From an uncultured Leptospira sp. (GTDB lineage: Bacteria > Spirochaetota > UBA4802 > JAGODF01), in assembly GCA_964502925.1 (NCBI GenBank), contig CAZCYH010000017.1, forward strand, positions 1,755 to 65,754: a stretch of 64,000 bases of DNA. Reading direction: 5' to 3'. The position numbers and the translations under genes were made by a program. Of the stretch, positions 1-64,000 are shown one piece after another; position 1 is the first letter of the stretch, and every line of letters starts with the position of its first letter. Under the pieces are notes generated by a model. That model saw only the letters and a program-made list of their open reading frames with translations. It had not been told where the DNA came from and did not search any database.

Positions 1-431
1 ATGCTCAAAGACGCCGAGAAGCGCACCGGCTGGTCGATGGTTGATTTAATTATAGCCGTGATGCGCTCTGCAATGCGGCATCACGCAAAGTATGAAAGAG
101 AGCATGGAAGAATTGCATACCAGAAGCGCCTGGATAACGAGGGCATGCCGATACCGAAAGTACGGGTAAAGGTGAAATTCCTTGAACGGGAATATGATTA
201 TTTTAATGATATGCGGAGGTTTTTCAGAAGGTCGATTTCGCATGTGATTGCGATTGCGGTGCTTGAATATTTACCCGAGCTTGTGGAGCGCATCGAAAGC
301 GGTGCCTATGACGATGAAGTGGATTCTTATCCCTACAAAAACTGTGCAATTTATGATAAATGTATAGAAGAAGCGACGGTGTTTCACATCTGGTGGGGAT
401 TACCCAGCGATCCGGCGCTATTAGCCGCAGA
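1..431 (+). repeat. Left arm of a large inverted repeat of at least 431 bp, identical at every position checked; partner is 26158..26588 on the opposite strand.
   Basis: Reverse complement of 26158..26588 matches 1..431. Identity breaks at nt 432, 12 nt before the stop codon (gag ttc gcc cgc taa versus gaa ttc gct cat taa). Confidence 0.7.
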
Positions 432-444
432 GTTCGCCCGCTAA
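1..444 (+). CDS. Hypothetical protein, 5'-truncated by the window edge (the full gene would start about 42 nt upstream). Copy A of an inverted gene duplicate; see copy B at 26145..26630.
   Basis: ORF reads to the window start. The 147-aa translation is identical to aa 15-160 of the 26145..26630 product except for the last residue. Nucleotide identity was confirmed by eye at three places (1-60, 181-240, 400-431). No recognisable family. Confidence 0.5.
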   Translation: MLKDAEKRTGWSMVDLIIAVMRSAMRHHAKYEREHGRIAYQKRLDNEGMPIPKVRVKVKFLEREYDYFNDMRRFFRRSISHVIAIAVLEYLPELVERIESGAYDDEVDSYPYKNCAIYDKCIEEATVFHIWWGLPSDPALLAAEFAR

Positions 445-1117
445 ATCAATTCAAAATATTCCAAAATCTACAACCGTCAGCTTCCGGCGAGGGACAGCTA
501 TGCTTTGGTTTATCGAACATCCGAATTCCTGCGAATTACTGTACCATACTGTCCTCTTCTATTATATATTATCATCGGGTTGTGTACTCACATCACGTAT
601 TTCATAAAATGCTTTACCTGAGAAAAAGTACCCTCCCTCCACTATATTTCGTTAGAAATTTTTACACTTGTGTATAATATTTATACACGTATCAAAATGT
701 GACATGTATAATTTTTACCCATAATGCGACTATCATGCGGTTTTCCATTTTTTATAATAAAAACCCTAAGGTAAATTATTACAAAAATGTTAAATGTTTC
801 TTTTAAACCCACATCCTCATCTCGCGGCATTATACCATACAGACGTGTAGCATGCAAATTAATTTCACAAATTGATCTTATTACAAAAAAATAAAATTAT
901 TCAGATGAAACACATTTTATGCAATTTAATATATATAAAATATATTGCCTGTAAATTATAATTACTTTAAAAAGAATGTCATTCCTTCAGCGCATACATC
1001 ATACATATAAACATGTTTTGAAAATTTCTACAAAATCATATTATTTTATTATTCATAAATTATTTTATGTTTCGAGATCACCGGCATACATAAATTTTTT
1101 TCGTTTTGCATCAATTC

Positions 1118-1133
1118 TGGCACGCTAATTGCA
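1118..1133 (+). promoter_or_regulatory. Sigma-54 (RpoN) type -24/-12 promoter: TGGCACG-N4-TTGCA.
   Basis: Sequence ctGGcacgctaatTGCat matches the consensus TGGCACG-N4-TTGCW exactly, with GG at 1119-1120 and GC at 1131-1132. It lies about 37 nt upstream of the ATG at 1170. Confidence 0.5.
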
Positions 1134-1169
1134 TATATAATTATCATCAAGGCTGTTTCGAGGTTAATT

Positions 1170-2009
1170 ATGATGAGAAAAGAACATACGAGCAGTCAAA
1201 CCGAATTGCAAAATTATTTTTCTTCGATTAATAAAATTGCACTCCTTACCCAGGAAGAAGAAGTTACCCTTGCTAAATCCAAATGCCTGGGCGATGAAAA
1301 AGCGAAGGAAAAGCTCATAAATTCCAATTTGCGCCTTGTGGTGAAGATCGCGAAAAACTACACGTCTCTCGAACCTTCCATTATTGATTTAGTTCAGGAA
1401 GGAAATCTCGGTCTCATTCGAGCCGCAGAAAAATTCGATCCGAAGATGGGATGCAGATTCTCAACCTACGCATCGTACTGGATCAAGCACTACATCACCC
1501 GCTTCATCGCAAAGCGCAGCAGAGCGATACGGGTTCCTATACGCAAAGGCGACCTTCACAAAAAAATTAATAAAGCACGAGAACTTCTTTTAAGCGAAAG
1601 CGGCCGCGAGCCTACTTCGATTGAACTGGCGGAGCTTTTAGGTGTTCATGAAAAAGAGGTGCGCGACATTCAGGAAGTATTCCAGCCGACGGTATCCCTT
1701 GAACATCCGCTCAACGATACCGACTTCAGCCTTCTTGAAGTGGTGGAAGACGTAACGTCCCTTTCTCCCGACTATCACGTAACCCGCAACGAGTTGAAGG
1801 AGGAGCTTGAAAGCGCAATGAATTCACTTCTTGAAAACGAAAAGAAAATTCTCAGAATGCGCTTCGGCTTCGATGACGACAGACCCGTCACCCTCAAGGA
1901 ATTGGGCGATGAGTTCGGCGTTTCGGCCGAGACAGTCCGCCAGATAGAATCGCGCGCGATGAATAAAATTAAGAAGAAATTTTCCCATTTACAGGATTTT
2001 TTATACTGA
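1170..2009 (+). CDS. RNA polymerase sigma factor, sigma-70 family (RpoS/RpoD-like, with regions 2, 3 and 4), 279 aa.
   Basis: Region 2 motifs are present (NLRLVVKIAKNY, YASYWIKHYITR). Region 4.2 reads LKELGDEFGVSAETVRQIESRAMNKIKK. A GAGGT ribosome-binding site precedes the ATG. Confidence 0.85.
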   Translation: MMRKEHTSSQTELQNYFSSINKIALLTQEEEVTLAKSKCLGDEKAKEKLINSNLRLVVKIAKNYTSLEPSIIDLVQEGNLGLIRAAEKFDPKMGCRFSTYASYWIKHYITRFIAKRSRAIRVPIRKGDLHKKINKARELLLSESGREPTSIELAELLGVHEKEVRDIQEVFQPTVSLEHPLNDTDFSLLEVVEDVTSLSPDYHVTRNELKEELESAMNSLLENEKKILRMRFGFDDDRPVTLKELGDEFGVSAETVRQIESRAMNKIKKKFSHLQDFLY

Positions 2010-2026
2010 CGCCCTTTCATATACAC

Positions 2027-2060
2027 TACCCTTGCTATGAGAGGTTCCCCACCTCTCATT
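2027..2060 (+). terminator. Rho-independent terminator after the sigma factor gene.
   Basis: Hairpin atgagaggt-tcccc-acctctcat followed by a T9 run. Confidence 0.55.
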
Positions 2061-2124
2061 TTTTTTTGTTTTTTTCTTGAGAAATTTCGCATATTGCCTT
2101 TTATTTCAGCGACGGGAGCGTGCC

Positions 2125-3156
2125 ATGTCAAAAAATCACATAATTTCAATCATATCATCATTAAAGAAGGATCTTGCCAACATTCCCGAACTTCTTTCTG
2201 AAATGAAGCATGAGATGAAAATGATGACGGCATGCATGCCGTGCGATTTTCTTCCTTTTGAAATACTTCGAGCATGCGGCATCCATCCTTTTATTATGCC
2301 ACCCGGATTTGACCATCACCCTGAGTTTCACACCATACTCGATGCGATAATCACACCTAAAAGCTGCTGCTTTGCGCTTTCAAACAGAAATAACATAATT
2401 CCAGCAATAATCATAGATGCAATTCCCGCCACGTATGGCGACAACTCGCTTCATGAATGGAAAACGCTGCTCGGGAATATTCTTTCGACACTAAAAGGAA
2501 AGGATTTTGAGATACCTGTAGCGGAACTACGTTCTTCGGCCGGGAAGTATGCCACGCTTCGCCGCCTGGTGCGCGGCATTACGCTTTTGCGCCGCGAAAA
2601 ACCGGATGCCCTTTCCAATGCTGATCTTGAAGTGATTTTTTCGTCGGCTCTTGCGTTTCCTCCGGGAATGATCGCTCCGAAACTTTCATCGCTTCTGGAT
2701 GCGCTGAACGATTATTCTTCGCGTTTTGAAGGCACGCCAATTCCCGCGCTCATCTACGGACGCTGCCGCAACAGGGGTGTGTCACCGGACGATCTGGAGA
2801 AAGAGGGTTTTCTTATTGTCGAGGACGATATATGCGGCGGCAGAAGGAGCTTCGATCTTTCCTACAACACGGGGGCGGATTATCTCTACGATGAAATCAT
2901 CAACGCGTTTTCTTTCAGGCCATTCTGCCCCTGCCTGCGAAGCGCCACAAGCCGGTTTGAGCTTCTCTATATGCTGGCGGGCTCTTACGGTATTGAAACT
3001 GTCATATTCATCGACGACAACTCCTGTCCAACGCGCGCATCGCATATTGACTTCATGCGCAGGCGCCTCATGCGCTTCGGCATCGATCACCTGGTACTTC
3101 ATCCGGAAAATCCGATTGATGAAGCGCGAAGATATGTGGATCTTGCCTCACGTTGA
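2125..3156 (+). CDS. 2-hydroxyacyl-CoA dehydratase / benzoyl-CoA reductase subunit family protein (HGD-D-like). Start chosen at MSKNHII.
   Basis: N-terminal ACMPCDFLPFEILRACGIHP and C-terminal GIETVIFIDDNSCPTRAS-HIDF resemble the HGD-D family signature (x-G-x-x-C-x-x-P-E-I-x-x-A-x-G and a CD/CP motif). GGGAG sits 7 nt upstream of ATG 2125. No activator ATPase lies nearby. Confidence 0.4.
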   Translation: MSKNHIISIISSLKKDLANIPELLSEMKHEMKMMTACMPCDFLPFEILRACGIHPFIMPPGFDHHPEFHTILDAIITPKSCCFALSNRNNIIPAIIIDAIPATYGDNSLHEWKTLLGNILSTLKGKDFEIPVAELRSSAGKYATLRRLVRGITLLRREKPDALSNADLEVIFSSALAFPPGMIAPKLSSLLDALNDYSSRFEGTPIPALIYGRCRNRGVSPDDLEKEGFLIVEDDICGGRRSFDLSYNTGADYLYDEIINAFSFRPFCPCLRSATSRFELLYMLAGSYGIETVIFIDDNSCPTRASHIDFMRRRLMRFGIDHLVLHPENPIDEARRYVDLASR

Positions 3157-4572
3157 TGCGAGATACCTGTCGATGTGCTTAGCGGCTTCGCGCCCCTGAT
3201 GAATGGCCCACACCACCAGCGAAGCGCCGCGAACCGCATCTCCAGCGGCGAAGACACCCGCGACATCGGTCATCATGTTTTCATCCGTGGCAATGTTGCC
3301 TGCAGGATTAAGCGACACACCGAAATCTTTAATCAAGCCGCCCTGTTTGATATGCAGAAATCCGAGTGCCAGCACTACCATTTCAGCTTTGAGTTCAAAA
3401 TCGCTTCCCGGTACAGACACCGGAACCATCGCTCCGCTTGCATTCTTTTCCCAGTTGACCTTTGCGCACTCAATCGTACATACTTTTCCGTTTGATTCCC
3501 TGAAGCGTTTCGTCTGAACGTTCCACAGCCGCTCGCACCCCTCTTCATGGGAACTTGATGTTTTGAGAACCTTCGGCCACAGGGGCCAGGGTTCGCTTTC
3601 GGATCGCTTCGCAGGCGGCATGGGGAGGATCTCTATCTGGGTGACGCGAAGCGCTCCCTGCCGGTTTGCCGAACCCACGCAGTCCGATCCGGTATCGCCG
3701 CCTCCGATCACCACTACATTTTTATTATAGGCGTTGATGATGCAGCTTTCGGGTATCTTTTCCCCGCGCACGATTCTGTTTTGCTGTTCAAGATACACCA
3801 GCGCCTGATATATTCCCTCGAGTTCTCGCCCTTCCACGGACAGATCGCGTGCTTCCCGCGCACCGATTGTCAGGCATATCGCGTCGAAATTCCTTCGAAG
3901 CTCAGAAACGGAAATATCCTTCCCCACTTCAACGCTTGTTCTTATTTCCAGCCCCTCTTCCACAAGCAAATCCACCCGACGGTCAATCACGCCCTTGTCC
4001 AGTTTGAAATCGGGAATGCCGAACCTGAGATATCCGCCCACCGAATCCGCGCTTTCAAAGAGCACCACACTGTGCCCTTTTTTATTCAGCAGATCGGCGC
4101 AGGCAAGCCCCGCAGGACCGCTTCCGATGACCGCAACCTTTTCCCCAGTCCTTTTTTGGGGTGCGCGCGATTTCACGTATCCTTCCGCAAATGCTTTTTC
4201 TGCCACCGCCAGCTCGTTTTGCCTTATGGTCACCGGCGCATCATTGATCGACAGCACGCAGGAAGCCTCGCAGGGAGCGGGACAAACGCGTCCGGTGAAT
4301 TCCGGAAAATTATTTGTTGATGAAAGAATATCGTACGCTTCCTTCCATCTGCCGCGGTAAATCATATCCTGCCATTCCGGCATGATATTGCTCACGGGAC
4401 AGCCCCAATGGCAGAATGGCACCCCGCAGTCCATGCAGCGCGAGGCTTGAAGGCGGCGCTCATCATCCGAAAGAAGTTTCTCCACTTCGGAATAATCGCT
4501 TATACGCTCCTCAACCAGGCGATATCCGGATTCCATGCGTTGAATGTTCAAAAAGCCTTTTGGATCTCCCAT
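3148..4572 (-). CDS. gltD: Glutamate synthase (NADPH) small subunit, beta chain.
   Basis: 474 aa. It has the Cys-rich Fe-S N-terminus (CMDCGVPFCHWGCP) and two dinucleotide-binding GxGxxG motifs (VIGSGPAGL, VIGGGDTGSDC). Its start overlaps the gltB stop by 1 nt (TGATG). Confidence 0.9.
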   Translation of the reverse strand: MGDPKGFLNIQRMESGYRLVEERISDYSEVEKLLSDDERRLQASRCMDCGVPFCHWGCPVSNIMPEWQDMIYRGRWKEAYDILSSTNNFPEFTGRVCPAPCEASCVLSINDAPVTIRQNELAVAEKAFAEGYVKSRAPQKRTGEKVAVIGSGPAGLACADLLNKKGHSVVLFESADSVGGYLRFGIPDFKLDKGVIDRRVDLLVEEGLEIRTSVEVGKDISVSELRRNFDAICLTIGAREARDLSVEGRELEGIYQALVYLEQQNRIVRGEKIPESCIINAYNKNVVVIGGGDTGSDCVGSANRQGALRVTQIEILPMPPAKRSESEPWPLWPKVLKTSSSHEEGCERLWNVQTKRFRESNGKVCTIECAKVNWEKNASGAMVPVSVPGSDFELKAEMVVLALGFLHIKQGGLIKDFGVSLNPAGNIATDENMMTDVAGVFAAGDAVRGASLVVWAIHQGREAAKHIDRYLAST

Positions 4573-7500
4573 CAGTCGTGCACCTCCAGTTGTTCTTCTT
4601 CACGGATTCTTTTGAGCTTAAGCTCAATCTGCTCGATCATCTGTTCCTGCAGCGCGCGCTTGTATTCAAACGGAATGACTTTGACAAACTTCGGCACATA
4701 CGCATGCCATTCCCTGAGTATCCTTTCTGCGATGGCGCTTCCGGTGTATCTGTAGTGCTTGCGCAAAAGCTCGATGATGAAATCCTGATCTTCAAAATCG
4801 CGGACAGGAGATAAATCAACCATGCCTTTATTGCAGAAATAGTCGAAATTTCCGTCAACGTCGAGCACATACGCGATGCCGCCGCTCATCCCTGCGGCGA
4901 AGTTCCTGCCAACTCTCCCCAGAACCAAAATTCTACCACCGGTCATGTATTCCGCGCAGTGATCGCCCGTGCCTTCAACCACCGCGATGGCGTTGCTGTT
5001 GCGCACGCAGAAGCGCTCACCCGCGATGCCGCGGATATATGTCTCGCCGCTGGTTGCGCCGTAAAGCACTGTGTTACCAACAATGATGTTTTCATCGGCG
5101 GAGAACTCGACGTCCTTTGGCGGAAGCGCGATAAGCTTTCCGCCTGAAAGGCCTTTCCCGAAGTAGTCGTTCGCGTCTCCTTCCAATCTAAAGGTGATGC
5201 CTCTTGTTAAAAACGCTCCGAAGCTTTGCCCGGCGCTTCCCCTGAAAACGCATTCGATGGTATCATCGGCGAGACCGGCATCGCCGTATTTTTTCGAAAT
5301 ATAATAGGAAAGCATCGCTCCAGTGGCGCGGTCGGTGTTTTTGATGGGCATCTCCACGTACAATTTCGCGCCGGTTTCACCTTTGATCACCGGCATCGCC
5401 TTTTCAACAAGCGTTCGGTCAATCACGCGGTCGATTTTATGCACTTGCTTTTCCACACAGTATCGCGCCGAATCAGCGACGCTACCATTTCTATATAAGA
5501 GTGATGAAAGATTTAAAAATCGCGCTTTCCAGTGGCTCACCTCCCGCATTTTGAGAAGTTCTGTTCGCCCAATGAGATCGTCAAACTTTCGTATTCCCAG
5601 CGACGCCATTAATTCACGAACCTCCATCGCAATGAAGGTAAAGTAGTTCACTACGTGTTCGGGCTTCCCGCGAAAACGCTTCCGCAGTTCCGGATCCTGC
5701 GTCGCCACACCAACCGGGCAGGTATTCATGTGACACTTGCGCATCATCACGCACCCCAGCGTAATGAGCGTCGCGGTGCCAAAGCCAAACTCCTCCGCCC
5801 CCAGAATCGCCGCGATCACCACATCCCTTCCGGTTTTGAGCTGGCCATCGGTTTGAAGGCGAACCCGTCCGCGAAGTTTGTTCGCGACCAGCGTCTGATG
5901 CGTTTCTGATAGACCAATTTCCCAGGGGATCCCTGCATGTTTGATAGAACTCAATGGGCTTGCACCCGTACCGCCATCATAGCCGCTGATGAGAATATTG
6001 TCCGCATGCGCTTTTGCCACACCCGCCGCAACCGTGCCCACGCCCGTTTCGGAAACGAGCTTCACGCTGATGCGGGCATTGGGGTTTGCATTTTTTAAGT
6101 CAAAAATGAGTTCCGCCAGGTCTTCAATCGAATATATATCGTGGTGCGGCGGCGGCGATATGAGCGTGACGCCGGGAGTCGAATGACGGGTTTTAGCGAT
6201 TATCTTATTGACCTTATGGCCAGGCAACTGCCCCCCTTCTCCTGGTTTCGCTCCCTGTGCCATTTTTATCTGCAATTCATCGGCATGCGCCAGATATGTA
6301 CTTGTAACGCCGAATCTCCCCGACGCAACCTGCTTGATGGCACTTCGGAAAAACGTGCCGTCGCTTTTCGGCACATACCGTTCCGGGTCTTCCCCCCCTT
6401 CGCCTGAGTTGCTACGCCCTCCGATTGTATTCATGGCAATTGCAATGGTTTCATGGGCCTCTTTACTGATGGAACCAAACGACATCGCGCCTGTGGTGAG
6501 GCGTTTCATAATAGCTTCAACCGGTTCCACTTCATCGATCGGTGCCGACTCCCGAGCAGCGAAGTCGAAAAGCCCGCGGATCACATGCGGCCTGGAGTTA
6601 TCAGCGTTTACGGCTGCACTGAATTCCTTGAATTTTTGATAATCCCCCTTGCGCACCGCCCATTGCAGAAGATGTATGGTTACGGGATTCCATGCATGTT
6701 TTTCGCCGTATTTTCTGTACGCATAGACACCTTCGGATGGAATTATCCGGATGTCATCATCGAACGCGGTGCGGTGCGACATGAGGGCTTCCCAGGCAAT
6801 CTCACGTATTCCGATTCCGCCTATGCGAGAAGGTGTGCCGGTGAAATATTTTTCAATTACCTCATTGCCAAGGCCTAACGCCTCAAAAACCTGCGCACCA
6901 CGGTAGCTGCGGAGAGTGGAAATTCCCATCTTGGAAAGCACTTTCAACAAAGCTTTCTCATTCGCCTTGATGAAATTCTCCACTGCTTTATCATAGCTCA
7001 TCTCTTTCGGGAAATACTGCCGGCTATGAAGGTTGCGGATGGTAGCGATTGCTCCATAGGGGTTAACGGCATCGGCCCCGTATCCAAAGAGAAGCGCCAT
7101 GTGCATCACTTCGCGCGCCTCAGCAGTTTCAATCACAAGCGCGGCTCTGGTACGCTTCTTTACGCGAATCAGATGATGATGTACACCGGCGCAGGCCAGA
7201 AGCGAGGGGATGGGCGCATTCGTCGCATCTGCTTTTTTATCAGATAGAATAATTATGGTATGCCCCGCATCAATGACCTTCTCCGCTTCGGCGCAAATCT
7301 CGTCCATGGCATCGGAAAGGCAATGAGCATCATTTGAAGCAGGGAACACGATAGGAATGATAACCGCTTTGAAATCCGGATTCTGATAGTGCCGCAGCTT
7401 TTCCACATCGCTATTGCGGAAAATCGGGCGCAGAAACTTTATCATCCTGCAATGCTCCGGCGTTTCATCCAGGAGGTTTAGTTGTCTTCCCATAAAACTC

Positions 7501-9173
7501 GTCAGTGTCATCACCAGATCCTCACGGACCGAGTCGATAGGAGGATTGGTCACCTGGGCAAACGCCTGTTTGAAATAATTGAAAAGGCGCTGGGGTTTAT
7601 CGGACAGCACAGCAAGCGGGGTATCGGTGCCCATTGAACTTGTGGGTTCCTGTGCGGTTTCGGCGGTTGTTTTAATAATCAGTTCAATATCTTCCCTTGT
7701 GTAACCGTGCATGAGTTGCAACCGCAACAGGGCATCCTGCAACATCTCCTCGCTCCCTTCGCCAGCGTAGGGGATATTCTCGAACAGCACCCTGTTTTCC
7801 TCAACCCACTGTGCGTACTGTTTCTGCCGGGACATCTCCTGCTTGATTTCTTTATCGGGAATTATTCTGCCTTGCTTCGTGTCCACCAGGAGCAGTTTGC
7901 CGGGCATAAGACGCCCTTTCGCGCGCACTTCATCGGCACGAAAGTCCTGCACGCCGACTTCCGAACCCATGACGATGATATCGTTTTTGGTGATGACATA
8001 TCGGGAAGGGCGAAGCCCGTTTCGGTCGAGCGTTCCGCCCACGAATCGCCCGTCGCAGAAGACAATGCTCGCAGGGCCATCCCAGGGCTCCATAAACGCG
8101 GCATGATATTCATAAAAATATTTCAATTCCTGCGGAATTGGATTCTTATCGTTCCATGATTCGGGAATGAGCATCATAAGGGTATGCGGGAGCGTGCGTC
8201 CCGCCATCATCAGAAATTCAATAGCATTATCGAGCGAAGCGGAATCGCTTTTCTCTGGCTCAATGACGGGAAGGGCATACTTTATTGACTCGCCAAACAA
8301 ATCCGATATAAAATCCGATTCCCGCGCCGACATCCAGAAGCGGTTTCCCTTGATGGTATTTATCTCTCCGTTGTGCGAAATGATACGGAAAGGCTGTGCC
8401 AGCGCCCATGCCGGAAACGTGTTGGTGCTGAAACGGGAGTGCACCATCGCGATGGCGCTGGTGAGCCGTTCATCCTGAAGTTCACGGTAATACTTCCTGA
8501 GCTGGTGCGGCATAAACATGCCTTTATACACAATCGTCTTTGAAGAAAGGGTTACGATGTAAAAATTTTCCTTGCCCGCAATTTCAGAGGTGCGGACATT
8601 TTGTTCGGCGATTTTCCTGGCAAGAAAGAGTTTCCTTTCAAGCGCTTCATTCGATGCGCCATCCGCATCAGCAATAAATACTTGAAGAATCCTCGGTTCT
8701 GATTGTTTTGCTATCTCTCCCAGGACAGAGCTATCGACATCAATATCCCTCCAAGCGAGGATGCGAAGGCGCATGTTCACAAGTACCGATTCAAATATCT
8801 GCTGGAGCGAACCTTGCGCGATGGTGTTTTTCGGGAAAAAAACCAGCCCTGTTCCATAGCTGCCTTCATCCGGAAGGTTCTCGATTTGTTCTGAGTAGAA
8901 CTGATGCGGGATCTGCAGCATAATTCCCGCCCCATCACCAGTTCGGTTATCGGAGCTCTCAGCACCCCGATGTTCCATTCGTTCGAGTACTTCGAGCCCC
9001 CGGCGGACGATATCATGGGATTTTTTCCCTTTGATATGCGCCACAAAACCGATTCCGCAGGAATCGTGCTCATGCTCGTACGAATACAGTCCCTTTATGC
9101 GTTGCTCTGCCGACATTTCGCAATTATCCTCCGTAGCGTCTTTTACTACCTCTGCAGCAAGCATACTATACAT
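4572..9173 (-). CDS. gltB: Glutamate synthase large subunit, alpha chain.
   Basis: 1533 aa with four recognisable domains. These are the N-terminal Ntn amidotransferase (HEHDSCGIGFVAH), the central domain, the FMN-binding domain and the C-terminal GXGXG domain. Forms an operon with gltD. Confidence 0.95.
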   Translation of the reverse strand: MYSMLAAEVVKDATEDNCEMSAEQRIKGLYSYEHEHDSCGIGFVAHIKGKKSHDIVRRGLEVLERMEHRGAESSDNRTGDGAGIMLQIPHQFYSEQIENLPDEGSYGTGLVFFPKNTIAQGSLQQIFESVLVNMRLRILAWRDIDVDSSVLGEIAKQSEPRILQVFIADADGASNEALERKLFLARKIAEQNVRTSEIAGKENFYIVTLSSKTIVYKGMFMPHQLRKYYRELQDERLTSAIAMVHSRFSTNTFPAWALAQPFRIISHNGEINTIKGNRFWMSARESDFISDLFGESIKYALPVIEPEKSDSASLDNAIEFLMMAGRTLPHTLMMLIPESWNDKNPIPQELKYFYEYHAAFMEPWDGPASIVFCDGRFVGGTLDRNGLRPSRYVITKNDIIVMGSEVGVQDFRADEVRAKGRLMPGKLLLVDTKQGRIIPDKEIKQEMSRQKQYAQWVEENRVLFENIPYAGEGSEEMLQDALLRLQLMHGYTREDIELIIKTTAETAQEPTSSMGTDTPLAVLSDKPQRLFNYFKQAFAQVTNPPIDSVREDLVMTLTSFMGRQLNLLDETPEHCRMIKFLRPIFRNSDVEKLRHYQNPDFKAVIIPIVFPASNDAHCLSDAMDEICAEAEKVIDAGHTIIILSDKKADATNAPIPSLLACAGVHHHLIRVKKRTRAALVIETAEAREVMHMALLFGYGADAVNPYGAIATIRNLHSRQYFPKEMSYDKAVENFIKANEKALLKVLSKMGISTLRSYRGAQVFEALGLGNEVIEKYFTGTPSRIGGIGIREIAWEALMSHRTAFDDDIRIIPSEGVYAYRKYGEKHAWNPVTIHLLQWAVRKGDYQKFKEFSAAVNADNSRPHVIRGLFDFAARESAPIDEVEPVEAIMKRLTTGAMSFGSISKEAHETIAIAMNTIGGRSNSGEGGEDPERYVPKSDGTFFRSAIKQVASGRFGVTSTYLAHADELQIKMAQGAKPGEGGQLPGHKVNKIIAKTRHSTPGVTLISPPPHHDIYSIEDLAELIFDLKNANPNARISVKLVSETGVGTVAAGVAKAHADNILISGYDGGTGASPLSSIKHAGIPWEIGLSETHQTLVANKLRGRVRLQTDGQLKTGRDVVIAAILGAEEFGFGTATLITLGCVMMRKCHMNTCPVGVATQDPELRKRFRGKPEHVVNYFTFIAMEVRELMASLGIRKFDDLIGRTELLKMREVSHWKARFLNLSSLLYRNGSVADSARYCVEKQVHKIDRVIDRTLVEKAMPVIKGETGAKLYVEMPIKNTDRATGAMLSYYISKKYGDAGLADDTIECVFRGSAGQSFGAFLTRGITFRLEGDANDYFGKGLSGGKLIALPPKDVEFSADENIIVGNTVLYGATSGETYIRGIAGERFCVRNSNAIAVVEGTGDHCAEYMTGGRILVLGRVGRNFAAGMSGGIAYVLDVDGNFDYFCNKGMVDLSPVRDFEDQDFIIELLRKHYRYTGSAIAERILREWHAYVPKFVKVIPFEYKRALQEQMIEQIELKLKRIREEEQLEVHD

Positions 9174-9316
9174 TATATCACAACGTCATACAAGCAAATA
9201 TTCTATGCCGTATTCAATCAATGAAAAGGGATGCCTTTCTGTTACATTTATGTAAATTTAGACGAATATGAGATTTGCAACAGGAGCTATCGAAAAATCC
9301 TTCTGATGTTCACAAT

Positions 9317-9349
9317 TAAAAACGCCCCGTTTGGGGGCGTTTTCTTTTG
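9317..9349 (-). terminator. Rho-independent (bidirectional-looking) terminator after the cytidylate-kinase-like gene, ahead of the gltB promoter region.
   Basis: aaaaacgcccc-gtttg-ggggcgttttc with T-runs on both sides. Confidence 0.5.
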
Positions 9350-9373
9350 TGCAATTATGTATTTGAAGAAATA

Positions 9374-10126
9374 TTATTTCCTTAGATACCCTTTCGATTT
9401 TAATGCACCAATAATCGCATCAATTATTTCCTGATCGGTAAAACGCGCCACGTTTATGGTGATATCGTATGAAGCGGGATTTTCCGCGTCGAACTTAATA
9501 TATTGATTGAGAAAATCATGTCGTTCGCGGTCCTTTTTCTCTACGAACTTTTCCGCTTCAAGCTTGTCCTTGAAGGAACCCACTTCCATAATCTTCTTGA
9601 TGCGGTACGACAGCGGCGCCACAAACCTCAAGTGCAGTCCGTATTTCAGACCGCGCGTGATGACCACCCCCGCCCTTCCCACAATGATAGCTCTTCCGTG
9701 AATGCAGAGGCCGCGTACCGTCTTGACTAGCTGTTTGTAGGCGGTCACCTGGGGAGGATAGTCGGTGAGAAAGCCCCTCATGAGTTCGGTCATTTCTTCG
9801 CGCTTTTTCGTGTCGATGGTTTCAATGAGTTTTTCGGATACTCCGGTATCCTTAACAATTTCCTCAAGAAGATTTCTGTCGTACGCTTCCCAGTTTTCTA
9901 CTCCTTCGAACTCATTAAGCGCTTTTGATAGCTGCTTTGCAAGTGGACTCACCACGCAGCCGTATTCCCGCGAAATGGTTATAAACGGCCTCACCGGCTC
10001 TTCTTTCGTTTCTTCGATTTTTTTGTAGTTTTCCCAGTACTTGACCTGTTTTTGAATCAGCTTTTCGAGAGTTGAACCTTTAATGTAGCTCATACGCGCG
10101 CTCCTTGCCAGGATTTTAGAAAACAA
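9374..10126 (-). CDS. Cytidylate kinase-like family protein (P-loop NMP-kinase fold).
   Basis: ITISREYGCVVSPLAKQLSKAL and AIIVGRAGVVI resemble the Cytidylate_kin2 family. The true start may be an internal Met (MSYIKG). Confidence 0.55.
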   Translation of the reverse strand: MFSKILARSARMSYIKGSTLEKLIQKQVKYWENYKKIEETKEEPVRPFITISREYGCVVSPLAKQLSKALNEFEGVENWEAYDRNLLEEIVKDTGVSEKLIETIDTKKREEMTELMRGFLTDYPPQVTAYKQLVKTVRGLCIHGRAIIVGRAGVVITRGLKYGLHLRFVAPLSYRIKKIMEVGSFKDKLEAEKFVEKKDRERHDFLNQYIKFDAENPASYDITINVARFTDQEIIDAIIGALKSKGYLRK

Positions 10127-10242
10127 TAATCACCGCATATGCATGTGCTTTGCCAACAGGAGAAAAGAACACAACCGAAAATGACTTTATCCATGCTACA
10201 AAAGTAGCCTTTTTTCATCAATAATTAATTTTTTATGAATGC

Positions 10243-12918
10243 TTGATAATTATGAAATTCATGACAAAAAAATTTTTTTCTTGCATTTTCCTCACAATGC
10301 TTTATAATAAAAAACTTCAGCAGGTCATTATCTGTATTGTATATATCACCCGATGTGCGTGCGTTTCCAGAATCATCCGGGTACCACTAACCCAATTTGG
10401 CGTATGTATGCTTGATAATATATTTTCAAAAAGTAAACTCACCGACGAGGTGATCGAAATTCTTCATCATATTCCCGACATGGTGATAATTGCAGGTGCG
10501 GATAAAAAAATTCTTTTTGCCAACCAGACGGCGGAACGGATGTTAGGCTCCGAAAATAATTCACTCAAAGGCAAAGACATAACCAGCGTTCTCAGCGATA
10601 AAATTTCTCAATTCCCTGAATGCCTACGGAAAGCAATCGGAACTTATAGCAATTTAGACCCCATCGATACATCACTTTTAACTTCCGACGGCCCCACTCC
10701 CGTCAATCTTTCCATAAAAAAAATTTCCGGCAAAAACAGGAAAGCTACTTTAGCCATCATCGCTCGCGATACCAGCAAAACAAAAATACTCAGCGAAGAA
10801 AAAAAGGAACGAATGCTTGCCGTAAGCGCTCTCATCGAAAGCGAGGAACGGTACCGACAGATAGTGCACACCATCGAGGACGGCTTTTTCGAAGTTGACC
10901 TTGGGGGCAATTTGACTTTTTTCAACGAAGCTCTACAGAAAATTATTGGGCATAGCGCTGAGCGTTTGCGGGGCATGAATTACCGTGAATTCATGGACGA
11001 TAAAAACGCAAAAGAGGTTTATAAATCATTTAACCGGGTCTTCCGCACTGGAATTTCCGAAAAAGCTTTCGACTGGGAGATAATTTCGGCCGACGGCAGC
11101 CGTCACATTGTCGAAACATCAATATCGCTCATTTGTCAGCACGGTGGAAAACCGAGCGGCTTTCGCGGCATCGTCCGCGACATCACCGAGCGCAAGGAAG
11201 TCGAACGAAAACTCAGGCAAAGCGAAGAGCGCCTCAAACAGAGCGAAGAGCGGTACCGATCGCTCGCGGAAAACAGTTCCGACATCATCAGCGAAGTGGA
11301 TATGGAAGCGCAATATACCTATATCAGTTCAAACGTGAAGGAAATTTTAGGTTACACCCCCAGTGAGGTTGTCGGACATCGGTTTACCGATTTCATTCAT
11401 CCCGAAGATTTGAGCAAAGCTGAACGAGTCTGGCGCGAACGCGTGCAGGATTTCACCCTTCGTTTCAGAAGCAAATCCGGTCAGTGGCGCTGGCTCGACT
11501 GCGCTTCGCGGACTTTCAGCCTCTCCGACGGCAGGGAGCGCGTCGTTACCATCTCCCGCGATGTAACCGAACGTAAGATCGAAGAAGAAAAATACCGCGA
11601 AAATGAAATGCGCCTTCGCCTTCAGCAGATGGCTCTTGCAGAACTTGCAAAGAATGAATCGCTCTACCGTGGCGACGTGCGCGCCGCGTTTGTGACTATC
11701 AACATGGTCGCCTGCCACAATCTAAATGCTACTGCTAGCAGTATCTGGCTCTTTGAAAATGAAGTAGAATTTTTTGCCCGATGCTACGATCGTTTTAATT
11801 CAAAGGATAACACGCATTCAGAAGGCGAAATAATTGATTTCTCTAAACATACAGATATTCTCAAAGTTCTGGACGCGCTCCGAATCATCGAGCTTCGCAA
11901 TGATACCGAAGAGAATTCGCATCTAAACTTCCTTCACGATTATTCCCGCATCCAAACTGTCACCATGATCGTGCTCATTTCGTTTCGCCTCGGAGGAAAT
12001 ACCATCGGGATCATCGCAATTGAAGAATGGGAAACCAGCCGCACGTGGTCGAGCGAAGAAAAGCAATTCGCGGCTTCGCTTGCGGATTTTGCTTCGCTTG
12101 CAATGGAAACACACAATCGTAAAATAGCCGAAGAATCGCTCCGGTTCAGCGAAGAGATGCTCCGCAAGCGCAACGAAATGATCGAAAAAGACCTTAAAAA
12201 CGCGCAGATCATACAAAAGGCGCTTTTGCCGAATTCCATACCGCCCGCGGAAAATATTCGCATGGAATATAAAAATTTCTCCGTGGACGCGGTGGGAGGC
12301 GATTATTTTTCGTTCACACCTTTGAAAGAAGGAGGTCTTGGAGTATTCATCGGAGATGTTTCAGGGCATGGGGTATCCGCCGCACTTTTCCTTTCGCTTT
12401 TGAAAGCAACTGCAGACCGGGCTTGTCGCCAATTCGGACAGAGCCCCAGGGAATTCATTGAATATCTCAATCGGGAACTCATCGAAACCATGCCGCACTA
12501 TTTTGTGACCGCCATATACGGATACTTCTCCAAACCAAATGCTGATGGTTCCATCAAGTTCACCTTTTCTAAAGGCGGACACCCCAATCCGATCATACAG
12601 TGGAAATCTACCGGAAAAATTGAAATGCTGCGCTGCCGGGGAACAATTTTGGGAAAATTTGATCATGCAAAATACGAAGAAATATCCCTCATACTCCAGC
12701 CGGGGGATCGTATTTTCCTCTACACCGACGGCCTACCGGAAATGACCAACCCGGAAAAACAGATGTTAGGGTTCAACGAGCTTGTTAATCTCATCGAAGA
12801 GTGCGTAAAAGACGACCTTAAAGAAACGCTCCACGCTATACTCCTCGAAGCAGACTCCTTCCGGAAAGGCGCGGATATCGAAGACGATATCGTACTCATC
12901 GGGCTCGAAGTGTTGTGA
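10243..12918 (+). CDS. Multi-PAS/GAF sensor fused to a PP2C-type (SpoIIE/RsbU-like) serine phosphatase. The true start may be the internal ATG at 10408 (MLDNIFSK).
   Basis: Repeated PAS S-box segments and a GAF-like segment. The C-terminus has PP2C motifs (GGDYFSF...FIGDVSGHGVSAALF...LYTDGLPE). Confidence 0.8.
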   Translation: MIIMKFMTKKFFSCIFLTMLYNKKLQQVIICIVYITRCACVSRIIRVPLTQFGVCMLDNIFSKSKLTDEVIEILHHIPDMVIIAGADKKILFANQTAERMLGSENNSLKGKDITSVLSDKISQFPECLRKAIGTYSNLDPIDTSLLTSDGPTPVNLSIKKISGKNRKATLAIIARDTSKTKILSEEKKERMLAVSALIESEERYRQIVHTIEDGFFEVDLGGNLTFFNEALQKIIGHSAERLRGMNYREFMDDKNAKEVYKSFNRVFRTGISEKAFDWEIISADGSRHIVETSISLICQHGGKPSGFRGIVRDITERKEVERKLRQSEERLKQSEERYRSLAENSSDIISEVDMEAQYTYISSNVKEILGYTPSEVVGHRFTDFIHPEDLSKAERVWRERVQDFTLRFRSKSGQWRWLDCASRTFSLSDGRERVVTISRDVTERKIEEEKYRENEMRLRLQQMALAELAKNESLYRGDVRAAFVTINMVACHNLNATASSIWLFENEVEFFARCYDRFNSKDNTHSEGEIIDFSKHTDILKVLDALRIIELRNDTEENSHLNFLHDYSRIQTVTMIVLISFRLGGNTIGIIAIEEWETSRTWSSEEKQFAASLADFASLAMETHNRKIAEESLRFSEEMLRKRNEMIEKDLKNAQIIQKALLPNSIPPAENIRMEYKNFSVDAVGGDYFSFTPLKEGGLGVFIGDVSGHGVSAALFLSLLKATADRACRQFGQSPREFIEYLNRELIETMPHYFVTAIYGYFSKPNADGSIKFTFSKGGHPNPIIQWKSTGKIEMLRCRGTILGKFDHAKYEEISLILQPGDRIFLYTDGLPEMTNPEKQMLGFNELVNLIEECVKDDLKETLHAILLEADSFRKGADIEDDIVLIGLEVL

Positions 12919-13305
12919 TCAATCAATGTTCGAAACATCATCCGCCGCTTCAGCCTTTTTGTCCTTTCGGTGCATTTTTTCGGACTTCATAAGCCCCGCC
13001 AAAATCTTCCTTTTTTCCTGGATTGTCTTCGAAAGTGCGCGTATGTCCTGCTGGTTGCGCCGAAGTTCTTCGCGCAGGGGCTGAAGCTTTTCTTTCATTT
13101 CTTTGCGTTCGTCGCCCTGCATATTTTCGTATTGCTTAATTATCTCCAGCATTTGAGCGCGCAATTCAAGATTTTTTCCCGAAAGCTCATGGCGTTTCTT
13201 TGCCAGCGACAGAATCTCTTCATGAAGCGAAACTATTGTAGGCCTATCCGCCAAAAGGCCTCCAGCAAGAAAAATCATAATAATAAAAAAGATTATGGTG
13301 CGCAT
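12919..13305 (-). CDS. Small secreted coiled-coil protein with a signal peptide, possibly a periplasmic stress or chaperone-like protein.
   Basis: N-terminal hydrophobic signal (MRTIIFFIIMIFLAGGLLA) followed by a highly charged helical sequence. It lies immediately downstream of the hybrid kinase gene on the same strand. Confidence 0.4.
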   Translation of the reverse strand: MRTIIFFIIMIFLAGGLLADRPTIVSLHEEILSLAKKRHELSGKNLELRAQMLEIIKQYENMQGDERKEMKEKLQPLREELRRNQQDIRALSKTIQEKRKILAGLMKSEKMHRKDKKAEAADDVSNID

Positions 13306-13428
13306 GAGATCCTCCCCTAAAGAAGTTTTCCATCATTTTACAAAATCAAAACACTACAATAAATCGCATTTTAAAAATAATCTCTGCAGCAACGGCAGGG
13401 ACATTCAACAGAAAATTTTGCGTATTCA

Positions 13429-16400
13429 TCACTCATTTTTTTTCGCCATAATCATCGCAATCGCCGATATCACGTCATCGCGTGAATACGGCTTCAAAAT
13501 GATGCCATCAAAGCCGTACTCCCCGGGGCGAGCCAACACCGGATCGCCATAATATCCGCTTGAAACGATGAGCACAGGGCGAGGCGTTATCTTGCCGAAT
13601 TCAATCGCCGCATCTTTTCCACCCATGCCACCGGGTACCGTGAGATCCATAATGACAATATCAAAAGGTTTTCCTTCCTGCAAAGAAAGTTTGAATTTTT
13701 CCAGCGCCTCCCGACCGTCGCGCGCCGTATCGCATTCATGGCCAAACGATTCGAGTATCGATGAAAGCGAATCGAGGATATACTCCTCATCATCCATAAG
13801 AAGCACACGGTATTTCGCTTCAAAAGTTTTTGCATCGTTCTTTTGATTCTCTTTTTTTTCTGCTGCTTCATACGAGGGAAGATAGACAGTAAACGTACTT
13901 CCGCTTCCGTGACGGGACTGCACGTGGATATATCCCTCGTGTTTTTTTATGATGGAATAGCAGGTGGCAAGCCCCAGGCCGTAGCCGCGATCCTTTGTAG
14001 TGAAATAAGGATCGAAAATTTTGCCGATATTTTCCTCTGAAATCCCCTCGCCCTCATCAATAAAATCAAGCCTCACATAGCGACCTTCCCTGAGTGGCAG
14101 ACCTTCCGGGGCGCGTGAATTTGAAATCATTACTTTGATTTTTCCCCCTGAGGGCATTGCCTGAATTGCGTTGATAAGCAAATTGTTGAAAACCTGGGAA
14201 ATCTGCCCGGAATCGAGCACAAGAGACCAGAGTTGCGCCTCGGGGGTTACATTGACTACCTCACAAAGGCAATTCGAACCCGTCAGCGTAAGTTCAATGC
14301 TTTCCCGAAGCAATGCCATAATCGACACCGATTTCTTAACGGGGTTGCCACCCCGTGCGAAGGTGAGAAGCTGCCGCGTCAGATTGACGGCCCTTTCCCC
14401 CGCTTTTTCAATCATCGAAATCATCCGATTGAACTTTTCATCAATTGTTTTTTTTGTCTTCAACATTGATGCGTTCGCAAGAATCGCGGTGAGAAGATTA
14501 TTGAAGTCGTGCGCGATACCTCCCGCAAGGACTCCGAGCGATTCGAGGCGGTTTATTTTGCTGATTTCCTGTTCGAGCTTTTGACGCGCCGTGATGTCGC
14601 GAAGCGCTAAAACCGCCCCGGTGATGTTTCCCGATTTATCCCGCAATGGCGCTCCGCTCAATTCCACCACAATCGATTCCCTTCCTGGCACTCCGAGCAG
14701 CATATTGCTGTTTTCGAGATGTCCCTCGGCGACGATCTCGTGCACCGGATCCACCTTCTCTGTGCTTGCATGCATCATTACGAATGAAAAAATATCCGAA
14801 AAGCGTTTGCCTTCGGCATTTTCAAGCAAGCATCCGGTGAGCCTTTCCGCGCTCGGATTCATGTACGTTATCGCACCAGAAATATCCGTGGTCACCACAG
14901 AATCTGCGATTGACCGAAGAGTGATGGAAAGCTTTTCGCGTTCTTTCGCCAGGCTGTCATTCGCTTCCAGAAGCTCATTTTGCGTGTTGACCAATTCCTC
15001 ATTGAGCGCTTCAAGTTCCTCATATTGGGAGTGTATTTCCTCGAATTGCTGGAGGATGGTCTTTTCCGCTTTCTTGAGCGTTGAAATATTTGTAACTATT
15101 AAAAGCGTTCCAGTCTTCCCTTCCGTGCTGATAGCCACGGCCGAAATGAATACGTCCACATCTTTCCCCTCTTTGCTTTTGATGCGTGCCTCGTATTGCT
15201 CCTGCGCGGCGTTTCCTTCAATCCTTGAGAGATAATTGGAAAACACCGGATTGGTCCCGTCGGGTTGTGGAGGAAATATCTGCTTAAAAATATCAACGGT
15301 ATATAACTCGCTTTCGGAATAGCCGGTCATCTCGATGAAAGACCTGTTTGCGTATCTGACTGTTTCATCTACAATCAGTAAGATTCCTTCGCGCGCGTTC
15401 TCGACAAGAGCGCGATATTTTTCCTCGGATTCCTTCAACGCGGAAAGGGCTTTTTCCCGTTCCTGCCTGAGGCGCTTGAGCTGATCGGCAACCCCAAACG
15501 ACAGAAGAAGCGCCATAATTGAAGCCCCCGCCTGATATCCCCACATGGATATTGCCCCGCTGGTAGTGAGGCCAAACGCGCGCAATGCTGTCAGCGCAGC
15601 ACCAACAATAAAAGCCGACCACGCGGACATGAGAAAGATTGCCGCACGATCTTTTTTGTACATCAGTATTGAACCGCTTATAATAAAAAACAACACGGTG
15701 ACGCCTGCAAATGCTGTCGAGACCTGAGTTGCAATGTGATACTCCCCAAAAAATGGAAACACAAGCAGCAATATATTTAGATACATGAAATATCGCGCGA
15801 ATGCATCGAACCGCGGAATCTCCGATTCCATCCGCAAAAAAGACCGGGAAAACGCCAGCGCAAAGACAACAGTGAGAAACAGAAAAAACGGGTTTGAAAT
15901 ATTCGACCATCGGATGGCGTTCGACCAGAGAAATTGAAATGAAATGCCGTTCTGTGCCATTGAAAAAAGGGTGACCGCCGCAATAAAGAGCGCAAGAAAG
16001 AGATAGCTTCTTTCACGGTACGACAGGAAAATGAAGAAATTATAGATAAAAAGCGCAAACATAATTCCATAATGCAAAAACAAAAGTGCCAGTTCGAATT
16101 GTACGCGCCAACTGAAATCTTCCGGTTCATGCGCTTCTAAGGGAACCGTGATGGAACCTTCGGATTTTACCCGAAGATAGATTGTCGATTCCCCCGGCGG
16201 CTGAATCACGGGAAAGGCGATGCTGCGGCACTTAATTTCCCTCGAAGAAAAGGGGACGCTGTCGCCTCCCTGATGGCGGATAAATCCGCGCGGTCCGGGT
16301 AGAAACACTTCCACCAGGTCGATGATGGGATAATTATACTCTAATATCCACTTCCTGCTCTGCGGAAAGGGATTGTGAACTTTCAGTCTGAACCAGAATG

Positions 16401-16695
16401 TCGAATGAGAATACCCGAAGCTCGGATATTCTTTGTTTACCGGCAAAAATTGCAGACCAATATCTTCACGTAGAATATCTTTCAATTCAAGGCGCGCGCT
16501 TTCGTCAATCAAGTATTCAAGATGAACTCCGAGAGGCTTTCCGCTAAAACCATCATTCAGGACAAACGGCTCTGGAAGAGCATGCGCCAGAAGCGGAAAG
16601 AAAACCGAAATCGAAATAACAAACACTTTCAGGCACAATCGCATGAGAAACGCGCCGTTGAATATTGCCACTTTTCTTTTTTTGTGCTCCGACAT
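13429..16695 (-). CDS. Hybrid sensor histidine kinase: 7TMR-DISM extracellular domain, 7TM region, PAS domains, HisKA, HATPase and a C-terminal receiver.
   Basis: Periplasmic N-domain and about seven TM helices. H-box GIAHDFNNLLTAI, ATPase N/G boxes and a receiver (LLMDDEE...DIVIMDLTVPGGMGG) are all present. The start may be the internal Met of the signal peptide (MRLCLKVF). Confidence 0.85.
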   Translation of the reverse strand: MSEHKKRKVAIFNGAFLMRLCLKVFVISISVFFPLLAHALPEPFVLNDGFSGKPLGVHLEYLIDESARLELKDILREDIGLQFLPVNKEYPSFGYSHSTFWFRLKVHNPFPQSRKWILEYNYPIIDLVEVFLPGPRGFIRHQGGDSVPFSSREIKCRSIAFPVIQPPGESTIYLRVKSEGSITVPLEAHEPEDFSWRVQFELALLFLHYGIMFALFIYNFFIFLSYRERSYLFLALFIAAVTLFSMAQNGISFQFLWSNAIRWSNISNPFFLFLTVVFALAFSRSFLRMESEIPRFDAFARYFMYLNILLLVFPFFGEYHIATQVSTAFAGVTVLFFIISGSILMYKKDRAAIFLMSAWSAFIVGAALTALRAFGLTTSGAISMWGYQAGASIMALLLSFGVADQLKRLRQEREKALSALKESEEKYRALVENAREGILLIVDETVRYANRSFIEMTGYSESELYTVDIFKQIFPPQPDGTNPVFSNYLSRIEGNAAQEQYEARIKSKEGKDVDVFISAVAISTEGKTGTLLIVTNISTLKKAEKTILQQFEEIHSQYEELEALNEELVNTQNELLEANDSLAKEREKLSITLRSIADSVVTTDISGAITYMNPSAERLTGCLLENAEGKRFSDIFSFVMMHASTEKVDPVHEIVAEGHLENSNMLLGVPGRESIVVELSGAPLRDKSGNITGAVLALRDITARQKLEQEISKINRLESLGVLAGGIAHDFNNLLTAILANASMLKTKKTIDEKFNRMISMIEKAGERAVNLTRQLLTFARGGNPVKKSVSIMALLRESIELTLTGSNCLCEVVNVTPEAQLWSLVLDSGQISQVFNNLLINAIQAMPSGGKIKVMISNSRAPEGLPLREGRYVRLDFIDEGEGISEENIGKIFDPYFTTKDRGYGLGLATCYSIIKKHEGYIHVQSRHGSGSTFTVYLPSYEAAEKKENQKNDAKTFEAKYRVLLMDDEEYILDSLSSILESFGHECDTARDGREALEKFKLSLQEGKPFDIVIMDLTVPGGMGGKDAAIEFGKITPRPVLIVSSGYYGDPVLARPGEYGFDGIILKPYSRDDVISAIAMIMAKKNE

Positions 16696-16752
16696 TTCAT
16701 CTCCGAACGAAGGACAATAATTCCGCTTTTGCCGAGGAATTCCTTTACAAAT

Positions 16753-17310
16753 CTACATCATGCGCGAACCAAATCTATTCTGGTGCACGATTTCCGAAAG
16801 TGGTTTTCTGGGCGGGCCTTCTTTACCAGCCACCGCGGGTTTGCCAACGGGAACAGCGACCACTACGTTATACCCGGCGGGAACATCAAGAATGCGGCGG
16901 CATTCATCATGATTCATAAAACCTACTACCACCGTTCCCAGTCCCAGATCGTGCGCGCGCAGGCACAGATTCTGCACCGCCATCCCCACATCGAACATAT
17001 GCCAGCTGTCGAACCTTGTCACTGGTGCGCCTTCTTTGTAGCCGGAGAGGCGCACTTTCGCGCACACCACAATGAGCGCTGAACACGCAAGCGAGCATTT
17101 TCGAGCAGGGTTGTTCAGCGAGTACGTTTCGGTTATTTTTTCGATGAGCGTTTTATCTCTCACCACGATGAATTCCCACGGCTGCACATTTGCCCACGAG
17201 GGCGCGAACCTCGCCGCATCGATCATTTCACGAATTTCATCATCCGAGACTAAGTAATCCGTGAATCTCCGGATGCTTCTTCTTGTAAAAATGGCTTCCT
17301 TCAATTCCAT
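16753..17310 (-). CDS. Nitroreductase family protein.
   Basis: RRSIRRF motif near the N-terminus; 185 aa with typical nitroreductase-fold features. Confidence 0.8.
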   Translation of the reverse strand: MELKEAIFTRRSIRRFTDYLVSDDEIREMIDAARFAPSWANVQPWEFIVVRDKTLIEKITETYSLNNPARKCSLACSALIVVCAKVRLSGYKEGAPVTRFDSWHMFDVGMAVQNLCLRAHDLGLGTVVVGFMNHDECRRILDVPAGYNVVVAVPVGKPAVAGKEGPPRKPLSEIVHQNRFGSRMM

Positions 17311-17353
17311 GGCTTCCTCTCAGTGAAAAAATTTTAAACTCAGCCTAATACGT

Positions 17354-18313
17354 TCACAGTACGAATTTATATATACACCTTCCTTCATAGACCCCGGTAT
17401 TGACGAAGAGGTCTCTGATGCCGGCAGGAATGAAGCGCTCCATCTCTTCAGTGAGCAACAGGTCTCCCGGCCTGGCGAATTTCTGACCTAAATGGTAGAG
17501 CGAATTTATTGAATCGGAAATAATCGTGCCGGTCTCCCCCCGGGACCGATATACCGTATTGCCCAGATGCATCGCGATCCGATACGATACTGTAAGTCCA
17601 AGCCTGCACTCCTCGGTGCTGATGATGGTGCGGTTTATCTGCATGCGCACCGCGGCAAGGACCGCCTCGCATTTTTCGCCGTCGAAAGGAATCAGCACCA
17701 GGCCGCCGAAGCCCGACCAGATCCAGACGCGACCTTTTAATGGCGCAATAGTTCTTTCAAGAAAATCATGAACGATTTGAGATCGTTCCTTTAGCTGTTT
17801 ATCGCTCGCGTTTTTTTTAAGTTCCGCTTGATTATCCATCTCGAAATACATCAGGCAGAAGGTGTATTCTTTGCCTTCGTTCACAGTGCTCCAATCGCTT
17901 CCAGATGGAATGTACGATGATGCATTCTCATTCGATGCTTCTTCCGGCACTTCAATGGTTCGAAAAGAAGCCACACGCAGAAGGCGCGAAACCGCCACGG
18001 GAGACTTTACAAATTCTGTGCCAAGATAATCCGCTCCGCCGCGGTGAAAAAGATCGGCAGGATCTTTAATTATGCCTTTGGGATCAATAATACCCCACAG
18101 AATTTGTTTTTGCTCTTCAAAGAGTTTTATTATTTTTTTTTCTTCACCGAGCTTGCCGATTGAAATATCCACATAGACCAGGGAACCCGCGGAAAGGGAT
18201 GCGATATCATTTTTCAATTTTGCGATTTCAATATACTCCACCGAAGCATCTTTTTTCTTAATTTTCGAAAAAATCGGATGTGGTTTCCCATTTCCAAAAA
18301 CATACACGCGCAT
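17354..18313 (-). CDS. Class III nucleotidyl cyclase (CHD)-like domain protein, paralog A. It has degenerate metal-binding positions and an uncharacterised N-terminal domain.
   Basis: The C-terminal 170 aa align to the cyclase-homology-domain pattern (FCLMYFEMDN...GRVWIWSGFGG...RIAMHLGNTVY...SDSINSLYHLGQ). The two canonical Asp positions are replaced by E and F. Confidence 0.4.
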   Translation of the reverse strand: MRVYVFGNGKPHPIFSKIKKKDASVEYIEIAKLKNDIASLSAGSLVYVDISIGKLGEEKKIIKLFEEQKQILWGIIDPKGIIKDPADLFHRGGADYLGTEFVKSPVAVSRLLRVASFRTIEVPEEASNENASSYIPSGSDWSTVNEGKEYTFCLMYFEMDNQAELKKNASDKQLKERSQIVHDFLERTIAPLKGRVWIWSGFGGLVLIPFDGEKCEAVLAAVRMQINRTIISTEECRLGLTVSYRIAMHLGNTVYRSRGETGTIISDSINSLYHLGQKFARPGDLLLTEEMERFIPAGIRDLFVNTGVYEGRCIYKFVL

Positions 18314-19285
18314 CTATTTTTCTCCTGCAAAGCGATAAGTGTACAGTTTCATCTTCTCCGGACTATTGATTACCTTGAATTCACAGGCAATGATGTCATC
18401 AAGGGTGGTGTATACCACCTCGCTGATCGTCAGAGAATTCGGGTTCGTATAGAGCGACTCGTACTGAATGGTTTTCCTCACCGGATCTAATTTTTTCAAT
18501 TCCTCCTCGCTGTCGCTGTAGTCGCAATTGCCGCAGTGGATAGCCAATCGCACCCGGAGCGGTTCACCCAGCCTGCAATGAAGGCGGTTGTACAGAAAAA
18601 GCTCGTGAAGAATTTCCATTCCAGAGGTGACTGCCATCTGGTTTTTATGCGAAAAATAAAACGCGATGAGCCCTCCGTCTCCTTCCCAGCTCCAGATGCG
18701 CCCGTTGCGGGAATAAATCGCGGCTTTCACGATTTCGCCGAAATCGCTGTAGGTATAATTGACCATTTCTGCACTGTATTTCCGCACGAGTTTCGAATTT
18801 CCCACAATATCGAAACGCAGGAATGTGAGGACGTATTCATAGCCCTCGCGGAGCACGCCCCAGTTGCGGGTCCTCCGCACTGACTGGTCCTCGACAAACA
18901 GCTTATTGTGCGAATCATACACGAAGCCGTGCTCACGCATTTCCTTCACGATATCGTGCAAATAGGCAATGTCGTATTGTTTTCCCATCCATCCGCGGTT
19001 TGATATTTCCACTAAAATATTCACAAATTGAGGGAAGAGTGCGGAATCGTTGATGTCGTAGATTATCTGACGCGCGGCGTCAAGGTTGGGAATTGAAATA
19101 CTGTGAGGAAATCCTGTTCTCTGGTTCAAATCATAGTTCGGAAGCAACCTTTTAACCAAATGTTCCATGGTATGGACATTCATCGACTGCGCGAGAGATC
19201 GAATTGCGATGTTTAGAAGGCTCGGTTTAACTTTCATACCATCTCCTACCCGTGCATTGCGATGATGCAAACGGGCAAATACCAT
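18314..19285 (-). CDS. Class III nucleotidyl cyclase (CHD)-like domain protein, paralog B. It retains both putative metal-binding Asp residues.
   Basis: Clear paralog of 17354..18313 (FLRFDIVGNS...GRIWSWEGDGG...RLAIHCGNCDY). The stop of B abuts the start of A. Confidence 0.4.
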   Translation of the reverse strand: MVFARLHHRNARVGDGMKVKPSLLNIAIRSLAQSMNVHTMEHLVKRLLPNYDLNQRTGFPHSISIPNLDAARQIIYDINDSALFPQFVNILVEISNRGWMGKQYDIAYLHDIVKEMREHGFVYDSHNKLFVEDQSVRRTRNWGVLREGYEYVLTFLRFDIVGNSKLVRKYSAEMVNYTYSDFGEIVKAAIYSRNGRIWSWEGDGGLIAFYFSHKNQMAVTSGMEILHELFLYNRLHCRLGEPLRVRLAIHCGNCDYSDSEEELKKLDPVRKTIQYESLYTNPNSLTISEVVYTTLDDIIACEFKVINSPEKMKLYTYRFAGEK

Positions 19286-19363
19286 GTCAAGGATTAATCA
19301 TATTATACCACTATGAAAGTATTTTTGTTGATACACACACATGAATACTCGTACAATGGCCGT

Positions 19364-20248
19364 ATGAAATCCGTACTGTACCTCTTTGCATGTTTGATAA
19401 TTATTCCTGCGCTACTGGCGCAACCAACCTTCGCATCAGAGTTCATGCTGGCCGATCCGAATATCGCTTTAACATGCATCGAGTATTCCGGCACGCCCGC
19501 GGCGAAAATTGGCGATCTCTTCCGCTGGGGAAATATCAGCATCGGGGGATTCCTGCAATCTCGAAACGAGGAGCGCTTCCACCAGGGCGCGCTGCCGAAT
19601 CACAACTGGCGGGGATTTGCGTTTTTGAATTATACCTATTCTCTTCCGGCATGGGGATCTTTTTCTCCTGCGCTGATTATGGGCGTTGAACATGAAAGCG
19701 CGCACCCAAGCGGCGGTTTTTACGAAAATAACGATGAAGCCTATGAGATGATATATGATGGCCTCTACCGCAACATCAATATGAATTCAATTCGCCTATC
19801 GCCGATGTTGAGCCTCTTCAACGGCATAGCACACCTGCGGTTGGACTATCAGCTCTATCTGTTCTCGAAAAATACTCCCGAGTTGCACGATACCGCGCTT
19901 GCTCACGGGAACGGCCTTTCAGGGGGATTCGACGGCATATTCCCGCTCTCGCAGGACTACGCATTTTTCATCTCGGCGTTTTTCCGATATATTTTTACAA
20001 GCAGTGCGCGCAGAAGCGACTGGATTTACCATAATCATAACGGCACCGTGGTGCAAATATATGAGGAGTATCCCGTAATAAATTCCGTACACACTATTTC
20101 TCTTAAAGCAGGCATAATAGTCCCGCACATCGCGCAGAGAAGAACGCTTTCTCTGTTTGCGCGCCTTTTGCACGGCAATCCATACGGGTTTATCGACAGT
20201 CGGGAAAACCGCTTCGTGATTGCGGTGGGGGTGGAGTTGATGCACTAA
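19364..20248 (+). CDS. Secreted hypothetical protein with a signal peptide, possibly an outer-membrane beta-barrel. Start chosen at MKSVLYLF.
   Basis: Signal peptide MKSVLYLFACLIIIPALLAQPTFA. Rich in aromatic and Gly residues. The HES-containing segment GVEHESAHPSGG weakly resembles the OMPLA active-site region; this is not conclusive. Confidence 0.45.
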   Translation: MKSVLYLFACLIIIPALLAQPTFASEFMLADPNIALTCIEYSGTPAAKIGDLFRWGNISIGGFLQSRNEERFHQGALPNHNWRGFAFLNYTYSLPAWGSFSPALIMGVEHESAHPSGGFYENNDEAYEMIYDGLYRNINMNSIRLSPMLSLFNGIAHLRLDYQLYLFSKNTPELHDTALAHGNGLSGGFDGIFPLSQDYAFFISAFFRYIFTSSARRSDWIYHNHNGTVVQIYEEYPVINSVHTISLKAGIIVPHIAQRRTLSLFARLLHGNPYGFIDSRENRFVIAVGVELMH

Positions 20249-20277
20249 AAAACCGCCCCTTCCGAGGCGGCTTTTAC
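20247..20277 (+). terminator. Rho-independent terminator between convergent genes.
   Basis: aaaaaaccgcccc-ttcc-gaggcggctttt. Confidence 0.6.
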
Positions 20278-20302
20278 CGTAAGAGTGGTTAATCTGTGTG
20301 TA

Positions 20303-21190
20303 TCAATACCCTTTGTTCTTGAGATCCTTTACCATATCAACATACCAGGCTTCGACATCAGCCCCGGGGGTGATACCAAAGAAGTGGTTCACCGCATTGA
20401 TATGTGACACGCCGCCGGCATTATACCACGAACCGGTCCAGGTGCCGCGGAAGGTTCCCCATTTCGCCGAATTCACCGACACAAGGCCATCGTTAGCACC
20501 TTCATAGAAGTTCAAAAGCAACCATGTGCCTTCGAGCACCATATCGGCAGTGATTGTGTAGATGCGCGTTGCCCAACTCTGATAGTACACGCCACTCATA
20601 TTGGGAGTATTGGGGTTGAAAACATTAATCATATAGCTGCGGACAAGATTATGGCCGTTTTGTGCACTCTGCGGATCTGAATCGCCAAGAAACTTATATA
20701 CGATATCAAGGATGCCGCCAACCAGCCACTCGCCAGAATCGGGGAGAATGCCCATAATCACATCGGCAATCGCGCTTCCTCGATGCGGGCTGCACAGGGT
20801 GGTGAGGCTTGCAACCTTTGACGCAAGGCCTAAATTGGAAATGGCATAGCGCGTATAGATCCCGCCGTGGGAATGGCCGATGATATTGCCGCGCGACGCG
20901 CCGGTTACCGCGAGAAATTCAAGGAACTGCCGTTTGAATTGCGCTGCCTTGTTGGCGGTAGTATCCATCGCATTGACCGATGCCACATACACCGTTGCGC
21001 CATTATCTTCGAGGTCATCGACGATGTCCCACCAGTAATCGATGCCAAGCATCCCGTCGGAAAATGCCATACCATGCGCAAGCACGATTGGGTAGCGCGT
21101 CTGACATGCCGTGTTTGAGCCGCCGGCGAACGCAAGAACTGGAATAAACGCAAACATTGCAATGAGTGAAATGATACTTATTTTTTTCAT
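20303..21190 (-). CDS. Secreted triacylglycerol lipase, alpha/beta hydrolase.
   Basis: Signal peptide, then an HG oxyanion motif (VLAHGM) and a GHSHGG nucleophile elbow typical of bacterial family I lipases. Confidence 0.8.
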   Translation of the reverse strand: MKKISIISLIAMFAFIPVLAFAGGSNTACQTRYPIVLAHGMAFSDGMLGIDYWWDIVDDLEDNGATVYVASVNAMDTTANKAAQFKRQFLEFLAVTGASRGNIIGHSHGGIYTRYAISNLGLASKVASLTTLCSPHRGSAIADVIMGILPDSGEWLVGGILDIVYKFLGDSDPQSAQNGHNLVRSYMINVFNPNTPNMSGVYYQSWATRIYTITADMVLEGTWLLLNFYEGANDGLVSVNSAKWGTFRGTWTGSWYNAGGVSHINAVNHFFGITPGADVEAWYVDMVKDLKNKGY

Positions 21191-21343
21191 AAAAAATCCC
21201 CCCGCGTATATGACCTTTATACCAAACCGTCCATTCGGTATGGTAAGAATATACTGATACAGGGCATTCGATTCTTATCAAAATCCGCAAAAACTAAAAA
21301 TGAGGGGGTTTTTCAAAAAAAAAGTGATAAAATAGGGAAATAT

Positions 21344-21361
21344 GTGAACATACGTTCACAG
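21344..21361. promoter_or_regulatory. Perfect 18-bp palindrome TGTGAAC-ATAC-GTTCACA in the lipase upstream region, just 3' of the large regulator gene.
   Basis: Seen directly in the sequence. It could be an operator or part of a terminator hairpin. Confidence 0.3.
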
Positions 21362-21389
21362 TAAGTCTATATAATGTAGTAATACTCGA

Positions 21390-24300
21390 TCATTTTCCCC
21401 CTTTGGTTTTTCGGTATTCTTGTGGCGAAATCCCCATTATTTTTACGAACGCACGATTGAAGGTAGAGAGGCTTTCAAACCCAACCGCATAGGCAATATC
21501 AATTATCTTTTCTTTGCTTTCAGCCAGCTTCTTTGCGGCATCTTCCACCCGCAGCCTGTTGATATAATCACCAATTTTTTCACCGGTAATCGATTTAAAT
21601 GCCTTGCCGAGATGATCGGGATTGATATTCAATGAAGCGGCAAGCCCCTCGCGAGAGACATCAGAAGTATAATTTTTCTTGATGTATTCAATCGCTTTAT
21701 GCACCTTCTGTTCGGTTGCGATCGAAAAAAGTTCCTTGGGGAATTGTTCCTTCAATTCAACCGGCTGAACACTGCCGAGTGCTTTTGCTACAATCACAAG
21801 GAATGAACCAATAGCACGTATGTCTTTTTTGTCGGCATTATCATCTTCGAAGGTGGTTTCAACCAGACACATGCCTAAGGTTTTCCTTTCTCTCAAAAGC
21901 GGAAATGCTGTGTAATGTGACAATGAGATTGGATCGGCTTCATCACGATGAGCAGGTTTTTCTTCTCTCTTAATTTCATGATACAATTCCTCGAGTCGTG
22001 CGCGTTCGATTCCTTTCGACGACAGGATATCAAAGCTTTTCTCTCCTTCGTATATCACAAAAACACAGCCCGCACGCGCACCTACAAAATCCATCACAGC
22101 CACAAGCGCGGTTTCAGCAATATCTCTCGCTTCTTTCTTTTCAAGAATTTGGCGCCCGATTTGCGCAAGCAAGGCATGCCGCTCCTTACTGAAATATCGC
22201 TCCAAGGGCGTTTTCTCATCCTTAACAGAAATGCCCAGAAGCCGTGAGAGCCGGGACACATATTGTTCCGAACCGATTTCCACACTCAACCGATACGCTT
22301 CCTCGAATACAGCATGCGCGGTCGAAGCTTCCCCCTTTTTGAGATGATAGTTCCCTATTTCCACCATCGTCCGAAGCTGTTCAAACGGCCGGTTGTGTCT
22401 GCACGCGTGCTCTTTCGCCTTTTGAAAAAGCTCATACGCGATGCGATGTTTTCCCTCACGTTCCACTGCGCACGCATGTACGCGTAGCGCAGCCCCATGA
22501 TGCGTCGGCCACGCGCGAGTTTTCGCAACTGCAACTTCGCACGCGCGAAGCATTTTTTTCATCAGAGATGCCCTATCACGCTTTGAAACTTGTCCCCCTC
22601 TGGCGTCATACTCATCGATATACGCCTGCCCAAGATTCACATAGACTGGAACGATGTACTGCTTTAAAAACGAGTGCTTTTCATGCGGCCCTCTGGCTTC
22701 TTCAAGATATTCAATCGCGCGTTCGAAATTCCCCGCTTCGAGTTCATTGCATCCAAGTTCATTGAGCGCGGAACAGAAATTGAACCAAATACCCCGGCTT
22801 TTGCTCAAATCGGCTGCGCGCTTCACGAATTCCACTGCTCTGTTCGCATTTCCCCTCTCCCTGTGATATTGCGAATAATAGATGAGCGCCGCGCCTTCGG
22901 AATATTCATCACCAAGACGGCTGACGAGTTCATAATACTCATCATTTATTTGAATAGCTCGCGCATATTCTCCCCGATAGTAATGGCAATGTTCAAGTCC
23001 ATTCAGCGTCATTGCATATTCTTTGATATCGCCAAGCTCGTGAAATATCCTTTTCGCTTCTTCGAAATACTCAATCGCTGTTTCGTATTCAGCCCGCCAC
23101 TCGTAATAGTACCCCATAAACTCGAGCGACTTTGCAAGTCCCCAGCGATTGCCCAAGTTCTCGTTCATTTGCCGCGCTTTCCGAAGATACTTCAAAGCAA
23201 TGTCAAAAAGGGGAATGGAAATATAGAGTGCACCAACTCCATAATAGCTCAACGCCAGTTCGGAAGAAGCGCCGATGTACCGCTCGGAAATATTGAGCGC
23301 GTGAATATTCGACCACACGAGCTTTAATGGGTCGTTGAGAGCATAGCTCATCCCCAGCGGCTCATAAAATTCGATAATCTGGCGATAATGATCCGCATCA
23401 CTTCCTTGTTTTTTACGGACAAAGAAAAAAGGAAAAGCAAGATGAAGAAGATGTTTCATCGCTTCTTTTGCGAGGGCAAAAAATACCTGATTTTTCGTGC
23501 GCGGCACATAATCACCCAAAAGCGCAAGACCTTCCGCCGCATGCGTTTCGCAGCTTTTCCAGTCGGCTTTGCGATAGTGGGCCTGACACAATACGAGATG
23601 CGCACGAGCTCGTCGATCAATTTGTTTAATCACTGGCATGAGAGAATCCAGGATAGATATTGCTTCATCGTATTCGCCAATAATCACATCAACCGCAGCA
23701 AGCTCAAGCTTGCATTCGATCATCTGCTCATCATCCTTCCTTCCAAGCTCTCCAAGCATGGCAATCGTTTTATGAAAATAGCGGGCTGCATCGCGGTAGG
23801 CATAACGATCTTTCGCAAGCACCGCCGCGGGATACAGATACCGAACCGCACTGTTAAACTCACCTCCTTCTGAGTAATGATGCGCCATATCGAATATTGC
23901 TTTTTCTTTTTCAATCTCCTCCGCCTCGAGGGCATGAGCAATTTTCAGATGAAGCGCCTTTTTGTTCGTCGGATCTATGCGTTCAAGAAATATTTCCATG
24001 ATACGATCGTGCGAGAACTGAATCACATCGCTTTCCGGGACATCCTCTTTGAAAATGCGCAATTTCCGTGCAGCTTCAATTGCCGAAACACAAGCATTCT
24101 CTGGTATATTGAGCACTCTGGCTATGAAACGATAATCGATTGCTTTTCCGATAACTGCTGCGCACGCAATCACAGCTTCTTCGGTTTCATCGAGCAGCCT
24201 GGCGCTGTGAGCAAGTAAATCCAGGAGCGAATCGGGAATACTCTGTGCGTCTATGTGCTGTGTGTATTTCCATATTTTTCCATCAAACACAGCCATGCCG

Positions 24301-25985
24301 CCTTCGATGATATTTTTTAACACTGTTTTGGCGTACAGCGGATTTCCCTCACTTTTCTGATAGATAATATCCGCAATAGCCGCCACTGCATCCTCACTTT
24401 CTTCCATCATTTCCGCGACAAGCCCTCTGACTGCCAATGCATCAAGCGCATTCAGCCGTATGGAGATGCTCGCCGCATATGGCGCATTTGCCGGCGTAAG
24501 CTTTGCGTGTGATTCATCGCCCTCACGCGATGTCAGAAGAACCATCACGCGCGCTCGCTCGGTGATACTAATAAGTTCCGAGATCACACTGACACTCGCG
24601 GCGTCGATCCACTGCACATCGTCGATGAAAATAACAGCCGCAGAACCGAGGAGTTCAATTGAGCGCAAAAATCGCGCCAGGAGTATCCCGGCATTACGCG
24701 CGCTTTCTTCCATTTCTTCGTTTTTTAAAATAGCTGTATCCTCGAATACCTGCACAATGCCGGGTTGAATTTTCGCGATTAACTTCCGACAGGATGTCAT
24801 TTCTTTGGCAAAAAGCTCCCGGATTTTTGCCTTTGTATGTTCATCGGATGTCGCGTACAATTTTAACAATGAAGCGAAAAGGCCGTTCAATGCTTCGTAG
24901 GGAGTATTTGCTGATTCGCGATGGCATTTCGCTTCGAGAAAAACTCCGCCACGTTTTTCGACTTCAGTTTTAAACTCTTCGATGAGGCGGCTTTTTCCGC
25001 ACCCCGCTCGTCCTTTCACCTCAACAGATATTCCGCTTCCTTGCCGAACATCAGCAAATATTTTAATAAGGCGTTCCATTTCCGCTTTCCGCCCTACCAG
25101 CGATGCACGATAATTAAGCTGACGAACGCCGTCTTTCTGCCCAATGGCGAAACATCTCTTCCCCTCCAGAAACTGATCGAGATCGTACACCAGCGCCTCG
25201 GCGCGCCCATATCGATGTGAGGGCTCTTTTTTCAACAATCGCAAAACAATTGCTTCAAGCACTTCGGGAATGTCGGGATATATTTCCCGAACTGGTACGA
25301 CTTTTTCTGAAAAGCCCGTTGCGCCAAAATCGCTTTCTGAAAAAGGAAATTTTCCCGTCAGAAGCACGTACAGAAGAACTCCCAGAGAATATAAATCGCT
25401 CCTCTCATCAACTGGCCTCCTGATAAGTCCTCGCTGCTCTGGAGGCAGGAAGTCCAGCAATTCATGAAGCTGTTCAGCGGCATAATCATCAGGGTAATCG
25501 AGGATATGTGCGAAACCAAATCCCCACAGGAGTACTCTCTCGGCATCTATGAACACAAATTGTGGAGAAATCGCGCGGTGAATAACCCCTTTGAGGTGAG
25601 CATGAGCAAGTGCTTCGGCACTACATTTCACGATAGATACTTTCTTTTCAAGGGAGATGCTGAAAAACCCGTCTTTTGTAATATATTCCGCCAGTGATTT
25701 TCCCGCAAACGCCTCGGTGATGACATACGCCCGATCGAAAAAATCACCCGCCTCGATGATGCGAATGACTGAAGTATGATGAACTTCTTTCATTTTTGCA
25801 GCAATGCTTTTAAAGCGAATCACATCGCCGGGGCGGCGCGACATCACCGGTGCAGCAATCACAAATGCGTTCACATCGTTCCCGGCAATGATATCATGCC
25901 CAAAGTACCGAGTGAAGATAGGGTTTTCTGAAATTATTTCTTTCAGCAGATATTTTCCGTTAATAGTTTTTCCCAAGAATTCCAT
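21390..25985 (-). CDS. Large multidomain regulator: N-terminal Ser/Thr-kinase-like pseudokinase, AAA/STAND ATPase, TPR repeats, GAF-like domain and a C-terminal AraC-type HTH.
   Basis: Kinase fold with HRD changed to HRA (VIHRAISPQ) and DFG changed to GFG. Walker A reads GRAGCGKS. TPR-like repeats are long and helical. The C-terminus is AraC-like (IAYAVGFESLSTFNRAFVKIMGISPQEYRK). Confidence 0.8.
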   Translation of the reverse strand: MEFLGKTINGKYLLKEIISENPIFTRYFGHDIIAGNDVNAFVIAAPVMSRRPGDVIRFKSIAAKMKEVHHTSVIRIIEAGDFFDRAYVITEAFAGKSLAEYITKDGFFSISLEKKVSIVKCSAEALAHAHLKGVIHRAISPQFVFIDAERVLLWGFGFAHILDYPDDYAAEQLHELLDFLPPEQRGLIRRPVDERSDLYSLGVLLYVLLTGKFPFSESDFGATGFSEKVVPVREIYPDIPEVLEAIVLRLLKKEPSHRYGRAEALVYDLDQFLEGKRCFAIGQKDGVRQLNYRASLVGRKAEMERLIKIFADVRQGSGISVEVKGRAGCGKSRLIEEFKTEVEKRGGVFLEAKCHRESANTPYEALNGLFASLLKLYATSDEHTKAKIRELFAKEMTSCRKLIAKIQPGIVQVFEDTAILKNEEMEESARNAGILLARFLRSIELLGSAAVIFIDDVQWIDAASVSVISELISITERARVMVLLTSREGDESHAKLTPANAPYAASISIRLNALDALAVRGLVAEMMEESEDAVAAIADIIYQKSEGNPLYAKTVLKNIIEGGMAVFDGKIWKYTQHIDAQSIPDSLLDLLAHSARLLDETEEAVIACAAVIGKAIDYRFIARVLNIPENACVSAIEAARKLRIFKEDVPESDVIQFSHDRIMEIFLERIDPTNKKALHLKIAHALEAEEIEKEKAIFDMAHHYSEGGEFNSAVRYLYPAAVLAKDRYAYRDAARYFHKTIAMLGELGRKDDEQMIECKLELAAVDVIIGEYDEAISILDSLMPVIKQIDRRARAHLVLCQAHYRKADWKSCETHAAEGLALLGDYVPRTKNQVFFALAKEAMKHLLHLAFPFFFVRKKQGSDADHYRQIIEFYEPLGMSYALNDPLKLVWSNIHALNISERYIGASSELALSYYGVGALYISIPLFDIALKYLRKARQMNENLGNRWGLAKSLEFMGYYYEWRAEYETAIEYFEEAKRIFHELGDIKEYAMTLNGLEHCHYYRGEYARAIQINDEYYELVSRLGDEYSEGAALIYYSQYHRERGNANRAVEFVKRAADLSKSRGIWFNFCSALNELGCNELEAGNFERAIEYLEEARGPHEKHSFLKQYIVPVYVNLGQAYIDEYDARGGQVSKRDRASLMKKMLRACEVAVAKTRAWPTHHGAALRVHACAVEREGKHRIAYELFQKAKEHACRHNRPFEQLRTMVEIGNYHLKKGEASTAHAVFEEAYRLSVEIGSEQYVSRLSRLLGISVKDEKTPLERYFSKERHALLAQIGRQILEKKEARDIAETALVAVMDFVGARAGCVFVIYEGEKSFDILSSKGIERARLEELYHEIKREEKPAHRDEADPISLSHYTAFPLLRERKTLGMCLVETTFEDDNADKKDIRAIGSFLVIVAKALGSVQPVELKEQFPKELFSIATEQKVHKAIEYIKKNYTSDVSREGLAASLNINPDHLGKAFKSITGEKIGDYINRLRVEDAAKKLAESKEKIIDIAYAVGFESLSTFNRAFVKIMGISPQEYRKTKGGK

Positions 25986-26144
25986 ATCTTCTTCATCACA
26001 CAGATATTTATAATCACCGTTTATTGTAGCATATCGTAATTAAAATCACATTTTCGCAAAAAATCAAGAGATAAATATTGACGGGGCAAAGTTATCCTTT
26101 GCGGGGAGGTGCCGCTTGAAGAAATAGAGGATTTTTTATTGGTT

Positions 26145-26630
26145 TTAATGAGCGAATTCTGCGGCTAATAGCGCCGGATCGCTGGGCAATCCCCACCAGA
26201 TGTGAAACACCGTCGCTTCTTCTATACATTTATCATAAATTGCACAGTTTTTGTAGGGATAAGAATCCACTTCATCGTCATAGGCACCGCTTTCGATGCG
26301 CTCCACAAGCTCGGGTAAATATTCAAGCACCGCAATCGCAATCACATGCGAAATCGACCTTCTGAAAAACCTCCGCATATCATTAAAATAATCATATTCC
26401 CGTTCAAGGAATTTCACCTTTACCCGTACTTTCGGTATCGGCATGCCCTCGTTATCCAGGCGCTTCTGGTATGCAATTCTTCCATGCTCTCTTTCATACT
26501 TTGCGTGATGCCGCATTGCAGAGCGCATCACGGCTATAATTAAATCAACCATCGACCAGCCGGTGCGCTTCTCGGCGTCTTTGAGCATCATCATAATTTT
26601 CTTTGTCATCATATAGGTTGTTTTTATCAT
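26145..26630 (-). CDS. Hypothetical protein, 161 aa, full-length copy B of the inverted gene duplicate. Start chosen at MIKTTY.
   Basis: Good ribosome-binding site (GGAGGT-N6-ATG at 26630). The product is identical to copy A except for the terminal residue. Confidence 0.55.
   Translation of the reverse strand: MIKTTYMMTKKIMMMLKDAEKRTGWSMVDLIIAVMRSAMRHHAKYEREHGRIAYQKRLDNEGMPIPKVRVKVKFLEREYDYFNDMRRFFRRSISHVIAIAVLEYLPELVERIESGAYDDEVDSYPYKNCAIYDKCIEEATVFHIWWGLPSDPALLAAEFAH
26158..26588 (-). repeat. Right arm of the large inverted repeat; partner is 1..431.
   Basis: See the left-arm entry. Confidence 0.7.
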
Positions 26631-26875
26631 GACTCGACCTCCGTCAGGTAGAATTCCCATTATACGTGCGACAAAAACAACACTACATACGTATAGTATT
26701 TTTGCAAGCATAAAATTCTTCCCAGAACGTCATAGATTCGTTTCAAATGGAATTTGTGACACTCGTTAAAAAAATTCTCCTAACAAAAAAAAACACGAAA
26801 TCTTTATACATTTTTTTATGCTTGATATTATTTACAACGTCGTGCTGGATACTCAGACACACAAGAGGTTGAAAA

Positions 26876-27076
26876 ATGAATTCACCCTGGATACCCTATT
26901 TCTATCAGTATGGCATAAGCGGTATTGTTTTTTTCGCTGGCATCGCCATCGCACTTCGCACTCGTGCTCTCGACATGCGCTACGCTCATGAGCGCTGGAC
27001 GCTGGTGCAGCTTCTTGCGGGATTTGTGGCGATGATGACTCTGCATGGTGTGATGATTGCGGTTTCAGGTGTATGA
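26876..27076 (+). CDS. Small 2-TM membrane protein, putative sodium:solute symporter small subunit (DUF4212-like).
   Basis: 66 aa with two predicted TM helices. It overlaps the start of the SSS transporter gene by 20 nt. Confidence 0.5.
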   Translation: MNSPWIPYFYQYGISGIVFFAGIAIALRTRALDMRYAHERWTLVQLLAGFVAMMTLHGVMIAVSGV

Positions 27077-28898
27077 CATGATGCGCGGCACAACACTGGA
27101 TTTAATCGTCATCTTCGCCTATTTTATAGGAATATTAGGCTTCGGCGTCCTTTTCGGCAAGTACGCCCGCACCACGAAAGATTTCTTTTTTGGCGGCCAG
27201 CGCTTTAGCTGGTGGCTTATTGCCGCAAGCTGCATCGCCACCACGGTCGGTTCCTACAGCTTCATCAAATATTCCGCAGTGGGCTTCAGCTACGGGTTTT
27301 CTTCGACCATGGCATACATGAACGACTGGTTTCTTATGCCCCTTTTTGTACTTGGCTGGATGCCCATCATTTATTTTTCTCGCGTCGGCTCCATCCCTGA
27401 GTATTTTGAGCGCCGTTTCGACCGCAAAACTCGAATCGCAGGAACCATTGTGCTTCTCATCTATCTGGTGGGATATATCGGCATCAATCTCTACACCATT
27501 GGCGTGGCCTTTCACTCCATGCTCGGCTGGAATGTGATGACCACCGCAATAGTCGTTTCAATCATCTGCGCTGTGTATATGCATGCGGGGGGACAGACCT
27601 CCGTCATCATGACCGACCTTGCTCAAAGCGTTATCCTCATCTTCGCGGGGATTCTTGTGTTTATTCTCGGCCTTTCTGAAATCGGCGGATTTTCACGATT
27701 CTGGAATGCGCTCGAACCTTCGTTTCGCCTGCCCTTCACGGGTTTGCTGGAACCCGCGCGCTTCAGCACCGCTGGCATTTTCTGGCAGGACGCATTTGGT
27801 AGCTCCATCGCGTTTTATTTCATGAATCAGGGCGTGATTATGCGCTTCATGAGCGTGCGCTCGATGGTCGATGGGAAACGCGCGATTTTTGTTGTCGCCC
27901 TTTTCCTCATGCCACTTGCGGCCTTCGCTGTGGCAAATGCTGGCTGGATAGGCAGAGCAATGGTAAATATCGGGATGCTGCCGGGTGAGAGTGACCCAAA
28001 TCAGATTTTCGTCATCGTCGCCTCGAGGCTTGCCGCGCCGGGAGTGTTCGGATTCATTATGGCCGCCCTCACTGCTGCACTTATGTCCACAGTTGACACG
28101 CTGGTCAATGCCGTCACCGCCATCAGCGTCAATGACATTGTGAAGCATATCAAACCCGCGCGCGATGACGGGTATTATCTGAAATGGGCGCGGATAATAT
28201 CCCTTTTTACAGCTTTTTTTGGTGTGATTCTTGTACCCGTTTTCATGCGCTTCCAGTCCATCTATGTGGCGCACGGTGCGTTTACCGCCGCGGTAACCCC
28301 TCCAATGATTGTAGCCATCATCCTTGCGGCATTCTGGAAACGCTATACCTCCGCGGGAGCGTTCTGGACGATTGCAGGCGGCGGTATGTTTGTGGCACTT
28401 TCAATCAAGTTTCCCTGGCTCATCAAACCTTTCGCACACGGCATTGCACCGGAAGGATATGAATTTATGCGGGCACTGTACGGTATTGCAGTGTGCACCG
28501 CAATCGGCGTAACGGTGAGTTTTTTTACGAAACCTAAAAAACCGGAAGAACTCATCGGATTAGTCATCCATTCCCTTGATGAAGCCAAGCGCATTTTTAA
28601 AGGAGGAAAGCCCGCGCATGACCATGTGCCGGGCAAGCATATCACCGGCAGGCTACATTTTGCCGATATTGAAGGGGTTCGATTGAGCAGCAAGGCAATG
28701 GAGCGAATGAAAGCAGAGGAGGGCGACCTGCTCTATGTGGCCGATGCGCGCTGGTGGCTGGGTGGACTTCGCTCGGTACATGTGATTGCCGGAGCGCCGC
28801 ATGATGGCGACAACAAAGTGATATTTCTTTCCGAAAAAACAGCGACCGAGGGAAATTTGCATGCCGACAAGCGCGTGAAAGTGGTAAAAATTTTATAA
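27057..28898 (+). CDS. Sodium:solute symporter (SSS) family transporter with a roughly 100-aa C-terminal cytoplasmic extension.
   Basis: About 13 TM helices and SSS-like motifs. It is longer than typical SSS transporters (613 aa) because of a soluble C-terminal tail. Confidence 0.85.
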   Translation: MRFQVYDMMRGTTLDLIVIFAYFIGILGFGVLFGKYARTTKDFFFGGQRFSWWLIAASCIATTVGSYSFIKYSAVGFSYGFSSTMAYMNDWFLMPLFVLGWMPIIYFSRVGSIPEYFERRFDRKTRIAGTIVLLIYLVGYIGINLYTIGVAFHSMLGWNVMTTAIVVSIICAVYMHAGGQTSVIMTDLAQSVILIFAGILVFILGLSEIGGFSRFWNALEPSFRLPFTGLLEPARFSTAGIFWQDAFGSSIAFYFMNQGVIMRFMSVRSMVDGKRAIFVVALFLMPLAAFAVANAGWIGRAMVNIGMLPGESDPNQIFVIVASRLAAPGVFGFIMAALTAALMSTVDTLVNAVTAISVNDIVKHIKPARDDGYYLKWARIISLFTAFFGVILVPVFMRFQSIYVAHGAFTAAVTPPMIVAIILAAFWKRYTSAGAFWTIAGGGMFVALSIKFPWLIKPFAHGIAPEGYEFMRALYGIAVCTAIGVTVSFFTKPKKPEELIGLVIHSLDEAKRIFKGGKPAHDHVPGKHITGRLHFADIEGVRLSSKAMERMKAEEGDLLYVADARWWLGGLRSVHVIAGAPHDGDNKVIFLSEKTATEGNLHADKRVKVVKIL

Positions 28899-29567
28899 TT
28901 TTTTAATATTTTCGAGGCGCGGGAGAACTTCTTTATGAAAATCTGTCATGTTCGTTTCATTTGCATAGTCGCGATTGTGTATCTCTTGGCGATCGCATTT
29001 TGTTCATGCACGGAGAAATTATCGGGCGCTTACGAAAATGAATTGCTTTTCTGGAAGGAGCAGTCGCGAGCACACAAAATACTCAACGATGCCATTGCAG
29101 CGCAAACTCACGTCGTCCTGAGCAGTGGACATTGCTGATTTTCACCGGCGATCATGAAACCGGCTCACCTTCATTCAGCTATTATAAAACCGGGAGCAAA
29201 CTCTTTTTCAACAACAAACAGGCTTCGAACTATTCGTTCCCAATAATCGAATTGATAAAACCTTTCACCCGGCAGAAGCGATCAATACGATCAATTTTCT
29301 CGGAGGCTACATCACCGGAAGATCTGAGAAAAAAAAATTCACGAAAACATTTCAATAAAAATGACAGGCGATGATGCTGAGAAAACTTATGGGCACCTCC
29401 AAAAACTTTGATAAAAAGAAAGCGGTTTTACATATATATTGTGCTCCAGAGGGAATATCCTTTAAAACAGTTTGTAGAACTTCCCTCATAAAGCTATTGA
29501 AAGGCGAAATCCAAGATGCTGAGAAATTCACCCGCGTAAGCGATAAATCAATCACGCATTTCGGCAA

Positions 29568-31082
29568 TCAGAACTCCAGCAGATTTTTCGTTGAAAAGCT
29601 CGGGTCAGAGGTGCAATTGATGCCGAGCTTCCGCAAGCCTGCATCGTCTCCCGGCGTCGGTATGTGAGTCATGTGCATCTCGCAGTTTCTCAAATCCCGC
29701 AGTTTGTCCATCGCGTCCATCGCCGCAGGATTTGTTCCCGCGCTTATAGCAAGTGCAATGAGCGTTTCTTCAAGATCAAGGCTTATCGTTTTGCTACCGA
29801 GAACAGTTCCTTTCAGATTTCTGATCGATTCTATGATTTGCGGGGAAAGCAAATGTATTCTGTCGGGGATGCCAGCAAGCGTTTTAATCGCATTCAGCAC
29901 CAGCGCCGGGGCGGCGTGCAAAAGAGGAGAGTTTTTGCCGGTGATAATTGTCCCGTCGGAAAGTTCTATCGCCGCGCCGCAGTAAATGCCGTCGTTGCCC
30001 TTCCTCTGTTCAGAAGCTTCCAAAGCAGCCTTGCGCGCCGGCACAACGACACTTCGATATTCTGGAGTTAAATTGAGCTCGTTCATTATCATTTCCACGC
30101 GCTGTACGGTTTGTTTATCCGCGAAACCCAACGCGTACTCACACGAATAGCGGAAATAGCGGCGAACAATCTCCTGCCTGGCTGCTTCGCATACCGCTTC
30201 ATCATCGATGATGCCAAAACCCGCCCTGTTGACGCCCATGTCGGTAGGAGAACGATACAGTTCTCCATCGCCGCCAATTTTTTTCAAAATGAGCCGCAGA
30301 ATGGGAAAAGTCTCCACATCCCGATTGTAGTTTATGGCTACTTTCCCGTATGCCTCAAGATGAAAGGGATCGATGAGATTGTAATCACCAATATCGGCAG
30401 TTGCCGCCTCATAGGCAATATTGACCGGATGCTTAAGGGGAATACTCCAGATGGGGAATGTTTCGAATTTTGCATAACCGCTCTTAATACCGCGGCGATG
30501 TTCATGATATATCTGCGACAGGCAGGTCGCCATCTTTCCGCTGCCAGGCCCCGGGCCTGTCACCACCACAAGGGGACTTTTAGTTTCAATATACTCATTG
30601 GCGCCATATCCTTCTTCGCTCACCACCAGATCAACATTGCCCGGATAGCCTTTTGTGTATCGATGCGTATATACGCGGATGCCCTGGCGCTCGAGCTTGT
30701 TTTTAAAAATTGAGGCTGCCGGCTGATTTTCATACCGCGTGATGACTACCGCTAAAATATTGATTCCCCAGTCATTGAGATCATCGATGAGCTTCAACGC
30801 GTCAGCATCGTCGGTGATGCCGAAATCCGCCCTGACTTTTTTCCGCTCAATATCGCCGGCATAGATACAGAGAATGATGTCGGCGTTCGCGCTCAGTTCC
30901 TGCAGCAAATGCATTTTGACATTGGGATCGAAACCAGGAAGGACTCGGGCTGCATGATAATCGTACAGGAGTTTGCCTCCAAATTCAAGGTACAGCTTAT
31001 TGTTAAACTTCGCAACGCGTTCAAGAATCGCCTCCTTTTGCTCGCCAAGATACTTTTTGTTATCGAACCCGATTTTTCTCAT
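29568..31082 (-). CDS. UPF0371 / DUF1846 family protein.
   Basis: The N-terminus MRKIGFDNKKYL...LYLEFGGKLLYDYHAARVLPGFDPN and VVVTGPGPGSGKMATCLSQ match the family signature. Confidence 0.8.
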   Translation of the reverse strand: MRKIGFDNKKYLGEQKEAILERVAKFNNKLYLEFGGKLLYDYHAARVLPGFDPNVKMHLLQELSANADIILCIYAGDIERKKVRADFGITDDADALKLIDDLNDWGINILAVVITRYENQPAASIFKNKLERQGIRVYTHRYTKGYPGNVDLVVSEEGYGANEYIETKSPLVVVTGPGPGSGKMATCLSQIYHEHRRGIKSGYAKFETFPIWSIPLKHPVNIAYEAATADIGDYNLIDPFHLEAYGKVAINYNRDVETFPILRLILKKIGGDGELYRSPTDMGVNRAGFGIIDDEAVCEAARQEIVRRYFRYSCEYALGFADKQTVQRVEMIMNELNLTPEYRSVVVPARKAALEASEQRKGNDGIYCGAAIELSDGTIITGKNSPLLHAAPALVLNAIKTLAGIPDRIHLLSPQIIESIRNLKGTVLGSKTISLDLEETLIALAISAGTNPAAMDAMDKLRDLRNCEMHMTHIPTPGDDAGLRKLGINCTSDPSFSTKNLLEF

Positions 31083-31282
31083 AATGCCTCTTTTATTGAT
31101 GTATGATAATATAGAATCATCGTTTCAATTATAAAACTCGAATTCTTTTCGCTGAAATAAAAAAATCATTTACAAATGAATTTCGTTTCGCCATGATGCG
31201 CACGTTTTTATGCGAAACAACCTGCCGGATACATCCGGTAAAGTCACTGTATATGTCAAATAAAATAAAGAGAGGTACCACC

Positions 31283-32203
31283 ATGAGCTTTTCTGAAACG
31301 TCCCGTGAAGTCTTTCAGGTTGATGAAAAAACCAAACTTCTCACCTATGTGTGGATGCCCAAAACAAAACCGCGCGCGGTTTTCATCGGCATTCACGGAG
31401 GAATGGCGCATGCCGGCGACTGGGTGACACCCGCGCTTTTTTTCATGAAAAAGGGCATTGCCACCTACGCGCCAGATCTTCGCTGGCACGGCACCTATCC
31501 CCAATACAACCCCGGCGGCAAAGTCTATTTTCACATCGATTCCTATGACCAGTACGCAAGCGATGTCGATAAATTCGTGAAATGGGTTGCCGCAAAACAT
31601 CCCGGCATTCCCCTATTCATCATTTCACATTCAAACGGCGGGCTCATTTCTCTCTACTATGGTCTCAGCATTGGCCGCGATGCCGACATCAAGGGTTTCA
31701 TTGTTTCATCGCCCTGGCTGAAGAACATGGTAGAAGTATCGCCCGTCATGCTGAAGCTTGCGAAAATTTTAAATAAGATTGCTCCCACCCTGCCGGTAAA
31801 ACCCGAACCGCTCACGGACAATCTCACCCACGACAAAGATATCACCGCGCGGCATCATGCCGATGAAGCTGCGGGACTTCGTGGAACCACGGCATCGGTC
31901 CGCCTCGGCGTTGAGTCGATGAAAACTCAGGAGTGGGTGCTCAACAACATCGCCTTCTGGAAAAAGTTTCCTATTTTTGCCGTCGTTGCTGGACAGGACA
32001 AGCTGGCAGACCCCGATGTAAGCGAAGCAGCGCTTAAAAAAATTCCAGCTAATCTTTTAACGTACCATCGTTACCCGGAAAACTATCATGAAAACTTCAA
32101 TGAGGTGAATCGGGAAAAAATATTCATTCAGATATCGCAATGGGTTGACAAACTCCTTACGCAAAAGAAAGAAAACGCGCAGAAACCAAAAAGACGGAAA
32201 TAA
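31283..32203 (+). CDS. Alpha/beta hydrolase (lysophospholipase / monoacylglycerol-lipase-like, Hydrolase_4).
   Basis: HGGMAHAGDW and the nucleophile elbow ISHSNGG. An AGAGAGG ribosome-binding site precedes ATG 31283; the ORF track had placed the start further upstream. Confidence 0.75.
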   Translation: MSFSETSREVFQVDEKTKLLTYVWMPKTKPRAVFIGIHGGMAHAGDWVTPALFFMKKGIATYAPDLRWHGTYPQYNPGGKVYFHIDSYDQYASDVDKFVKWVAAKHPGIPLFIISHSNGGLISLYYGLSIGRDADIKGFIVSSPWLKNMVEVSPVMLKLAKILNKIAPTLPVKPEPLTDNLTHDKDITARHHADEAAGLRGTTASVRLGVESMKTQEWVLNNIAFWKKFPIFAVVAGQDKLADPDVSEAALKKIPANLLTYHRYPENYHENFNEVNREKIFIQISQWVDKLLTQKKENAQKPKRRK

Positions 32204-32231
32204 GCTTCCGATACTACCTCATATTTCATAA

Positions 32232-32259
32232 AAAGAGCCCTCAAAAGGCTCTTTTTTTA
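32232..32259 (+). terminator. Rho-independent terminator whose stem is built from the REP-like motif.
   Basis: aaaagagccc-tcaaaa-ggctctttttt. Confidence 0.55.
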
Positions 32260-32293
32260 TGTCTGCAATTCACAGTATCGCATTGAAAGAATA

Positions 32294-32357
32294 GGGCTCT
32301 GCCCCCCATGGGCTACATGGGTTATAATTCATTGTTTTTGTGAGGCTCTGACCCCCC
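32294..32357 (+). repeat. Two direct copies of the REP-like motif GGGCTCTG(C/A)CCCCCC upstream of the RAYT gene.
   Basis: gggctctgcccccc at 32294-32307 and gaggctctgacccccc at 32342-32357. Confidence 0.55.
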
Positions 32358-32456
32358 AGAAAAAAAAATTTTAAAAAACTGAAAATTTTTTTATGTTTAA
32401 GCCATCTTTTTCGTATTAATAGGTGAAGGGCAATATTATAATTTCAGAGGAGGTGT

Positions 32457-33056
32457 GTGATGCCGCGTCCTTATCGCATTCAAGAACCGGAATTAACCTA
32501 TCATATTGTTTCCCAATGCATCGAATGGCGCGATATGATTGCTGATGAGGAAATAAAAGAACTCTTTCTGGAAGTACTCCGGCGAAGCAGGCAAAAATAC
32601 GAATATCGCCTCATTGCATATTGCATCATGCCTAATCACATTCATCTCGTTATTCACACCATGCGCGAAGGCGCACAAATATCAAAAATTGTACAGTATA
32701 TTAAAGCGCGATTTGCGGAAATGTATAATAAACTCCTGAAGAGAACTGGACCTTTCTGGAATGGCCGATATAAAGATAGCATAATTCAATTCGCAAGGGA
32801 TGCATGTCATTATTTGCTGTGGCTTATCTGGTACCTGGCTTTTAATCCTGTGCGGAAAAGATTATGCGCAAATCCATTGAAGTATCGTTATAGCAGTATC
32901 CGGGCATATCTTGAGGAAGGTGCTGATGTGGGAGTACCAATTGAACATCATGACTTTTTTTTGAAACTTGGAAATACCTTCAAAGAGCGAGTGAAAAATT
33001 TTCTTCGGTACGAAGAAATGTATCGGAAGCGGCATGCGATTTTTGACTGGGTATAG
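32457..33056 (+). CDS. REP-associated tyrosine transposase (RAYT, IS200-like Y1/HuH transposase).
   Basis: HuH motif MPNHIHLVI. The catalytic Tyr region FWNGRYKDSII matches the RAYT/IS200 W-x-x-R-Y pattern. It is flanked by inverted REP-like palindromes and has a GAGGAGG ribosome-binding site. Confidence 0.75.
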   Translation: MMPRPYRIQEPELTYHIVSQCIEWRDMIADEEIKELFLEVLRRSRQKYEYRLIAYCIMPNHIHLVIHTMREGAQISKIVQYIKARFAEMYNKLLKRTGPFWNGRYKDSIIQFARDACHYLLWLIWYLAFNPVRKRLCANPLKYRYSSIRAYLEEGADVGVPIEHHDFFLKLGNTFKERVKNFLRYEEMYRKRHAIFDWV

Positions 33057-33300
33057 GTCATTGCAGTTTACTCAATGTTAAAGCAAAGCCTCTTTTCGTC
33101 ACACTACACGCCAGTAAATAAATCAATTTTTTATCCGCACAAAAGTCAGTTTTTTTAACCAACCAATACAATAAGAAGCAACCGGTTTTACCCTAATAAC
33201 ATCAACAACCACTTGAATAAATCTCGTACGATTTCAAACATTAATTGAAACCAAATTTTCTTAAGCTTTCTCGTGTGAGTTCGATGGTTTTTCAGGGTCA

Positions 33301-33358
33301 AAGCCTGTTGGAGGCTTGGAGAAGGGTCAGAGCCCATTGGGGTAGAGAGCCCTTTTGT
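33301..33358 (-). repeat. REP-like motifs in inverted orientation downstream of RAYT (GGGTCAGAGCCC and GGGGTAGAGAGCCC).
   Basis: 33330-33341 is the reverse complement of GGGCTCTGACCC. Related copies lie at 33301-33311 and 33345-33358. Confidence 0.5.
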
Positions 33359-33436
33359 GGATACTTTTCTGACTACAGGATTTCCTCTTGACAGATATCC
33401 ATGATGACGCGGTTGATAGATGATGGATGAATCAAT

Positions 33437-34921
33437 ATGAGTGTACCGATTACCTACATTGACTTCTTGATGATTCTCGCCCTAACTTTGCTCGTATCCA
33501 TCGCAATCTCGGTGTATATCCATAACAGATTCAGCAACGTAAACCGGCTTTTTTCGCTTTTTATTCTCAATGTAACCGCCTGGCTCTTCCTGTCAATGAT
33601 CCATTTCTTGTTCAGACAGCACCTCGCCGTACTTCTGTCGTTTCAGACGGCCGTAGGCTCGTTTATGGGAATTACATTTTTCTATTTTGCCCTGGTTATC
33701 GTCGATGAACAGCATGTGAGACGACGCTGGGAAAATGCCCTCGCTATCGTACCCGCGGCAATTGCAGGATGGTATATCATTACCATCATCCACCCTGACC
33801 TCCTGGCGGATTTCAACGACCGTGTGCGCTATGAAGGGATTAAGCTTCATCGACCGGGAGACATGGCCTATTGGGCATACACGACGTGGCTTTTTTCAGC
33901 CTTCATTATGGGGTATGGCGTCCTCATATCCGGATTGCGCAGAAAAGGCGATACACAGGCGCGGAAACGCATTCGCAATGTCCTTTGGGCAAGCATACTT
34001 GGGCAGCTTACCACCTTGGGCATCAGTAACTTATCGTCAATTCTCGGTCTTGGCCAGCCTGGCTGGATCGCCTTGATGCCCATTCTGGCTTCTCTTTGCT
34101 GGATTGGTGTTTCAATCATCAGGGATAAGATATGGACGGTGGAATATCTTCTCGAAGTAATTCGGCAAAGCGAGGAAAAACTCGGCGAGCGCAACCGCAT
34201 TATCGAAGCTGACCTTGAGCTGGCTCGTCTGATTCAGAAAAAACTCCTCCCCGATAAGGTCCCACAGCTACCCGGTCTCGGAGTACACGCGGTGTATCTC
34301 CCGGTAGATAAAGTGGGTGGTGATTACTATGATTTCATCGTGGAACGTAACGTCCTGGGAGTTTTGCTTGCGGACGTAAGCGGCCATGGCATCGCAAGCG
34401 CATTTCTCTCTTCCATAATTAAAATGGGATTTAATTATCATGCAGGAAGCAACGGCCCCACGCTTTTTAAGACCCTGGACCGTCTCGTGGCCGAGAAAGG
34501 CGCTAATTCCATGTTCGCAACAGCAGTGTTCTGCAGAATTGATACCGACACCATGAGGCTTACAAGCTGCCGCGCCGGTCACTGCCCGCCACTTGTTATC
34601 AGGAGCGGTTCAGGAGAAATAGTGTCCATTGAAACGCCCGGCAGGGCATTGGGGATGAATCTGGGAGAGCCCCGTTACCAAATTGGTGAAATTGAGCTCT
34701 CTCGGGGTGACAGGATTTTTCTCTATACCGATGGTGTCACCGAAACAATAAACTCTGACAGGGCGCTTTTCGGCGAAGAACGGCTAAAGAATGCATTGCG
34801 TGAAGGGATGGGGTACGCGCTGGAAGAATTCTGCGAAAAACTTCTCGCTAAGCTAAAGGAATTTTCCGGGGACAATCCCCAAGTCGACGACATCACCATT
34901 ATAGCGGTGGAAGTAAAATAG
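33437..34921 (+). CDS. Membrane-anchored PP2C-type (SpoIIE/RsbU-like) serine phosphatase with a multi-TM sensor domain.
   Basis: About 7 TM helices at the N-terminus. C-terminal PP2C motifs GGDYYDF...LLADVSGHGIASAFL...LYTDGVTE. Confidence 0.8.
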   Translation: MSVPITYIDFLMILALTLLVSIAISVYIHNRFSNVNRLFSLFILNVTAWLFLSMIHFLFRQHLAVLLSFQTAVGSFMGITFFYFALVIVDEQHVRRRWENALAIVPAAIAGWYIITIIHPDLLADFNDRVRYEGIKLHRPGDMAYWAYTTWLFSAFIMGYGVLISGLRRKGDTQARKRIRNVLWASILGQLTTLGISNLSSILGLGQPGWIALMPILASLCWIGVSIIRDKIWTVEYLLEVIRQSEEKLGERNRIIEADLELARLIQKKLLPDKVPQLPGLGVHAVYLPVDKVGGDYYDFIVERNVLGVLLADVSGHGIASAFLSSIIKMGFNYHAGSNGPTLFKTLDRLVAEKGANSMFATAVFCRIDTDTMRLTSCRAGHCPPLVIRSGSGEIVSIETPGRALGMNLGEPRYQIGEIELSRGDRIFLYTDGVTETINSDRALFGEERLKNALREGMGYALEEFCEKLLAKLKEFSGDNPQVDDITIIAVEVK

Positions 34922-34976
34922 GAGAAGACGATTCTGTATTACGTAAACGCTTTTATAACGTTTCCATCAGAGTTTT

Positions 34977-35193
34977 GGAGCTCTGCCCCAAAAAAAATTT
35001 TATGCTTTCGCCATCCCATGCGTATTAATAATTGAAGGGACAAATTTTCTTGAACCTGGGGTATATCATGGCACGGAAAAATTGTATTCAGCAACCAAAC
35101 TTAAACTATCACATCGTTTCGCAGTGTCTCGAATGGTGCGATATGATGGAAGAAGAGCATGAGATCGTCCCTCATTTAGTTGAAATTATTTAG
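34977..35193 (+). pseudogene. Truncated, diverged second copy of the REP plus RAYT 5' region (a RAYT N-terminal remnant, 41 codons).
   Basis: 34977-35070 aligns with 32342-32456: the REP motif ggagctctgcccc, then an A-run, then gcgtattaataattgaaggga. ORF 35068-35193 encodes MARKNCIQQPNLNYHIVSQCLEWCDMMEEEHE, matching RAYT residues 6-35, then stops. Confidence 0.55.
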
Positions 35194-35811
35194 CATCACC
35201 TCCGCGCCATCTCTTCACTCGATGCGCAAACCTCTCAAAATGGCTATTCAGACTTTTGATCGGATTCGTTGAATACACGGTCTTGTAAAGAAGCGGTGAC
35301 ACGTTGACGTCGCCGCCAACTTCATAGCCATCGATAAAAATTATTGGAAAATACCGATCAATGGGACGCTCATTGAACTCCTTCAGCACCTTCGCGCTTG
35401 CCCAAATGTAATGGCGGCGTATGCTCGATTTTTCGATACCATTGCAATCACCTCGCGTTGGTAAAGGTCATGCAAATCTTCTCTTGAGACAATAAGGTCG
35501 TACATCGCAAAAAGCTTCTGTAATTCTTTTTACATGGTGGATAATGGCACCGCTACGGCATTTACGTCCACATCGTCGTTCAATACCGGGAAAGGCACCA
35601 CCATCTACTACAGCGAATACGAAATCAGCGATATTGATTCGCTTTCAGTGTCGGTTACCACTTCCGATACGGCGAATTTTCTTGCGATCCACGTATATAA
35701 AAATGGATCAAAAGTCAAAGAATCGGTAAACGCATCAGTGAGCTCGCTTTCATTGACCTACGAGTATGATGAATAACACTGGAAACGCTATGCCGCGGAG
35801 TGCATTTTTTG

Positions 35812-36294
35812 TTAGAGCAATTTCAATTTCGCTTCGAGCTTCTTTATGGCATCCGCTTTTTCCCCGATTTCCTCGAACACGATGTTTCCTTTTTTATCTA
35901 TCAGAAACACTGCAGGAATTTTAAGATCTTGAATATATTTTTTTGCCGTTTCCTGATACATATCGAGGAGACACGAATGATCAACACCGGTTTCTTTTAA
36001 AAATTCAATCGCTTTCTCCGCTCCTTCTCTGTCAATATTTACCAGCACCAGATGAAACTTTCCATAATATTTTTTTTCCAGTTCCACAAGCGCAGGGACT
36101 TCTCTTTTACAGGGGTGGCAATAACTCGCGAAAAAGCTGATAACCACCGGTTTTTCTTTTATCAGCGTCGATAGTGTTACGAGATCTCCTTTTAAATCAA
36201 ATAGCGTGAAACGGGGGGCATTGCGTGCATGAAGTGGCACAAGTCCTGCCATCACGAGCATAATTATTAGAGTAATAACTTTTCGATTATTCAT
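35812..36294 (-). CDS. TlpA/redoxin-family thiol:disulfide oxidoreductase, secreted.
   Basis: Signal peptide, then a thioredoxin fold with a CHPC active site (FASYCHPCKRE). Confidence 0.8.
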   Translation of the reverse strand: MNNRKVITLIIMLVMAGLVPLHARNAPRFTLFDLKGDLVTLSTLIKEKPVVISFFASYCHPCKREVPALVELEKKYYGKFHLVLVNIDREGAEKAIEFLKETGVDHSCLLDMYQETAKKYIQDLKIPAVFLIDKKGNIVFEEIGEKADAIKKLEAKLKLL

Positions 36295-36509
36295 GGCAAT
36301 ATCACATTTCCCCTGGGTTTTTCTATAATATCAATCAATCACACCAGTGGAGAAATGATATTCCATATTACTATCATTCCGTCAATCCTAAATTCAGATA
36401 GCATGAATCAGGAAAAATTATTGAAAATGCAAAATAATTTTCAAAAATGTGACATAATGCAGCCTTTTTTTGCCGATAATAATAGGGACTACGTTTCATT
36501 TCACCGCAG

Positions 36510-38771
36510 ATGGTGTGTACCATGAAAAAAACGATCATGATTATCGGAGGAGGCCTCCTCCAGGTTCCGCTCATTCAAACGGCACAGAGAATGGGGCTTT
36601 CAACCATTGTCACCGATTACAACCCGAATGCTATCGGCATGAAATATGCCGATATTCCGATTGTGATGAGCACGCGCGACATTGAGGGGTCAGTGCGCGT
36701 CGCGCGCTCGCAGAATGAAATCACTCCCATCAGCGCGGTACTGACGGCTGGGACGGACGCCTCGATGACCGTAGCGGCAGTGGCAAACGCGCTGGGATTG
36801 CCTGGTATCCGCTTTGAGGACGCAGAGGCGGCCACCAATAAAATCAAAATGCGCATGCGCCTCACCGAACATCATGTGCCATGCCCAAAATTTCTGCCCG
36901 TCTGGTCGCTTGCCGATGCCAAGCGCGCCTGTCAGATTTTAAAATTTCCGGTGGTGATGAAGCCCGCCGACAACATGGGTGCCCGCGGCGTGATGCGCAT
37001 CGATTCGAAATCAAAAATTGCCGAGGCCTTTCATTTCGCAAAAAGCGCCTCTCCGAGCGGCGAACTCATCATCGAAGAGTTTATGGAAGGGTCAGAGCTT
37101 TCCATCGATGCGGTCATCTACAACGGCGAAATCACCATCACTGGCGTGGCAGACCGCATCATCGAGTATCCGCCGTATTTCGTAGAAACTGGCCATACCA
37201 TGCCATCGCATCTGCCGAAAGAGCTTCAGGATGCGGCCTGCGAGGTCTTCAAAAAAGGGGTCAGAGCCCTCGGAATCAACCCCGGATGCGCCAAAGGCGA
37301 CATCAAAATCACCGAAAACGGAGCAATGGTGGGCGAAATTGCTGCGCGCCTTTCCGGCGGTTTCATGTCGGCCTATACCTATCCCCTTTCCACTGGCGTC
37401 AATCTCCTGCAGGCCGCAATCGAGGTTGCCCTGGGGCATGAGCCATCTAATTTAGAGCCGCTGTATCATAAGGTGAGCATTGAGCGAGCCATCATCGCTG
37501 AGCCCGGAATTGTGCGGCGCATAACCGGCCTTGAAGAAGCGCTCAAGGTTCCCGGCATCGAAGAAATCTTTATGAACGTCAAACCCGGTGACCGCATCAT
37601 TCGCCCCCGCTCAAATGTTGAAAAGGCCGGCCATATCATTGCCGTTGCTCAAACGCTTGAAGAAGCCGAGCAGGCGGTGAAGCGGTGCAAAGAACTCATC
37701 CGCATTGAAGTTTTCTCCGGCGATGAAATCAGCATGGAGGCAATCAACCTTTCCGCGCGCGAAAAGCTGAAAAAATTCTGCTATGTCTGCAAATCCTGCG
37801 ACGGGAAGGACTGTCCAAGCGGCGTGCCCGGCATGGGGGGCATTGGCAGCGGGTCATCGTTTCGAAGCAACATCGAAGCTTTAAAAAAATATAAAATTTC
37901 CACGCGCATCATCCACAATGTCACTGCTCCTGATACATCAACCACCTTTTTCGGGCAAAAACTCTCCTTCCCGGTCATGGCCGCACCCATCACCGGCACA
38001 GTCACCAACATGGGCGGCGCAATGGATGAGCTTGAGTACAACCGTGCCGTTGTCAAAGGCTGCATAGACGCCGGGACCATCGCCTTTGTAGGCGATGGCG
38101 CAACTCCCGATAAGTACAAACTGGGCCTTCAAGCCCTTGCGGAATACGAAGGAACGGGCGTGCCGATTTTTAAACCCAGAAGCAACAACAGGGAAATCAT
38201 CGAGAGAATCAAAGCCGCCGAAAAAGTGCATTCCATCGCAGTTGGCATCGACATTGACGCGCTGGTATTCAAGACCATGGCGATGAAAAACCAGCCTGTC
38301 GGCCCAAAAAGCATCGAGGCACTGAGAGAGATAATCTCGACAACCGAAATTCCTTTTATTCTTAAAGGAATTATGAATGCGCATGATGCTGTTCTGGCAG
38401 TTGAAGCCGGCGCCCATGCAATCGTCGTTTCCAACCACGGAGGGCGCGTACTCGATGAAATGGCCGGCTCTATGGATGTCCTCGAAGATATTGTGGAGGA
38501 AGTGAGAGGAAGAATACGTATCCTCATCGATGGCGGTTTTCGGACAGGCGTTGATGTACTGAAAGCCCTGGCTCTCGGCGCAGACGCGGTGCTGATTGGA
38601 CGCCCGATTGCCATTGCCGCGGTCGGCATGGGTGCTCGAGGTGTTTCATTCTACCTTGAGCGGCTCCATCACGAATTTGAGCAGGCAATGATACTGACGG
38701 GCTGTCAGACAGTGGCCGACATCTCAAGAGAAATCGTGAGAAAAAACGGAACCGTCGGTGTAAAATCGTAA
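36510..38771 (+). CDS. Fusion protein: an N-terminal ATP-grasp domain joined to a C-terminal FMN-dependent alpha-hydroxy-acid dehydrogenase / oxidase-like TIM barrel.
   Basis: Residues 1-400 look like ATP-grasp (MIIGGGLLQ; carboxylate-amine-ligase-like). Residues 430-753 carry FMN-dehydrogenase motifs (ILKGIMNAHDA, VVSNHGGRVLD, IDGGFRTGVDVLKALALGADAV). Confidence 0.7.
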   Translation: MVCTMKKTIMIIGGGLLQVPLIQTAQRMGLSTIVTDYNPNAIGMKYADIPIVMSTRDIEGSVRVARSQNEITPISAVLTAGTDASMTVAAVANALGLPGIRFEDAEAATNKIKMRMRLTEHHVPCPKFLPVWSLADAKRACQILKFPVVMKPADNMGARGVMRIDSKSKIAEAFHFAKSASPSGELIIEEFMEGSELSIDAVIYNGEITITGVADRIIEYPPYFVETGHTMPSHLPKELQDAACEVFKKGVRALGINPGCAKGDIKITENGAMVGEIAARLSGGFMSAYTYPLSTGVNLLQAAIEVALGHEPSNLEPLYHKVSIERAIIAEPGIVRRITGLEEALKVPGIEEIFMNVKPGDRIIRPRSNVEKAGHIIAVAQTLEEAEQAVKRCKELIRIEVFSGDEISMEAINLSAREKLKKFCYVCKSCDGKDCPSGVPGMGGIGSGSSFRSNIEALKKYKISTRIIHNVTAPDTSTTFFGQKLSFPVMAAPITGTVTNMGGAMDELEYNRAVVKGCIDAGTIAFVGDGATPDKYKLGLQALAEYEGTGVPIFKPRSNNREIIERIKAAEKVHSIAVGIDIDALVFKTMAMKNQPVGPKSIEALREIISTTEIPFILKGIMNAHDAVLAVEAGAHAIVVSNHGGRVLDEMAGSMDVLEDIVEEVRGRIRILIDGGFRTGVDVLKALALGADAVLIGRPIAIAAVGMGARGVSFYLERLHHEFEQAMILTGCQTVADISREIVRKNGTVGVKS

Positions 38772-38793
38772 CTCGAAAAAAAACAATTTACCG

Positions 38794-38822
38794 CAAATTG
38801 TGATTGACAATCGCTTTTTCTT
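38794..38822 (+). promoter_or_regulatory. Sigma-70-type promoter, TTGACA-N17-TATTAT, for the outer-membrane protein gene.
   Basis: Consensus -35 with good spacing. A GC hairpin (38843-38860) and a GGAGG ribosome-binding site follow. Confidence 0.4.
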
Positions 38823-38900
38823 GAAGTATTATTATACCAATGGTAGTTAGATCGGCGCGTGCCTGCGCCGAAATTATTTTTGTGGAGGTAGTTTGTTATC

Positions 38901-39464
38901 ATGAAATCACTGAAATTAGCAGCTCTTGTTTTTGCCGCACTCGTACTGGTGCCTGCATCGAGCTACGCCATCATCGACGCGGGAGTGTATGGCGGCTATT
39001 CGCTCGCTTCGCTTGAAACAGAAGCCTATACCAAGGATATGAACGGTTGGGAATACGGTTTCTTCGGCCATGTCACCATGGGCATTCCCCTGCTTTTCAC
39101 CGTCGGCCTTGGCGGCTTCTACCAGAGAGCCGACGCAACCATCGATTTTACCGGAACCGATGTGGACGCGACCCGTACTTCATACGGCATTGACGTGATG
39201 GGAACTATTGAACTTCCTGTTCTTCCTGTAAATCCCTTTGCCCGCGCGGGAATCGCCATAAACGAATCGTATGAGCTGGACATCGCAAATGCAGAAAAAA
39301 ATGAAAAGAAATTCGGTTCGTATTATTTTGCAATCGGACTGGGTTATTCCTTCATTCCTATGACGCGCCTCTTCGTGGAGTACGTGTACAATTATTCCAA
39401 GCAGGAAAACGAAACCACAATTCAATCCAATTCCATCCACGTGGGAGCAATGCTGAGCATATAG
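38901..39464 (+). CDS. Outer-membrane beta-barrel protein (OmpA-like/OmpW-like small porin family) with a signal peptide.
   Basis: Signal peptide MKSLKLAALVFAALVLVPASSYA. Alternating aromatic and Gly beta-strand pattern; 187 aa. Confidence 0.6.
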   Translation: MKSLKLAALVFAALVLVPASSYAIIDAGVYGGYSLASLETEAYTKDMNGWEYGFFGHVTMGIPLLFTVGLGGFYQRADATIDFTGTDVDATRTSYGIDVMGTIELPVLPVNPFARAGIAINESYELDIANAEKNEKKFGSYYFAIGLGYSFIPMTRLFVEYVYNYSKQENETTIQSNSIHVGAMLSI

Positions 39465-39487
39465 TTAGCCATATTTGCACACATGCG

Positions 39488-39528
39488 AAAAACGCTGGCT
39501 TTTCAGCCGGCGTTTTTTTATTTTTTCA
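39488..39528 (+). terminator. Rho-independent terminator after the outer-membrane protein gene.
   Basis: aaaaacgctggct-tttc-agccggcgttttttta. Confidence 0.6.
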
Positions 39529-39629
39529 ATAAAATTTTTTCGGAAGCATTATTACTCTTTACAAAATCACTTTAAAATTATATCATACTGCACAAATATA
39601 CTTCATGCATTCTCACATAGATTGTTGCC

Positions 39630-42600
39630 ATGTTCACGGTTTTTATAAGCAATTCCCTTGAAAAGCTGAAGGACGAGCTTTATCAGCTTGTGCGCGATAA
39701 CCCTCTTTCATCCCCTCTTGCACCAGAAATAATTGTTGTTCAAAGCCAGGGTATGCAGAAATGGCTTTCAATCGAGCTTGCGAAGAAATTCGGTTCGTGG
39801 GCGTCGTTTACATATCTTTTCCCCAATAATTTCCTTGATGAAATTTTCAATTCCGTGCTGGGAAAACCAGTCAGTGCATCAAACGATCCGTTCAGCCGTG
39901 AGGAGTTGAGCTGGCTTCTGATGAATGAATTAGCACGCATCGCTGTCGACTCATCACCTGAGTTCGCCGATCTATCCAGATACCTTGAAAATGATACGGA
40001 CAGCCTTAAAAGATGGCAGCTTGCCACGAGGATCGCATATTCGTTCGACCAGTATCTCACATTCCGTCCCGATTACATCACGACATGGGAGAAAGATAAA
40101 GTCGCACCTGAAAAGGTGCATGCAATCGACGATCCGGAATTTCTTAGAAGCTGGAGCTGGCAGGGAATCCTCTGGCGCGCTATAAAAAAGAGCATCAGCA
40201 CAAAACACAGAATCGAACGCTACCACGACGTCATTCTGGCAATTCAAAAGGGGAGTGCCCTACAAAACGCGCTTCCAGAAAGAGCTATTGTCTTTGGTAT
40301 TCCAATTTTGCCACCACTCCACATGGATGTGCTCTCTGCAATATCGTCCCTATGCCCCATCCATATGTTTCTGTTGCATCCGACAACATCACACGGCGAC
40401 ACGAGCATATCCCGAAAAAAGAAAAAAGATTTAAAATTAGAAAACAATAATGAAAGTCATAACACCCTTCTTGAGTCTTTCGGAAATATCGGCCGGGGAT
40501 TTCTACAGGAACTTCACAGCAAGAAGGAAATTATATTCAAAAACTTTTTCTTAGAAGGCACTGATGAAAATCGCTCACTCCTTCATGCTCTTCAGCGCAA
40601 TATATTGTACGATGCAAACTCGGATTTTGATTATACAGCCCGAGAAGATCGATCAATCATCATCGCCTCGTGCCATTCGCCCATGCGCGAAGTCGAAGTG
40701 CTGCGCGATTATCTCCTTGAGATTTTAAATGTGCCTGATGCTCCGCGGCTCGATGATATCATCGTCATGACCCCGGACATCGAGCGCTATGCTCCCTACA
40801 TCGAAGCGGTGTTCTCATCATCGGATCCGTTTATTCCCTACACGGTTTCCGACCGCTCACTAAAGGGCGAGCACATCACCATAGCGTCATTTTTCTCTCT
40901 TCTCGAAATCGCTTCATCACGCTTCGAAGCAAGCGTTGTTCTGGATCTTCTTGAAAAAAAACCTCTGCAGAAACGCCTGAAAATTAACGACGAAGACCTC
41001 TCTATCATCAGACAATGGATCGAAGACACAAAAATTCGATGGAGCTTCGACGCTTCAGATAAAGAATCATTAGATATTCCGGCAACATCCGAAAACACCT
41101 GGAAAACCTGTTTAGACCGAATGTTTCTCGGTTTTGCGATGCCATCAACGGCTTTTTTCGATGGCATTGTGCCTTATGATAACATCGAGGGGAATTCGGC
41201 CGATCTTCTGGGGAAAATCTCCCGCTTTGTTCACGACCTCCATGATTTTACCAAAATCCTTTCGCGACCCCATACCCTGGACGACTGGCATGCAATTCTT
41301 TCTGAATGGACAGCGCGATTTCTCGATGCAAGCGATGAAAGCGATTCCCAGTATCATCTCATCGAAGAAGCGCTTTCAAAGCTATCTTCCGTTTCTGCTT
41401 CCACAGGCCACACCCAACCAGTGCACTTCCGCGTGATACGAGCATATCTCGATTCCCTGCTTGCTGAAAATGTTTCGGCGCATAATTTTTTAAGCGGCAA
41501 ACTCACCTTCTGCGCCATGCTTCCCATGCGGAGCATACCGTTTAAAGTGATATGCCTCATCGGCATGAACGACGGCATCTTTCCGCGACAGGATAGCAGC
41601 ATCGCTTTTGACCTGATGTCAAAAAAGCCACGCCCCGGTGATCGTTCCTTACGCGATGAAGACCGTTACCTCTTTTTAGAGGCGCTGATTTCAGCGAAAG
41701 AAAAGCTGTACATCAGTTATACCGGTCAAAGCATTGTCGATTCAAGCGAAATTCCCCCTTCCGTTGTGGTGAGCGAACTCATCGATTATTTGCACGAACG
41801 CATGAGCCCTTCTCATTTCACTACAATAGTCATCAAGCATCCTCTTCAGCCGTTCAGCAAAAGATATTTTACTGGCGATGAGTTATTCAGCTACTCGCTT
41901 GAAAATTTTGAAACTGCGCAAAAGCTCGCACAGTCTGCACGCAGAAAAGTTCCCGTTTTTATTAACGGCAAAATTGCAGAACCACAGGTCAAAGACCTTT
42001 CCCTCGCTGAACTGCACTCATTCCTCGCAAACCCGGCAAGGCATTTCCTCCAGCACGGCCTTGACCTTCGTTTCAGAAGAGAAGCGCAAGAAACCGAAGA
42101 CGACGAACCTTTTTCAATAGACGGCCTAAGCGGTTTTCAAATAAAATCGATGCTGCTCGAAGATATTCTTGGAAGGCGCACCGCTAACGGATTGGAAGAA
42201 AATGCATTTCAAAAATACCGGTCGATGGGCCTGCTTCCACACGGAAGAGTCGGCACGGTCGCTTTTGAACTGCTGCACCAGGAGACTCAAAACATCGCTC
42301 AGAAAGCATCGGTATTTCTTTCCGAAAAAACATCATCACCGGTTTTCCTTGAATTGATGATCCCAAAAACCGCAACATTTCTCAGAGGTACTCTTCACAA
42401 TATATATGAAAAATACCAGACCATCATTAGGCCTGCCAGCATCAAAGCAAAAGACATTTTGAAAGGCTGGATATATCATCTTGCGCTCTGCGCGCTTGAA
42501 GAAGAGCATCTGCCGAAAAAAACCGCCCTTGTGTGCAGCGGAAGCAGCAATAGAAAAATAAGCGATGTTATCATTTTTCGTCCCGTTGAGCGCACAGATG

Positions 42601-42911
42601 CGATCGCACATCTTTCATTCCTTGCGCATCTTGCACTTTCGCATGAAGTTGAAATTTTCCATTTTATTCCGGAATGCTCACTGGCATATTTCATCGAATA
42701 CCTGGAAAAAAAAGATGACTCGGCCGCCGTTCAATCAGCAAAAAGAAAATGGTCTTCAGATTCTGAAAAAACTCAAAACGAAATAGACGACCCCTATCAG
42801 AAGCTTTGCTTCGGGAACATGGAAGAGCAAGAACTCTTCGGCGTTCGATTTCAACAAAATGCCATTGATATCTTCACGCCTATTTTTGAAGCAATTGAGA
42901 CAGAGGTTTAA
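39630..42911 (+). CDS. recC: Exodeoxyribonuclease V gamma subunit.
   Basis: 1093 aa. The N-terminus MFTVFISNSLEKL is RecC-like (RecC typically begins ML.VYHSNRLD). Its stop overlaps the recB start (ATGA). Confidence 0.85.
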   Translation: MFTVFISNSLEKLKDELYQLVRDNPLSSPLAPEIIVVQSQGMQKWLSIELAKKFGSWASFTYLFPNNFLDEIFNSVLGKPVSASNDPFSREELSWLLMNELARIAVDSSPEFADLSRYLENDTDSLKRWQLATRIAYSFDQYLTFRPDYITTWEKDKVAPEKVHAIDDPEFLRSWSWQGILWRAIKKSISTKHRIERYHDVILAIQKGSALQNALPERAIVFGIPILPPLHMDVLSAISSLCPIHMFLLHPTTSHGDTSISRKKKKDLKLENNNESHNTLLESFGNIGRGFLQELHSKKEIIFKNFFLEGTDENRSLLHALQRNILYDANSDFDYTAREDRSIIIASCHSPMREVEVLRDYLLEILNVPDAPRLDDIIVMTPDIERYAPYIEAVFSSSDPFIPYTVSDRSLKGEHITIASFFSLLEIASSRFEASVVLDLLEKKPLQKRLKINDEDLSIIRQWIEDTKIRWSFDASDKESLDIPATSENTWKTCLDRMFLGFAMPSTAFFDGIVPYDNIEGNSADLLGKISRFVHDLHDFTKILSRPHTLDDWHAILSEWTARFLDASDESDSQYHLIEEALSKLSSVSASTGHTQPVHFRVIRAYLDSLLAENVSAHNFLSGKLTFCAMLPMRSIPFKVICLIGMNDGIFPRQDSSIAFDLMSKKPRPGDRSLRDEDRYLFLEALISAKEKLYISYTGQSIVDSSEIPPSVVVSELIDYLHERMSPSHFTTIVIKHPLQPFSKRYFTGDELFSYSLENFETAQKLAQSARRKVPVFINGKIAEPQVKDLSLAELHSFLANPARHFLQHGLDLRFRREAQETEDDEPFSIDGLSGFQIKSMLLEDILGRRTANGLEENAFQKYRSMGLLPHGRVGTVAFELLHQETQNIAQKASVFLSEKTSSPVFLELMIPKTATFLRGTLHNIYEKYQTIIRPASIKAKDILKGWIYHLALCALEEEHLPKKTALVCSGSSNRKISDVIIFRPVERTDAIAHLSFLAHLALSHEVEIFHFIPECSLAYFIEYLEKKDDSAAVQSAKRKWSSDSEKTQNEIDDPYQKLCFGNMEEQELFGVRFQQNAIDIFTPIFEAIETEV

Positions 42912-45900
42912 TGAAACAGGTATTATCAACACTTAATCTAAACTCGCCGCCCCTTGAAGGAGTAAACCTCATCGAAGCCAGCGCAGGCACGGGGAAAACT
43001 TATGCCATCTGCGCCATTGTCATGCATCTGCTGCTCGGAAAAAACATCCCAATTGAGAAAATCCTCGTCGTCACATTCACGGTCGCTGCAACCGAGGAAT
43101 TAAAAGGGCGCATTCGCTCAATGCTGAGAAAATTATTGCACGCTTTTCAGACAAAGCAAATTTCAGAAGGCGATAAAGACTATGAGCTTTTGCAAGGTTT
43201 GCTCGAGCGCTACGGAACAAAACCACAGGCAATCGATTCACTCAGAAACGCTCTTCACAATTTTGACCGAGCTGCTATTTTCACCATCCACGGATTCTGC
43301 CAGCGAATGCTCATTGACAATGCATTCGAATCGAGTTCTCTTTTCGACACCGAACTGATTTCGGATGCGGACATTCTCATCGAAGAAACATCAAAAGATT
43401 TCTGGCGCAAAAAAATGTACACTGCCGGCGAAGCCATAGTCCGCTATGCTCATAAGCAAAAATTCACTCCCGTGGCTCTTTCTACACTTGCAAAAATCCG
43501 ACCGCTCGATCCCGAGCTCATCGTGCTTCCTGATATACGGCCAACTCCTGATGCGAAAATCGAAGAGCAATACCAGCGTCTCAAGGAACTTTTCGATGAA
43601 CTCAAAGCTATATGGAATATTTCGGAGAAAGAAATCTGCTCGCTGATTGAAAACGCAATTACTGAGAAAAAACTCAATGGCAAAAAATATCAACAGAGGC
43701 ATATGAGCAGCCGCATTGAAGAAATAAATGCTTTTTTTTCAGAAAACGATATTTTATCCACTGATTATCAAAAAATTGTATATTTTTCGTCTTCTCTTCT
43801 CAACGAGAAAACCACTGCGATTACACATCCGTTCTGCGAAAAACTCGATGAGTTTCTCGCTATAAGAGAAAAACTGCTGAATGATGTGTCCAATTATCTT
43901 CTCTGCCTCAAAAAAGAATTTGTTCAGAACATAGAGTCGCTTCTTGACCACCACCGGCAGCGCAAAAACGCAAGGACATTTGAAGATCTACTCACCGGCA
44001 TGTACCGTGCGCTACAAGGCAATTCAGATTCACCGCTTGCACTCCGCATACGCACACGTTTCAATGCCGCACTCATCGACGAGTTTCAGGATACCGATCC
44101 CCTCCAGTACGAAATATTCAGCACCGTTTTCCGCAATCACTGCCCTCTTTACATGATCGGCGATCCAAAGCAGGCCATCTATAAATTTCGCGGTGCGGAT
44201 ATCTTCGCGTATCTTCGTGCTTCCACGCAATGCGACAGAAAGCTTACGCTATCAAAGAACTATCGGTCGCACCCCGATTTAGTTCGTGCCATAAATACAA
44301 TCTTCGCTAATATTCAAAACATTGGCAACCCACCCTTTGTGATTGATGGCATTGAATACAATCCAGTGGCATCATCAAAAAATGAACACGCAATTTCGAT
44401 TGCCGAAAAACTTCCGGCAGGATCGGCACTTACCATCTGGTATGTCGATAGTAGTGAAAATGATGAGAGAAGCGGAAAAGCGATAAACAAAACCGACCTC
44501 AGAGAGATCATCTCCCAACTTGTAATTAATGAAATAAAACAATTAACACATCATGGCTGCAGCCCGGGCGATATAGCCATCCTGGTTCGAAAAAACACAC
44601 AGAGTCCATTTATTGCACGTGAATTGCGCAAGCATGGAATTCCCTGCGTCAGCTACGGCACCGAAAGCGTTCTCAAAACCGATGAAGCAATCGAAATGGA
44701 GCGCATCATAAGCTCGGTCGCAGAACCCGCAAACCCGGGATATCTTTTTGCCGCGCTCGCAACAAATATTTTTGGAAACACCGCTTCCGCACTCACCGAA
44801 ATAGCGCATAACGAAGAAAAGCTTTCATTAATTATGGAACGATTCAAGCGCTACCGGGACATCTGGGAGCGGCAGGGATTTATTACCATGTTCCGCCGTT
44901 TGATGCGCGAAAATGAAATCTCCTTGCATCTGGCATCGCTGGAAGATGGAGAACGAAGGCTTACAAATGTCTTCCATATCGCCGAACTTATCCATCGGGC
45001 AGAAAGGGAACACCGCCTCGGTATTGATGGCATCCTGAAATGGTATTCTGAAGAAAAAGCTTTTGAATCCGAAGAGATGAAACTCCGACTTGAAACCGAC
45101 GAATACGCAGTTAAAATTCTAACCATTCATAAGAGCAAAGGCCTTGAGTTTCCGATAGTGTTCGCTCCCTTCCTCTACGATTCCGCGGAAATAAAATCTC
45201 AGGAATACATCTATCACACTAAAGCTGCTGATGAAGATATGCGAACTGTTTTCAATCTTTCCAGCGATGAGACACAAAAGTCACAGGCGATTATCGAAGA
45301 GCTTTCAGAATCCGTTCGCCTCATGTATGTGGCGCTCACACGGGCAAAAGTTCGATGTTATACTTTGTGGGGCAAGATCAACAAATCAGAGCTTTCAGCG
45401 CCGAGGTACGTGTTTCACAATCACAGAGTTCCATCTCTGGATGAGTTTATAAAAAACAAAAATATGCTGTGGGATAATCAATCATCGGAAATGCTTCAGG
45501 ATATGCGCCAGCTCGAAGCTCTATCGGAAGGAGCTATTTCCGTGTTGCAAATATCCGAAATCATCAGCGAAAAACACTACATTTCAGAAGAAAAACCGCA
45601 ACAAAGCCAGTTTCCCACGCTCGCGTGCCGCACATTCACCCAGGGCGAAATTCTGCCCCCATGGTCACTCACAAGTTTTTCATCGCTTATTTTCAACGCA
45701 CGGGATGATTTCAGAGAAAAAGCCGATGAGGACAGTAAAGAAATCAGCACGGCATCAAACAAAGAGTTTTCAATTCACACATTTCCCCGGGGGACTCGTG
45801 CGGGTCTTTTTATTCACGAAGTATTCGAGAACATCGATTTTCAAAATCCCGCTTCAGAGGAATCACAATCTCTCATAGGCGAATTATTGCACACCTACGG

Positions 45901-46510
45901 CATCGCCAAAAGCTGGGTGCCTGTCATTTGCAATAACGCCTGTGCGGTGCTCAACCACCCGCTCGGAAGCAAAAACGCCGCATTCCGCCTTGCTGAGATT
46001 AGCCCTTCAATGCGCGTCCACGAACTCGAATTTTATTTTCCTGCATCGCGAATATCCCCCAGAAAGTTAGCAGAACTCATATTTGGCAATCATTCTAAAA
46101 TGAATACCTCCACACCAATTTCGCTTTCCCGCCTTGGTCTTGAAGAATTTCAGGGATTCGTCCGGGGCTTCATCGACCTTGTTTTTACGATTCAGGGTAA
46201 ATGGTTCCTTGCCGACTGGAAATCGAACTATCTCGGCGATTCCACGGAATCATATTGCAGGGAAAATCTTCTTCATACGATGTTTGAAAAACATTATTAT
46301 CTTCAATACCATCTTTACGCATTAGCACTCCACCGGCATCTTCAGCGCACACTACCCGGATACGACTACGACAAACACTTTGGGGGCATATTCTATTTTT
46401 TCATCCGCGGCATTGACCACAACAATTCACACAGCGGCATATTCTTCGATCGCCCTGCCGTAGAGCTGATCAATGAGCTTGAAAGCTATATGGGGAGAGA
46501 AACTGCATGA
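42911..46510 (+). CDS. recB: Exodeoxyribonuclease V beta subunit (UvrD-type helicase with a C-terminal PD-(D/E)xK nuclease).
   Basis: Walker A EASAGTGKTYAI and helicase motifs. The C-terminal nuclease motif GFIDLVF...LADWKSNYLG matches RecB GFIDLVF..LLDYKSN. Confidence 0.9.
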   Translation: MKQVLSTLNLNSPPLEGVNLIEASAGTGKTYAICAIVMHLLLGKNIPIEKILVVTFTVAATEELKGRIRSMLRKLLHAFQTKQISEGDKDYELLQGLLERYGTKPQAIDSLRNALHNFDRAAIFTIHGFCQRMLIDNAFESSSLFDTELISDADILIEETSKDFWRKKMYTAGEAIVRYAHKQKFTPVALSTLAKIRPLDPELIVLPDIRPTPDAKIEEQYQRLKELFDELKAIWNISEKEICSLIENAITEKKLNGKKYQQRHMSSRIEEINAFFSENDILSTDYQKIVYFSSSLLNEKTTAITHPFCEKLDEFLAIREKLLNDVSNYLLCLKKEFVQNIESLLDHHRQRKNARTFEDLLTGMYRALQGNSDSPLALRIRTRFNAALIDEFQDTDPLQYEIFSTVFRNHCPLYMIGDPKQAIYKFRGADIFAYLRASTQCDRKLTLSKNYRSHPDLVRAINTIFANIQNIGNPPFVIDGIEYNPVASSKNEHAISIAEKLPAGSALTIWYVDSSENDERSGKAINKTDLREIISQLVINEIKQLTHHGCSPGDIAILVRKNTQSPFIARELRKHGIPCVSYGTESVLKTDEAIEMERIISSVAEPANPGYLFAALATNIFGNTASALTEIAHNEEKLSLIMERFKRYRDIWERQGFITMFRRLMRENEISLHLASLEDGERRLTNVFHIAELIHRAEREHRLGIDGILKWYSEEKAFESEEMKLRLETDEYAVKILTIHKSKGLEFPIVFAPFLYDSAEIKSQEYIYHTKAADEDMRTVFNLSSDETQKSQAIIEELSESVRLMYVALTRAKVRCYTLWGKINKSELSAPRYVFHNHRVPSLDEFIKNKNMLWDNQSSEMLQDMRQLEALSEGAISVLQISEIISEKHYISEEKPQQSQFPTLACRTFTQGEILPPWSLTSFSSLIFNARDDFREKADEDSKEISTASNKEFSIHTFPRGTRAGLFIHEVFENIDFQNPASEESQSLIGELLHTYGIAKSWVPVICNNACAVLNHPLGSKNAAFRLAEISPSMRVHELEFYFPASRISPRKLAELIFGNHSKMNTSTPISLSRLGLEEFQGFVRGFIDLVFTIQGKWFLADWKSNYLGDSTESYCRENLLHTMFEKHYYLQYHLYALALHRHLQRTLPGYDYDKHFGGIFYFFIRGIDHNNSHSGIFFDRPAVELINELESYMGRETA

Positions 46511-48354
46511 ACAGCACAGGGATAATAATAAACGCTCAAATATTTTCAGATTTAGATAAGGAATTTTATCGATTTCTCATTGAACACAGGGCAAATCCAG
46601 AAACGGCGCTGGCCGGTGCAATTTTGTGTAATCGAATCACCGAAGGCGATACCTGCATCGATCTCAAAGCAATCGCCGGTGCATCATTAGCAGAAGCGCT
46701 ACAGGCAGAAACAGCCGATGACCTTTCTATGATAAAGCTTCCAACATTATCTCAATGGATCGCTTCACTGGAAAAAGCAGAGGCGGTGGGCAGCGCGGGC
46801 CAACAAAAGCCGCTCATTTTGCACAGCGGCCGCCTCTACCTGTACCGCTACTGGCGCTACGAGCAAAAATTCGCAGAAAAAATACATCACTTTCTGGCGC
46901 AAAGACCCGCTCCCGTCGACGAAGATTTTCTCAAACAAAAGCTTTTGCACTATTTTCCCGATAACCCCGACGGCAGCATCAATTTTCAGCGCGTGGCAGC
47001 CATGCGCGCTCTCACACATAGTTTCACTGTGATATCTGGTGGTCCGGGGACCGGCAAAACTTCAACTGTCGCTAAAATTATTGCGATATTTCTGGAACAA
47101 TTCGGCGAAGCAAAAAAAATCGTTCTTGCAGCGCCTACGGGAAAAGCTGCTGCCCGCATGAAGGAATCCATTGAAATAGCCCTTTCTGAACAAGGGATGC
47201 TTGCAAGTTTGCCCGATTCAATGAAAAAAATATTCCCTCGCGAAGCTTCGACCATACACCGGCTTCTCGGTCCAATTTCCGGAAGCCCGTATTTCCATCA
47301 TAATGAAGAAAACCCTCTTTCGTGCGATGTGATTGTAATCGATGAATCTTCAATGGTCGATCTTGCACTCATGGCAAAACTCTTTTCTGCCATACCTCCC
47401 CACGCCAGGGTGATTCTTCTGGGCGATCGCGATCAGCTCTCATCAGTCGAAGCGGGTTCTGTACTGGGCGACATCTGCGGCCCACAAGCGGCACATGAAG
47501 GTTTTTCCGCGCAATTTGCCGCCCTTGCTCAAAATCTTGCGATCTACTCTCTTCCCGTAGTAGAAAATGCTTCTTTACTCCAGGATGCCATTATTTTTTT
47601 GAACAGAAGTTATCGGTTTCAAAAAGGAATAGCTGATCTTGCCAAACACATCAATGAAGGAAATACCAGCGCAATTGCTGCTAATTTTTCAGTGAATGCG
47701 TATCATGGCGTTTCCATTTGCGGTGTGAATAAAATATTTGAAATACAAAAAAAAATTCATGAACTTGTGGAAGCAGGAGCCTATGACTTTCTCATTCGCG
47801 ATGATATTGCAGCAGCATTAAACAGGCTTTTTGATTTTGCAATTCTCTGCGCGCACCGTCAGGGACAATGGGGGTCTGAGTCAATCGGAGAGCTCATAGA
47901 ACAAGCGATTAAACGCCGATTCGGCGAGAGAAGCGAATGGGCAGGATTATATCATGGCAAGCCTATTATGATCATAAAAAACAATTACGAGCTTAATCTC
48001 TTCAACGGAGATATTGGCATTGTGCGGAGAGATTCTTCGACAGGGCAACTGATGGCACATTTCCCCGAAGCAAATACTGAAACGCATCGCGCCATTCATA
48101 TTTTCCGCCTTCCGGAATTCACCTCTGCCCACGCCTTTACTGTACACAAAAGCCAGGGGTCGGAATTCAAAAAAGTGATTTTCATCATTCCTCCAGAGCT
48201 TACACCTGTGCTCTCACGCGAGCTTCTCTATACTGCCGTCACACGGGCGCGGGAATCTCTCGAAATATGGGGAAGCGCAGACGTTTTCACTGCTGCTGTC
48301 ACACGGCCAGTCCGCAGATTTTCCGGGCTTCAGGACTTGCTGTGGCAATCATAA
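46507..48354 (+). CDS. recD: Exodeoxyribonuclease V alpha subunit.
   Basis: Walker A VISGGPGTGKTST and SF1 helicase motifs. Overlaps the recB stop. Confidence 0.9.
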   Translation: MNSTGIIINAQIFSDLDKEFYRFLIEHRANPETALAGAILCNRITEGDTCIDLKAIAGASLAEALQAETADDLSMIKLPTLSQWIASLEKAEAVGSAGQQKPLILHSGRLYLYRYWRYEQKFAEKIHHFLAQRPAPVDEDFLKQKLLHYFPDNPDGSINFQRVAAMRALTHSFTVISGGPGTGKTSTVAKIIAIFLEQFGEAKKIVLAAPTGKAAARMKESIEIALSEQGMLASLPDSMKKIFPREASTIHRLLGPISGSPYFHHNEENPLSCDVIVIDESSMVDLALMAKLFSAIPPHARVILLGDRDQLSSVEAGSVLGDICGPQAAHEGFSAQFAALAQNLAIYSLPVVENASLLQDAIIFLNRSYRFQKGIADLAKHINEGNTSAIAANFSVNAYHGVSICGVNKIFEIQKKIHELVEAGAYDFLIRDDIAAALNRLFDFAILCAHRQGQWGSESIGELIEQAIKRRFGERSEWAGLYHGKPIMIIKNNYELNLFNGDIGIVRRDSSTGQLMAHFPEANTETHRAIHIFRLPEFTSAHAFTVHKSQGSEFKKVIFIIPPELTPVLSRELLYTAVTRARESLEIWGSADVFTAAVTRPVRRFSGLQDLLWQS

Positions 48355-48416
48355 TATGCTTGACGAATTGTCGACGCATGTATTTTTCAATACAAATAAT
48401 CAACAGGAGGTTTCGT

Positions 48417-48599
48417 ATGGCTGCAAAATTTGAAGTGTATCAGGACAAAAAAGGGGAATGGCGTTTCAGGCTGAAAGCACCAAACGGAGAAGTGATAGCC
48501 GTTGGTGAAGGCTATTCGTCAAAAGCTGCATGCCTTAACGGAATTGAATCGATTAAGAAAAATGCACCAGAAGCGCAAGTAGTCGAGGCTGAAGCGTAA
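48417..48599 (+). CDS. YegP-like DUF1508 (UPF0339) small protein.
   Basis: MAAKFEVYQDKKGEWRFRLKAPNGEVIAVGEGYSSKAA matches DUF1508. An AGGAGG ribosome-binding site precedes ATG 48417; the longer upstream extension in the ORF track was rejected. Confidence 0.65.
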   Translation: MAAKFEVYQDKKGEWRFRLKAPNGEVIAVGEGYSSKAACLNGIESIKKNAPEAQVVEAEA

Positions 48600-48603
48600 T
48601 TGC

Positions 48604-49125
48604 TCACTTCCAGTATTCTTTAATAAAAAAATCCCTGCCAGACAGCATTTTGTAGGAACGATACCGGTGGGGATTTTTTTCCGCGAAATTCTGGTGATAT
48701 TCCTCAGCAGGGTAGAACTCGCCTGCGGGGAGAATTTCTGTGGCAATGATGTTCCCAAACTTTCCTGAATTTTTTAGATTTTTCTTCGATAATTCCGCCT
48801 TCTCCTTCTGCTCATCATCATGATAAAAAATCGCGGTACGGTACTGAGGCCCGCGGTCGGCAAACTGCCCTCCCTCATCAGCGGGATTTATCTGCTTCCA
48901 GAAAGCTTCGAGCAATGCGTCATATTCGACAATGTCAGCGTCGTATGTCACTTCCACTGCCTCATAATGGCCCGTAGTTCCTGTGCACACATCCTCATAG
49001 CTCGGGTTTTCCACATGACCCCCTGTATAGCCGGGCATCACGCTCATCACGCCGGGAATGTTTTTAAAGGGCGGCTCCATGCACCAGAAGCATCCGCCTG
49101 CAAAAGTTGCTTTTTTCACGTTCAT
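48604..49125 (-). CDS. msrA: Peptide methionine sulfoxide reductase MsrA.
   Basis: Active-site GCFWC motif (ATFAGGCFWCMEP). Start set at MNVKK, which has an AAGGTGA ribosome-binding site. Confidence 0.9.
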   Translation of the reverse strand: MNVKKATFAGGCFWCMEPPFKNIPGVMSVMPGYTGGHVENPSYEDVCTGTTGHYEAVEVTYDADIVEYDALLEAFWKQINPADEGGQFADRGPQYRTAIFYHDDEQKEKAELSKKNLKNSGKFGNIIATEILPAGEFYPAEEYHQNFAEKNPHRYRSYKMLSGRDFFIKEYWK

Positions 49126-49224
49126 TTCTGTATCATCACCTTCTTTCTTAAAATATAGCACACCTGCAAATTACTTTCTTGAAGAAAATACGCTTGTTTT
49201 TATATTGCCTTCAGCGCATTCATT

Positions 49225-49941
49225 GTGCAAAACATTAAAACACTATTCCCGTGCAGGGCAATGCTACCCATGAAAGACTACCAGAAAAATTTTATTGAAT
49301 TTCTCCTTTCCATGAAAGCACTCAAGTTCGGCGATTTCACTCTTAAATCCGGAAGAAAATCGCCTTATTTTCTCAACATGGGCGCATTTTTCACGGGGCA
49401 TTCCATCACCCAGCTCGGCATGTTCTACGCTGATGCAATCGCTGATACCATCAAAGGCAATTTTAATGTGATCTTCGGGCCAGCCTACAAAGGCATACCC
49501 CTTGCTATCGCCACAGTGCAATCGCTGTACACCTCACACGGCATCGACGCGCAATACGCTTTCAACCGAAAAGAGGTTAAGGATCACGGAGAAGCAGGGC
49601 TCATTGTAGGGAAAGCGCTCGAACCATCCGATCGCATCGTCATTGTCGATGATGTCATTACCGCGGGGACTGCCGTGCGCGAAACACTTGAGATCATTAA
49701 TAATCAGGGTGGCGCCGAAATTCGAGCAATTGTCGTTGCGGTGGACAGGATGGAAAAAGGGAGAGGCAACACATCCGCGGTGATGGAAATTACTGAAACT
49801 CATGGCATTTCAGTTTATCCAATCATCACCATTCTTCATATTCTTGAATATTTAAAGACCGGAAAAGCGGAAAAGTACGGGGTCGATGCTGCGATGAGTG
49901 AAAAAATTAAATCATATCTTGCGGAATACGGCGCATTGTAA
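49225..49941 (+). CDS. pyrE: Orotate phosphoribosyltransferase. The start may be the internal ATG at 49270.
   Basis: FGDFTLKSGRKSPYF, FGPAYKGIPLA and the PRPP-binding IVIVDDVITAGTA. Confidence 0.85.
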   Translation: MQNIKTLFPCRAMLPMKDYQKNFIEFLLSMKALKFGDFTLKSGRKSPYFLNMGAFFTGHSITQLGMFYADAIADTIKGNFNVIFGPAYKGIPLAIATVQSLYTSHGIDAQYAFNRKEVKDHGEAGLIVGKALEPSDRIVIVDDVITAGTAVRETLEIINNQGGAEIRAIVVAVDRMEKGRGNTSAVMEITETHGISVYPIITILHILEYLKTGKAEKYGVDAAMSEKIKSYLAEYGAL

Positions 49942-49955
49942 TTGCATGATGCTTT

Positions 49956-51038
49956 TCAAAGATTTTCTTTGCCGCGATGCGCTTTCAGGAAATCTTTAAT
50001 CCTATGAATATTGTCGATGCGGGCAGGATTTTTACCGCCAATGAGTGCCAGAAAGTACGATATCCAGTCTGAAAGATACATCATGTCAATAAGCCGTTCT
50101 TTGTGAGTCTTTTTAGTGCTATGTAATTGCAAGATGGGAAGCACTTCTTTTGCCATCACTTCGCATGCCGCATCAATCTGCATACGAAGCCCAGGATTAT
50201 AGTCGGGATCGGCGAGCATCACCACGGAAAATTTGCCTCCGCTTGCTTTCAACCCTTCCCAGCCAACAATTTCATTGTGGTTTGCTTCAGACATAGCCGC
50301 ATGGAAGGCAAGCGCTTTGCTGTTTTCATTGAGCTGTGCCTTCAGGCGCATGCCCACTGCATCATTTATTCCTTCTGCTGAATACACCGCTACAATCGAG
50401 TCGCGAAGCTTTGTAGCAATATCCCATGGAGGGCCACCGTTTTGATAGATGCCGGCGCTTTCTTTCATGAGAGAAACACATGCATCAACACATGAGGATT
50501 GCGCAGGAATAAATCCAAGCGATTCCAATATCTTTAAAAGAGTAAAAAAACTCGAATACAGCGCATAGCGGGGCTGAAGGCCTGCTTCCAGGCTGAATGT
50601 CGGGATGCCCCGGTTCTCAGCAAGCTCTTGTAGTATACCTCCATTGGTGATGCACGCGATGCGGCAGTTTTTTTCATGCGCTTCCTTAAATGCCGCGACC
50701 GTCTCTTCGGTATTTCCCGAATACGAGGAAGCAATGACAAGAGTTTCTTTCCCCGCCCAGGAAGGAAGCGAATACGAACGATTCACAATGAAAGGAAGAC
50801 GCAATTCATCCCGCAAAAAATTTATTGCCAGATTGCCGCTGATGGCGGATCCCCCCATGCCACAAAAAATAATTGCATTAACGTTTTTTATGTCAAGTGC
50901 TGGAATTGTTTTTCCCCATGCGGCGAGAGCTTGCAGATGAGAATTCACGAGTATCGAAAATAGATTTTGGGGATCGCACTGTCGAACGAGATGTTGTATT
51001 GTGTCCGTCATTGCTTTTCCTGCGTGATGCGATTTCAA
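49956..51038 (-). CDS. Bifunctional phosphoglucose/phosphomannose isomerase family protein (double SIS domain).
   Basis: SIS motif FCGMGGSAISG and a second SIS-like half; 360 aa. Confidence 0.65.
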   Translation of the reverse strand: MKSHHAGKAMTDTIQHLVRQCDPQNLFSILVNSHLQALAAWGKTIPALDIKNVNAIIFCGMGGSAISGNLAINFLRDELRLPFIVNRSYSLPSWAGKETLVIASSYSGNTEETVAAFKEAHEKNCRIACITNGGILQELAENRGIPTFSLEAGLQPRYALYSSFFTLLKILESLGFIPAQSSCVDACVSLMKESAGIYQNGGPPWDIATKLRDSIVAVYSAEGINDAVGMRLKAQLNENSKALAFHAAMSEANHNEIVGWEGLKASGGKFSVVMLADPDYNPGLRMQIDAACEVMAKEVLPILQLHSTKKTHKERLIDMMYLSDWISYFLALIGGKNPARIDNIHRIKDFLKAHRGKENL

Positions 51039-51046
51039 TCAAAGAA

Positions 51047-51319
51047 TCATTCTCGAAATATCATCGTATATTTTTGATCATCATTACGTTGGATGATTAC
51101 AACACTATCAACTTCTCCGGAAAGCCTCGGGTCGGAAGCGCGAAGGGCCGGAAAATCGGCAGAGTTCAAAAAATCGCTCAAAAGCTCTATCCGGGCTTCA
51201 ATGTTTTCCAGTTTACCCTTCCCGTCGAAATACTCACCCATCAGCCGCTCGAACTCCCTTCGCGCCGCCGTTTCAACGCAATGTCCCACGCAGCGAAGGA
51301 TTACTTCTACCGCAGTCAT
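51047..51319 (-). CDS. Hypothetical protein, 90 aa.
   Basis: ORF only. It is tightly packed between rseP and the isomerase gene on the same strand. Confidence 0.35.
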   Translation of the reverse strand: MTAVEVILRCVGHCVETAARREFERLMGEYFDGKGKLENIEARIELLSDFLNSADFPALRASDPRLSGEVDSVVIIQRNDDQKYTMIFRE

Positions 51320-51320
51320 T

Positions 51321-52892
51321 TTACATGAAAAAAAGCTTCATGATATCGTTGAAAACAATGAAGACGCCCAGCGTAATGAGCAATGTCATTCCAACGTACT
51401 GAATACGCTCCATGGTTTTTTTGCTCAGAGGCTTTCTCCTTATTGCTTCAATGATAAAAATTATCACATAGCTGCCGTCAACCATGGGAATCGGCAGCAG
51501 ATTCATAATCATCAGAATAATCGAAATCTGCGCCATGAGAATGATAAACGGCGCAATACCACGATAATACGCCACATCTCCCGCAATTTTCGCTATGAAT
51601 ATCGGGCCGGAGAGGTTTTCGCGCACATTGAGTTTCCCCGTGAAAAGCATTCCCAGCCCTTTCAGGTTCATCACAATGAAGCCGTACGGCTCGGTAAAGG
51701 CGCGGATGAAGCTTTCGCCAATTTCGTAGCGCACCATCACCATCTCCTGCGCCTGCCCGGTCTCCACGCCCATAAAACCAAAGCTCGCATACGAAAAAAT
51801 TCCGCTGATCGATTCATCGCCTATTTTCAGCGTCGCGACCCGCCCCTGCGCTTTCTGCAATTCACGCACAAAGGACGGATAATCGGTCAGGCGCATATCG
51901 TCGAGAGTGACATTGCCTTTCGCTATTCCCTCCTTGATTTTCTCAAGGGTGCGCCCATCAATTTCAATATCGCCGCCCTTGCCTTTCAATCGCGCGTTCT
52001 CAACAAGCTGCACGATGATCACTTCTTTCGCCGCGGGTTCCGCCTCAAGACGCGCAATACTTCCGTTTCTTTCAACCTCAATCGCGATCCTCTGCTCTTT
52101 TTTCGCCTTCACATAGGTCACGAATTCATCCGGGATACGCACCGGCCTGTCGTCAACTTTTACGATGATATCGCCCGGCAAAAGACCCGCCTTAGCCGCG
52201 GCGCTGCCTGCAATAATCCTTGATACTCGCGCGCCTTTCACGAACGGAATCACCCCAACCGAGAATCGCCCTCGTTCGGCTTTTTCCGGAACAACGTTCA
52301 CGCTAAGTTCATCGCCGCCGCGCTTCAATCGAACAGAAAGAGGGCTTCCATCGGAAAAGAATACCGCTTTTTGAATATCGCTGAACTGATGAATGGACGC
52401 ATTGTTTATGGCAACAATCACATCGCCGCTTTGGATGCCGGCTTTCCGGGCGGGGGCGACGTAACCTGTTTTCTTCACCGAATCGAATTCATCAATGAGA
52501 TACACGCGATTGGATTCGCGCTCATAGCCGATGAGATTCATCGCGAAGAAAATAATGATGCCGAGAAAGAGATTAAATAGCGGTCCCATCACCACGGGCA
52601 CAATTCGCTTCAGCGGCGGAGCATAATAAAACTCGCCGGGTTTTCCCTCCCCTTCAGAAGGGTCTTCCCCGTAAAACTGACAATATCCACCAAACGGAAT
52701 GAGCGTCACCTGATAGGTAGTCTCCCCAATTTGCTTTTTCAGCACTCCCCTGCCATAACCGAGAGAAAAAACCTTTGCCTTAATGCCCACCATTTTCCCG
52801 CCCAGAAGATGCCCGAGCTCGTGGACAAAAATGCAGATTCCAAGAAGAATGAGTGCGCCGACGACAGTAGTGATAAGATATCCGATTGACAT
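51321..52892 (-). CDS. rseP: RIP metalloprotease RseP (site-2 protease, M50) with PDZ domains.
   Basis: HELGHLLGG zinc motif inside a TM helix, PDZ segments and a C-terminal LDG-like TM region. Start set at MSIGYL, which has a GGCGGAG ribosome-binding site. Confidence 0.85.
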   Translation of the reverse strand: MSIGYLITTVVGALILLGICIFVHELGHLLGGKMVGIKAKVFSLGYGRGVLKKQIGETTYQVTLIPFGGYCQFYGEDPSEGEGKPGEFYYAPPLKRIVPVVMGPLFNLFLGIIIFFAMNLIGYERESNRVYLIDEFDSVKKTGYVAPARKAGIQSGDVIVAINNASIHQFSDIQKAVFFSDGSPLSVRLKRGGDELSVNVVPEKAERGRFSVGVIPFVKGARVSRIIAGSAAAKAGLLPGDIIVKVDDRPVRIPDEFVTYVKAKKEQRIAIEVERNGSIARLEAEPAAKEVIIVQLVENARLKGKGGDIEIDGRTLEKIKEGIAKGNVTLDDMRLTDYPSFVRELQKAQGRVATLKIGDESISGIFSYASFGFMGVETGQAQEMVMVRYEIGESFIRAFTEPYGFIVMNLKGLGMLFTGKLNVRENLSGPIFIAKIAGDVAYYRGIAPFIILMAQISIILMIMNLLPIPMVDGSYVIIFIIEAIRRKPLSKKTMERIQYVGMTLLITLGVFIVFNDIMKLFFM

Positions 52893-53044
52893 TGAACTCC
52901 GCCTTATTATGAAAAAAATATTTGCACGTATTGAATCAGAAGGCGAGCTTGCTTTCTTATTGAGAACATGCTCCCAAAAAAAGTTACACCACAAAAAGCT
53001 AAGAAAATTGCATTGCTGTTACACACTGATGCTTGAAGCCTCAA

Positions 53045-54211
53045 TCATCGCTTGCTCAGATGCATCACCGCATGCGCGCGTTCCCTCGCCCATCTGTCTG
53101 CCGAAAAAATCTCTTCGATGCCAGGATCTTCTACCGTCGCATGTTCGTCTATGATTTTTTCAACCGTTTCTGCAATCCCCGTCAGAGGAATGTCCCCGCG
53201 TAAAAATTCGTGAACGCATTCTTCGTTTGCCGCATTCAGGACCGCAGGCGTGGTGCCTCCCCTTCTCCCGGCCCGATAGCAAAGCTTGAGAGCAGGAAAT
53301 GCTTCTTCATCATGCGCGTGGAAATGAATCGCACCCTGTTTGGCAAGATCGAGCCTTCCAAAAGGGTTTGCGCGCTTCTCGGGATAGAAGAGAGCATTAA
53401 GGATTGGAAAGGCCATGTCCGTCACTCCCATGTGCGCATATAGTGCGCCGTCAATAGTCTCAACCAATGAATGGATAATGCTTTCGGGATGTATAATCAC
53501 GCTGATATCATCATAGGAAAGGCCGAAAAGGTGATGCGCCTCGATGACTTCAAGCCCTTTGTTCATGAGCGTTGAAGAATCAATAGTAATTTTGTTTCCC
53601 ATATCCCATGTTGGATGCGCAAGCGCTTCTGCCGGCGTAATTTTTGCGAGCTCGTCTTTCTTTTTTCCTCTGAGGCTACCGCCCGATGCGGTGAGAATGA
53701 TACGGCGAACATCCCGCTTCGGCAGCATATCGAGCAGGAGGAAAATCGCGCTGTGTTCGCTATCAACAGGCAGAAGCTCAACATCGTGATCGCGCACGCG
53801 ACGCATAAATAAGTCGCCCGCCATCACAAGGGTTTCCTTATTGGCGAGTGCCAGCCGGCGCACATGCGGAAGCGCCACAAGATTTGGCCGAAGTCCCGCC
53901 GCTCCAACGATGGCCGACACGAGCACATCCACGTCGCGGCGCACAAGTTCCAGTATTCCCTCTTCGCCCTCAAAAAAGGAAACACCCGGATATCTTTTTT
54001 TGAGCTCCATATATTCCGGCGAACCATATGATTTTTCAGATGCGACCGCGACGGCTTCCGGCGAAAATTGGGCAATTTGTTCCGAAAGCTCCACAAGATT
54101 CCCCCGGCACGCGAGTCCGCGAATGGCAAATTCCCCCGGATACGCGCGAATCACCCGCAGGGTGGAAAGGCCGATTGAGCCGGTACTGCCGAGTATGGTA
54201 AGACCGCGCAT
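53045..54211 (-). CDS. dxr: 1-deoxy-D-xylulose 5-phosphate reductoisomerase.
   Basis: N-terminal LTILGSTGSIGLSTL NADPH-binding motif; 388 aa. Confidence 0.9.
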   Translation of the reverse strand: MRGLTILGSTGSIGLSTLRVIRAYPGEFAIRGLACRGNLVELSEQIAQFSPEAVAVASEKSYGSPEYMELKKRYPGVSFFEGEEGILELVRRDVDVLVSAIVGAAGLRPNLVALPHVRRLALANKETLVMAGDLFMRRVRDHDVELLPVDSEHSAIFLLLDMLPKRDVRRIILTASGGSLRGKKKDELAKITPAEALAHPTWDMGNKITIDSSTLMNKGLEVIEAHHLFGLSYDDISVIIHPESIIHSLVETIDGALYAHMGVTDMAFPILNALFYPEKRANPFGRLDLAKQGAIHFHAHDEEAFPALKLCYRAGRRGGTTPAVLNAANEECVHEFLRGDIPLTGIAETVEKIIDEHATVEDPGIEEIFSADRWARERAHAVMHLSKR

Positions 54212-54217
54212 CGCCGC

Positions 54218-55093
54218 TTACATTGCACTCCGATATATGAGGTAGTAATAGAAAAACGGCGTGGAAAGGATGAGCGCATCGAAGACATCCCACATCCCAC
54301 CGTGACCCGGGATGATGGAACCGGAATCTTTGATGGCGCTGTCGCGCTTGATGGCGGACTCCACCAGATCGCCCAGATGTCCCAGGATGCTGAAGACCAC
54401 GCCAAGAACAATCGCTTCACCGGTGGAGAAAAGTTCAACGGCGTTGGTATAAATGATAATTTTATTGCAGACCAGAATGGCAATGATGCTGAAAACAAGT
54501 CCGAAGAGATAGCCTTCATAGGATTTGTTCGGCGAAGCGGGAAAGTTCGTCTTGTGTTTTCCTAAAAACACGCCGCCAAAATATGCCGCTGCGTCATTGA
54601 TCATCACTACCGCATTGAGCACGATGAGATATTGAAAGCCATTCTGCAGCGCTTTAATGAGAATCGTATGGGAGAAGAAAAGTACGATATACAGCACACC
54701 GAATGCTGTCACCGCAAGAGAATATATTCCCCCTTTCAGAGGTTTTGCAAAGAGGCGGTAGATGAGAAGTGCCGCAATACAAACAGTGGCCAGCACAAGA
54801 AGCACCCTTGCGTCGAACATCCTCACATAGCCTGTTTTGCCAAATGCGTACAAATACATGAGGACATTAAGAAAAACAGCCGCAGCGAGGCCGAAAGCGA
54901 TATGCGGCTTTTCTTCCTCGCTTTTCCATGCCATCTGGTAGTATTCTAAAAGACAGACAAGCGTGATGATGATAGACACCAGAAGCGTCGGAAGTGCATA
55001 CAGCCTGTCCGTGTACAGAAAAATGACATAGACCGGAAGCCCCACCACCGCGCTTACGATCCTTGTGATAGTCGATTTTTTCACATCGCTCAT
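54218..55093 (-). CDS. cdsA: Phosphatidate cytidylyltransferase.
   Basis: Multi-TM protein with the C-terminal signature SAIKRDSAIKDSGSIIPGHGGMWDVFDAL. Confidence 0.85.
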   Translation of the reverse strand: MSDVKKSTITRIVSAVVGLPVYVIFLYTDRLYALPTLLVSIIITLVCLLEYYQMAWKSEEEKPHIAFGLAAAVFLNVLMYLYAFGKTGYVRMFDARVLLVLATVCIAALLIYRLFAKPLKGGIYSLAVTAFGVLYIVLFFSHTILIKALQNGFQYLIVLNAVVMINDAAAYFGGVFLGKHKTNFPASPNKSYEGYLFGLVFSIIAILVCNKIIIYTNAVELFSTGEAIVLGVVFSILGHLGDLVESAIKRDSAIKDSGSIIPGHGGMWDVFDALILSTPFFYYYLIYRSAM

Positions 55094-55806
55094 AGCCCGC
55101 CAAACCTCCTTTCCCGCTTTTGATATTCAATCAGTGCCCGATACAGATGTTTCGCCTTGAAATCGGGCCAGAGCACATCCATAAACACTATCTCGGCATA
55201 GGCAAGCCGCCAGAGCATGAAATTGCTGATGCGGTATTCGCCACTGGTTCTGATGAGGAGATCTACATCAGGGATTCTGGGATTATAGAGAAGTCCCGCC
55301 AGTTTTTTTTCCGAGAGCTTCTCTCCTGCTTTTCGTGTATCAATCCACTTGTTTACCGCATCGACAATCTCCTGGCGTCCACCGTAATTGATGCAAAAGT
55401 TCAAAGTGATGCGGCTGTTTTTCTTTGTCTGGCGTACCGCCTCCTCAATAACCCTGCGCGATGAAGCCGGAATGCCTTGAAAGCCGCCGGAAAAAAGGAC
55501 TTTCACTCCTTGCTCCTTGATTCGGTCAAGCTTCATTTCGAAAAACATCTCAAGAAGCTTCCAGAGCCCTTGCACTTCATCGCGTGGACGCGCCCAGTTT
55601 TCGGTTGAGAATGCGAAAAGCGAAAGATACCCTATTCCTGCTTTCGCCGCAGCTTCAACAACCGGCTCCACTACTTCCGCCCCGCGGCGATGGCCTTCAA
55701 TCCGCGGATAGTTTTTTCTGGCCGCCCAGCGGCCATTCCCGTCCATGATGATCGCGACATGAACCGGAACTTTTCTCGGATCTATTGATTTGATGTAATT
55801 TTCCAT
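55090..55806 (-). CDS. uppS: Isoprenyl transferase (undecaprenyl diphosphate synthase).
   Basis: HVAIIMDGNGRWA and FSTENWARP motifs. Confidence 0.9.
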   Translation of the reverse strand: MENYIKSIDPRKVPVHVAIIMDGNGRWAARKNYPRIEGHRRGAEVVEPVVEAAAKAGIGYLSLFAFSTENWARPRDEVQGLWKLLEMFFEMKLDRIKEQGVKVLFSGGFQGIPASSRRVIEEAVRQTKKNSRITLNFCINYGGRQEIVDAVNKWIDTRKAGEKLSEKKLAGLLYNPRIPDVDLLIRTSGEYRISNFMLWRLAYAEIVFMDVLWPDFKAKHLYRALIEYQKRERRFGGL

Positions 55807-55831
55807 TCAGACAACGTGTGTTACGGAATTT

Positions 55832-56395
55832 TTATACGTTCAGTATTTCCTTTTCTTTATTGTTCGTCATCGTCTGCACTTCGTCAATGAATTTATCCGT
55901 GAGCTTCTGTATCCGGGCCGCGGCGTTTTTGGAATCATCTTCGGATATTTCCTTATCTTTTTCCAACTCCTTTATCATATCATTGCCGTCGCGCCGCACA
56001 TTTCGGATTGCCACCCGGCATTCTTCCGCTTTCTGTCGCGCAAGTTTCACATATTCTTTCCGGCGCTCCTCGGTGAGTTCGGGAATCTGTATGCGGATCA
56101 GATTTCCGTCATTCGAAGGATTAACCGATAGGTCCGATTTCAATATTGCTTTTTCAATGTCGCCCAGCGTGGATCTGTCCCAGGGTTGAATCACCACAAG
56201 GCGGGGCTCGGGACAAGAAATGGTTGCAAGCTGATTAAGCGGCATCTCCGACCCATAGACATTCGCTTTTATTCCGCTGAAAAGCGCAGGATTCGCCCTT
56301 CCGGTCCTGATCGACGCAAATTCCTTTTCAAGATTTTTTACGCTCTTGAGCATCCGCTCTTCAACATCTTTTATGATATCTTCTACCATACACAA
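55832..56395 (-). CDS. frr: Ribosome recycling factor.
   Basis: 187 aa with a typical Frr sequence (FASIRTGRANPALF). Confidence 0.9.
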   Translation of the reverse strand: MCMVEDIIKDVEERMLKSVKNLEKEFASIRTGRANPALFSGIKANVYGSEMPLNQLATISCPEPRLVVIQPWDRSTLGDIEKAILKSDLSVNPSNDGNLIRIQIPELTEERRKEYVKLARQKAEECRVAIRNVRRDGNDMIKELEKDKEISEDDSKNAAARIQKLTDKFIDEVQTMTNNKEKEILNV

Positions 56396-56503
56396 ACCTC
56401 TGGATAATTATAAATGCGATCTCACATAACGTGCACGATTGCATCATCCGCGCGCATTTTCAAGCGAAATTCTCACACCATTTAACCGACACTTCCGTCA
56501 AAG

Positions 56504-57232
56504 TTATGAAATGAGCGTCCCCATCGTTTCCCCGGTCACGATCCTTTTTATGGTATTATCGCCGAATAGATTGAACACATAAATGGGCAGATTATTGTCC
56601 ATGCAGAGCGATATTGCGGTGAGGTCCATCACCCTGAGCTGCCGCCTGATAACCTCGATATACGAAATTGAATCGAGCTTGACGGCATTGCGGTCTTTTG
56701 CCGGATCGCGATCGAAGACACCATCAACCTTCGTAGCTTTCATAAGCACCTGCGCGCCAACTTCAATCGCGCGCAGGCTTGCCGCGGTATCGGTGGTAAA
56801 AAAGGGGTTCCCCGTGCCTCCCGAAAGGATGATCACTCGCCCTTTTTCAAGATGCCGTATCGCCCGGCGCCTGATATACGGCTCGGCAATGGAACGCATC
56901 TCCATTGCCGTCATCACGCGGGTTGATACAGAAAGTTTTTCGAGCGCATCCTGAATCGCGAGCGCGTTGATCACCGTAGCGAGCATTCCCATATAATCGC
57001 CGGTCACGCGATCCATGCCGAGCGCTTTACCCGTGGAACCGCGGAAGATATTGCCTCCGCCCACCACAATAGAAACCTGGACGCCCATGCCATAAACATC
57101 CGCGACCTGACGCGCGATTTCCTTGACGGTTTCGGGATTAATTCCTAAACCCTGTCCTCCCGATAGAGCTTCTCCGCTCAGCTTCAGTAAAATGCGCGAA
57201 TACCGTACGCCGCTTTGTTCACCGGCTTCCAT
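56504..57232 (-). CDS. pyrH: UMP kinase.
   Basis: [11 protein letters not shown] and [10 protein letters not shown] motifs. Confidence 0.9.
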
Positions 57233-57233
57233 T

Positions 57234-57830
57234 TCATTTTCCTATCTGGAACCGCTCGAACCTTCCAACTGTGATATTTTCCCCGAGCGTGGCGATCTTG
57301 TTTTTAATAAGATCGTTGATCGACATTTTATTATCCTTGATAAATTCCTGGTCGAGCAGGCACACTTCGGTGAAAAACTTTTTCACTTTCCCTTCGATGA
57401 TCTTTTCCACTACGTTCGCCGGTTTGCCGCTGTCCTTCATCTGCTCGCGGTAGATTTCCTTTTCCTTTTCTATGACCTCTGCGGGGACATCTTCGCTGCT
57501 GACGTACTGGGGGCTTGCCGCCGCAATCTGCATTGCGATATCCTTCGCGAGTTCCTGAAATTCCGTATTGCGCGCCACGAAGTCGGTTTCGCAATTAAGC
57601 TCCAGAAGAACCCCGACTTTATTGTTGTTATGAATGTAGGCAGCGACAATTCCTTCTTTCGCCGATCGTGCAGACTTCTTCGCTGCTGTGGAAAGGCCTT
57701 TTTTGCGCAGATATTCAACCGCTTTCTCCATATCGCCGCCGCACTCAACCAGCGCTTTTTTACAGTCCAGCATCCCTGCAAGGGTTTTTTCCCTGAGTTC
57801 TTTGATCATATCGCTCGTTATTTCCGCCAC
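57234..57830 (-). CDS. tsf: Elongation factor Ts.
   Basis: N-terminal [27 protein letters not shown]-like signature. Confidence 0.9.
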
Positions 57831-58006
57831 GGTATTGCTCCTTTTTATGCAAAATTAATATTCCGAAACGCCGGGTCATACATACCTCCGCGCACAATCG
57901 CGCCACCCGGAAAGTGATGCCTCATTTCCGACGAACTCTACTGCGCTTTGTTCGGGCAAACAGCTTTTACGCCTTCAGCCGATCACCTTTTGCGGAAGTG
58001 AAAAAC

Positions 58007-58855
58007 TTAGCGCGGATCCTCTTCTTCCATGTCGCCGTATTCTTCCTGATATTTTTCCCGGTAGTTTTCCTTGGCTTCGAGTTCGCTCTGGATCTCAGAG
58101 GCTTCTTTGGGAACTTCGTCGCCCTGAAGCATCTCATCACCCTCTTCGAGCACCACTCCTTCGCCGGCCTGACCGCCCGATTTGCCTTCTATGATCGCGC
58201 GCGCCATCACATCCAGAAAAAGCGCGATTGCGCGAATGGCATCATCGTTTCCGGGAATCGGATAATCGATATCGTCCGGATTGCAGTTGGTATCCACTAC
58301 CGCGAAAATGGGAATGCGAAGTTTCCGGGCTTCCCTGACCGCGATTTCCTCCCTCTTGGGGTCAATCACAAACAGCGCGTCGGGAAGCTTGTTCATGTCT
58401 TTGATGCCATCGAGGACTTTCTTTTTGCGCGCAAGTTCCCGGCGCAGATCTAAAATCTCCTTTTTCGTTTCGGCATCCCACAGCCCTGTTTCCTCCATCT
58501 TTTCAAGCTCTTTCAGCCTCTGAATGGATTTCCCGACGGTATGGAAGTTCGTGAGAAGTCCTCCCAGCCAGCGTTCGGATACATAAAACATCCCGCACTG
58601 CTTGGCGTACTCCACTACCGCGGCCTGCGCCTGTTTTTTAGTCCCCACGAAGAGCACCTTGCCGCCCGCCGCGGCGACGTCTTTCATGGCGTTATAGGCG
58701 ACCTTCAATCGCTGCATCGTCTTCTGAAGGTCGATGATGTGGATGCCGTTGCGCGCAGTGAAAATAAACTGCGACATCCTCGGATTCCAGCGGCGTGTCT
58801 GATGTCCAAAATGGACTCCCGATTCCAATAAAGCTTTCATCGATACTACTGACAA
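58007..58855 (-). CDS. rpsB: 30S ribosomal protein S2, probably starting at a TTG codon.
   Basis: [25 protein letters not shown]. An AGGAGGT ribosome-binding site sits 7 nt upstream of TTG at 58855; the longer upstream extension in the ORF track was rejected. Confidence 0.9.
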
Positions 58856-59212
58856 GAAGGTACCTCCTAAAAAAAATCTAAAAGGGAATGCGGCATCAGT
58901 GCCGATATCCCATTTCATGCATCACATCGCACGAGGCAGCTGCCGGTACAAACACGCAGAAGTTTTTCTGGCCAAAAAACGCACCAGCCCTCCCGCGGCA
59001 TTGCCGGCAACAATCTCATCAAAATCAAACAGCGGACTTATCGCATTCATCCACTGGCTAATTATCACAGCACAATATCCAAGCCCTTAAAACCAATGTA
59101 CATGAACACCACATCTTCGGAAGGCGGCAATCGGACAAATCCGATTTAAATTTTTACGCATCCACTTACGGGGCATGCCCCCGGAATGCGCGTGATGGCC
59201 GCGAGCGCGGCG

Positions 59213-59449
59213 TTACGCTTTCCTGAAAAAAAGTATTCCCGCAACCATTCCCGCAAGCGTCCCTGCATTTATCTTGATGCTGAACGCCAGCACTTCAAGA
59301 TTGAAGCCCACGGGCGCGGTGAGATTTTCCTTGATGATCGAAAGAGCGGGAAACAGTTTCGCCAGTAGCACTGCCAGCGCTGAACCCAGCAAGCCCCCTA
59401 CTACCATAAAAGCTAAAAAATATCCAATATGTGCTCTTTCAAATGTCAT
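59213..59449 (-). CDS. Small 2-TM membrane protein (DUF4321-like), start chosen at MTFERAH.
   Basis: Hydrophobic C-terminal part of the ORF. No clear ribosome-binding site; low confidence. Confidence 0.3.
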   Translation of the reverse strand: MTFERAHIGYFLAFMVVGGLLGSALAVLLAKLFPALSIIKENLTAPVGFNLEVLAFSIKINAGTLAGMVAGILFFRKA

Positions 59450-59641
59450 CGATACCGCGAAAACCTTATGCCACAAAGACCAAAAGGTCATATTTGTCAA
59501 GCGGAAATGGATTAGAATATTAAAGGCAAATCGATAATATATACATTTGGATATTCCAAAATAACAGTTGCCATCTTTTCTTTTGCCAAAAGAATTGGCA
59601 GCTAAAGGATCGGTCAATCCAACAGACATATCATTATCATC

Positions 59642-61018
59642 ATGAATGACAAGCCGCATACATTTATGATCACTCAAGATCTGTTCGATGAAATGCTTCG
59701 CCATTTTAAAGCGCTCCTGCAATTTGATACCACTAATCCGCCCGGCAACGAAACTCCTGCCGCCCACTATATTGCTTCGGTTTTGCAGAGCGAGGGAATA
59801 GAATGCAATCTGGTCGAACCGATTCCCGGCAGAGCCAGCCTCATCGCCCGCTTGAGGGGCAACGGTTTAAAGCGCCCTCTCCTTTTGATGTCCCACCTAG
59901 ATGTCGTTATTGCGGAAAAAGATAAATGGGAGCATCCTCCTTTTTCAGCATACGAGGAGGATGGTTATATCTGGGGAAGGGGCACACTCGACTGCAAAAA
60001 TACCGTGGTTCTGTGGATGACAATCCTCATCGCGCTGAAGCGCTCAAAAGCGGTACTTGACTGTGATGTTATTTTCTTAGCTGCAGCAGATGAAGAAGAA
60101 GGAGGACAATACGGCACGGGATGGATCGCCAACACGCAACCCGAACTTATAGAAGCGGAAGCCGCACTTAACGAGGGAGGTGGAATGCCTCTCGGAATTT
60201 TCGGCAGAACATTTTACACCTACCAGACAGGCGAAAAAGGAAACCTCTGGCTGAAAATAACCACACGGGGCATAGCAGGTCACGGTTCGGTACCGCGTGC
60301 CGATAGTGCCGTAGAACAGCTCCTCGATCTGATTACATCGATCAAACGAATGTCCGAAAAGGTTGCGCCGCCTGCAACCATGCGCGCCATGATACAAACC
60401 ATAGCAGCTCACTCAAACTTCCCCACAAATATCATAATCCGCTGCATCCTCAATCCATTGCTCTCGAATTTCTTAATTCGCAAAGGCCTTGGTTCTTCAG
60501 ATTGGTCTGATATAATGAAAGCACTGATGAACAACACGGTAGCAACAACAGTTCTCAAAGCTGGACATAAGACGAATGTGATACCATCGGAAGCATCGGC
60601 TGAACTTGACATACGCGTGCTTCCAGGTGTGGACGTAAAAAGCTATCTTGATAAAATACTGGAGATTGCCGGTCCTGAAACCGAAGTTGAAGTTCTGGAC
60701 ATACAGCCTCCTTCGGAATCTCCCGTCAACCACGAACTCGCAACATCTATTCGTCGAGTGCTTCATCGGCACCATCCTGGAGCGCCGGTTTTACCTATCA
60801 TGATGCCAGCCGTATCGGATGGCGGATATCTGCGGAGACTTAATACCGTTGTCTATGGTTTTTCCCCGCTTCTTCCAGGTGAAGCGGCAGAACGAATTCA
60901 CGGGCATAACGAACGCATTTCCATTGCCAGCCTTTACTACAGCCTTAAAATCGCATTTGAAGTTGTTGCCGATTTCGCCGCTCCTACTCTTAACGATTTC
61001 TTCATGATTGCTTTATGA
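59642..61018 (+). CDS. M20 family metallopeptidase (ArgE/DapE/CPG2-like).
   Basis: MSHLDVV and AADEEEGG metal-binding motifs, plus GHNERI in the C-terminal part. Confidence 0.8.
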   Translation: MNDKPHTFMITQDLFDEMLRHFKALLQFDTTNPPGNETPAAHYIASVLQSEGIECNLVEPIPGRASLIARLRGNGLKRPLLLMSHLDVVIAEKDKWEHPPFSAYEEDGYIWGRGTLDCKNTVVLWMTILIALKRSKAVLDCDVIFLAAADEEEGGQYGTGWIANTQPELIEAEAALNEGGGMPLGIFGRTFYTYQTGEKGNLWLKITTRGIAGHGSVPRADSAVEQLLDLITSIKRMSEKVAPPATMRAMIQTIAAHSNFPTNIIIRCILNPLLSNFLIRKGLGSSDWSDIMKALMNNTVATTVLKAGHKTNVIPSEASAELDIRVLPGVDVKSYLDKILEIAGPETEVEVLDIQPPSESPVNHELATSIRRVLHRHHPGAPVLPIMMPAVSDGGYLRRLNTVVYGFSPLLPGEAAERIHGHNERISIASLYYSLKIAFEVVADFAAPTLNDFFMIAL

Positions 61019-61054
61019 AAATTTGGTTTCACGCTAATAATTTTCAATTAGCAT

Positions 61055-61894
61055 ATGGAGCGCTTCATGCAGATTGCTCAGCCTTCAACAATAATAAAAA
61101 ATAGTTTCTTCTTCGGGAATCCGATGAAAATATCCCGATCGACAGTCGGGGAATTTTGTACCTCTGAAATCCAGTTTACAATACAGTCCGATGCATTTAT
61201 CATCAAAACTCTTGAAACGCATGAAGAATTCAATGCACTTGATGGTCTCATCAAAAATTCCTTGCTGCACACGATATCGGAAGGCTACAGTTTTATTTCT
61301 GAAACGCCTCTCCAAAAAGGCATTAGCTGGATACTGGTTATTAATAGCGAAACAGGAGCGCTTTGCGCTACAGCCGGAATAACAATTGATCGCACTCATA
61401 AAACATTTTTCACTGATACCGTGTTCGATATCAATAAAATTAGAAGCAGAGGCGAAATAATAGAACTCGGAAGATTTTTCACCGCGCGCGAATACCGATC
61501 GAAAGAAGTACTGAATGCGGTTTGGAAGGGTGTGATAGAATACGGCAAGATCGCCGGATCGCGGTTTTGTCTCACGGGATTTGAAATCAAAACCGCCGAC
61601 ATGTTGCAAACAGCCATGCTGCATCGGTATTTCACACACGAATTCCGGGCTACGTTTGATGTAATCGCAACACCCCGCGGCGCATATCGAATTAAAGATC
61701 TTCATCGGTACATTGAAGAAATCGAAATTTCAAAAGACCTTTCCGATTTCAACGCGATCGCGGGCAGAGTTCCATTCCTCATGAAAGCCTGCCTAAAACG
61801 CGGAGCTTTTGTCTGCGGCGAACCCGCCCTGCACAAGGAAAAAGGGTGTATTATTTTTCTGCTGGGACTTGATGTACACAAAGAGATTGAGTAA
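61055..61894 (+). CDS. Putative GNAT-fold N-acyltransferase (Acetyltransf_5 / FeeM / OlsB-like).
   Basis: Weak resemblance (ELGRFFTAREYR, core beta-strand pattern); 279 aa. It lies adjacent to the M20 peptidase on the same strand. Confidence 0.3.
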   Translation: MERFMQIAQPSTIIKNSFFFGNPMKISRSTVGEFCTSEIQFTIQSDAFIIKTLETHEEFNALDGLIKNSLLHTISEGYSFISETPLQKGISWILVINSETGALCATAGITIDRTHKTFFTDTVFDINKIRSRGEIIELGRFFTAREYRSKEVLNAVWKGVIEYGKIAGSRFCLTGFEIKTADMLQTAMLHRYFTHEFRATFDVIATPRGAYRIKDLHRYIEEIEISKDLSDFNAIAGRVPFLMKACLKRGAFVCGEPALHKEKGCIIFLLGLDVHKEIE

Positions 61895-62016
61895 CTGCAG
61901 CGGCCGATAATCCTCACACGGGACGCTTTTTGGCGAACCAAAATATCTAATATTTTTCCTCAATGAGGTTTTACGGTCGAAACTTTACTATTAAACGATA
62001 TATTGTTCTTTTTATC

Positions 62017-62733
62017 TCACACATCTTCTTGATCACCTAATAGTTTCTCGAGTGCATTTTTCAGTCTGGCAAACTCATCTTTGAAAATTTCTTTTTTTTC
62101 AATTATCTCTGCAATATCCGTTTCATCATACACATGCGATAAAATATTTCTAAATTCTATCATATCCAGCCATATGGTTTCATTATCCAATAATCCCTGC
62201 GAAAATCCTTCTTTAAATGATTCCCTGGGATTTTTTACTTCGATGCCCAGATATTCAAGACACCTCTTCAGCGCTTTCCACCCCATTTCATATGTAAACT
62301 CGAATCGTTTTACTAACAGATCAAGATATATATCGCCATATCCGGCAGCTTTAAACTCATCGTACCGTTCAACAACTTCTGAAAATCGGGAAAACGCTTT
62401 CGAAAAATTATACAGCCCGTCTTCCGCGCGCATTTTCTTGTTTGCGCTATAAATAACACGACCCGTGGAAATAACCCTGTTTCGAAATCTCGGTTCGCAA
62501 TGCGCGATATTTTTTACATCTATTTTAATAAAAGTGTTAATTGCGCCAACTTCGTCTTCAATGAGATAATGGTCTTTAAAAACCGGATCATCATAGGCTA
62601 TATCAATATCGCTGCTTTTGCCTGCTTCACCGTTTACTCTTGAGCCATATAGGTAGATGCGGTTCGGCCTGGCGTATTTCAGAATGATTTTTCTCACTTC
62701 TTCGATGATAGTCATCATCGTCACAGCAAACAC
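62017..62733 (-). CDS. Single-chain fusion of a minimal nucleotidyltransferase (MNT, Pol-beta superfamily) and an HI0074-type HEPN nucleotidyltransferase-substrate-binding domain.
   Basis: N-terminal MNT motif YLYGSRVNGEAGKSSDIDIA. C-terminal HI0074/HEPN motif RFEFTYEMGWKALKRCLEYLGIEV...FRNILSHVYDE (Rx4-6H). Confidence 0.7.
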   Translation of the reverse strand: MFAVTMMTIIEEVRKIILKYARPNRIYLYGSRVNGEAGKSSDIDIAYDDPVFKDHYLIEDEVGAINTFIKIDVKNIAHCEPRFRNRVISTGRVIYSANKKMRAEDGLYNFSKAFSRFSEVVERYDEFKAAGYGDIYLDLLVKRFEFTYEMGWKALKRCLEYLGIEVKNPRESFKEGFSQGLLDNETIWLDMIEFRNILSHVYDETDIAEIIEKKEIFKDEFARLKNALEKLLGDQEDV

Positions 62734-62905
62734 CGGTCGTACTTAAAATTCTGCAACATGCTTTCCACAACCTCATTTTCAAACCCATGTCAAGTTAAAA
62801 ACAATAAGAAAAAGAGTAGGAATACGCCTGTCTTCTCCTATGAATTACTTGACAGTCCCGAACGTTACGCAAACCTGTGTGCAATTTCTTCATTGAGGTA
62901 CGCTT

Positions 62906-64000
62906 ATGAGGCTTTCCAGGTATCCTGTTCCAACTTTAAAGGAAGATCCATCTGATGCGGTTGTTGCCAGCCATAAGCTCATGATACGCGCGGGGCTTAT
63001 CCGCAAAGAATCCGCGGGCATGTATGCCTATCTGCCGCTCGGGCTTCGCGTGCTTCGCAAGATTATCGAAATAATTCGGGATGAAATGGACAGGGCAGGG
63101 GCCATAGAATTTCTCATGCCCGAGCTTACCAATGCTGAATTATGGAAGGAATCGGGCCGATGGCATACCATGGGGCCCGAAATGATTCGCATCAAAGACA
63201 GAAACGGCCTTGAATACGCGCTTGCACCCACGCACGAGGAAGCCTTCACCGCAATAGTGCGCAGCATTGTATCATCGTACAGAGACCTTCCGCTCAACGC
63301 CTATCAGATCAACACGAAATTCCGCGATGAAATTCGCCCGCGCTTCGGCGTCATTCGCAGCAAAGAATTCATCATGAAGGACGCGTACTCTTTCGACCTC
63401 GACGAAGAAGGTCTTGAAAAATCGTATCAGGCGATGCGCGTGGCATATCGCAACATTTTCCGAAGAATGAGGCTTGAGACTATTCCAGTTGAGGCCGACA
63501 CCGGCACGATGGGAGGAAGCCAGTCCGAAGAGTTCATGGTCCCATCGGCAATTGGCGAGGAAGTGCTGCTGCTCTGCGAAAAATGCGGCTACCGCGCGAA
63601 TCAGGAAAAGGCGGATTTCCGCCGATCATTTCCGTCAGCGGAGTCCCCAGAAAACCTTAGGGAAGTCTCCACGCCAAATATCCGCACAATTGACGAGCTT
63701 GTCGGATTTTTTAACTGTGATGCGTCGAAATTTCTAAAGAGCATCATCTATCTTGCCGACGGGAAGCCAGTAATGGCGGTGATTTCCGGTAACCGCGAAA
63801 TTAATGAACACAAACTCAAACGTGCCCTCGGCGCCAGCGAGCTTGAACTGGCTCCTGACCACATAGTCGAAGGTGTCACAAAAGCGCCGGTGGGATTTGC
63901 CGGACCAATCAACGATTTCAAAATCCGAACTATTTTTGATGCAAGCATCAGGCACATTTCAAACGGCATCACGGGTGCAAACAAAAAAGACGTGCACTTC
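62906..64000 (+). CDS. proS: Proline--tRNA ligase, 3'-truncated by the window end.
   Basis: MRLSRYPVPTLKEDPSDAVVASHKLMIRAGLIRKESAGMYAYLPLGLRVLRKI is the canonical ProS N-terminus. GAGGT ribosome-binding site. This ORF is absent from the six-frame track because it has no stop codon within the window. Confidence 0.9.
   Translation, partial: MRLSRYPVPTLKEDPSDAVVASHKLMIRAGLIRKESAGMYAYLPLGLRVLRKIIEIIRDEMDRAGAIEFLMPELTNAELWKESGRWHTMGPEMIRIKDRNGLEYALAPTHEEAFTAIVRSIVSSYRDLPLNAYQINTKFRDEIRPRFGVIRSKEFIMKDAYSFDLDEEGLEKSYQAMRVAYRNIFRRMRLETIPVEADTGTMGGSQSEEFMVPSAIGEEVLLLCEKCGYRANQEKADFRRSFPSAESPENLREVSTPNIRTIDELVGFFNCDASKFLKSIIYLADGKPVMAVISGNREINEHKLKRALGASELELAPDHIVEGVTKAPVGFAGPINDFKIRTIFDASIRHISNGITGANKKDVHF

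Follow-up and report, generated by a model that had tools for sequence, protein, structure and literature searches.

Among the closest described counterparts of the locus analyzed here are inverted duplicate genes such as tufA/tufB of Salmonella, which reportedly evolve in concert by RecA-dependent gene conversion. The length of identity that is minimally needed for RecA-dependent exchange lies well below ~430 nt. Like tufA/tufB, our locus consists of inverted chromosomal paralogs that share a sharp-bordered patch of near-identity, while their flanks and the orthologous pair elsewhere have diverged.

A repeat search of the window, i.e. the whole stretch of 64,000 nucleotides that was analyzed, detected arms at 1-503 and 26086-26588 with 94% complementarity and no other long repeat. 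Positions 1-431 match the reverse complement of 26158-26588 at 430 of 431 positions, including an exact run of 401 nt, so the repeat described in the first-pass annotation is real, but the claim of identity at every position checked overlooked the sole mismatch at position 402. The four differences reported for the last 13 nt of the genes were found at 432, 438, 440 and 441, followed by a TAA stop codon (442-444) common to both copies. Beyond the stop the similarity declines gradually and is not lost completely, and the arms extend to 503 and 26086 because ~60 nt of the 3' flank are also conserved in the gene family to which both copies belong. Both copies face inward, as noted earlier, and the left one is truncated by the window edge. 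The features of the locus are listed below in window coordinates.

1-431, forward strand: left arm, near-identical tract (430/431, mismatch at 402), read as a gene-conversion tract that would run only 3-5 nt past the window edge
1-444, forward strand: left copy of the gene, predicted tandem ribbon-helix-helix (RHH) family, last 147 codons plus stop in the window (family profile E = 3.9e-42); full gene taken to be P0001, 180 aa as called
445-503, forward strand: family-conserved 3' flank of the left copy with an A-rich stretch, a short CCG...CGG hairpin, a Shine-Dalgarno (SD)-like GAGGGA and an ATG at 500-502
445-26144, no strand: bracketed segment, ordinary conserved chromosome, collinear with contig CAKZSV010000006.1 of a related metagenome-assembled genome (MAG) and uniform in GC content and skew
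26086-26144, reverse strand: family-conserved 3' flank of the right copy with a GCGG...CCGC hairpin, AAAGGA and TTG
26145-26630, reverse strand: right copy of the gene, same predicted family, 161 aa plus stop (family profile E = 2.2e-48; AF2 pLDDT 93); an alternative upstream ATG at 26711 gives a 188-aa ORF identical to P0028
26158-26588, reverse strand: right arm, near-identical tract, from the alignment of the arms, the repeat search and the run test
26638-26642, reverse strand: SD sequence GGAGG, 7 nt upstream of the ATG at 26630, kept in nearly all copies
26676-26716, reverse strand: family-conserved upstream block of the right copy with a T-run, TTGCAA (26707-26702), a 16-nt spacer, TAGTGT (26685-26680) and a palindromic core (family consensus ATACATATGTAT); ~80% pairwise identity versus ~33% in the surrounding DNA

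The near-identical tract begins abruptly ~40 nt into the gene, counted from its 5' end, and breaks off just as sharply 12 nt before the stop codon. The 5' edge is based on the protein record P0001 and not on DNA. As window positions 1-441 translate exactly into the C-terminal 147 residues of P0001, and P0001 lies on a 70,448-nt contig as does P0028, the former is taken to be the full-length left copy. Its N-terminus reads MTKEILMMLKD versus MTKKIMMMLKD in the right copy, and therefore the identical tract would stop 3-5 nt to the left of window position 1 and comprise ~435 nt in total. That this edge lies only a few nucleotides away from the first position of the window is a coincidence for which we have no explanation.

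In the related MAG, the orthologous pair (L007/L004) is located on one contig, inverted, ~25 kb apart and with the same genes in between, but is only 88.5% identical. The flanks of the two window copies are orthologous to L007 and L004, respectively. Pairwise nucleotide identity among 25 copies of the related MAG has a median of 85.4% and a maximum of 92.6%; two copies at the median would differ at ~63 of 431 nt, which places the arms far from chance. In line with this, a permutation run test of the arm pair revealed a run of 190 out of 213 polymorphic sites (global p = 0.002). An over-long identity run, diverged flanks and a diverged orthologous pair, the three signs of gene conversion, are thus all present, and the abrupt ends on both sides bear out the earlier view of the sharp edge as a recombination or gene-conversion boundary instead of the trace of an old duplication. 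We infer conversion as the cause of the near-identity and assign a probability of about 0.7 to the reading that it reflects a recent, ~435-nt ectopic conversion tract between paralogs, with the segment in between being stable chromosome. Accepting this, ~435 nt of one copy would recently have been pasted onto the other in the lineage of the window by ectopic, non-reciprocal homologous recombination of the RecA type between inverted repeats 25.7 kb apart. This event would have wiped out roughly 50-60 differences and left sharp edges, with the DNA between the copies keeping its normal long-term chromosomal orientation. Compared with L007 and L004 the tract is a mosaic (26, 17 and 7 informative sites), which singles out neither a donor nor a direction. 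Significant runs are also found in the related MAG for L006/L006b (inverted, 7.6 kb apart; global p = 0.004) and L011/L023 (p = 0.01), and over the family 11 pairs reach p ≤ 0.01 versus 3 expected, which points to conversion as a recurring process within the family.

Among the alternatives, an assembly artefact survives best: the true copies could be ~88% identical, and one locus could have been threaded through the interior of the other at k-mers shared by the family, generating a false tract. The source is indeed a draft contig, the tract edges lie in family-conserved segments which offer such k-mers, and at least 10 contigs of the related MAG terminate inside a family gene, indicating that the family tangles assembly graphs. 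However, both copies reside within one long contig with unique flanks, the internal mismatch at 402 is retained, and those other family members that likely stem from this assembly all differ from one another. Furthermore, an exact repeat of 401 nt is longer than the k-mers typically used, which makes a contig break likelier than silent mis-threading, and the shared tracts between neighboring copies in the independently assembled related MAG make a biological process plausible. A chimeric assembly through the repeat family is therefore less likely than gene conversion, and we regard it as unlikely overall. More generally, an identical inverted repeat that is short and sharp-edged may, in a draft genome, simply consist of two multigene-family members that were converted or mis-assembled.

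The protein lacks a curated family, in line with the first-pass annotation, which recognized none: a Pfam and NCBIfam search of the window protein gave no match. The DUF1564-like relationship proposed for checking failed as well, with no Pfam match of the window protein at E ≤ 1 and of none of 95 family members to DUF1564 at E ≤ 0.01; a literature search on DUF1564 returned nothing. While a first AF2 run on a shallow alignment of close paralogs was unusable (pLDDT 50), the 95-member alignment yielded a pLDDT of 93 for the right copy. According to this model the ORF encodes a single-chain tandem RHH protein whose C-terminus is extended by a beta-hairpin and a helix. The beta-alpha-alpha fold of the RHH (CopG/Arc/MetJ) superfamily is present, including the pairing of the N-terminal strand with a second strand, and two RHH units are joined in one polypeptide as in the relaxosome accessory proteins TraY and VirC2. 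A search of the family profile against the PDB matched CopG (E = 0.002) and MazE7 (E = 0.037). Pfam RHH_1 is matched by 5 of the 95 members, and other members match RHH_3, RHH_4 or RHH_5; as the window protein alone has no Pfam match, the RHH sequence similarity exists only at the profile level.

Each copy is a self-contained unit of ~640 bp, composed of a promoter-like block with a palindrome, the SD sequence, the 161-aa ORF and ~60-75 nt of conserved 3' flank. The upstream block occurs once in the window, with 0 expected by chance. In the family it reads TTGAAA-N16-TAKTGT and, together with the palindrome, we consider it a putative promoter plus operator; a scan with the simple sigma-70 consensus did not call the proposed promoter. 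A palindromic block is conserved upstream of every copy and suggests autoregulation: the protein, for which sequence-specific DNA binding via the beta-ribbon is predicted, may regulate transcription by binding to the palindrome of its own putative promoter. The 3' flank did not behave like a structured RNA: the two-part hairpin pairs in 65% of cells versus 64% in shuffles, with no significant covariation, and Rfam searches of the window and four loci gave no match. No intrinsic terminator was found at the 3' flank, and a conserved small ORF starting at the SD-ATG at +58 was rejected, as the peptides range from 4 to >200 aa and are unrelated.

The family itself is large, old and dispersed, and its copies are under purifying selection. 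One related MAG alone contains at least 39 dispersed loci besides more divergent members; dispersed paralogs in unrelated contexts number at least 39-45, and a genome of this lineage carries 40 or more copies. Several distinct copies are also located on other NCBI-only contigs, which probably derive from the assembly of the window. The identity values given above, a paralog pS of 0.46 and a pN/pS of 0.14 characterize them as old, selected genes. In a wider sense, the predicted single-chain tandem-RHH proteins form 251 clusters at 50% identity, and the sole named distant relative was found in a 'Spirochaetes bacterium' MAG. The units are dispersed over unrelated intergenic sites in both orientations, the neighbors of 27 copies are heterogeneous housekeeping genes, and neither a conserved partner gene nor a recurring family was detected among them. 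A setting as known from TraY/VirC2, with oriT, relaxase and transfer genes adjacent, is absent for these 27 copies, and no plasmid matched. Likewise, an assignment as RHH antitoxin of a type II toxin-antitoxin system was rejected, with no adjacent co-transcribed toxin and about half of the downstream genes convergent with the family copy. One distant member is positioned antisense between the type II secretion genes gspG and gspF. The expansion of one small, putatively autoregulated DNA-binding protein to this extent is unusual and could mean a regulatory network particular to this lineage, a role in the nucleoid or a selfish element that has decayed. In any case, an uncharacterized tandem-RHH family with a conserved putative operator at each copy merits a curated model. 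The idea that the ~640-bp unit is a new minimal selfish or mobile gene cassette, which has spread to ≥40 chromosomal sites in a spirochaete-like lineage and lacks a recognizable transposase, seems improbable to us; if true, the TraY-like protein would perhaps work with a nuclease or relaxase in trans, and gene conversion would be part of the maintenance of the family.

The first-pass annotation had further proposed an invertible segment or a composite element bounded by the arms. The bracketed 25.7 kb encode a sigma-70 family factor, an HGD-D protein, gltD/gltB, a cytidylate-kinase-like protein, a PAS-GAF-SpoIIE phosphatase, a 7TMR-DISM hybrid kinase, a nitroreductase, hypothetical proteins, a hydrolase and an STK-AAA-TPR-AraC regulator. 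A Logan contig from SRR12976788 is 100% identical to window positions 1185-5455. If the segment were functionally or frequently invertible, the arms would flip the 25.7 kb and the exchange would keep them identical; the inverted identity of ~430 nt is far above the minimal length for RecA-dependent exchange, recBCD is encoded within the window, and crossover and conversion have common intermediates. Rare RecA-mediated inversion could in principle occur, just as the same substrates can rarely yield inversions in the case of tufA/tufB. However, the suggested synteny comparison spoke against inversion, since the related MAG shows both the interior and the right junction in unchanged order and orientation, so that only one orientation is seen in the two genomes compared. 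In addition, GC content is equal inside and outside the segment and GC skew is equally negative throughout, which fits a fixed orientation and argues against comparable time spent in both, the pair in the related genome with its 88.5% has not been kept identical, no site-specific recombinase gene was found in or adjoining the segment, and within their 40-copy family the arms are nothing out of the ordinary. We therefore consider a regularly inverting segment very improbable.

Most improbable of all is a mobile or composite element such as a composite transposon or genomic island, with the ~640-bp unit acting, now or in the past, as a small mobile element and a pair of units mobilizing the DNA between them: self-contained units with conserved 5' and 3' flanks at unrelated sites, the relaxosome-like fold and the member between gspG and gspF are compatible with it, but the arm protein and its neighbors show no transposase, integrase or relaxase signature, no transposase or integrase gene was found in the window, target-site duplications did not exceed shuffles, tblastn detected no plasmid or phage homologues, the sites of both copies are orthologous between two species-level genomes, the segment is syntenic and of uniform GC, and this pair is the only near-identical one in a family with a pS of ~0.46, which excludes recent spread. 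Under the conversion reading, the putative 25.7-kb element reduces to ordinary ectopic conversion between two paralogs.

With respect to the protein, the RHH repressors of the CopG/Arc/MetJ type and the RHH antitoxins MazE, VapB, ParD and RelB are similar insofar as there is a match to the CopG profile (E = 0.002) and a weak one to MazE and VapB over the N-terminal 43 residues, and a palindrome in the putative promoter region of the gene itself is reminiscent of autoregulated RHH repressors. These repressors, however, are single dimerizing RHH units, whereas the RHH is predicted to be duplicated in one chain here, and antitoxins adjoin a toxin gene, whereas the family copies have no conserved partner. 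AvtR, the tandem-RHH transcription regulator of an archaeal lipothrixvirus (PDB 4hv0), and engineered single-chain Arc (1u9p) have no sequence relationship to the family, which has a bacterial host, a different C-terminal extension and a regulatory role that is proposed by us. F-plasmid TraY (PDB 9f0x_E), a single-chain tandem-RHH relaxosome accessory protein, shares only ~8-10% sequence identity without a Pfam TraY match; in contrast to TraY, the family is chromosomal and multicopy, lacks an oriT, relaxase or tra context and has ~45 additional conserved residues in the C-terminal beta-hairpin and helix. Finally, the pair differs from tufA/tufB in having many relatives: its family comprises at least 40 members, most of them ~15% apart, which points to sporadic and not to sustained homogenization.

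A repeat search of the 64 kb revealed one inverted pair, 1-503 / 26086-26588 (94% complementarity), and no other long repeats in the window. Its arms are the 3' parts of two inward-pointing copies of one gene, which are listed here with the features they are compared with.

Window 1-444, plus strand: left copy, 3' part of the ORF, inward-pointing, cut by the window edge
Window 26145-26630, minus strand: right copy, inward-pointing, ORF of 161 aa (188 aa if started at an ATG further upstream)
Window 445-503 and 26086-26144: conserved 3' flank (about +1 to +70 after the stop in the family loci L001-L028)
Window ~26676-26716, minus strand: conserved upstream block of the right copy, unique in the window
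Window 445-26144: bracketed 25.7-kb segment with genes for a sigma-70 family factor, an HGD-D protein, gltD and gltB, a cytidylate-kinase-like protein, a PAS-GAF-SpoIIE phosphatase, a 7TMR-DISM hybrid kinase, a nitroreductase, a hydrolase, an STK-AAA-TPR-AraC regulator and hypothetical proteins
Window 39630-48354, plus strand: complete recC-recB-recD operon (NCBIfam equivalogs, E down to 1e-275), relevant as recombination machinery and ordinary otherwise
CAKZSV010000006.1 7506-7985, plus strand: L007, family copy of a related MAG (CAKZSV01) in orthologous arrangement
CAKZSV010000006.1 ~33092-33571, minus strand: L004, its partner in the same arrangement

Window 1-431 and the reverse complement of 26158-26588 agree at 430 of 431 positions, and the equality at every checked position claimed in the first-pass annotation thus holds apart from a single mismatch at position 402. 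The four differences it placed at the gene end are found at 432-444, with the TAA stop common to both copies. Beyond the near-identical tract the copies are ~60-70% similar up to position 503, and this decaying similarity at 432-503 is due to the conservation of the 3' flank across the family. For the other edge we took two protein records, both on NCBI contigs of 70,448 nt, as products of one and the same contig: P0028 is identical to the 188-aa ORF of the right copy, and P0001 (180 aa) was taken as the probable full-length left copy, because its last 147 residues equal window 1-441 in translation, down to the final R, for which the right copy has H. P0001 and the right copy differ at the second and fourth codons before window position 1 (KEIL versus KKIM), which would end the left arm 3-5 nt past the window edge and thus give, with a 5' edge read from the protein record, an identical tract of ~435 nt that is sharp at both ends. 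That the window starts within 3-5 nt of this edge is a coincidence; a contig ending at window position 1 would suggest, rather, that the assembly had broken at the repeat boundary, and P0001 argues that the contig continues to the left.

The MAG copies L007 and L004 are likewise inverted and inward-pointing, ~25 kb apart, with the same genes between them and 86-90% nucleotide identity to the window, and both the segment interior and the DNA past the right copy are collinear. Hence the copy pair is ancestral, and the two genomes do not differ in the orientation of the segment. As L007 and L004 share 88.5% identity, which is typical of paralogs, and the 3' flanks of the left and right window copies are orthologous to those of L007 and L004, respectively, the near-identity is limited to the lineage of the window and to the gene interior. 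Together with the abrupt end of the tract, the divergence of the orthologous pair supports the earlier view of the sharp edge as a recombination boundary.

The two inverted arms, which are neighbours in an expanded family of uncharacterised tandem-RHH (ribbon-helix-helix) regulators, are best explained, with a probability of about 0.7, by a recent ectopic gene conversion, in which ~435 nt of one copy would have replaced the counterpart in the other. Among 25 full-length MAG copies and the two window copies the pairwise CDS identity has a median of 85.4% and, without the window pair, a maximum of 92.6%. For the window pair, the runs of shared polymorphic sites gave a global p = 0.002 in a Sawyer-type permutation test, and p <= 0.01 was reached by 11 pairs versus 3 expected. 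The main rival, an assembly chimera within the repeat family, seems unlikely to us; in its favour, many MAG loci are at contig ends, with the break inside the gene, and against it, the same test gave p = 0.004 (L006/L006b) and p = 0.01 (L011/L023) for pairs of copies in this independently assembled MAG. Returning to conversion, the window tract is a mosaic, with 26 informative sites matching the left orthologue L007, 17 matching L004 and 7 neither; it singles out neither copy as donor, and repeated exchanges within the family are likely. A second inverted MAG pair (L006:10001-10483, plus strand, and L006:17572-18054, minus strand, 7.6 kb apart), with identical runs of ~120 and 65 nt at 91.4% overall, is an independent conversion example between neighbouring copies. 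Over 4,271 nt (window 1185-5455) the window matches a Logan contig of the public run SRR12976788 at 100% identity, therefore the same strain is present in this run.

The proposed invertible segment found no support: besides the shared orientation in the MAG, GC skew is negative in all 4-kb windows (~-0.05 to -0.14 inside the segment, ~-0.01 to -0.14 outside), and the replication-strand polarity of the segment is that of its surroundings, a point against a recent flip or comparable time in both orientations; inversion could still occur rarely within the population. A composite element is likewise not supported, as the neighbours of 27 family copies include no transposase, integrase or relaxase, target-site duplications at the copies do not exceed those in shuffles, and GC content (0.45-0.52 across the whole window) indicates no compositional island. 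Within the segment, two adjacent ORFs of 319 and 323 aa (17354-19285, minus strand) lack Pfam or NCBIfam matches and are distant paralogs (24% identity over 150 aa, E = 2e-14); a discontinuity of ~930 nt in the window-MAG alignment (17737-18669) falls in this region.

Scanning species-representative genomes with the 161-aa protein yielded 39 loci, all in CAKZSV01 and with 81-92% protein identity to the query. More divergent members (~40% identity) were found within the same MAG loci by tblastn and a family HMM, and a cluster look-up added several distinct members on other contigs, which probably belong to the same assembly as the window. The gene holds the start or end of at least 10 MAG contigs (L022, L026-L035, L038), therefore many of the assembly breaks in this lineage are due to the family, of which it is a major cause, and the number of copies is probably underestimated. 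Third-position diversity is ~3-6 times that of first and second positions (mean pS 0.46, pN 0.066, ratio 0.14); the copies are old, intact paralogs under purifying selection. At codons 121-140 (left copy ~319-378) third-position diversity drops to 0.10-0.13 versus 0.30 gene-wide, which suggests either a constraint on the nucleotide sequence within the CDS or that this stretch is homogenised more often.

Aligned with 300-nt flanks, the copies are conserved from ~90 nt upstream of the ATG to ~60-90 nt past the stop, where similarity fades. The strongly conserved upstream block, TTTTT-CTTGaaAaAATACTATACATATGTAttGtTG, is a putative promoter/operator of the form TTGAAA-N16-TAKTGT, in which a perfect palindrome, ATACATATGTAT, spans the spacer and the -10 element; a consensus sigma-70 scan did not call it as promoter. 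Between this block and the ATG lie a variable stretch of ~45 nt and the Shine-Dalgarno sequence GGAGG. The stop is followed by an A-rich stretch, a short CCGG-N7-CCGG hairpin with a few compensatory variants (e.g., GCGG/CCGC, CCAG/CTGG, CATA/TATG) and no significant covariation, and AAGGGA-N6-ATG at a fixed +58. This ATG was rejected as start of a conserved ORF, since the ORFs are unrelated in sequence and length (4 to >200 aa). The genes on either side of 27 copies are of many kinds (FTHFS, PEPCK, PFL, ThiF, SDR, TPR proteins, hydrolases and others) and occur in both orientations, with no recurrent partner gene, and plasmid and phage collections gave no tblastn matches.

In line with the earlier statement that the protein belongs to no recognised family, it has no match in Pfam or NCBIfam, and no curated model in Pfam, NCBIfam or PHROG covers its relatives; DUF1564, the family proposed for comparison, does not match. 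Among 1.84 billion cluster representatives, a profile search found 251 relatives at E <= 1e-3, nearly all of ~145-165 aa and matched over their full length, with the common motifs TT.N, V.YQ.R, W...H..L...EYE.F.D.RK..K.SVS...A.AV..YL, DNY...NY and W.IYWG.P. Over residues 1-43, a 95-member profile matches CopG (E = 0.002); its matches to MazE7, VapB26, MazE6 and NikR over these residues are weaker. A few members match Pfam RHH_1, RHH_3, RHH_4, RHH_5 or DUF6364, have weak, mostly RHH-type NCBIfam matches such as RelB-family antitoxins, or match PHROG Arc/CopG-like repressors; the sole named relative is an annotated RHH-domain protein of a 'Spirochaetes bacterium' MAG. The family protein is thus predicted to be a DNA binder that combines a pseudo-dimeric tandem RHH with a C-terminal module specific to the family. 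Distant members, too, stand alone as genes; one with ~21% identity (L042:10001-10498; GCA_020721925.1 DYLV01000014.1) lies alone and antisense between the T2SS genes gspG and gspF, a layout repeated in L043 and L044, and looks like an insertion into an operon.

Gene context rules out two known RHH types: unlike TraY-type relaxosome proteins, the 27 copies have no relaxase among their neighbours, and unlike RHH antitoxins, they have no recurrent partner gene beside them. Conversion itself is textbook biology and the family belongs to the known RHH superfamily; its copy number is unusual and its putative regulatory flanks are conserved.

Follow-up and report, generated by a model that had tools for sequence, protein, structure and literature searches.

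The locus studied here holds a gene for a sigma-70-family sigma factor, and raises the question of whether this gene is transcribed from a sigma-54 (RpoN) promoter, as in the RpoN-RpoS cascade of Borrelia. The analysis covered a 64-kb stretch of DNA (hereafter, the window) and a set of related loci. The reading we favour, with a probability of roughly 85%, is that a sigma-54 promoter at 1118-1133 transcribes the sigma factor gene with the help of an activator, most likely docked at upstream palindromes, forming a two-step cascade of the Borrelia RpoN-RpoS type. The features of the locus are as follows.

671-687, no strand: distal 17-bp palindrome TGTATAATATTTATACA; candidate enhancer (upstream activator sequence), one half of a pair; contains TGTGTATAAT
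705-721, no strand: proximal 17-bp palindrome TGTATAATTTTTACCCA; the other half of the candidate enhancer; overlaps TGTGACATGTATAAT
722-1117, no strand: AT-rich spacer separating the promoter from the palindromes (25% G+C over 725-1117)
1118-1133, + strand: sigma-54 (-24/-12) promoter TGGCACGCTAATTGCA; exact consensus, with GG at 1119-1120 and GC at 1131-1132
1144-1169, + strand: predicted 5' UTR; the start is placed about 12 nt past the C of GC by standard sigma-54 geometry
1170-2009, + strand: group-2-like sigma-70-family sigma factor gene; 279 aa, or 278 aa from the ATG at 1173
2037-2068, + strand: intrinsic terminator; 9-bp stem and 5-nt loop (2037-2059), then a T run

The promoter element and the sigma factor gene

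The RpoN consensus TGGCACG-N4-TTGCA was confirmed on the + strand at 1118-1133, the coordinates originally given. TGGCACGCTAATTGCA shows no mismatches to the consensus TGGCACGNNNNTTGCW (TGGCAC-N5-TTGCW, with the doublets 10 bp apart). The ATG at 1170 begins 37 nt after base 1133, in agreement with the distance of about 37 nt originally noted. Both strand and spacing fit a promoter of this gene, as the 36 nt from the element to the ATG leave room for a start site and for the GAGG ribosome-binding site at 1160-1163. The element is the sole exact match to TGGCACGNNNNTTGCW in the window when both strands are scanned. The chance expectation in dinucleotide shuffles was 0.05 matches, and at least one match was present in 5 of 100 shuffles. 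The position-weight matrix score of 1118-1133 was 19.1 bits, and a score of 18.9 was attained by one of 30 mononucleotide shuffles. Taken alone, a single consensus match is only modestly significant; it is the comparative data across related loci, described below, that place the element far above chance. Apart from this element, position-weight matrix and pattern scans of the window gave no convincing sigma-54 promoter, only weak candidates at 62767 and 10155, both on the - strand.

The second in-frame ATG, at 1173, gives a protein of 278 aa, which is the length in nearly all orthologues. The Pfam domains Sigma70_r1_2, r2, r3 and r4 were found in the 279-aa protein; region 1.1 and the non-conserved insert are absent. 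The intrinsic terminator at 2037-2068 indicates that the gene is monocistronic. The description of the product as RpoS-like holds for this architecture, but not for the finer assignment. The protein falls below the NCBIfam RpoS equivalog cut-offs (TIGR02394, 229.2 versus 378.7 bits; NF004207, 218.4 versus 394), and the RpoD/SigA models outscore the RpoS models on it, yet stay under their own cut-offs. Among solved structures it is nearer to primary SigA (217 bits) than to Escherichia coli RpoS (156 bits). The position that we take to be K173 of RpoS, a numbering that follows general background and PMC6719511, is occupied by D, with 'PIRKGDL' opposite 'PVHMVET' in the SigA alignment. This lysine reads -13C in E. 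coli RpoS and is likewise missing from Borrelia RpoS (PMC6719511).

The window and 571 kb of related loci yielded neither an rpoN gene nor an activator gene. A six-frame search of the window and 59 loci with regular expressions for the RpoN box, GAFTGA, ESELFG and the activator Walker A motif returned nothing real. Pfam analysis of about 40 window ORFs showed no Sigma54 domains, and PF00158 (activator) had no match in the window or the related loci. These motif and Pfam scans bear out the earlier remark that no gene for an enhancer-binding protein is seen in the window. As both kinds of gene are missing from the window and these 571 kb, we infer the role of sigma-54 from the promoter rather than demonstrate it. 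In Leptospira, every species has rpoN together with one or two activators (PMC4758666).

Conservation across related loci

The element was compared in 42 loci, comprising 31 readable orthologous loci (within L001-L032) from uncultured Leptospirales-like metagenome-assembled genomes, with a protein identity of 59-97%, and 11 more distant homologues with an identity of 43-54%, several of them from Spirochaetia. An exact look-up of the window protein sequence gave no record; its nearest relative is encoded in the metagenome-assembled genome CAKZSV01 (L001), with 97% identity. The gene is also present in CP070696.1 and JARKUF01. Each of the 31 readable orthologous loci has GG-N10-GC at the equivalent place, as do 10 of the 11 distant homologues, a total of 41/42. 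Among the 31, the distance from GG-N10-GC to the matched start was 41-57 nt in 30; the outlier (L029, 91 nt) is explained by its protein match starting at residue 13. The element lies 35-44 nt 5' of the ATG in the distant set (L051, L052/53, L054/55 and L056-L062), whose carriers are spread over three gene neighbourhoods. Overall, the offset from element to start was 35-58 nt in 40 loci besides the window. The homologue without the element is L050, where a sigma-70-like promoter takes its place.

The pattern T-GG-.-A-.......-TGC is invariant in 32 sites (2.0 bits), whereas positions outside the element carry 0.1-0.6 bits. The flanks have diverged past alignability, while the doublets and their spacing are kept, which indicates purifying selection on the -24/-12 doublets relative to their flanks (32 sites; 41/42 loci). 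The strict motif occurs at the expected place in 38 of the 42 loci, and elsewhere only six times in 2 × 413 kb. It is this conservation among loci that decided the assignment as a sigma-54 promoter. With the doublets, spacing and start distance kept in 41/42 loci, the proposal that a sigma-54 promoter drives a sigma-70-family gene in the Borrelia RpoN-RpoS layout is strongly supported. Gene order in the clade of the window is rho-rpmE-sigma, although in the window itself an unrelated ORF lies upstream. The order flgI-flgJ-sigma, foreign to this clade, is found in the Spirochaetia homologues L056, L060 and L062.

The paired palindromes and the AT-rich upstream region

The non-coding region 445-1117 (673 bp) has 29% G+C, compared with 47% for the whole window. 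It had been described as a 700-bp AT-rich leader; as the stretch lies upstream of the sigma-54 promoter, it is not the leader of that transcript. In most orthologous loci, too, the promoter is preceded by a few hundred non-coding bp, irrespective of the upstream gene. Within the spacer, the blocks 775-807 and 873-905 are kept among the closest relatives only. An Rfam search over 300-2300 gave one sub-threshold chance match, and the AT-rich region thus contains no known RNA.

The conserved elements of this region are two 17-bp palindromes with the family consensus TGTGTAA-N3-TTACACA. In the window, their centres are 34 bp apart, and they lie 406-440 bp upstream of the GG (proximal centre, 406). 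Palindromes were present in 32/32 loci, as a pair in 30 and as a single site in L007 and L028. The centre-to-centre spacing was 31-34 bp in 30/30 pairs, approximately three helical turns, and the pairs sit 184-440 bp upstream of the -24 element across loci. Matches to the palindrome numbered 63 in 22 kb of upstream regions versus 9 in 372 kb elsewhere, an enrichment of about 118-fold. Positions G2, A6, T12 and C16 were invariant in the 60 listed sites. In the Spirochaetia homologues, a related dyad of 18 bp (e.g., TGTATGAAAAAGTATACA) lies about 95-110 bp 5' of the GG, which is the classical enhancer distance. The interval 80-150 bp upstream had been suggested as the place to look for activator sequences; in the window, it holds small palindromes, which are unconserved even in L001 and L002. 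The conserved palindromes of the window are farther from the promoter than most described enhancers.

On balance, we lean towards the palindromes binding the sigma-54 activator, and thus being a candidate enhancer. The alternative that survives best, and which we consider rather unlikely, holds that they are operators of an accessory regulator, for example a Fur-family protein like Borrelia BosR or a repressor, with the activator acting from solution and the sigma-54 promoter still functional. In the subgroup L020-L026, a third copy of the palindrome precedes rho by about 110 nt, in a place with no -24/-12 element, which suggests that the regulator is not confined to sigma-54 promoters. This alternative is further favoured by the large and variable distance to the promoter, by the similarity of the AT-rich dyad to many repressor operators, and by the Borrelia precedent, in which Rrp2 acts without an enhancer and BosR has its sites near rpoS. 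The near confinement of the sites to one intergenic region, their pairing at three helical turns and the placement of the Spirochaetia dyad argue against it, however, as does the fact that the palindromes are the only other element co-conserved with a promoter type that requires an activator.

The palindromes were also considered as terminators. This was rejected, as the stems in the window are AT-only and lack a T run, and as the sequence is kept rather than mere pairing (e.g., A4 opposite C14 in the second palindrome). A GC stem followed by a T run surrounds the distal palindrome in the L012 subgroup only.

An additional sigma-70 promoter in the AT-rich region, adding a long-leader transcript to the sigma-54 transcript, is improbable. 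It had been proposed from two extended -10 strings, which map to 669-678 (TGTGTATAAT) rather than about 664, and to 698-712 (TGTGACATGTATAAT) rather than about 696. Both are halves of the conserved palindromes, and neither fits the canonical extended -10 (TGnTATAAT), as TG and TATAAT are directly adjacent in them. Perfect TATAAT hexamers are indeed present at 673-678 and 707-712, but as inner palindrome halves, and the conserved G2, A6, T12 and C16 are not -10 positions. In the stretch from the palindromes to the gene, the window has no + strand -35/-10 pair of at least 10/12, and the same holds for most orthologous loci. The generic scan topped out at 9/12 on the + strand, in DNA whose AT-richness alone leads one to expect 5.5 ± 2.2 matches by chance. 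A good TTGACR-17-TATATT does lie about 197 bp 5' of the GG in the loci L020-L023 and L025, and a long Borrelia rpoS transcript is reportedly regulated by the small RNA DsrA, in work said to be that of Lybecker and Samuels in 2007. A conserved sigma-70 promoter at a fixed offset was, however, absent across the subgroups. As the scans found a good one in a single subgroup only, a sigma-70 promoter was rejected as a general explanation.

That the -24/-12 match arose by chance, or is a site for a factor other than sigma-54, with the housekeeping sigma factor alone transcribing the gene, is hardly credible: the 5 of 100 shuffles with a match, the lack of an rpoN gene in the window and related loci, and a TATAAT at 1136-1141 immediately 3' of the -12 element would be in its favour, but the TATAAT has no -35 hexamer at a usable distance and the alignment positions required for one are unconserved, the element is non-palindromic, unlike most regulator sites, and its doublets and spacing are kept in 41/42 loci across 43-97% protein identity and three gene contexts, between unconserved flanks.

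Proposed mechanism and comparison with known systems

In the favoured reading, RNA polymerase with sigma-54 (RpoN) would transcribe the gene at 1170/1173-2009 from the promoter at 1118-1133. The transcript is predicted to start near 1144, to have a leader of about 26 nt with the GAGG, and to end at the terminator at 2037-2068. The closed complex of the sigma-54 holoenzyme cannot open DNA unaided, and expression must therefore need an ATP-hydrolysing enhancer-binding protein, which would be encoded elsewhere in the genome, presumably along with rpoN. The likeliest docking site of this activator is the palindrome pair at 671-687 and 705-721, from which it may reach the promoter through looping of the AT-rich DNA between. 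The product, a group-2-like alternative sigma factor, would redirect RNA polymerase to a second tier of promoters, its putative regulon, and this step would make the system a two-step sigma cascade of the Borrelia RpoN-RpoS type.

The arrangement of promoter and sigma factor gene is real, and is of a kind already known from Borrelia. In the Lyme disease spirochaete, the RpoN-RpoS cascade serves as the central switch for virulence, and it is usually deemed a Borrelia peculiarity. As the promoter is kept in 41/42 related loci, a sigma-54-to-sigma cascade of this kind appears to be widespread in spirochaetes. The same wiring, with a sigma-54 promoter immediately 5' of a short group-2-like sigma gene, was found in more than 40 species-level lineages of free-living uncultured spirochaetes in at least two classes. 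A limited literature search met no report of the cascade outside Borrelia, which is not proof of novelty.

The window resembles the Borrelia burgdorferi Rrp2-RpoN-RpoS system in having a canonical -24/-12 promoter directly 5' of a group-2-like sigma gene with a short product of about 270-280 aa. The rpoS gene of B. burgdorferi (BB0771) lies downstream of flgI-flgJ and has the sigma-54 promoter TTGGCACAGTTTTTGCATG (PMC1976401), compared with CTGGCACGCTAATTGCATA in the window. The window protein, like BB0771, lacks the K173 hallmark of RpoS. The clade of the window differs in having rho-rpmE rather than flgI-flgJ upstream of the sigma gene; it is some of the Spirochaetia homologues that share the Borrelia rpoS neighbourhood, which provides an evolutionary context for the Borrelia pathway. 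A further difference is the conserved pair of palindromes, whereas Rrp2 in Borrelia works without an enhancer and needs BosR, a Fur-family DNA-binding co-factor that binds TAAATTAAAT direct repeats near rpoS. The upstream region of Borrelia rpoS around -141 is represented by the primer text CAAAAAATACTCCCCCT (PMC1976401). The candidate enhancer, conserved here and seemingly absent in Borrelia, offers a handle on the activator and its signal in environmental spirochaetes.

A crude neighbour-joining tree, built from the two spirochaetal clades and RpoD-like proteins, did not resolve the spirochaetal clades as one family that excludes RpoD. No named Borrelia protein was returned by the second homologue search, the profile search of 1.84 billion representatives or the AT-rich cluster look-ups. 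It is a tentative idea, which we think somewhat doubtful, that a group-2-like sigma gene wired to sigma-54, with a palindromic enhancer (TGT-N11/12-ACA dyads), is ancestral and phylum-wide in Spirochaetota, that the Borrelia Rrp2-RpoN-RpoS system is a reduced, enhancer-independent descendant, and that cultured Leptospira have lost the sigma gene. If so, the palindromes would mark the DNA site of an ancestral Rrp2-like activator.

The closest cultured lineage is represented by the Leptospira EbpA/EbpB-sigma-54 system, with rpoN and one or two activators. Canonical -24/-12 promoters are known there at amtB and lipoprotein genes. As reviews report no RpoS-type or group 2 sigma factor in cultured Leptospira, the target gene here lies outside the described Leptospira sigma-54 regulon.

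Among other bacteria, the HrpR/S (HrpS)-sigma-54-HrpL pathway of Pseudomonas syringae and Erwinia also uses a sigma-54 promoter and a dedicated upstream activator site to drive a sigma-70-family sigma gene and, through it, a regulon. HrpL is a proteobacterial ECF (group 4) sigma factor, whereas the protein encoded here is spirochaetal and has regions 1.2-4. Sigma-54-dependent transcription of another sigma-70-family sigma gene is likewise known for E. coli rpoH (P6) and for Vibrio fliA, through FlrA/sigma-54. At rpoH, the sigma-54 promoter is one of several, and fliA encodes a group 3 sigma factor in a flagellar hierarchy; in contrast, the sigma-54 promoter of the window is the only conserved promoter, and its product is group-2-like.

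The NtrC enhancer at glnAp2 consists of two 17-bp dyads, TGCACCA-N3-TGGTGCA, about 32 bp apart. As a lead from general background, the palindromes resemble it in their 7-N3-7 form and in the presence of two copies approximately three helical turns apart, 5' of a sigma-54 promoter. They differ in the half-site (TGTGTAA) and in the distance to the promoter (184-440 bp versus about 110-140 bp), and here activator binding is a candidate function.

The promoter and its conservation

The −24/−12 element lies on the forward strand where an RpoN promoter had been placed by the original prediction, and no other place in the 64-kb window matches TGGCACGNNNNTTGCW exactly (matches expected from shuffles, 0.05). 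No further site was found in the window when one mismatch was allowed. An exact match occurred in 5/100 shuffles, and the matrix score of the site was reached by 1/30 shuffles. The ATG predicted just downstream was likewise present.

Features of the sigma factor gene
1118-1133, forward: −24/−12 element TGGCACGCTAATTGCA
1160-1163, forward: GAGG, preceding both ATG codons
1170, forward: start codon ATG, after 36 bases following the −24/−12 element
1173, forward: second in-frame ATG, adjacent to the first
1170-2009, forward: sigma gene, 279 aa, with sigma-70 regions 1.2, 2, 3 and 4
2037-2068, forward: terminator, a 9-bp stem-loop with a T run, closing the transcription unit

The length of nearly all orthologues (278 aa) favours the ATG at 1173 rather than 1170 as the true start. 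As the unit ends at the stem-loop, the sigma gene is monocistronic, comprising promoter, short leader, open reading frame and terminator.

The lone consensus match was only moderately convincing as evidence, and related loci were therefore compared. A protein-query scan of species-representative genomes yielded 32 orthologous loci with 59-97% identity (L001-L032); their source MAGs are all uncultured and carry the label Spirochaetota, Leptospirales or Leptospiraceae. GG-N10-GC was found in 31/31 loci with readable upstream sequence. In 30 of these, 41-57 nt separate it from the matched start; the outlier, L029, has it 91 nt ahead because its match begins at residue 13. Over 32 sites (consensus TTGGCACGAATATTGCTTATTAAT), the T, GG, A(+3) and TGC were invariant (2.0 bits), and bases farther upstream held 0.1-0.6 bits. 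The positions that a sigma-70 −35 hexamer would occupy, judged from the AT-rich bases that follow −12, showed no conservation across the 32 sites, so the conservation fits a promoter of the sigma-54 rather than the sigma-70 type.

More distant homologues, forming a second clade (43-54% identity, 277-288 aa; named Spirochaetia, Spirochaetaceae or Spirochaetales), were located via exact-protein look-up. TGGCAY-N5-TTGCW was present 35-44 nt ahead of the ATG in every locus except L050, although in L054 it was recognisable only once an over-long start call had been corrected. The promoter region of L050 looks like a regulatory replacement, with a sigma-70-like TTGTCA-17-TATATT between two TTAGGAnTCCTAA-type inverted repeats (2900-3000); a PadR-family gene is encoded upstream in the opposite orientation. 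The strict −24/−12 pattern stood at the expected place in 38/42 loci, and elsewhere gave 6 matches in 2 × 413 kb. From these comparisons, the −24/−12 element is predicted with high confidence to be a functional, selected promoter.

Palindromes in the AT-rich gap

The genes upstream of the sigma gene were rho and rpmE (ribosomal protein L31) in 28/32 loci, where a few hundred bp of non-coding DNA separate rpmE from the promoter. In the window and its closest relatives, rpmE is missing and this gap is kept (non-coding 445-1117, 29% G+C vs 47% for the whole window). An open reading frame with no Pfam match takes the place of rpmE in the window (1-444; 147 aa, beginning at the window's first base) and L001 (4802-5335) only. 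An Rfam search of the AT-rich region identified no RNA.

A 17-bp palindrome was found twice in the gap in 30/32 loci (671-687 and 705-721 in the window) and as a single copy in L007 and L028. Its consensus is TGTGTAA-N3-TTACACA, in which G2, A6, T12 and C16 never vary among the 60 listed sites. About three helical turns (31-34 bp) separate the two centres, the proximal of which is 184-440 bp upstream of the GG of the −24 element. The palindrome is enriched 118-fold in upstream regions, with 63 matches in 22 kb as against 9 in 372 kb of other sequence. A related 18-bp dyad occurs in the Spirochaetia homologues (for example TGTATGAAAAAGTATACA in L060, TGTATAAAAAAACATACA in L062 and TGTCTGAAAAAGTGCACA in L056), approximately 95-110 bp upstream of the GG, the classical enhancer distance.

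The sigma-54 holoenzyme requires an AAA+ activator for DNA opening. Because an activator is obligatory, and the palindrome pair is the only other element conserved alongside the promoter, we consider the palindromes a candidate enhancer (probability about 0.55), from which a bound activator would contact the promoter through looping of the AT-rich spacer. Their 7-N3-7 layout and three-turn spacing are reminiscent of the NtrC sites at glnAp2, which we take to be a parallel and a lead. No enhancer-binding protein was found in the window, as had been noted originally, and no rpoN or activator gene was found either there or in the related loci (571 kb). For the sigma gene we infer a start site, an activator, a signal and a regulon.

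The palindromes could instead be bound by an accessory regulator resembling Borrelia BosR, the main rival reading and in our view the less probable one. The large palindrome-promoter distances would suit such a regulator, as would the enhancer-free action of Borrelia Rrp2 and an extra, single palindrome some 110 nt ahead of the rho start codon (CGTGTAAATTTTACACA, 3757-3773 in L020; equivalent positions in L021-L026), seen in this subgroup only and with no −24/−12 element nearby. This copy hints that a promoter of a type other than sigma-54 may also be among the targets of the palindrome-binding factor. A conserved sigma-70 promoter was not supported, as a good TTGACR-17-TATATT occurred in five loci only (L020-L023 and L025), a sigma-70 promoter scan of the window returned nothing at 10 of 12, and generic promoter scan hits in the AT-rich region were within chance for DNA so AT-rich. 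The dual promoter control originally considered possible was thus not borne out; the strings taken for extended −10 elements, TGTGTATAAT and TGTGACATGTATAAT, lie slightly off the places given (at 669-678 and 698-712), do not fit TGnTATAAT, and are the left halves of the window palindromes.

In L012, L014, L015, L018, L019 and L027, the distal palindrome forms part of an extended GC-rich stem, CCACCTGTGTAAATATTATACATGGGTGG, with a T run after it (approximately 290-270 bp upstream of the GG), and could therefore also serve as the rpmE terminator. Between palindromes and promoter, two blocks about 100 bp apart (775-807 and 873-905), conserved in L001 and L002 as well as in the window, share TTATTACAAAAA.

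The sigma factor and the Borrelia cascade

The gene product is, by its domain content, a group-2-like sigma factor that has regions 1.2-4 and lacks both region 1.1 and the insert. The NCBIfam RpoS equivalog scored 229 bits, below its cut-off of 378.7; RpoD/SigA models scored slightly above RpoS models, yet all fell below their own cut-offs. The nearest solved structure was Bacillus SigA (217 bits; E. coli RpoS, 156 bits), and the position of RpoS K173 is D. "RpoS-like", as first proposed, thus describes the architecture only. Region 3.0 has an unusual P-I-R-K-G-D instead of P-V-H-M-V-E, and the R-K is common to both spirochaetal clades. Borrelia RpoS is itself considered a divergent duplicate of rpoD that arose independently, and it lacks K173 (PMC6719511).

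The closest known system is the Rrp2-RpoN-RpoS cascade of Borrelia, in which the rpoS promoter, read from primer sequences, is TTGGCACAGTTTTTGCATG and the gene order is flgI-flgJ-rpoS (PMC1976401). The same order and promoter type were seen in L056, L060 and L062 (flgA-flgI-flgJ-(x)-sigma); L051, L052/53, L054/55, L057, L058 and L059 have rho-rpmE-DUF1385-sigma or other contexts, and L061 a different context again. Position links the window clade to the rho-rpmE-DUF1385 members of the second clade, sequence links these to the flgI-flgJ members (clade B of a neighbour-joining tree), and position links the latter to Borrelia rpoS; this chain suggests common descent. In the same crude tree, RpoD-like proteins were closer to the second clade than the window clade was. 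Other sigma-54-to-sigma cascades, generally known, are HrpR/S-HrpL, rpoH P6 and FlrA-fliA, analogous in logic only. The feature is real and well supported, and is best read as a sigma-54-to-sigma-70-family cascade of the Borrelia type, to which are added the conservation of the wiring across many uncultured spirochaete lineages and the conserved candidate enhancer accompanying it. In cultured Leptospira, rpoN is accompanied by one or two activators (PMC4758666), and a group 2 sigma factor is reportedly absent.

Other features of the window

The window is rich in signalling genes; no sigma-54 activator was identified among the four listed below.

Other features
10243-12918: PAS-PAS-PAS-SpoIIE phosphatase
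13429-16695: 7TMR-DISM hybrid histidine kinase with receiver domain
21390-25985: Ser/Thr kinase-AAA-TPR-AraC fusion, 1531 aa
33437-34921: second SpoIIE phosphatase
32457-33056: IS200-like Y1 transposase, locally low GC (0.418 for 32-34 kb)
36510-38771: ATP-grasp/L-amino-acid-ligase and FMN-dependent dehydrogenase fusion, 753 aa
62733-62017, reverse: nucleotidyltransferase/HepT-like (toxin-antitoxin type), GTG start

Two weak −24/−12-like strings on the reverse strand, TGGAAAGCATGTTGCA (62767-62752, 34 nt upstream of the GTG start) and TGGCAAAGCACATGCA (10155, ahead of a cytidylate-kinase-like open reading frame), may be due to chance. L051 has a stand-alone FMN_dh gene upstream of its sigma gene, and the window has this dehydrogenase as a fused domain.

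Follow-up and report, generated by a model that had tools for sequence, protein, structure and literature searches.

The gene pair and its genomic setting

The window, the whole 64,000-nucleotide stretch of DNA that was analysed, carries on its minus strand two directly adjacent genes, here called B and A, whose features are collected in Table 1. The raw open reading frame of B in the ORF list spans 18314..19285, and translation almost certainly begins from the ATG at 19237, a start that we prefer because an AGGAG lies 5 nt upstream of it and because homologues of B, which are about 306-308 aa long with MKVKPS as first residues, begin there. Reading of the sequence revealed that the TAG of B (18314..18316) directly abuts the ATG of A (18311..18313), and a second AGGAG, positioned to serve A, is embedded in the end of B. 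The abutting stop and start together with this AGGAG suggest that B and A form a translationally coupled two-gene operon. A promoter-like site lies upstream of B; the promoter consensus scan returned 5 sites, where shuffled sequences would be expected to give 4.1, so that the result is not significant on its own. A protein identical to A of the window is on record (P0121), and homologues of A fall into 114 clusters.

Table 1. Positions of genes, signals, domains and key residues of the B-A pair in the window
Feature	Position	Strand	Remarks
Promoter-like site upstream of B	19302..19331	minus	TCAACA, 18 nt, TG-TATAAT; weak candidate
AGGAG for B	19243..19247	minus	5 nt upstream of ATG at 19237
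Gene B	18314..19237	minus	307 aa and TAG stop; putative metal-binding, C1-like cyclase half
B N-terminal domain	18860..19237	minus	residues 1-126; five to six helices and a beta-hairpin (AlphaFold2)
B cyclase-homology domain	18317..18859	minus	residues ~127-307; Foldseek, family profile, PycC model
B Asp143, first metal-binding Asp	18809..18811	minus	RFDIVGNS; 84/84; aligns with metal Asp of Ma1120 and 3mr7; codon checked
B Asp187, second metal-binding Asp	18677..18679	minus	WEGDGG; 84/84; aligns with GD Asp of Ma1120 and 3mr7; codon checked
B Arg230, canonical triphosphate-binding Arg	18548..18550	minus	'vRiGiH' strand; 84/84; aligns with Ma1120 'vRigih' Arg
B 254-258 RKTIQ	18464..18478	minus	family consensus K...E; canonical transition-state Asn/Arg positions, both lost
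AGGAG, ribosome-binding site for A	18322..18326	minus	within 3' end of B; 8 nt upstream of A ATG
Gene A	17354..18313	minus	319 aa and TGA stop; putative transition-state, C2-like half; receiver-like N-terminus
A N-terminal receiver-like (beta-alpha)5 domain	17960..18313	minus	residues 1-118; profile and AlphaFold2 pattern
A cyclase-homology domain	17357..17896	minus	residues ~140-319; Foldseek, hhalign to B family
A Glu158, first metal-Asp position	17840..17842	minus	E83/D4 of 94; aligns with B D143
A Phe202, second metal-Asp position	17708..17710	minus	F69/Y11/H6 of 94; aligns with B D187
A Thr263, second substrate-specifying position (Asn-7)	17525..17527	minus	T68/E9/K5/S4 of 94; Asp in Rv1625c
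A Asn270, transition-state (ribose-orienting) Asn	17504..17506	minus	94/94; aligns with 3mr7 'davNvaarL' Asn
A His274, transition-state Arg position (Asn+4)	17492..17494	minus	H88/N6 of 94; aligns with 3mr7 Arg

By Pfam, the neighbours of the pair in the window are a nitroreductase, a hybrid histidine kinase, a lipase and a secreted protein without an assigned function. Neighbour clustering across the 80 GTDB reference-genome loci that we retrieved found no conserved third gene encoding an effector, a phosphodiesterase or a CNBD protein; the commonest flanking cluster, present at 24/80 loci, is a generic PAS/histidine-kinase, and the other clusters reflect lineage synteny. A crude phosphate-binding-cassette regular expression, narrower in scope than a full domain scan, matched none of the real ORFs of the window. 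These three lines of evidence agree with the preliminary description of this DNA that no cNMP-binding effector lies adjacent to the pair.

Domain architecture of the two proteins

The paralogy of the adjacent genes, as first proposed from the letters and their ORFs, is upheld by BLASTP (24% identity over 150 aa, E 2e-14) and by hhalign of the B family against the A family (probability 99.3%, E 6e-21, 181 columns), and it is confined to the C-terminal halves of the proteins. AlphaFold2 models of B and A, with pLDDT of 92.3 and 88.8 respectively, confirm a class III cyclase-homology fold, a beta-alpha-beta-beta-alpha-beta palm-like core carrying a dimerisation arm, in both at the level of predicted structure: for each protein, every one of the best 50 Foldseek matches in the PDB is a class III AC/GC catalytic domain, with best E of 2e-10 for B and 8e-9 for A and TM on target of 0.63-0.81. 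The profile of the B family also matches 3mr7 at E 5e-6 and Ma1120 at E 9e-4.

Standard domain models recover this relationship poorly. PF00211 matches neither B nor A of the window even at E <= 10, and the Pfam and NCBIfam models gave no cyclase match to the window proteins. Within the wider families PF00211 is the top Pfam family in 19/84 B members, with weak scores (best 8.9e-5), and matches 0/94 members of the A family. The preliminary description had proposed that a failed PF00211 search, or a predicted structure of a different fold, should count as refuting the cyclase assignment. Taken to the letter, the first of these was the outcome, but we judged that demand too strict and did not read the missing match as a refutation, because the structural and profile evidence overrules it; homology is established by the predicted structures, by the family profiles and by two sister-lineage relatives, P0325 (25.0 bits) and P0335 (23.4 bits), that exceed the PF00211 gathering threshold of 21.9 bits. 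The second was not borne out, as the predicted structures of both proteins have the class III fold.

The proposal that B and A share an N-terminal domain did not survive, since their N-termini are mutually unrelated, helical in B and receiver-like in A. The helical domain of B is lineage-restricted; an exhaustive search of 1.84 billion representatives with its profile recovered only 105 clusters, in which the domain is always N-terminal. It has no Pfam match, and a PDB sequence profile search gave only a chance-level match to FliM (E 0.6). A third architecture was also observed, in which the N-domain is followed by a C-terminal domain bearing the motifs NASKA and EGAGLGI; a GHKL-like identity of that C-terminal domain, suggested by eye, found no support from Pfam or from PDB sequence search.

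The N-terminal domain of A is probably a pseudo-receiver, judging from its sequence profile and residue content. The A family profile matches four receiver-domain structures (E 0.003-0.02) and the beta-alpha pattern of the AlphaFold2 model is consistent with these matches, and Pfam Response_reg matches neither A of the window nor the A family. An Asp at position 49, the phospho-acceptor position, is found in 92/94 sequences. The family has S/D at positions 7-8, where the window protein has G-N, the receiver Thr position is occupied by D77 in 94/94, and position 99, that of the receiver Lys, is K in 41/94 and T in the window protein. Only Asp49 of the receiver phosphorylation quintet (Asp-Asp, Asp, Thr/Ser, Lys) is therefore retained in A of the window. 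The co-directional hybrid kinase (13429..16695) was considered as the enzyme that phosphorylates this domain, a possibility judged unlikely because the window protein lacks four of the five receiver residues and because the kinase is not conserved beside the pair.

Catalytic residues and conservation of the pair

Catalytic positions were mapped by two independent alignment routes, one via 3mr7/Ma1120 together with the B-A hhalign alignment and the other aligning A directly with 3mr7, and column counts were taken from 84 B and 94 A sequences. The motifs first noted in the two proteins are indeed present, RFDIV (D143) and EGDGG (D187) in B and FEMDN (E158) and SGFGG (F202) in A. As had been proposed, the two metal Asps are retained in B and lost from A, and the metal pair is complete through B only. 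The N-x-x-x-R motif is retained in one half and substituted in the other, with its Asn only in A and its Arg position occupied by His in A (88/94) and by E/Q/D in B. The corresponding positions 254 (K71/R6 of 84) and 258 (E36/Q16/D15) of B align with N...R of 3mr7 and with N270...H274 of A. At the substrate Lys position B has N/S (183) and A has M/I (198), and at the substrate Asp position, located in A by the Asn-7 spacing rule from Rv1625c D365/N372 (PMC4174876), B has L/I and A has Thr, such that neither the Lys/Asp nor the Glu/Cys pair is present. Residues E158, D160 and D/E201 of the A pseudo-site are conserved and acidic.

These counts refine the initial picture of an active protein paired with a degenerate one. 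Divergence of the substrate-specifying residues in both proteins stands, but divergence of the transition-state residues in both does not, since the Asn of A is invariant. Nor is B simply the active member, as it is itself incomplete (K/R254, E/Q/D258) and A supplies N270 and H274. Both chains are thus incomplete and their residue sets are complementary, which is the C1/C2 (sGC alpha/beta) pattern. In the C1/C2 division one domain holds the metal Asps and the other the transition-state residues and the base pocket (PMC4174876). Because the chains appear to be complementary half-enzymes, a heterodimer of B and A would be obligate and not optional.

The genomic distribution of the pair is similarly strict. 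The genomes of 263 species representatives carry B relatives, and each of the 80 loci retrieved belongs to Spirochaetota. At 77 of the 78 loci with room for a downstream gene, A immediately follows B, never the reverse, and the aligned ends are mostly separated by 3-10 nt; the single exception is a natural in-frame B/A fusion (P0007) that carries all catalytic residues in one chain. The pair is retained at 42% identity while the flanking genes differ. A sister lineage provides a control, albeit a small one on short contigs (n=6): proteins with Asp/Asp and Asn...His in one chain have an A-like neighbour in 0/4 cases, and proteins without the Asn have an A-like partner in 2/2, the partner keeping SDALNSVAHL and lacking the Asps. 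Presence of a partner thus tracks loss of the Asn among the sister-lineage proteins. The N-x-x-x-H motif of A is also found in single-chain sister-lineage enzymes, including the proteins that pass PF00211.

A candidate heterodimeric cyclase and its alternatives

The reading that we favour, and consider probable, is that a two-gene operon with coupled translation encodes, as B and A, the halves of a single class III nucleotidyl cyclase that is obligately heterodimeric. Observed features of the pair are the fold of the two cyclase-homology domains, their paralogy, the complementary residues, the strict co-occurrence and the gene order; from the residues and the genomics we infer heterodimerisation, and with it catalytic activity and a product. 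The proposed arrangement of one catalytic site and one pseudo-site remains the best reading of these data. The cyclase-homology domains would pair head-to-tail to create a single composite active site, to which B would supply the metal Asps D143 and D187 and the triphosphate-binding R230, as the counterpart of mammalian C1 or sGC alpha, and A would supply the ribose-orienting N270, H274 in place of the transition-state Arg, and a base pocket containing T263 and I198, in the manner of C2 or sGC beta. The second, pseudo-symmetric site, formed by E158/D160/F202/R245 of A and S183/L247/R254/Q258 of B, is predicted to be unable to catalyse canonically, yet it is conserved and may bind a regulator; since E158, D160 and D/E201 of A are conserved and acidic, this site may not be simply dead. 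Regulatory input would probably arrive via the degenerate receiver-like domain of A and the lineage-specific helical domain of B. The product is likely a 3',5'-cyclic NMP; neither the Lys/Asp pair of adenylyl cyclases nor the Glu/Cys pair of guanylyl cyclases is present to indicate its base.

Since His replaces the transition-state Arg and the substrate Lys is absent from both chains, canonical catalysis cannot be taken for granted, and B and A could instead be a pseudoenzyme that binds nucleotide. A non-enzymatic heterodimer whose cyclase fold serves only as a scaffold or as a binding site for a nucleotide or some other ligand would account for these replacements, for the missing Lys/Asp or Glu/Cys pair, for the lack of Pfam matches in the window proteins and for the absence of a conserved cNMP-binding effector or phosphodiesterase nearby. 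We regard it as unlikely, as the exact catalytic set of two Asps, Arg and Asn is absolutely conserved and split across the partners, which is hard to explain without catalysis; N-x-x-x-H is retained in sister proteins that pass PF00211, and active cyclases with non-canonical substrate residues, such as PycC, exist (PMC11224242). Alternatively, B could be a self-sufficient homodimeric cyclase that uses a non-canonical Lys/Arg254 in place of Asn, with A a dead paralogue acting only as regulator or product receptor. The invariance of the metal Asps and R230 in B and the basic character of position 254 fit such an enzyme, and both bacterial class III enzymes (PMC4174876) and PycC (PMC11224242) are normally homodimers. 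Invariant N270 and near-invariant H274 would nevertheless be unexpected in a dead domain, position 258 of B is acidic or neutral (E/Q/D) where a phosphate-binding Arg belongs, and co-occurrence is strict; in addition, single-chain relatives with Asn...His are partnerless and those lacking the Asn are partnered. Self-sufficiency of B therefore seems quite improbable to us.

A Pycsar-type anti-phage system, in which a pyrimidine cyclase signals to an effector, was also considered on the basis of profile matches. The PADLOC PycC model PDLC02367 matches B of the window at 2e-9 and 84/84 B members (best 1.3e-9), and BcPycC (7r65) is among the B family profile matches at E 0.02. The PycC match, however, spans only model positions 37-117 of 226, which correspond to the generic metal-Asp half, and a Pycsar effector with a cyclic-nucleotide-binding domain (PycTIR/PycTM) is neither adjacent to the pair nor conserved over the 80 loci. 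The pair instead sits among housekeeping genes (PBP1, flagellin, PyrK-like) with synteny conserved within a sub-clade, the retrieved loci come from one phylum, unlike those of a mobile defence island, and PycC enzymes are homodimers with complete sites where the site here is split. On these grounds we rejected the Pycsar assignment as highly improbable.

For the favoured heterodimer of B and A, comparison with known cyclases brings out both precedent and difference. Soluble guanylyl cyclase alpha/beta has the same split arrangement as C1/C2, and its halves are unlinked eukaryotic genes. Mammalian membrane adenylyl cyclase likewise builds one active site and one pseudo-site from two paralogous incomplete domains (PMC4174876), as is predicted here; its halves, however, are parts of one fused polypeptide, whereas here the complementary split most likely runs between two bacterial proteins that are made separately from an operon with coupled translation. 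B and A further differ from C1/C2 in having His for the transition-state Arg, in lacking both canonical substrate pairs and in their receiver-like and novel helical regulatory domains. Homodimeric bacterial class III enzymes (Rv1625c, Ma1120, CyaC, Cya2, 3mr7) have the same fold and provide the best structural and sequence matches, sharing the metal-Asp and Arg motifs with B and the Asn motif with A. Each of their chains bears all six catalytic residues, giving two active sites (PMC4174876, PMC9552081), and neither B nor A has the full six-residue set. PycC, whose curated sequence models come nearest to B (PADLOC PDLC02367), has a class III-like fold in which two metal Asps are conserved and the base-recognition residues are non-canonical (PMC11224242), but forms homodimers with two symmetric complete sites and has an adjacent CNBD effector gene; B and A have a split site, no such effector and a chromosomal housekeeping context. 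The chytrid NeoR/RGC rhodopsin-guanylyl cyclases are described as functioning only as heterodimers of separate polypeptides (PMC8815786); they differ from B and A in being eukaryotic, membrane-bound and light-gated. The complete-site sister proteins with the same N-domain point to independent emergence by duplication within a spirochaete lineage. An engineered analogue of the natural B/A split is reportedly available from Guo et al. 2001, in which complementary Rv1625c point mutants rebuilt one site. A more far-reaching scenario, which we hold only tentatively and consider doubtful in its entirety, is that independent duplication and subfunctionalisation in Spirochaetota produced an obligate heterodimeric cyclase with a C1/C2 split, a composite site of Asp/Asp/Arg (B) and Asn/His/Thr (A), a product other than cAMP or cGMP, and a conserved acidic pseudo-site serving as allosteric input.

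Bacterial class III cyclases have been described as homodimers with two equivalent sites, and the one-site heterodimer has been treated as a eukaryotic innovation (PMC4174876, PMC9552081). Our literature search for a natural bacterial class III cyclase that is heterodimeric and encoded by two genes returned nothing relevant, an absence that is not proof. The pair marks an unannotated putative signalling enzyme that standard domain models miss, with relatives of B in 263 species-representative genomes. For the evolution and regulation of asymmetric cyclases, a natural bacterial pair encoded by one operon, with half-sites that cleanly complement each other, would offer a simple two-protein model, one that comes with complete-site single-chain relatives and a natural in-frame B/A fusion.

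Fold and divided catalytic residues of A and B

The C-terminal halves of A and B are paralogous, as the preliminary description held, with 24% identity over 150 residues (BLASTP E 2e-14) and a family profile-profile match at 99.3% probability (E 6e-21, 181 columns). AlphaFold2 models built on the family alignments (pLDDT 92.3 and pTM 0.83 for B, pLDDT 88.8 for A) support the cyclase-homology fold proposed there, as the top 50 Foldseek matches in the PDB for each were without exception catalytic domains of class III adenylyl or guanylyl cyclases, including CyaC, Cya2, Ma1120, RhGC, 3mr7, Rv1900c and Rv1625c (best E-values 2e-10 for B and 8e-9 for A; TM-scores on target 0.63-0.81). Neither window protein had a cyclase match in Pfam or NCBIfam at thresholds up to E 10, and PF00211, whose absence was to have counted against a cyclase, was among the missing. 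We judge that predicted structure and profile evidence overrule this absence. The B family profile matched 3mr7 (E 5e-6) and Ma1120 (9e-4), PF00211 was the top Pfam family in 19 of 84 B members (best E 8.9e-5), and two proteins of a sister lineage sharing B's N-terminal domain, P0325 (25.0 bits) and P0335 (23.4 bits), exceeded its gathering score of 21.9.

The N-terminal halves do not align to each other, contrary to the common domain first assigned to them. Residues 1-118 of A appear to resemble a response-regulator receiver, with family profile matches to four receiver structures (E 0.003-0.02) and a predicted (beta-alpha)5 pattern. Asp49 occupies the phospho-acceptor position in 92/94 sequences; the acidic pair, Thr/Ser and Lys of receivers are not conserved and are all missing in window A (G7-N8, D77 and T99), and the domain is most likely a pseudo-receiver. 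Residues 1-126 of B comprise a helical domain and a beta-hairpin, with no relative in Pfam or among PDB sequences.

Six canonical positions were mapped by the rules for Rv1625c, whose metal residues are D256 and D300, substrate residues K296 (D300-4) and D365 (N372-7), and transition-state residues N372 and R376 (PMC4174876). Two independent routes gave the same mapping: in one, the B profile was aligned to 3mr7 and Ma1120 and A was then placed on B with hhalign; in the other, the A profile was aligned directly to 3mr7.

Catalytic positions, with column counts in 84 B-family and 94 A-family sequences (B numbered from the start at 19237)
Position	B	A
Metal Asp 1	D143, 84/84	E158 (E83, D4 of 94)
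Metal Asp 2	D187, 84/84	F202 (F69, Y11, H6 of 94)
Arg of 'vRiGiH'	R230, 84/84	R245, 84/94
Transition-state Asn	K/R254 (K71, R6 of 84)	N270, 94/94
Transition-state Arg	E/Q/D258	H274, 88/94
Substrate Lys	N/S183	M/I198
Substrate Asp	L/I247	T263 (T68 of 94)

By this mapping each protein is incomplete and retains what the other has lost. The earlier assignment of the metal aspartates to B and not A stands; its division into an active and a degenerate partner does not, since B lacks the transition-state Asn and Arg and A keeps the Asn throughout. The pseudo-site columns of A form a conserved acidic cluster (E158 88%, D160 93%, D/E201 77%, Gly in window A) that faces B's conserved basic residue 254; this 'dead' metal site is not random and may bind a cation or ligand.

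Pairing across genomes and the sister lineage

Relatives of B occur in 263 GTDB species-representative genomes, and the best 80 loci all belong to Spirochaetota MAGs. Of these, 78 leave room for a downstream gene, and in 77 the next gene after B belongs to the A family; the order is always B then A, usually with 3-10 nt between aligned ends. At ~42% identity the pair is retained and its neighbours are wholly different from those of the window; clustering of flanking ORFs from the 80 loci found no third gene conserved with it.

The sole exception, L007 (6001-6915 of CAKZSV010000006.1), carries a single B/A fusion gene, in an organism closely related to that of the window. Its 304-aa product, P0007, joins B residues 1 to ~190 (N-domain and both metal Asps) in frame to A residues ~205-319, which supply the Arg, Thr, Asn and His. 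The junction falls at a shared GxGGL motif, and the fusion is probably a real ~960-bp deletion because its ~6 nt of microhomology is too short for an assembler join. The product would have all catalytic residues back in one chain, without the receiver-like domain.

An exhaustive profile search of 1.84 billion representatives found B's N-terminal domain in only 105 clusters, always N-terminal. Its distant matches are of three types: B-like proteins without the Asn; complete single chains with SIDIV and GDGG (both Asps), the Arg and an S-[DE]-x-I-N-x-x-x-H-L-E motif, whose Asn...His signature is that of window A; and fusions to an unrelated C-terminal domain. This last domain spans ~230 aa (P0314, P0320, P0321, P0326 and P0332, alignment A4), and its GHKL-ATPase-like appearance by eye (NASKA, EGAGLGI) found no support in Pfam or PDB sequence searches.

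An A-like gene follows none of the four complete-type genes (L084-L087) and both of the Asn-less genes, at L088:2513-3508 (A profile match 1.9e-28; SDALNSVAHL kept, Asps absent) and L089:1630-2694 (1.7e-6; interrupted by the contig end). In this small sample (n=6), the pattern is what a heterodimer would predict. The comparison also shows His at the Arg position to be characteristic of the family and not a sign of decay, and it points to an origin of the pair by duplication and subfunctionalisation from a complete ancestor that already had B's N-domain. In two sister-lineage loci, similar small secreted or lipoprotein-like proteins with Tyr/Asn/Lys-rich repeats follow the cyclase gene or pair (L087:1961-2734 and L088:3527-4180), and may be a lineage-specific conserved neighbour.

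Gene structure and neighbourhood

The two abutting minus-strand ORFs described earlier are present in the window.

Coordinates of A, B and neighbouring features in the window
Feature	Position	Strand	Remark
Gene A	17354..18313	minus	319 aa
Gene B, mechanical ORF	18314..19285	minus	
Gene B, preferred start ATG 19237	18314..19237	minus	307 aa
A acidic cluster, columns 158, 160, 201	17834..17842 and 17711..17713	minus	
Nitroreductase gene	16753..17310	minus	downstream of A, same strand
7TMR-DISM/PAS hybrid histidine kinase gene	13429..16695	minus	follows nitroreductase
Putative signalling regulator	21390..25985	minus	1531 aa
PAS/GAF/phosphatase protein	10243..12918	plus	891 aa

Translation of B almost certainly begins with the ATG at 19237, because homologues are 306-308 aa long and begin MKVKPS, and AGGAG sits 5 nt upstream; the alternative ATG at 19285 lacks a ribosome-binding site and has a -10-like TATAAT ~10 nt before it. 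The ATG of A immediately adjoins the TAG stop of B, with AGGAG 8 nt upstream inside B, and so the genes look translationally coupled.

Gaps of 43 nt (A to nitroreductase) and 57 nt (nitroreductase to kinase) separate the downstream genes, and B, A, nitroreductase and kinase may form a four-gene transcription unit in the window sub-lineage. At L005, whose B is 76% identical, a similar kinase is encoded downstream of the pair; the nitroreductase/kinase arrangement is absent in more distant loci. By its Ser/Thr kinase, STAND-type AAA/NB-ARC ATPase, TPR repeats and C-terminal AraC-type HTH, the 1531-aa protein is a predicted large multi-domain signalling regulator. The 891-aa protein has PAS (up to three stretches in Pfam), GAF and SpoIIE/PP2C phosphatase domains and, with the nearby kinases, makes the region dense in signalling genes.

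A probable composite active site and its alternatives

Given their fold, paralogy, complementary residues and co-occurrence, we infer that A and B dimerise and are active, probably as an obligate heterodimer whose chains pair head to tail, forming one composite active site and a conserved pseudo-site that does not catalyse. The heterodimer would be regulated via the two different N-terminal domains. With both the Lys/Asp and the Glu/Cys pair missing, its residues do not point to a particular base for the presumed product. That A and B instead form a non-catalytic pseudo-cyclase pair is unlikely, as exactly the catalytic set is absolutely conserved. We consider it similarly improbable that B works by itself as a homodimer and A is only a catalytically dead regulator, against which stand the invariant Asn of A and the natural control of the sister lineage. 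The match of PADLOC PycC models to 84/84 B members would favour a Pycsar defence system; it is nevertheless confined to the half of the model that carries the generic metal Asps, no effector is present and the synteny around the pair is of a housekeeping kind, making this assignment very improbable.

A composite B:A site would resemble mammalian membrane adenylyl cyclase, in which C1 holds the metal Asps and C2 the substrate and transition-state residues, giving one active site and one pseudo-site (PMC4174876), with B C1-like and A C2-like. In published accounts the class III enzymes of bacteria are two-site homodimers whose chains each hold all the residues (PMC4174876, PMC9552081), whereas neither A nor B has the full set; the PycC cyclases, too, form symmetric homodimers (PMC11224242). 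A naturally occurring class III cyclase split in this complementary way over two bacterial genes was not described in the literature searched, the coverage of which was incomplete, and others may have speculated on heterodimers of degenerate cyclases in bacteria. The fold, the chemistry and the heterodimer principle are already known; what is new here would be their bacterial two-protein implementation, the regulatory domains and the non-canonical residues.

Follow-up and report, generated by a model that had tools for sequence, protein, structure and literature searches.

A probable STAND-class regulator with a degenerate kinase domain and an AraC-type output, conserved beside a secreted lipase gene

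The locus described here lies in a window of 64 kb, by which we mean the whole stretch of DNA that was analysed, and raises two questions: what is a protein that joins a kinase fold, an ATPase, helical repeats and a DNA-binding domain in one chain, and does it act on the lipase gene next to it? We regard the protein, which is bacterial and probably from a spirochaete, as most likely a cytoplasmic, nucleotide-switched one-component regulator of transcription in the MalT-like group of STAND proteins. Far from being a one-off, it has its place in a known class of regulators, in a branch that is fairly widespread though uncharacterised. To the reading as a whole, a STAND/MalT-like one-component regulator of lipase expression with a dead kinase domain, we assign a probability of about 0.6.

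Domain organization of the regulator

21390..25985, minus strand: regulator gene, 1531 aa (pseudokinase, STAND NTPase, TPR, GAF-like, AraC), from the open reading frame and translation, Pfam/NCBIfam domains and full-length homologues
25146..25985, minus strand: kinase-fold domain, residues 1–280, without G-loop, Lys, alphaC-Glu, HRD-Asp, Asn and DFG-Asp, from PknB alignments and AF2 with Foldseek
24006..25118, minus strand: STAND nucleotide-binding oligomerisation module (NOD), residues 290–660, from AAA_16, the family alignment and Foldseek
22236..24005, minus strand: TPR-like arm, residues 661–1250, about 28 helices (about 14 hairpins), the presumed sensor arm, from Pfam and AF2
21771..22178, minus strand: degenerate GAF-like domain with an internal deletion, residues 1270–1405, from a sub-threshold GAF_3 match, hhalign and AF2
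21393..21725, minus strand: AraC/XylS-type double helix-turn-helix DNA-binding domain, residues 1421–1531, from Pfam and Foldseek

The preliminary description had proposed a 1531-aa open reading frame with this order of domains, and both proposals agree with the translation, the Pfam searches, the alignments and the AF2 models compared by Foldseek. Pfam placed Pkinase at residues 65–265 (6e-22), AAA_16 at 296–482 (4e-24), HTH_18 at 1448–1526 (5e-22) and TPR_12 in the arm. The gene has a dN/dS of ~0.20 and is therefore under purifying selection.

Judged by its motifs, the nucleotide-binding module appears intact: the Walker A motif GRAGCGKS (residues 325–332, DNA 24990–25013) is complete, Walker B reads FIDD, the GxP motif is GNP at 547–549 and the conserved His-Asp pair is at 659–660. 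K331, G547 and H659 do not vary across a family alignment of 40 sequences. Weaker NB-ARC, KAP and nSTAND matches accompany AAA_16, and the STAND+TPR crystal structure 6mfv matched the regulator model over 793 columns. The arm itself, whose modelled secondary structure has a pLDDT mostly above 85, also matched TPR_10 and, weakly, TPR_MalT, and at the sequence level the TPRs of LGN and Pins.

The claim of a GAF-like module stands in part. No GAF domain reached the Pfam threshold in the regulator (GAF_3 scored 19.7 bits against a cut-off of 27, E 1e-3), but hhalign related the region to the genuine GAF domains of related proteins (97.4%, E 1.3e-11) and AF2 gave it an alpha/beta fold. Constraint on the protein is weakest here, with a dN/dS of 0.5 at residues 1301–1400, and the degenerate module may bind nothing. 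The C-terminus is of AraC type, as had been proposed: HTH_AraC was matched (4e-13) besides HTH_18, and Foldseek returned MarA, the AraC DNA-binding domain, AdpA and SoxS with TM 0.7–0.88.

The kinase-like domain and its family

Three independent alignments of the kinase motifs, by MAFFT against Mtb PknB, by HMMER against S. aureus PknB (4eqm) and by AF2 with Foldseek, are concordant. The glycine loop is gone, the VAIK Lys is replaced by Phe and the alphaC Glu by Ile, HRD reads HRA, DFG reads GFG, and in the catalytic loop Lys has become Ser and Asn has become Phe. The claim that this is a pseudokinase (HRA, GFG, no VAIK lysine) thus survives realignment to PknB. The fold is recognizable, the model matching Stk1, PknB, PknA and PknI with TM 0.8–0.88. 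The domain is predicted to be incapable of canonical phosphotransfer, yet it has been kept under purifying selection, with a dN/dS of ~0.24 across residues 1–280.

That constraint, together with an invariant C-lobe core (APE, DERSDLYSLG, RY), could also reflect a living but non-canonical enzyme that modifies the regulator or a partner, either with its catalytic residue at another position, as in WNK, or by AMPylation or glutamylation as in SelO and SidJ; some proteins at first termed pseudokinases have turned out to possess atypical activities. We consider this very unlikely, given that in the six closest homologues non-equivalent residues (Phe, Ile, Ala, Phe, Gly) have taken the place of the whole set of G-loop, Lys, Glu, Asp, Asn and Asp, and that clade members have lost differing subsets of these residues, which is a pattern of decay and not of a new active site.

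The dead kinase and the AraC output had both been called unusual, and neither is. Of 120 Pkinase–AAA_16 homologues, only 60 keep Lys, Asp, Asn and Asp; the other half lack one or more of these catalytic residues. About 24 distinct full-length homologues with an AraC output were found among species-representative genomes, nearly all of them Spirochaetota (MAGs). By our own count, pseudokinases are commoner in these AraC-output members than elsewhere in the family: the four residues are kept in ~5 of the 24, versus 60 of 110 non-AraC homologues.

The regulator–lipase pair

20303..21190, minus strand: secreted family I.1-type triacylglycerol lipase, 295 aa, from PDB relatives and cluster name

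The lipase gene lies downstream of the regulator gene on the same strand, as the preliminary description had it, at a distance of 199 bp. Its product carries a signal peptide, and the nucleophile elbow reads GHSHGG; the closest PDB relatives are the lactonizing lipase 9g8u, 1ex9 and Burkholderia lipases (E 1e-25 to 1e-30), and its protein cluster is named “triacylglycerol lipase”. The Asp of NDGLV and the C-terminal His were identified by eye on the alignment with PDB relatives.

A link between the two genes had been suggested, and it is now much stronger because the pair is conserved in five unrelated genomic contexts that have nothing else in common: the window with L001, L003 and L007 (regulator identity 83–55%), L059 (42%), L004 (35%), L010, L011 and L021 (33%), and L056 (36%), where the gene order is lipase-Lif-regulator. 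The lipase-linked regulators, all pseudokinases, form one clade in an NJ tree.

The two partners evolve at different rates, the lipase with a dN/dS of 0.015 versus 0.20 for the regulator, which is thus ~13 times faster at the protein level. Regulator identities of 83/59/55% set against 88–98% for the neighbours, a STAND+TPR architecture and PADLOC matches to PD-T4-6, mad6 and PglW might suggest an NLR-like or anti-phage sensor in an arms race. This is extremely unlikely: the PADLOC matches span the kinase fold only, the output is a DNA-binding domain and not a toxic effector, dN/dS is 0.1–0.5 throughout and exceeds 1 in no segment, and on the chromosome the regulator stays stably paired with a metabolic exoenzyme.

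The intergenic region

21191..21389, minus strand: regulator–lipase intergenic region, 199 bp, from locus alignments
21343..21360, no strand: palindrome TGTGAAC-GTAT-GTTCACA, 16/18 symmetric, 7-bp arms, 4-nt centre
21273..21285, minus strand: conserved box GATTTTGATAAGA with a TTGAYRAG core, invariant in five aligned loci
21226..21239, minus strand: inverted repeat ACCGAATGGACGGT (ACCG-N6-CGGT), from a search with the pattern ACCRNNNRGAHGGT

With a mean column identity of 80%, the intergenic region is more conserved than the regulator gene itself (only 55–59% identical). An Rfam search of it matched no family. The preliminary description had placed a perfect 18-bp palindrome at 21344–21361; the repeat starts one base earlier and is imperfect. 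In favour of its being the operator by which the regulator acts on the lipase are an intergenic location, a right arm inside the invariant block GTATGTTCA (21345–21353) and one compensatory left/right change in L001. However, the window holds 75 inverted repeats of this quality (~36 in shuffles), only the right arm is conserved, the left arm having been lost in L003, L007 and L059, which retain both lipase and regulator, and the palindrome is absent at the distant lipase-linked loci. It could equally be a weak terminator, because it lies 29 nt past the regulator stop codon (153 nt before the lipase ATG) and T-rich sequence follows, with a predicted RNA hairpin of only -8.1 kcal/mol. We therefore think an operator role for the palindrome quite unlikely.

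Two other elements are better conserved. The GATTTTGATAAGA box, relatives of which (TTGAYRAG/ATGAYA) occur in L056, L004 and L010/11/21, is a candidate activator site or -35-proximal element. The ACCG-N6-CGGT repeat precedes every regulator-linked lipase (L001-5, 7, 8, 10, 11, 21, 56 and 59); in the window its distance to the lipase ATG is 36 nt, or 49 nt counted from the first base of ACCGAATGGACGGT. It also flanks the regulator gene, on the upstream side in L013 and on the downstream side in L056. The sites read by AraC domains are usually asymmetric, and the palindromic form of this element counts against its being the regulator's site. It may lie at or after the transcription start (the promoter position is a guess), where a repressor or another factor would suit better. 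Both the regulator–lipase pairing and an upstream DNA motif are conserved across distant relatives.

The true targets could instead lie elsewhere, in the divergent small-subunit/SSF symporter operon, in the regulator's own gene or at distant genes, with the lipase a mere syntenic neighbour. L009 (regulator identity 48%) keeps the regulator beside the divergent SSF transporter gene (83% identical) and has no lipase, so that other or additional targets are possible, and no lipase lies near ~13 more distant homologues with an AraC output. But SSF adjacency is confined to the closest, genus-level group, whereas the pairing with the lipase survives where every other neighbour has changed; upstream of the regulator gene itself conservation is lower (59%) and the motifs are absent; and no second good box-1 site was found within the window. 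We thus hold a target elsewhere to be unlikely. Conserved adjacency and conserved non-coding DNA suggest that the AraC-type end most likely controls the adjoining secreted lipase gene.

Proposed mechanism

At rest the regulator would be closed, with ADP in the NOD. The TPR arm, the degenerate GAF module or both would sense a signal, plausibly tied to lipid or fatty-acid availability, and so allow nucleotide exchange and oligomerisation. The AraC domains would then be clustered on conserved elements of the 199-bp region upstream of the lipase and switch its transcription, activation being more likely than repression. The dead kinase domain would serve as a scaffold or regulatory surface and would be left over from an ancestral kinase effector, no longer needed when DNA binding had become the output.

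Comparison with known systems

In MalT and the large ATP-binding LuxR (LAL) regulators, as in our protein, a NOD ATPase is followed by a helical arm, by TPR/SUPR-type sensor repeats and, at the C-terminus, by a domain that binds DNA. In MalT, inducer and ATP are established to bring about oligomerisation and then promoter binding, and by analogy the same inducer/ATP-dependent logic may be expected here. PMC9045387 cites Danot et al. (2009) in this connection. The likeness to MalT/STAND lies in the weak TPR_MalT match and the structural match to 6mfv, the NOD having no sequence-level relative with a solved structure. Unlike MalT/LAL, whose DNA-binding domain is LuxR/GerE, the regulator ends in an AraC-type domain, which a GAF-like module precedes, and has in addition a kinase fold at its N-terminus.

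The window lipase aligns over its whole length with the Pseudomonas/Burkholderia family I.1/I.2 lipases (LipA, with the Lif foldase). A Lif-type chaperone (PF03280) follows the lipase in L056, and no Lif homologue was detectable within the 64-kb window. The known regulators of the Pseudomonas/Burkholderia lipases are two-component, sigma-54 or quorum-sensing systems, and to our knowledge no STAND-AraC protein is among them.

The DNA-binding subtype recurs in Spirochaetota GAF-AraC, 7TMR-DISM-GAF-AraC and TPR-AraC regulators (P0131, P0135, P0137, P0132, P0134; 50–64% identical), and the GAF-AraC junction is common to the regulator and P0131, P0132, P0135, P0137 and P0147. Stand-alone Spirochaetota AraC regulators, in contrast, have 260–610 aa and lack the kinase-fold and STAND modules. 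From residue 1 to ~1400 the regulator is homologous to a wider Pkinase-AAA_16-(TPR)-GAF-output family (24–31% identity, same domain order), in which degenerate kinase motifs are likewise frequent and the shared scaffold carries His-kinase (HisKA/HATPase), GGDEF/EAL, class III cyclase, PP2C/SpoIIE, sigma-54 EBP, LuxR, LytTR or SARP outputs. What sets its branch apart is the AraC end, an almost exclusive occurrence in Spirochaetota MAGs and the lipase-tied sub-clade.

At the level of architecture the regulator also resembles PknK of M. tuberculosis, a soluble Ser/Thr kinase with a fused STAND region, which phosphorylates the AraC-family regulator VirS of the lipid-modifying mymA operon and so raises its affinity for the mymA promoter (PMC4601284, PMC3544749). 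PknK is catalytically active and lacks a DNA-binding domain. In the regulator described here the kinase is dead, and a PknK-like N-terminal architecture is joined covalently to an AraC domain in one polypeptide, whose gene adjoins that of a lipid-hydrolysing enzyme.

Domain anatomy of the regulator

The regulator is encoded by a single long ORF, and its translation, searched against Pfam and NCBIfam, upheld the coordinates, the strand relation to the neighbouring lipase gene and the domain order given in the preliminary description. Its features, including those of the nucleotide-binding oligomerisation module (NOD), are as follows.

21390..25985 (−): regulator ORF, 1531 residues
Residues 65–265: Pkinase (Pfam, 6e-22)
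Residues 5–277: longer kinase match (NCBIfam)
Residues 296–482: AAA_16 (Pfam, 4e-24), with weaker KAP, NB-ARC and nSTAND matches
Residues 325–332: Walker A, GRAGCGKS (NOD)
Residues 451–456: Walker B, VIFIDD (NOD)
G547-N-P549 and H659-D660: GNP motif and His-Asp pair (NOD)
Residues ~910 to 1100: TPR_12, TPR_10 and TPR_MalT (Pfam)
Residues 1448–1526: HTH_18 (5e-22) and HTH_AraC (4e-13) (Pfam)

K331, G547 and H659 of the NOD do not vary across 40 aligned sequences of the wider family, and the motifs G547-N-P549 and H659-D660 are likewise invariant. By analogy, G547-N-P549 would represent the GxP of the winged-helix region and H659-D660 would contain an MHD-like histidine; with these putative assignments the regulator carries the sequence hallmarks of a STAND NTPase of the MalT/AAA_16 clade, namely Walker A and B, GxP, the histidine and C-terminal repeats.

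Residues 1–1200 were modelled in AlphaFold2 (AF2) with a pLDDT of 86.3 and a pTM of 0.77. The repeat region of the model consists of ~28 helices in ~14 TPR-like hairpins and reaches residue 1196, and a Foldseek search matched NOD and repeats to the STAND+TPR crystal structure 6mfv over 793 columns. Searched by sequence, no solved structure came nearer to the NOD and repeats than generic TPR proteins. A second AF2 model (residues 1236–1531) shows a confident AraC domain following an alpha/beta module, and Foldseek superposes this domain on MarA, SoxS, AdpA and the DNA-binding domain (DBD) of AraC. Together with the HTH_18/HTH_AraC matches this establishes the C-terminus as AraC-type, with two HTH motifs in a domain of ~100 residues, as had been proposed. 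Pfam found no GerE (LuxR-type HTH) domain in the protein.

A kinase fold without the canonical active site

The kinase motifs were aligned in three ways, by MAFFT against PknB from M. tuberculosis, by HMMER against PknB/Stk1 from S. aureus, and by AF2 with Foldseek, and the three independent alignments agree on what has changed. The glycine loop GxGxxG reads SENPIF where PknB has GFGGMS. Phe replaces the VAIK Lys and Ile the alphaC Glu, so that the salt bridge pair is gone; HRDxKPxN has become HRAISPQF, with loss of both the HRD Asp and the catalytic-loop Asn, and DFG has become GFG, replacing the magnesium-binding Asp. Realignment to Hanks kinases thus yielded no canonical active kinase, and the HRA, GFG and missing VAIK lysine of the preliminary description are all real.

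The fold itself is retained. Residues 1–280 of the model can be superposed on Stk1, PknB, PknA and PknI with TM scores of 0.8–0.88 (AF2 and Foldseek); 10 homologues share an unchanging C-lobe core (PPEQ, DERSDLYSLG, RY), APE and alphaF helix included; and dN/dS of the kinase-like part is ~0.24. Because the catalytic motifs are replaced, yet the fold is kept, the C-lobe is invariant and dN/dS is low, the domain is a conserved kinase fold that has lost its canonical active site and, by sequence criteria, a predicted pseudokinase.

A GAF-like module ahead of the DNA-binding domain

The GAF-like module described earlier holds as a matter of fold and homology, but does not match at the curated Pfam threshold (GAF_3 scores 19.7–19.9 bits; cut-off 27). 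Even a weak GAF-family match is found in just 4 of the 7 clade members scanned. The region aligns with the above-threshold GAF domains of 30%-identical full-length homologues, and a profile–profile comparison (hhalign) with the GAF domains of GAF-AraC relatives that pass Pfam gave a probability of 97.4% (E 1.3e-11). In the AF2 model the module runs helix, two strands, helix, strands, helix; no direct GAF fold match occurs among the Foldseek matches listed, where AraC matches dominate. The module lacks an internal segment through a deletion, and no other stretch of the regulator is under less constraint (dN/dS 0.5).

Distribution of the architecture

The regulator is one of a very large family of proteins in which the domains run Pkinase, AAA_16, (TPR), GAF, output, and in which the output may be, among others, a His-kinase, GGDEF/EAL, class III cyclase, PP2C, sigma-54 EBP, LuxR, LytTR or SARP domain. 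Within it, the regulator represents a branch of the STAND kinase-like proteins that has an AraC output and is uncharacterised. Neither of the two traits previously singled out as unusual stands apart in this setting. The Lys, HRD Asp, Asn and DFG Asp are all kept in just 60 of the best 120 homologues, which makes degenerate kinase domains ordinary in the family. As for the output, a scan of one genome per species returned ~24 distinct proteins of full length that carry the same AraC domain at the C-terminus, nearly all from Spirochaetota MAGs (Leptospirales included) and one from a Desulfobacteraceae MAG. The four catalytic residues persist in ~5 of these 24 by our count, versus 60 of 110 proteins with other outputs, a difference that fits catalysis being dispensable where the output is DNA binding.

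Databases label the AraC-output homologues “AAA family ATPase” or [quoted passage not shown], and the regulator's own protein cluster carries no name; an exact search with the protein matched no recorded contig. Its nearest relatives come from an “uncultured bacterium” MAG (83%) and Spirochaetes MAGs, several relatives apparently being digester or sludge MAGs according to database records. Literature searches for the architecture returned no relevant paper within the collection covered. Since short GAF-AraC, 7TMR-DISM-GAF-AraC and TPR-AraC proteins carry the same DBD subtype, the C-terminal half of the regulator looks like a one-component module grafted onto a STAND scaffold. A 1533-residue ORF at 4572–9173, suspected of being a paralogue, turned out to be glutamate synthase.

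Conserved pairing with a secreted lipase

The gene that follows the regulator on the same strand is a lipase:

20303..21190 (−): lipase gene, 199 bp downstream of the regulator; 295-residue alpha/beta hydrolase

Among solved structures it comes closest to the lactonizing lipase of Pseudomonas and to lipases of Burkholderia (E 1e-25 to 5e-30), and the GHSHGG nucleophile elbow was confirmed by aligning it with 9g8u and 1ex9. In our reading of the sequence the Asp and His partners of the triad and an N-terminal signal peptide appear to be present as well. The adjoining, same-strand, secreted lipase of the preliminary description is thereby borne out, the ORFs and alignment settling position and family and the signal peptide being read by eye. 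JGI names its 90% cluster triacylglycerol lipase. No homologue of the Lif foldase was detected in the 64-kb window, so the enzyme may fold without Lif or use a distant or unrecognised foldase.

Loci with regulator homologues in other genomes repeat the pairing.

Regulator–lipase arrangement by locus (regulator identity to the window)
L001/L008: 83%, lipase directly after
L003: 59%, lipase directly after
L007: 55%, lipase directly after
L059: 42%, lipase directly after
L056 (1812–3866): 36%, order lipase, Lif-type chaperone (PF03280), regulator
L004: 35%, lipase directly after
L010, L011, L021: 33%, lipase directly after

In a further locus (L050) the lipase lies 2 kb downstream of the regulator. 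An all-against-all comparison identified regulator and lipase as the only genes common to these contexts, and the lipases are of two types, 27–30% identical to each other, both found next to regulators of this clade. By neighbour joining, all lipase-linked regulators fall into a single clade whose members all have a degenerate kinase; basal AraC-output members retain K/HGD/N/DFG, and one (L028) looks intact. One regulator inside the clade (L009, 48%) has kept the neighbouring SSF transporter and lost the lipase. No lipase was found near the more distant AraC-output members. Control of the lipase is a well-supported but putative role of the regulator.

Unequal evolutionary rates

Rates were compared among closely related genomes, the window and loci L001, L003 and L007.

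Protein identity, window vs L001/L003/L007
SSF transporter: 96/92/88%
Nitroreductase: 96/91/88%
Lipase: 98/98/94%
Regulator: only 83/59/55%

Against L001, dS is alike for transporter, regulator and lipase (0.40–0.47). In the same comparison the regulator has a dN/dS of 0.20, the transporter one of 0.05 and the lipase one of 0.015. The second lipase group has the same asymmetry, L004 and L010 sharing 72–79% identity in the lipase and 37% in the regulator. No 100-codon window of the regulator approaches a dN/dS of 1. The regulator is under relaxed but real constraint, with neither decay nor detectable positive selection.

Non-coding DNA between regulator and lipase

A perfect 18-bp palindrome had been placed at 21344–21361, in the lipase promoter region. 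The repeat in fact lies one base away and is imperfect:

21343–21360: palindrome TGTGAACGTATGTTCACA, 8/9 pairs complementary

It begins 29 nt past the regulator stop codon. A custom count gave 75 inverted repeats of this quality in the window versus ~36 in shuffles, and a repeat search (seed 6) missed it. Its left arm is unconserved in L003, L007 and L059, and as RNA it folds with only −8 kcal/mol. Imperfect, matched by common repeats of comparable quality and unconserved in one arm, it is not supported as the lipase operator.

Conservation in the spacer lies elsewhere. The 199 bp show 80% mean column identity where the regulators are 55–59% identical, and several blocks are kept even in the 42%-identical locus L059:

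21345–21353: GTATGTTCA, which includes the right arm of the palindrome
Within the 199-bp spacer: TCACTTTTT
21273–21285: GATTTTGATAAGA
21222–21239: ACCGAATGGACGGTTTGG, with the inverted repeat ACCG-N6-CGGT (21226–21239)

The AraC domain of the regulator would bind one of these blocks, any choice among them being provisional; the TTGATAAGA box upstream of the lipase is a candidate activator site or −35-proximal element. The pattern ACCRNNNRGAHGGT occurs upstream of the lipase in all lipase-linked loci, including those with 33–36% identical regulators. ACCG-N6-CGGT also lies ~80 nt upstream of a regulator paralogue gene in L013 (3909–3922) and, in L056 (8741–8754), 90 nt downstream of the regulator and before a PAS-HD (HD_5) gene, which suggests that it belongs to a regulon of this regulator family extending beyond lipases. 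Extra ACCRNNNRGAHGGT matches at 21703 and 50698 are both inside coding sequence, the latter encoding a peptide read as SGNTEET, and were treated as chance; by our estimate the ~0.9 Mb of loci should contain ~5 matches by chance, enough to explain the other intragenic ones.

The repeat could instead act as an RNA hairpin. Its folding energy is strong in L010 (−19 kcal/mol) and moderate in the window (−15 kcal/mol), and L004 forms no hairpin; there is no informative covariation in the ACCG..CGGT stem. Given this uneven support, a DNA-level site is favoured. A search of Rfam over 19000–29000 (E<=1) gave no match, so a known riboswitch or leader does not explain the conserved spacer. A consensus scan of the spacer found no convincing promoter or terminator, and placement of sigma-70 elements by eye left a 22–23-bp spacer between TTGAYR and TAnAtT and no confident promoter position. 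Upstream of the regulator gene itself there is no shared box.

Neighbouring genes

The remaining surroundings of the pair are:

10243–16695 and 33437–34921: signalling-dense regions with a PAS-PP2C (SpoIIE) protein, a 7TMR-DISM hybrid histidine kinase and a second SpoIIE phosphatase
17354–18313 and 18314–19285 (−): tandem genes of 319 and 323 residues, no Pfam family
19313–20248 (+): 311-residue protein, apparent signal peptide, no family match, convergent to the lipase
26145–26711 (−): 188-residue ORF, no family, between the SSF operon and the regulator
~26876–28898 (+): small membrane ORF and 613-residue sodium:solute symporter, divergent from the regulator side

Such a density of signalling genes is presumably typical of free-living Spirochaetota. 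The tandem genes, syntenic in L003 and L007, have weak PADLOC matches to the Pycsar cyclase PycC (E 2.5e-9 and 5e-3) and may encode nucleotide-cyclase-like proteins; a cyclic-nucleotide link from them to the GAF-like module of the regulator is pure speculation. The 311-residue protein is conserved at 83/75/71% in L001, L003 and L007 and could be an envelope protein tied to lipase export or lipid uptake. As only the window and L001 have the 188-residue ORF (89% identical), and L003, L007 and L009 lack it, it looks like a recent insertion. The pairing of membrane ORF and symporter is kept in L001, L003, L007 and L009, making it a possible second target of the regulator.

Proposed mechanism and origin

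MalT-type STAND regulators, reportedly reviewed by Danot and colleagues in 2009, switch by an established inducer and nucleotide logic. By analogy, the most likely mechanism of the regulator is a four-step switch of the same kind: at rest the protein would be closed and ADP-bound; the TPR arm, the GAF-like module or both would perceive a signal; nucleotide exchange would follow, and then oligomerisation; and the clustered AraC domains would bind the lipase upstream region cooperatively. The domain architecture, the loss of the active site, the selection on the protein and the conserved gene pair with its motif are shown by the analysis; that the regulator acts on the lipase, in which direction and with what ligand, is inferred. 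For the dead kinase domain the best explanation is that a relic of an ancestral effector has been kept as a structural or regulatory surface.

A more far-reaching origin, which we consider unlikely, is that the clade is a natural Rosetta-stone fusion of a PknK-to-VirS-type pathway followed by stepwise kinase decay. An ancestral STAND kinase that phosphorylated an AraC regulator would have been fused covalently to a GAF-AraC module; phosphotransfer would then have become redundant and the catalytic residues would have decayed stepwise, from K/HGD/N/DFG in basal members through GFG to the lipase-linked clade, where none is left; the fold would have persisted as an allosteric or oligomerisation surface. 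If true, the family would be a tractable model of the change from kinase to pseudokinase, and a dedicated lipid-responsive lipase switch in Spirochaetota would be defined.

If the MalT-like switch with its relic kinase domain holds, it would give a first functional handle—a target gene and candidate DNA sites—on a large unstudied Spirochaetota signalling class, a clean natural series in which a kinase domain loses catalysis yet keeps a role in a STAND switch, and a possible control point of lipase production in lipid-degrading anaerobic communities.

Comparison with known systems

PADLOC returned no full-length match to a defence system: PD-T4-6, mad6 and PglW match only the kinase domain (residues 1 to ~280). 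As these matches cover the kinase fold alone, we rejected assignment of the regulator to a recognised defence system. The lipase shares the GHSHGG elbow with the family I.1/I.2 lipases of Pseudomonas and Burkholderia, but not their adjacent Lif gene. MalT/LAL regulators probably work in a like manner, by analogy, although the LuxR/GerE-type HTH that defines them is absent here; PMC9045387 cites Danot et al. (2009) on STAND regulators.

A further parallel is PknK from M. tuberculosis, which phosphorylates the AraC regulator VirS and so raises transcription of mymA, a lipid-modifying operon (PMC4601284, PMC3544749). PknK is a soluble kinase with a STAND region, an architecture similar to that of the regulator. 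PknK and VirS are separate partners and the kinase is active, whereas in the regulator the two functions are seemingly fused and the kinase is dead. A Rosetta-stone relation of the regulator to PknK and VirS is suggestive by analogy, and the domain fusion would lend support to the functional coupling of PknK-type STAND kinases to AraC regulators that is described from M. tuberculosis.
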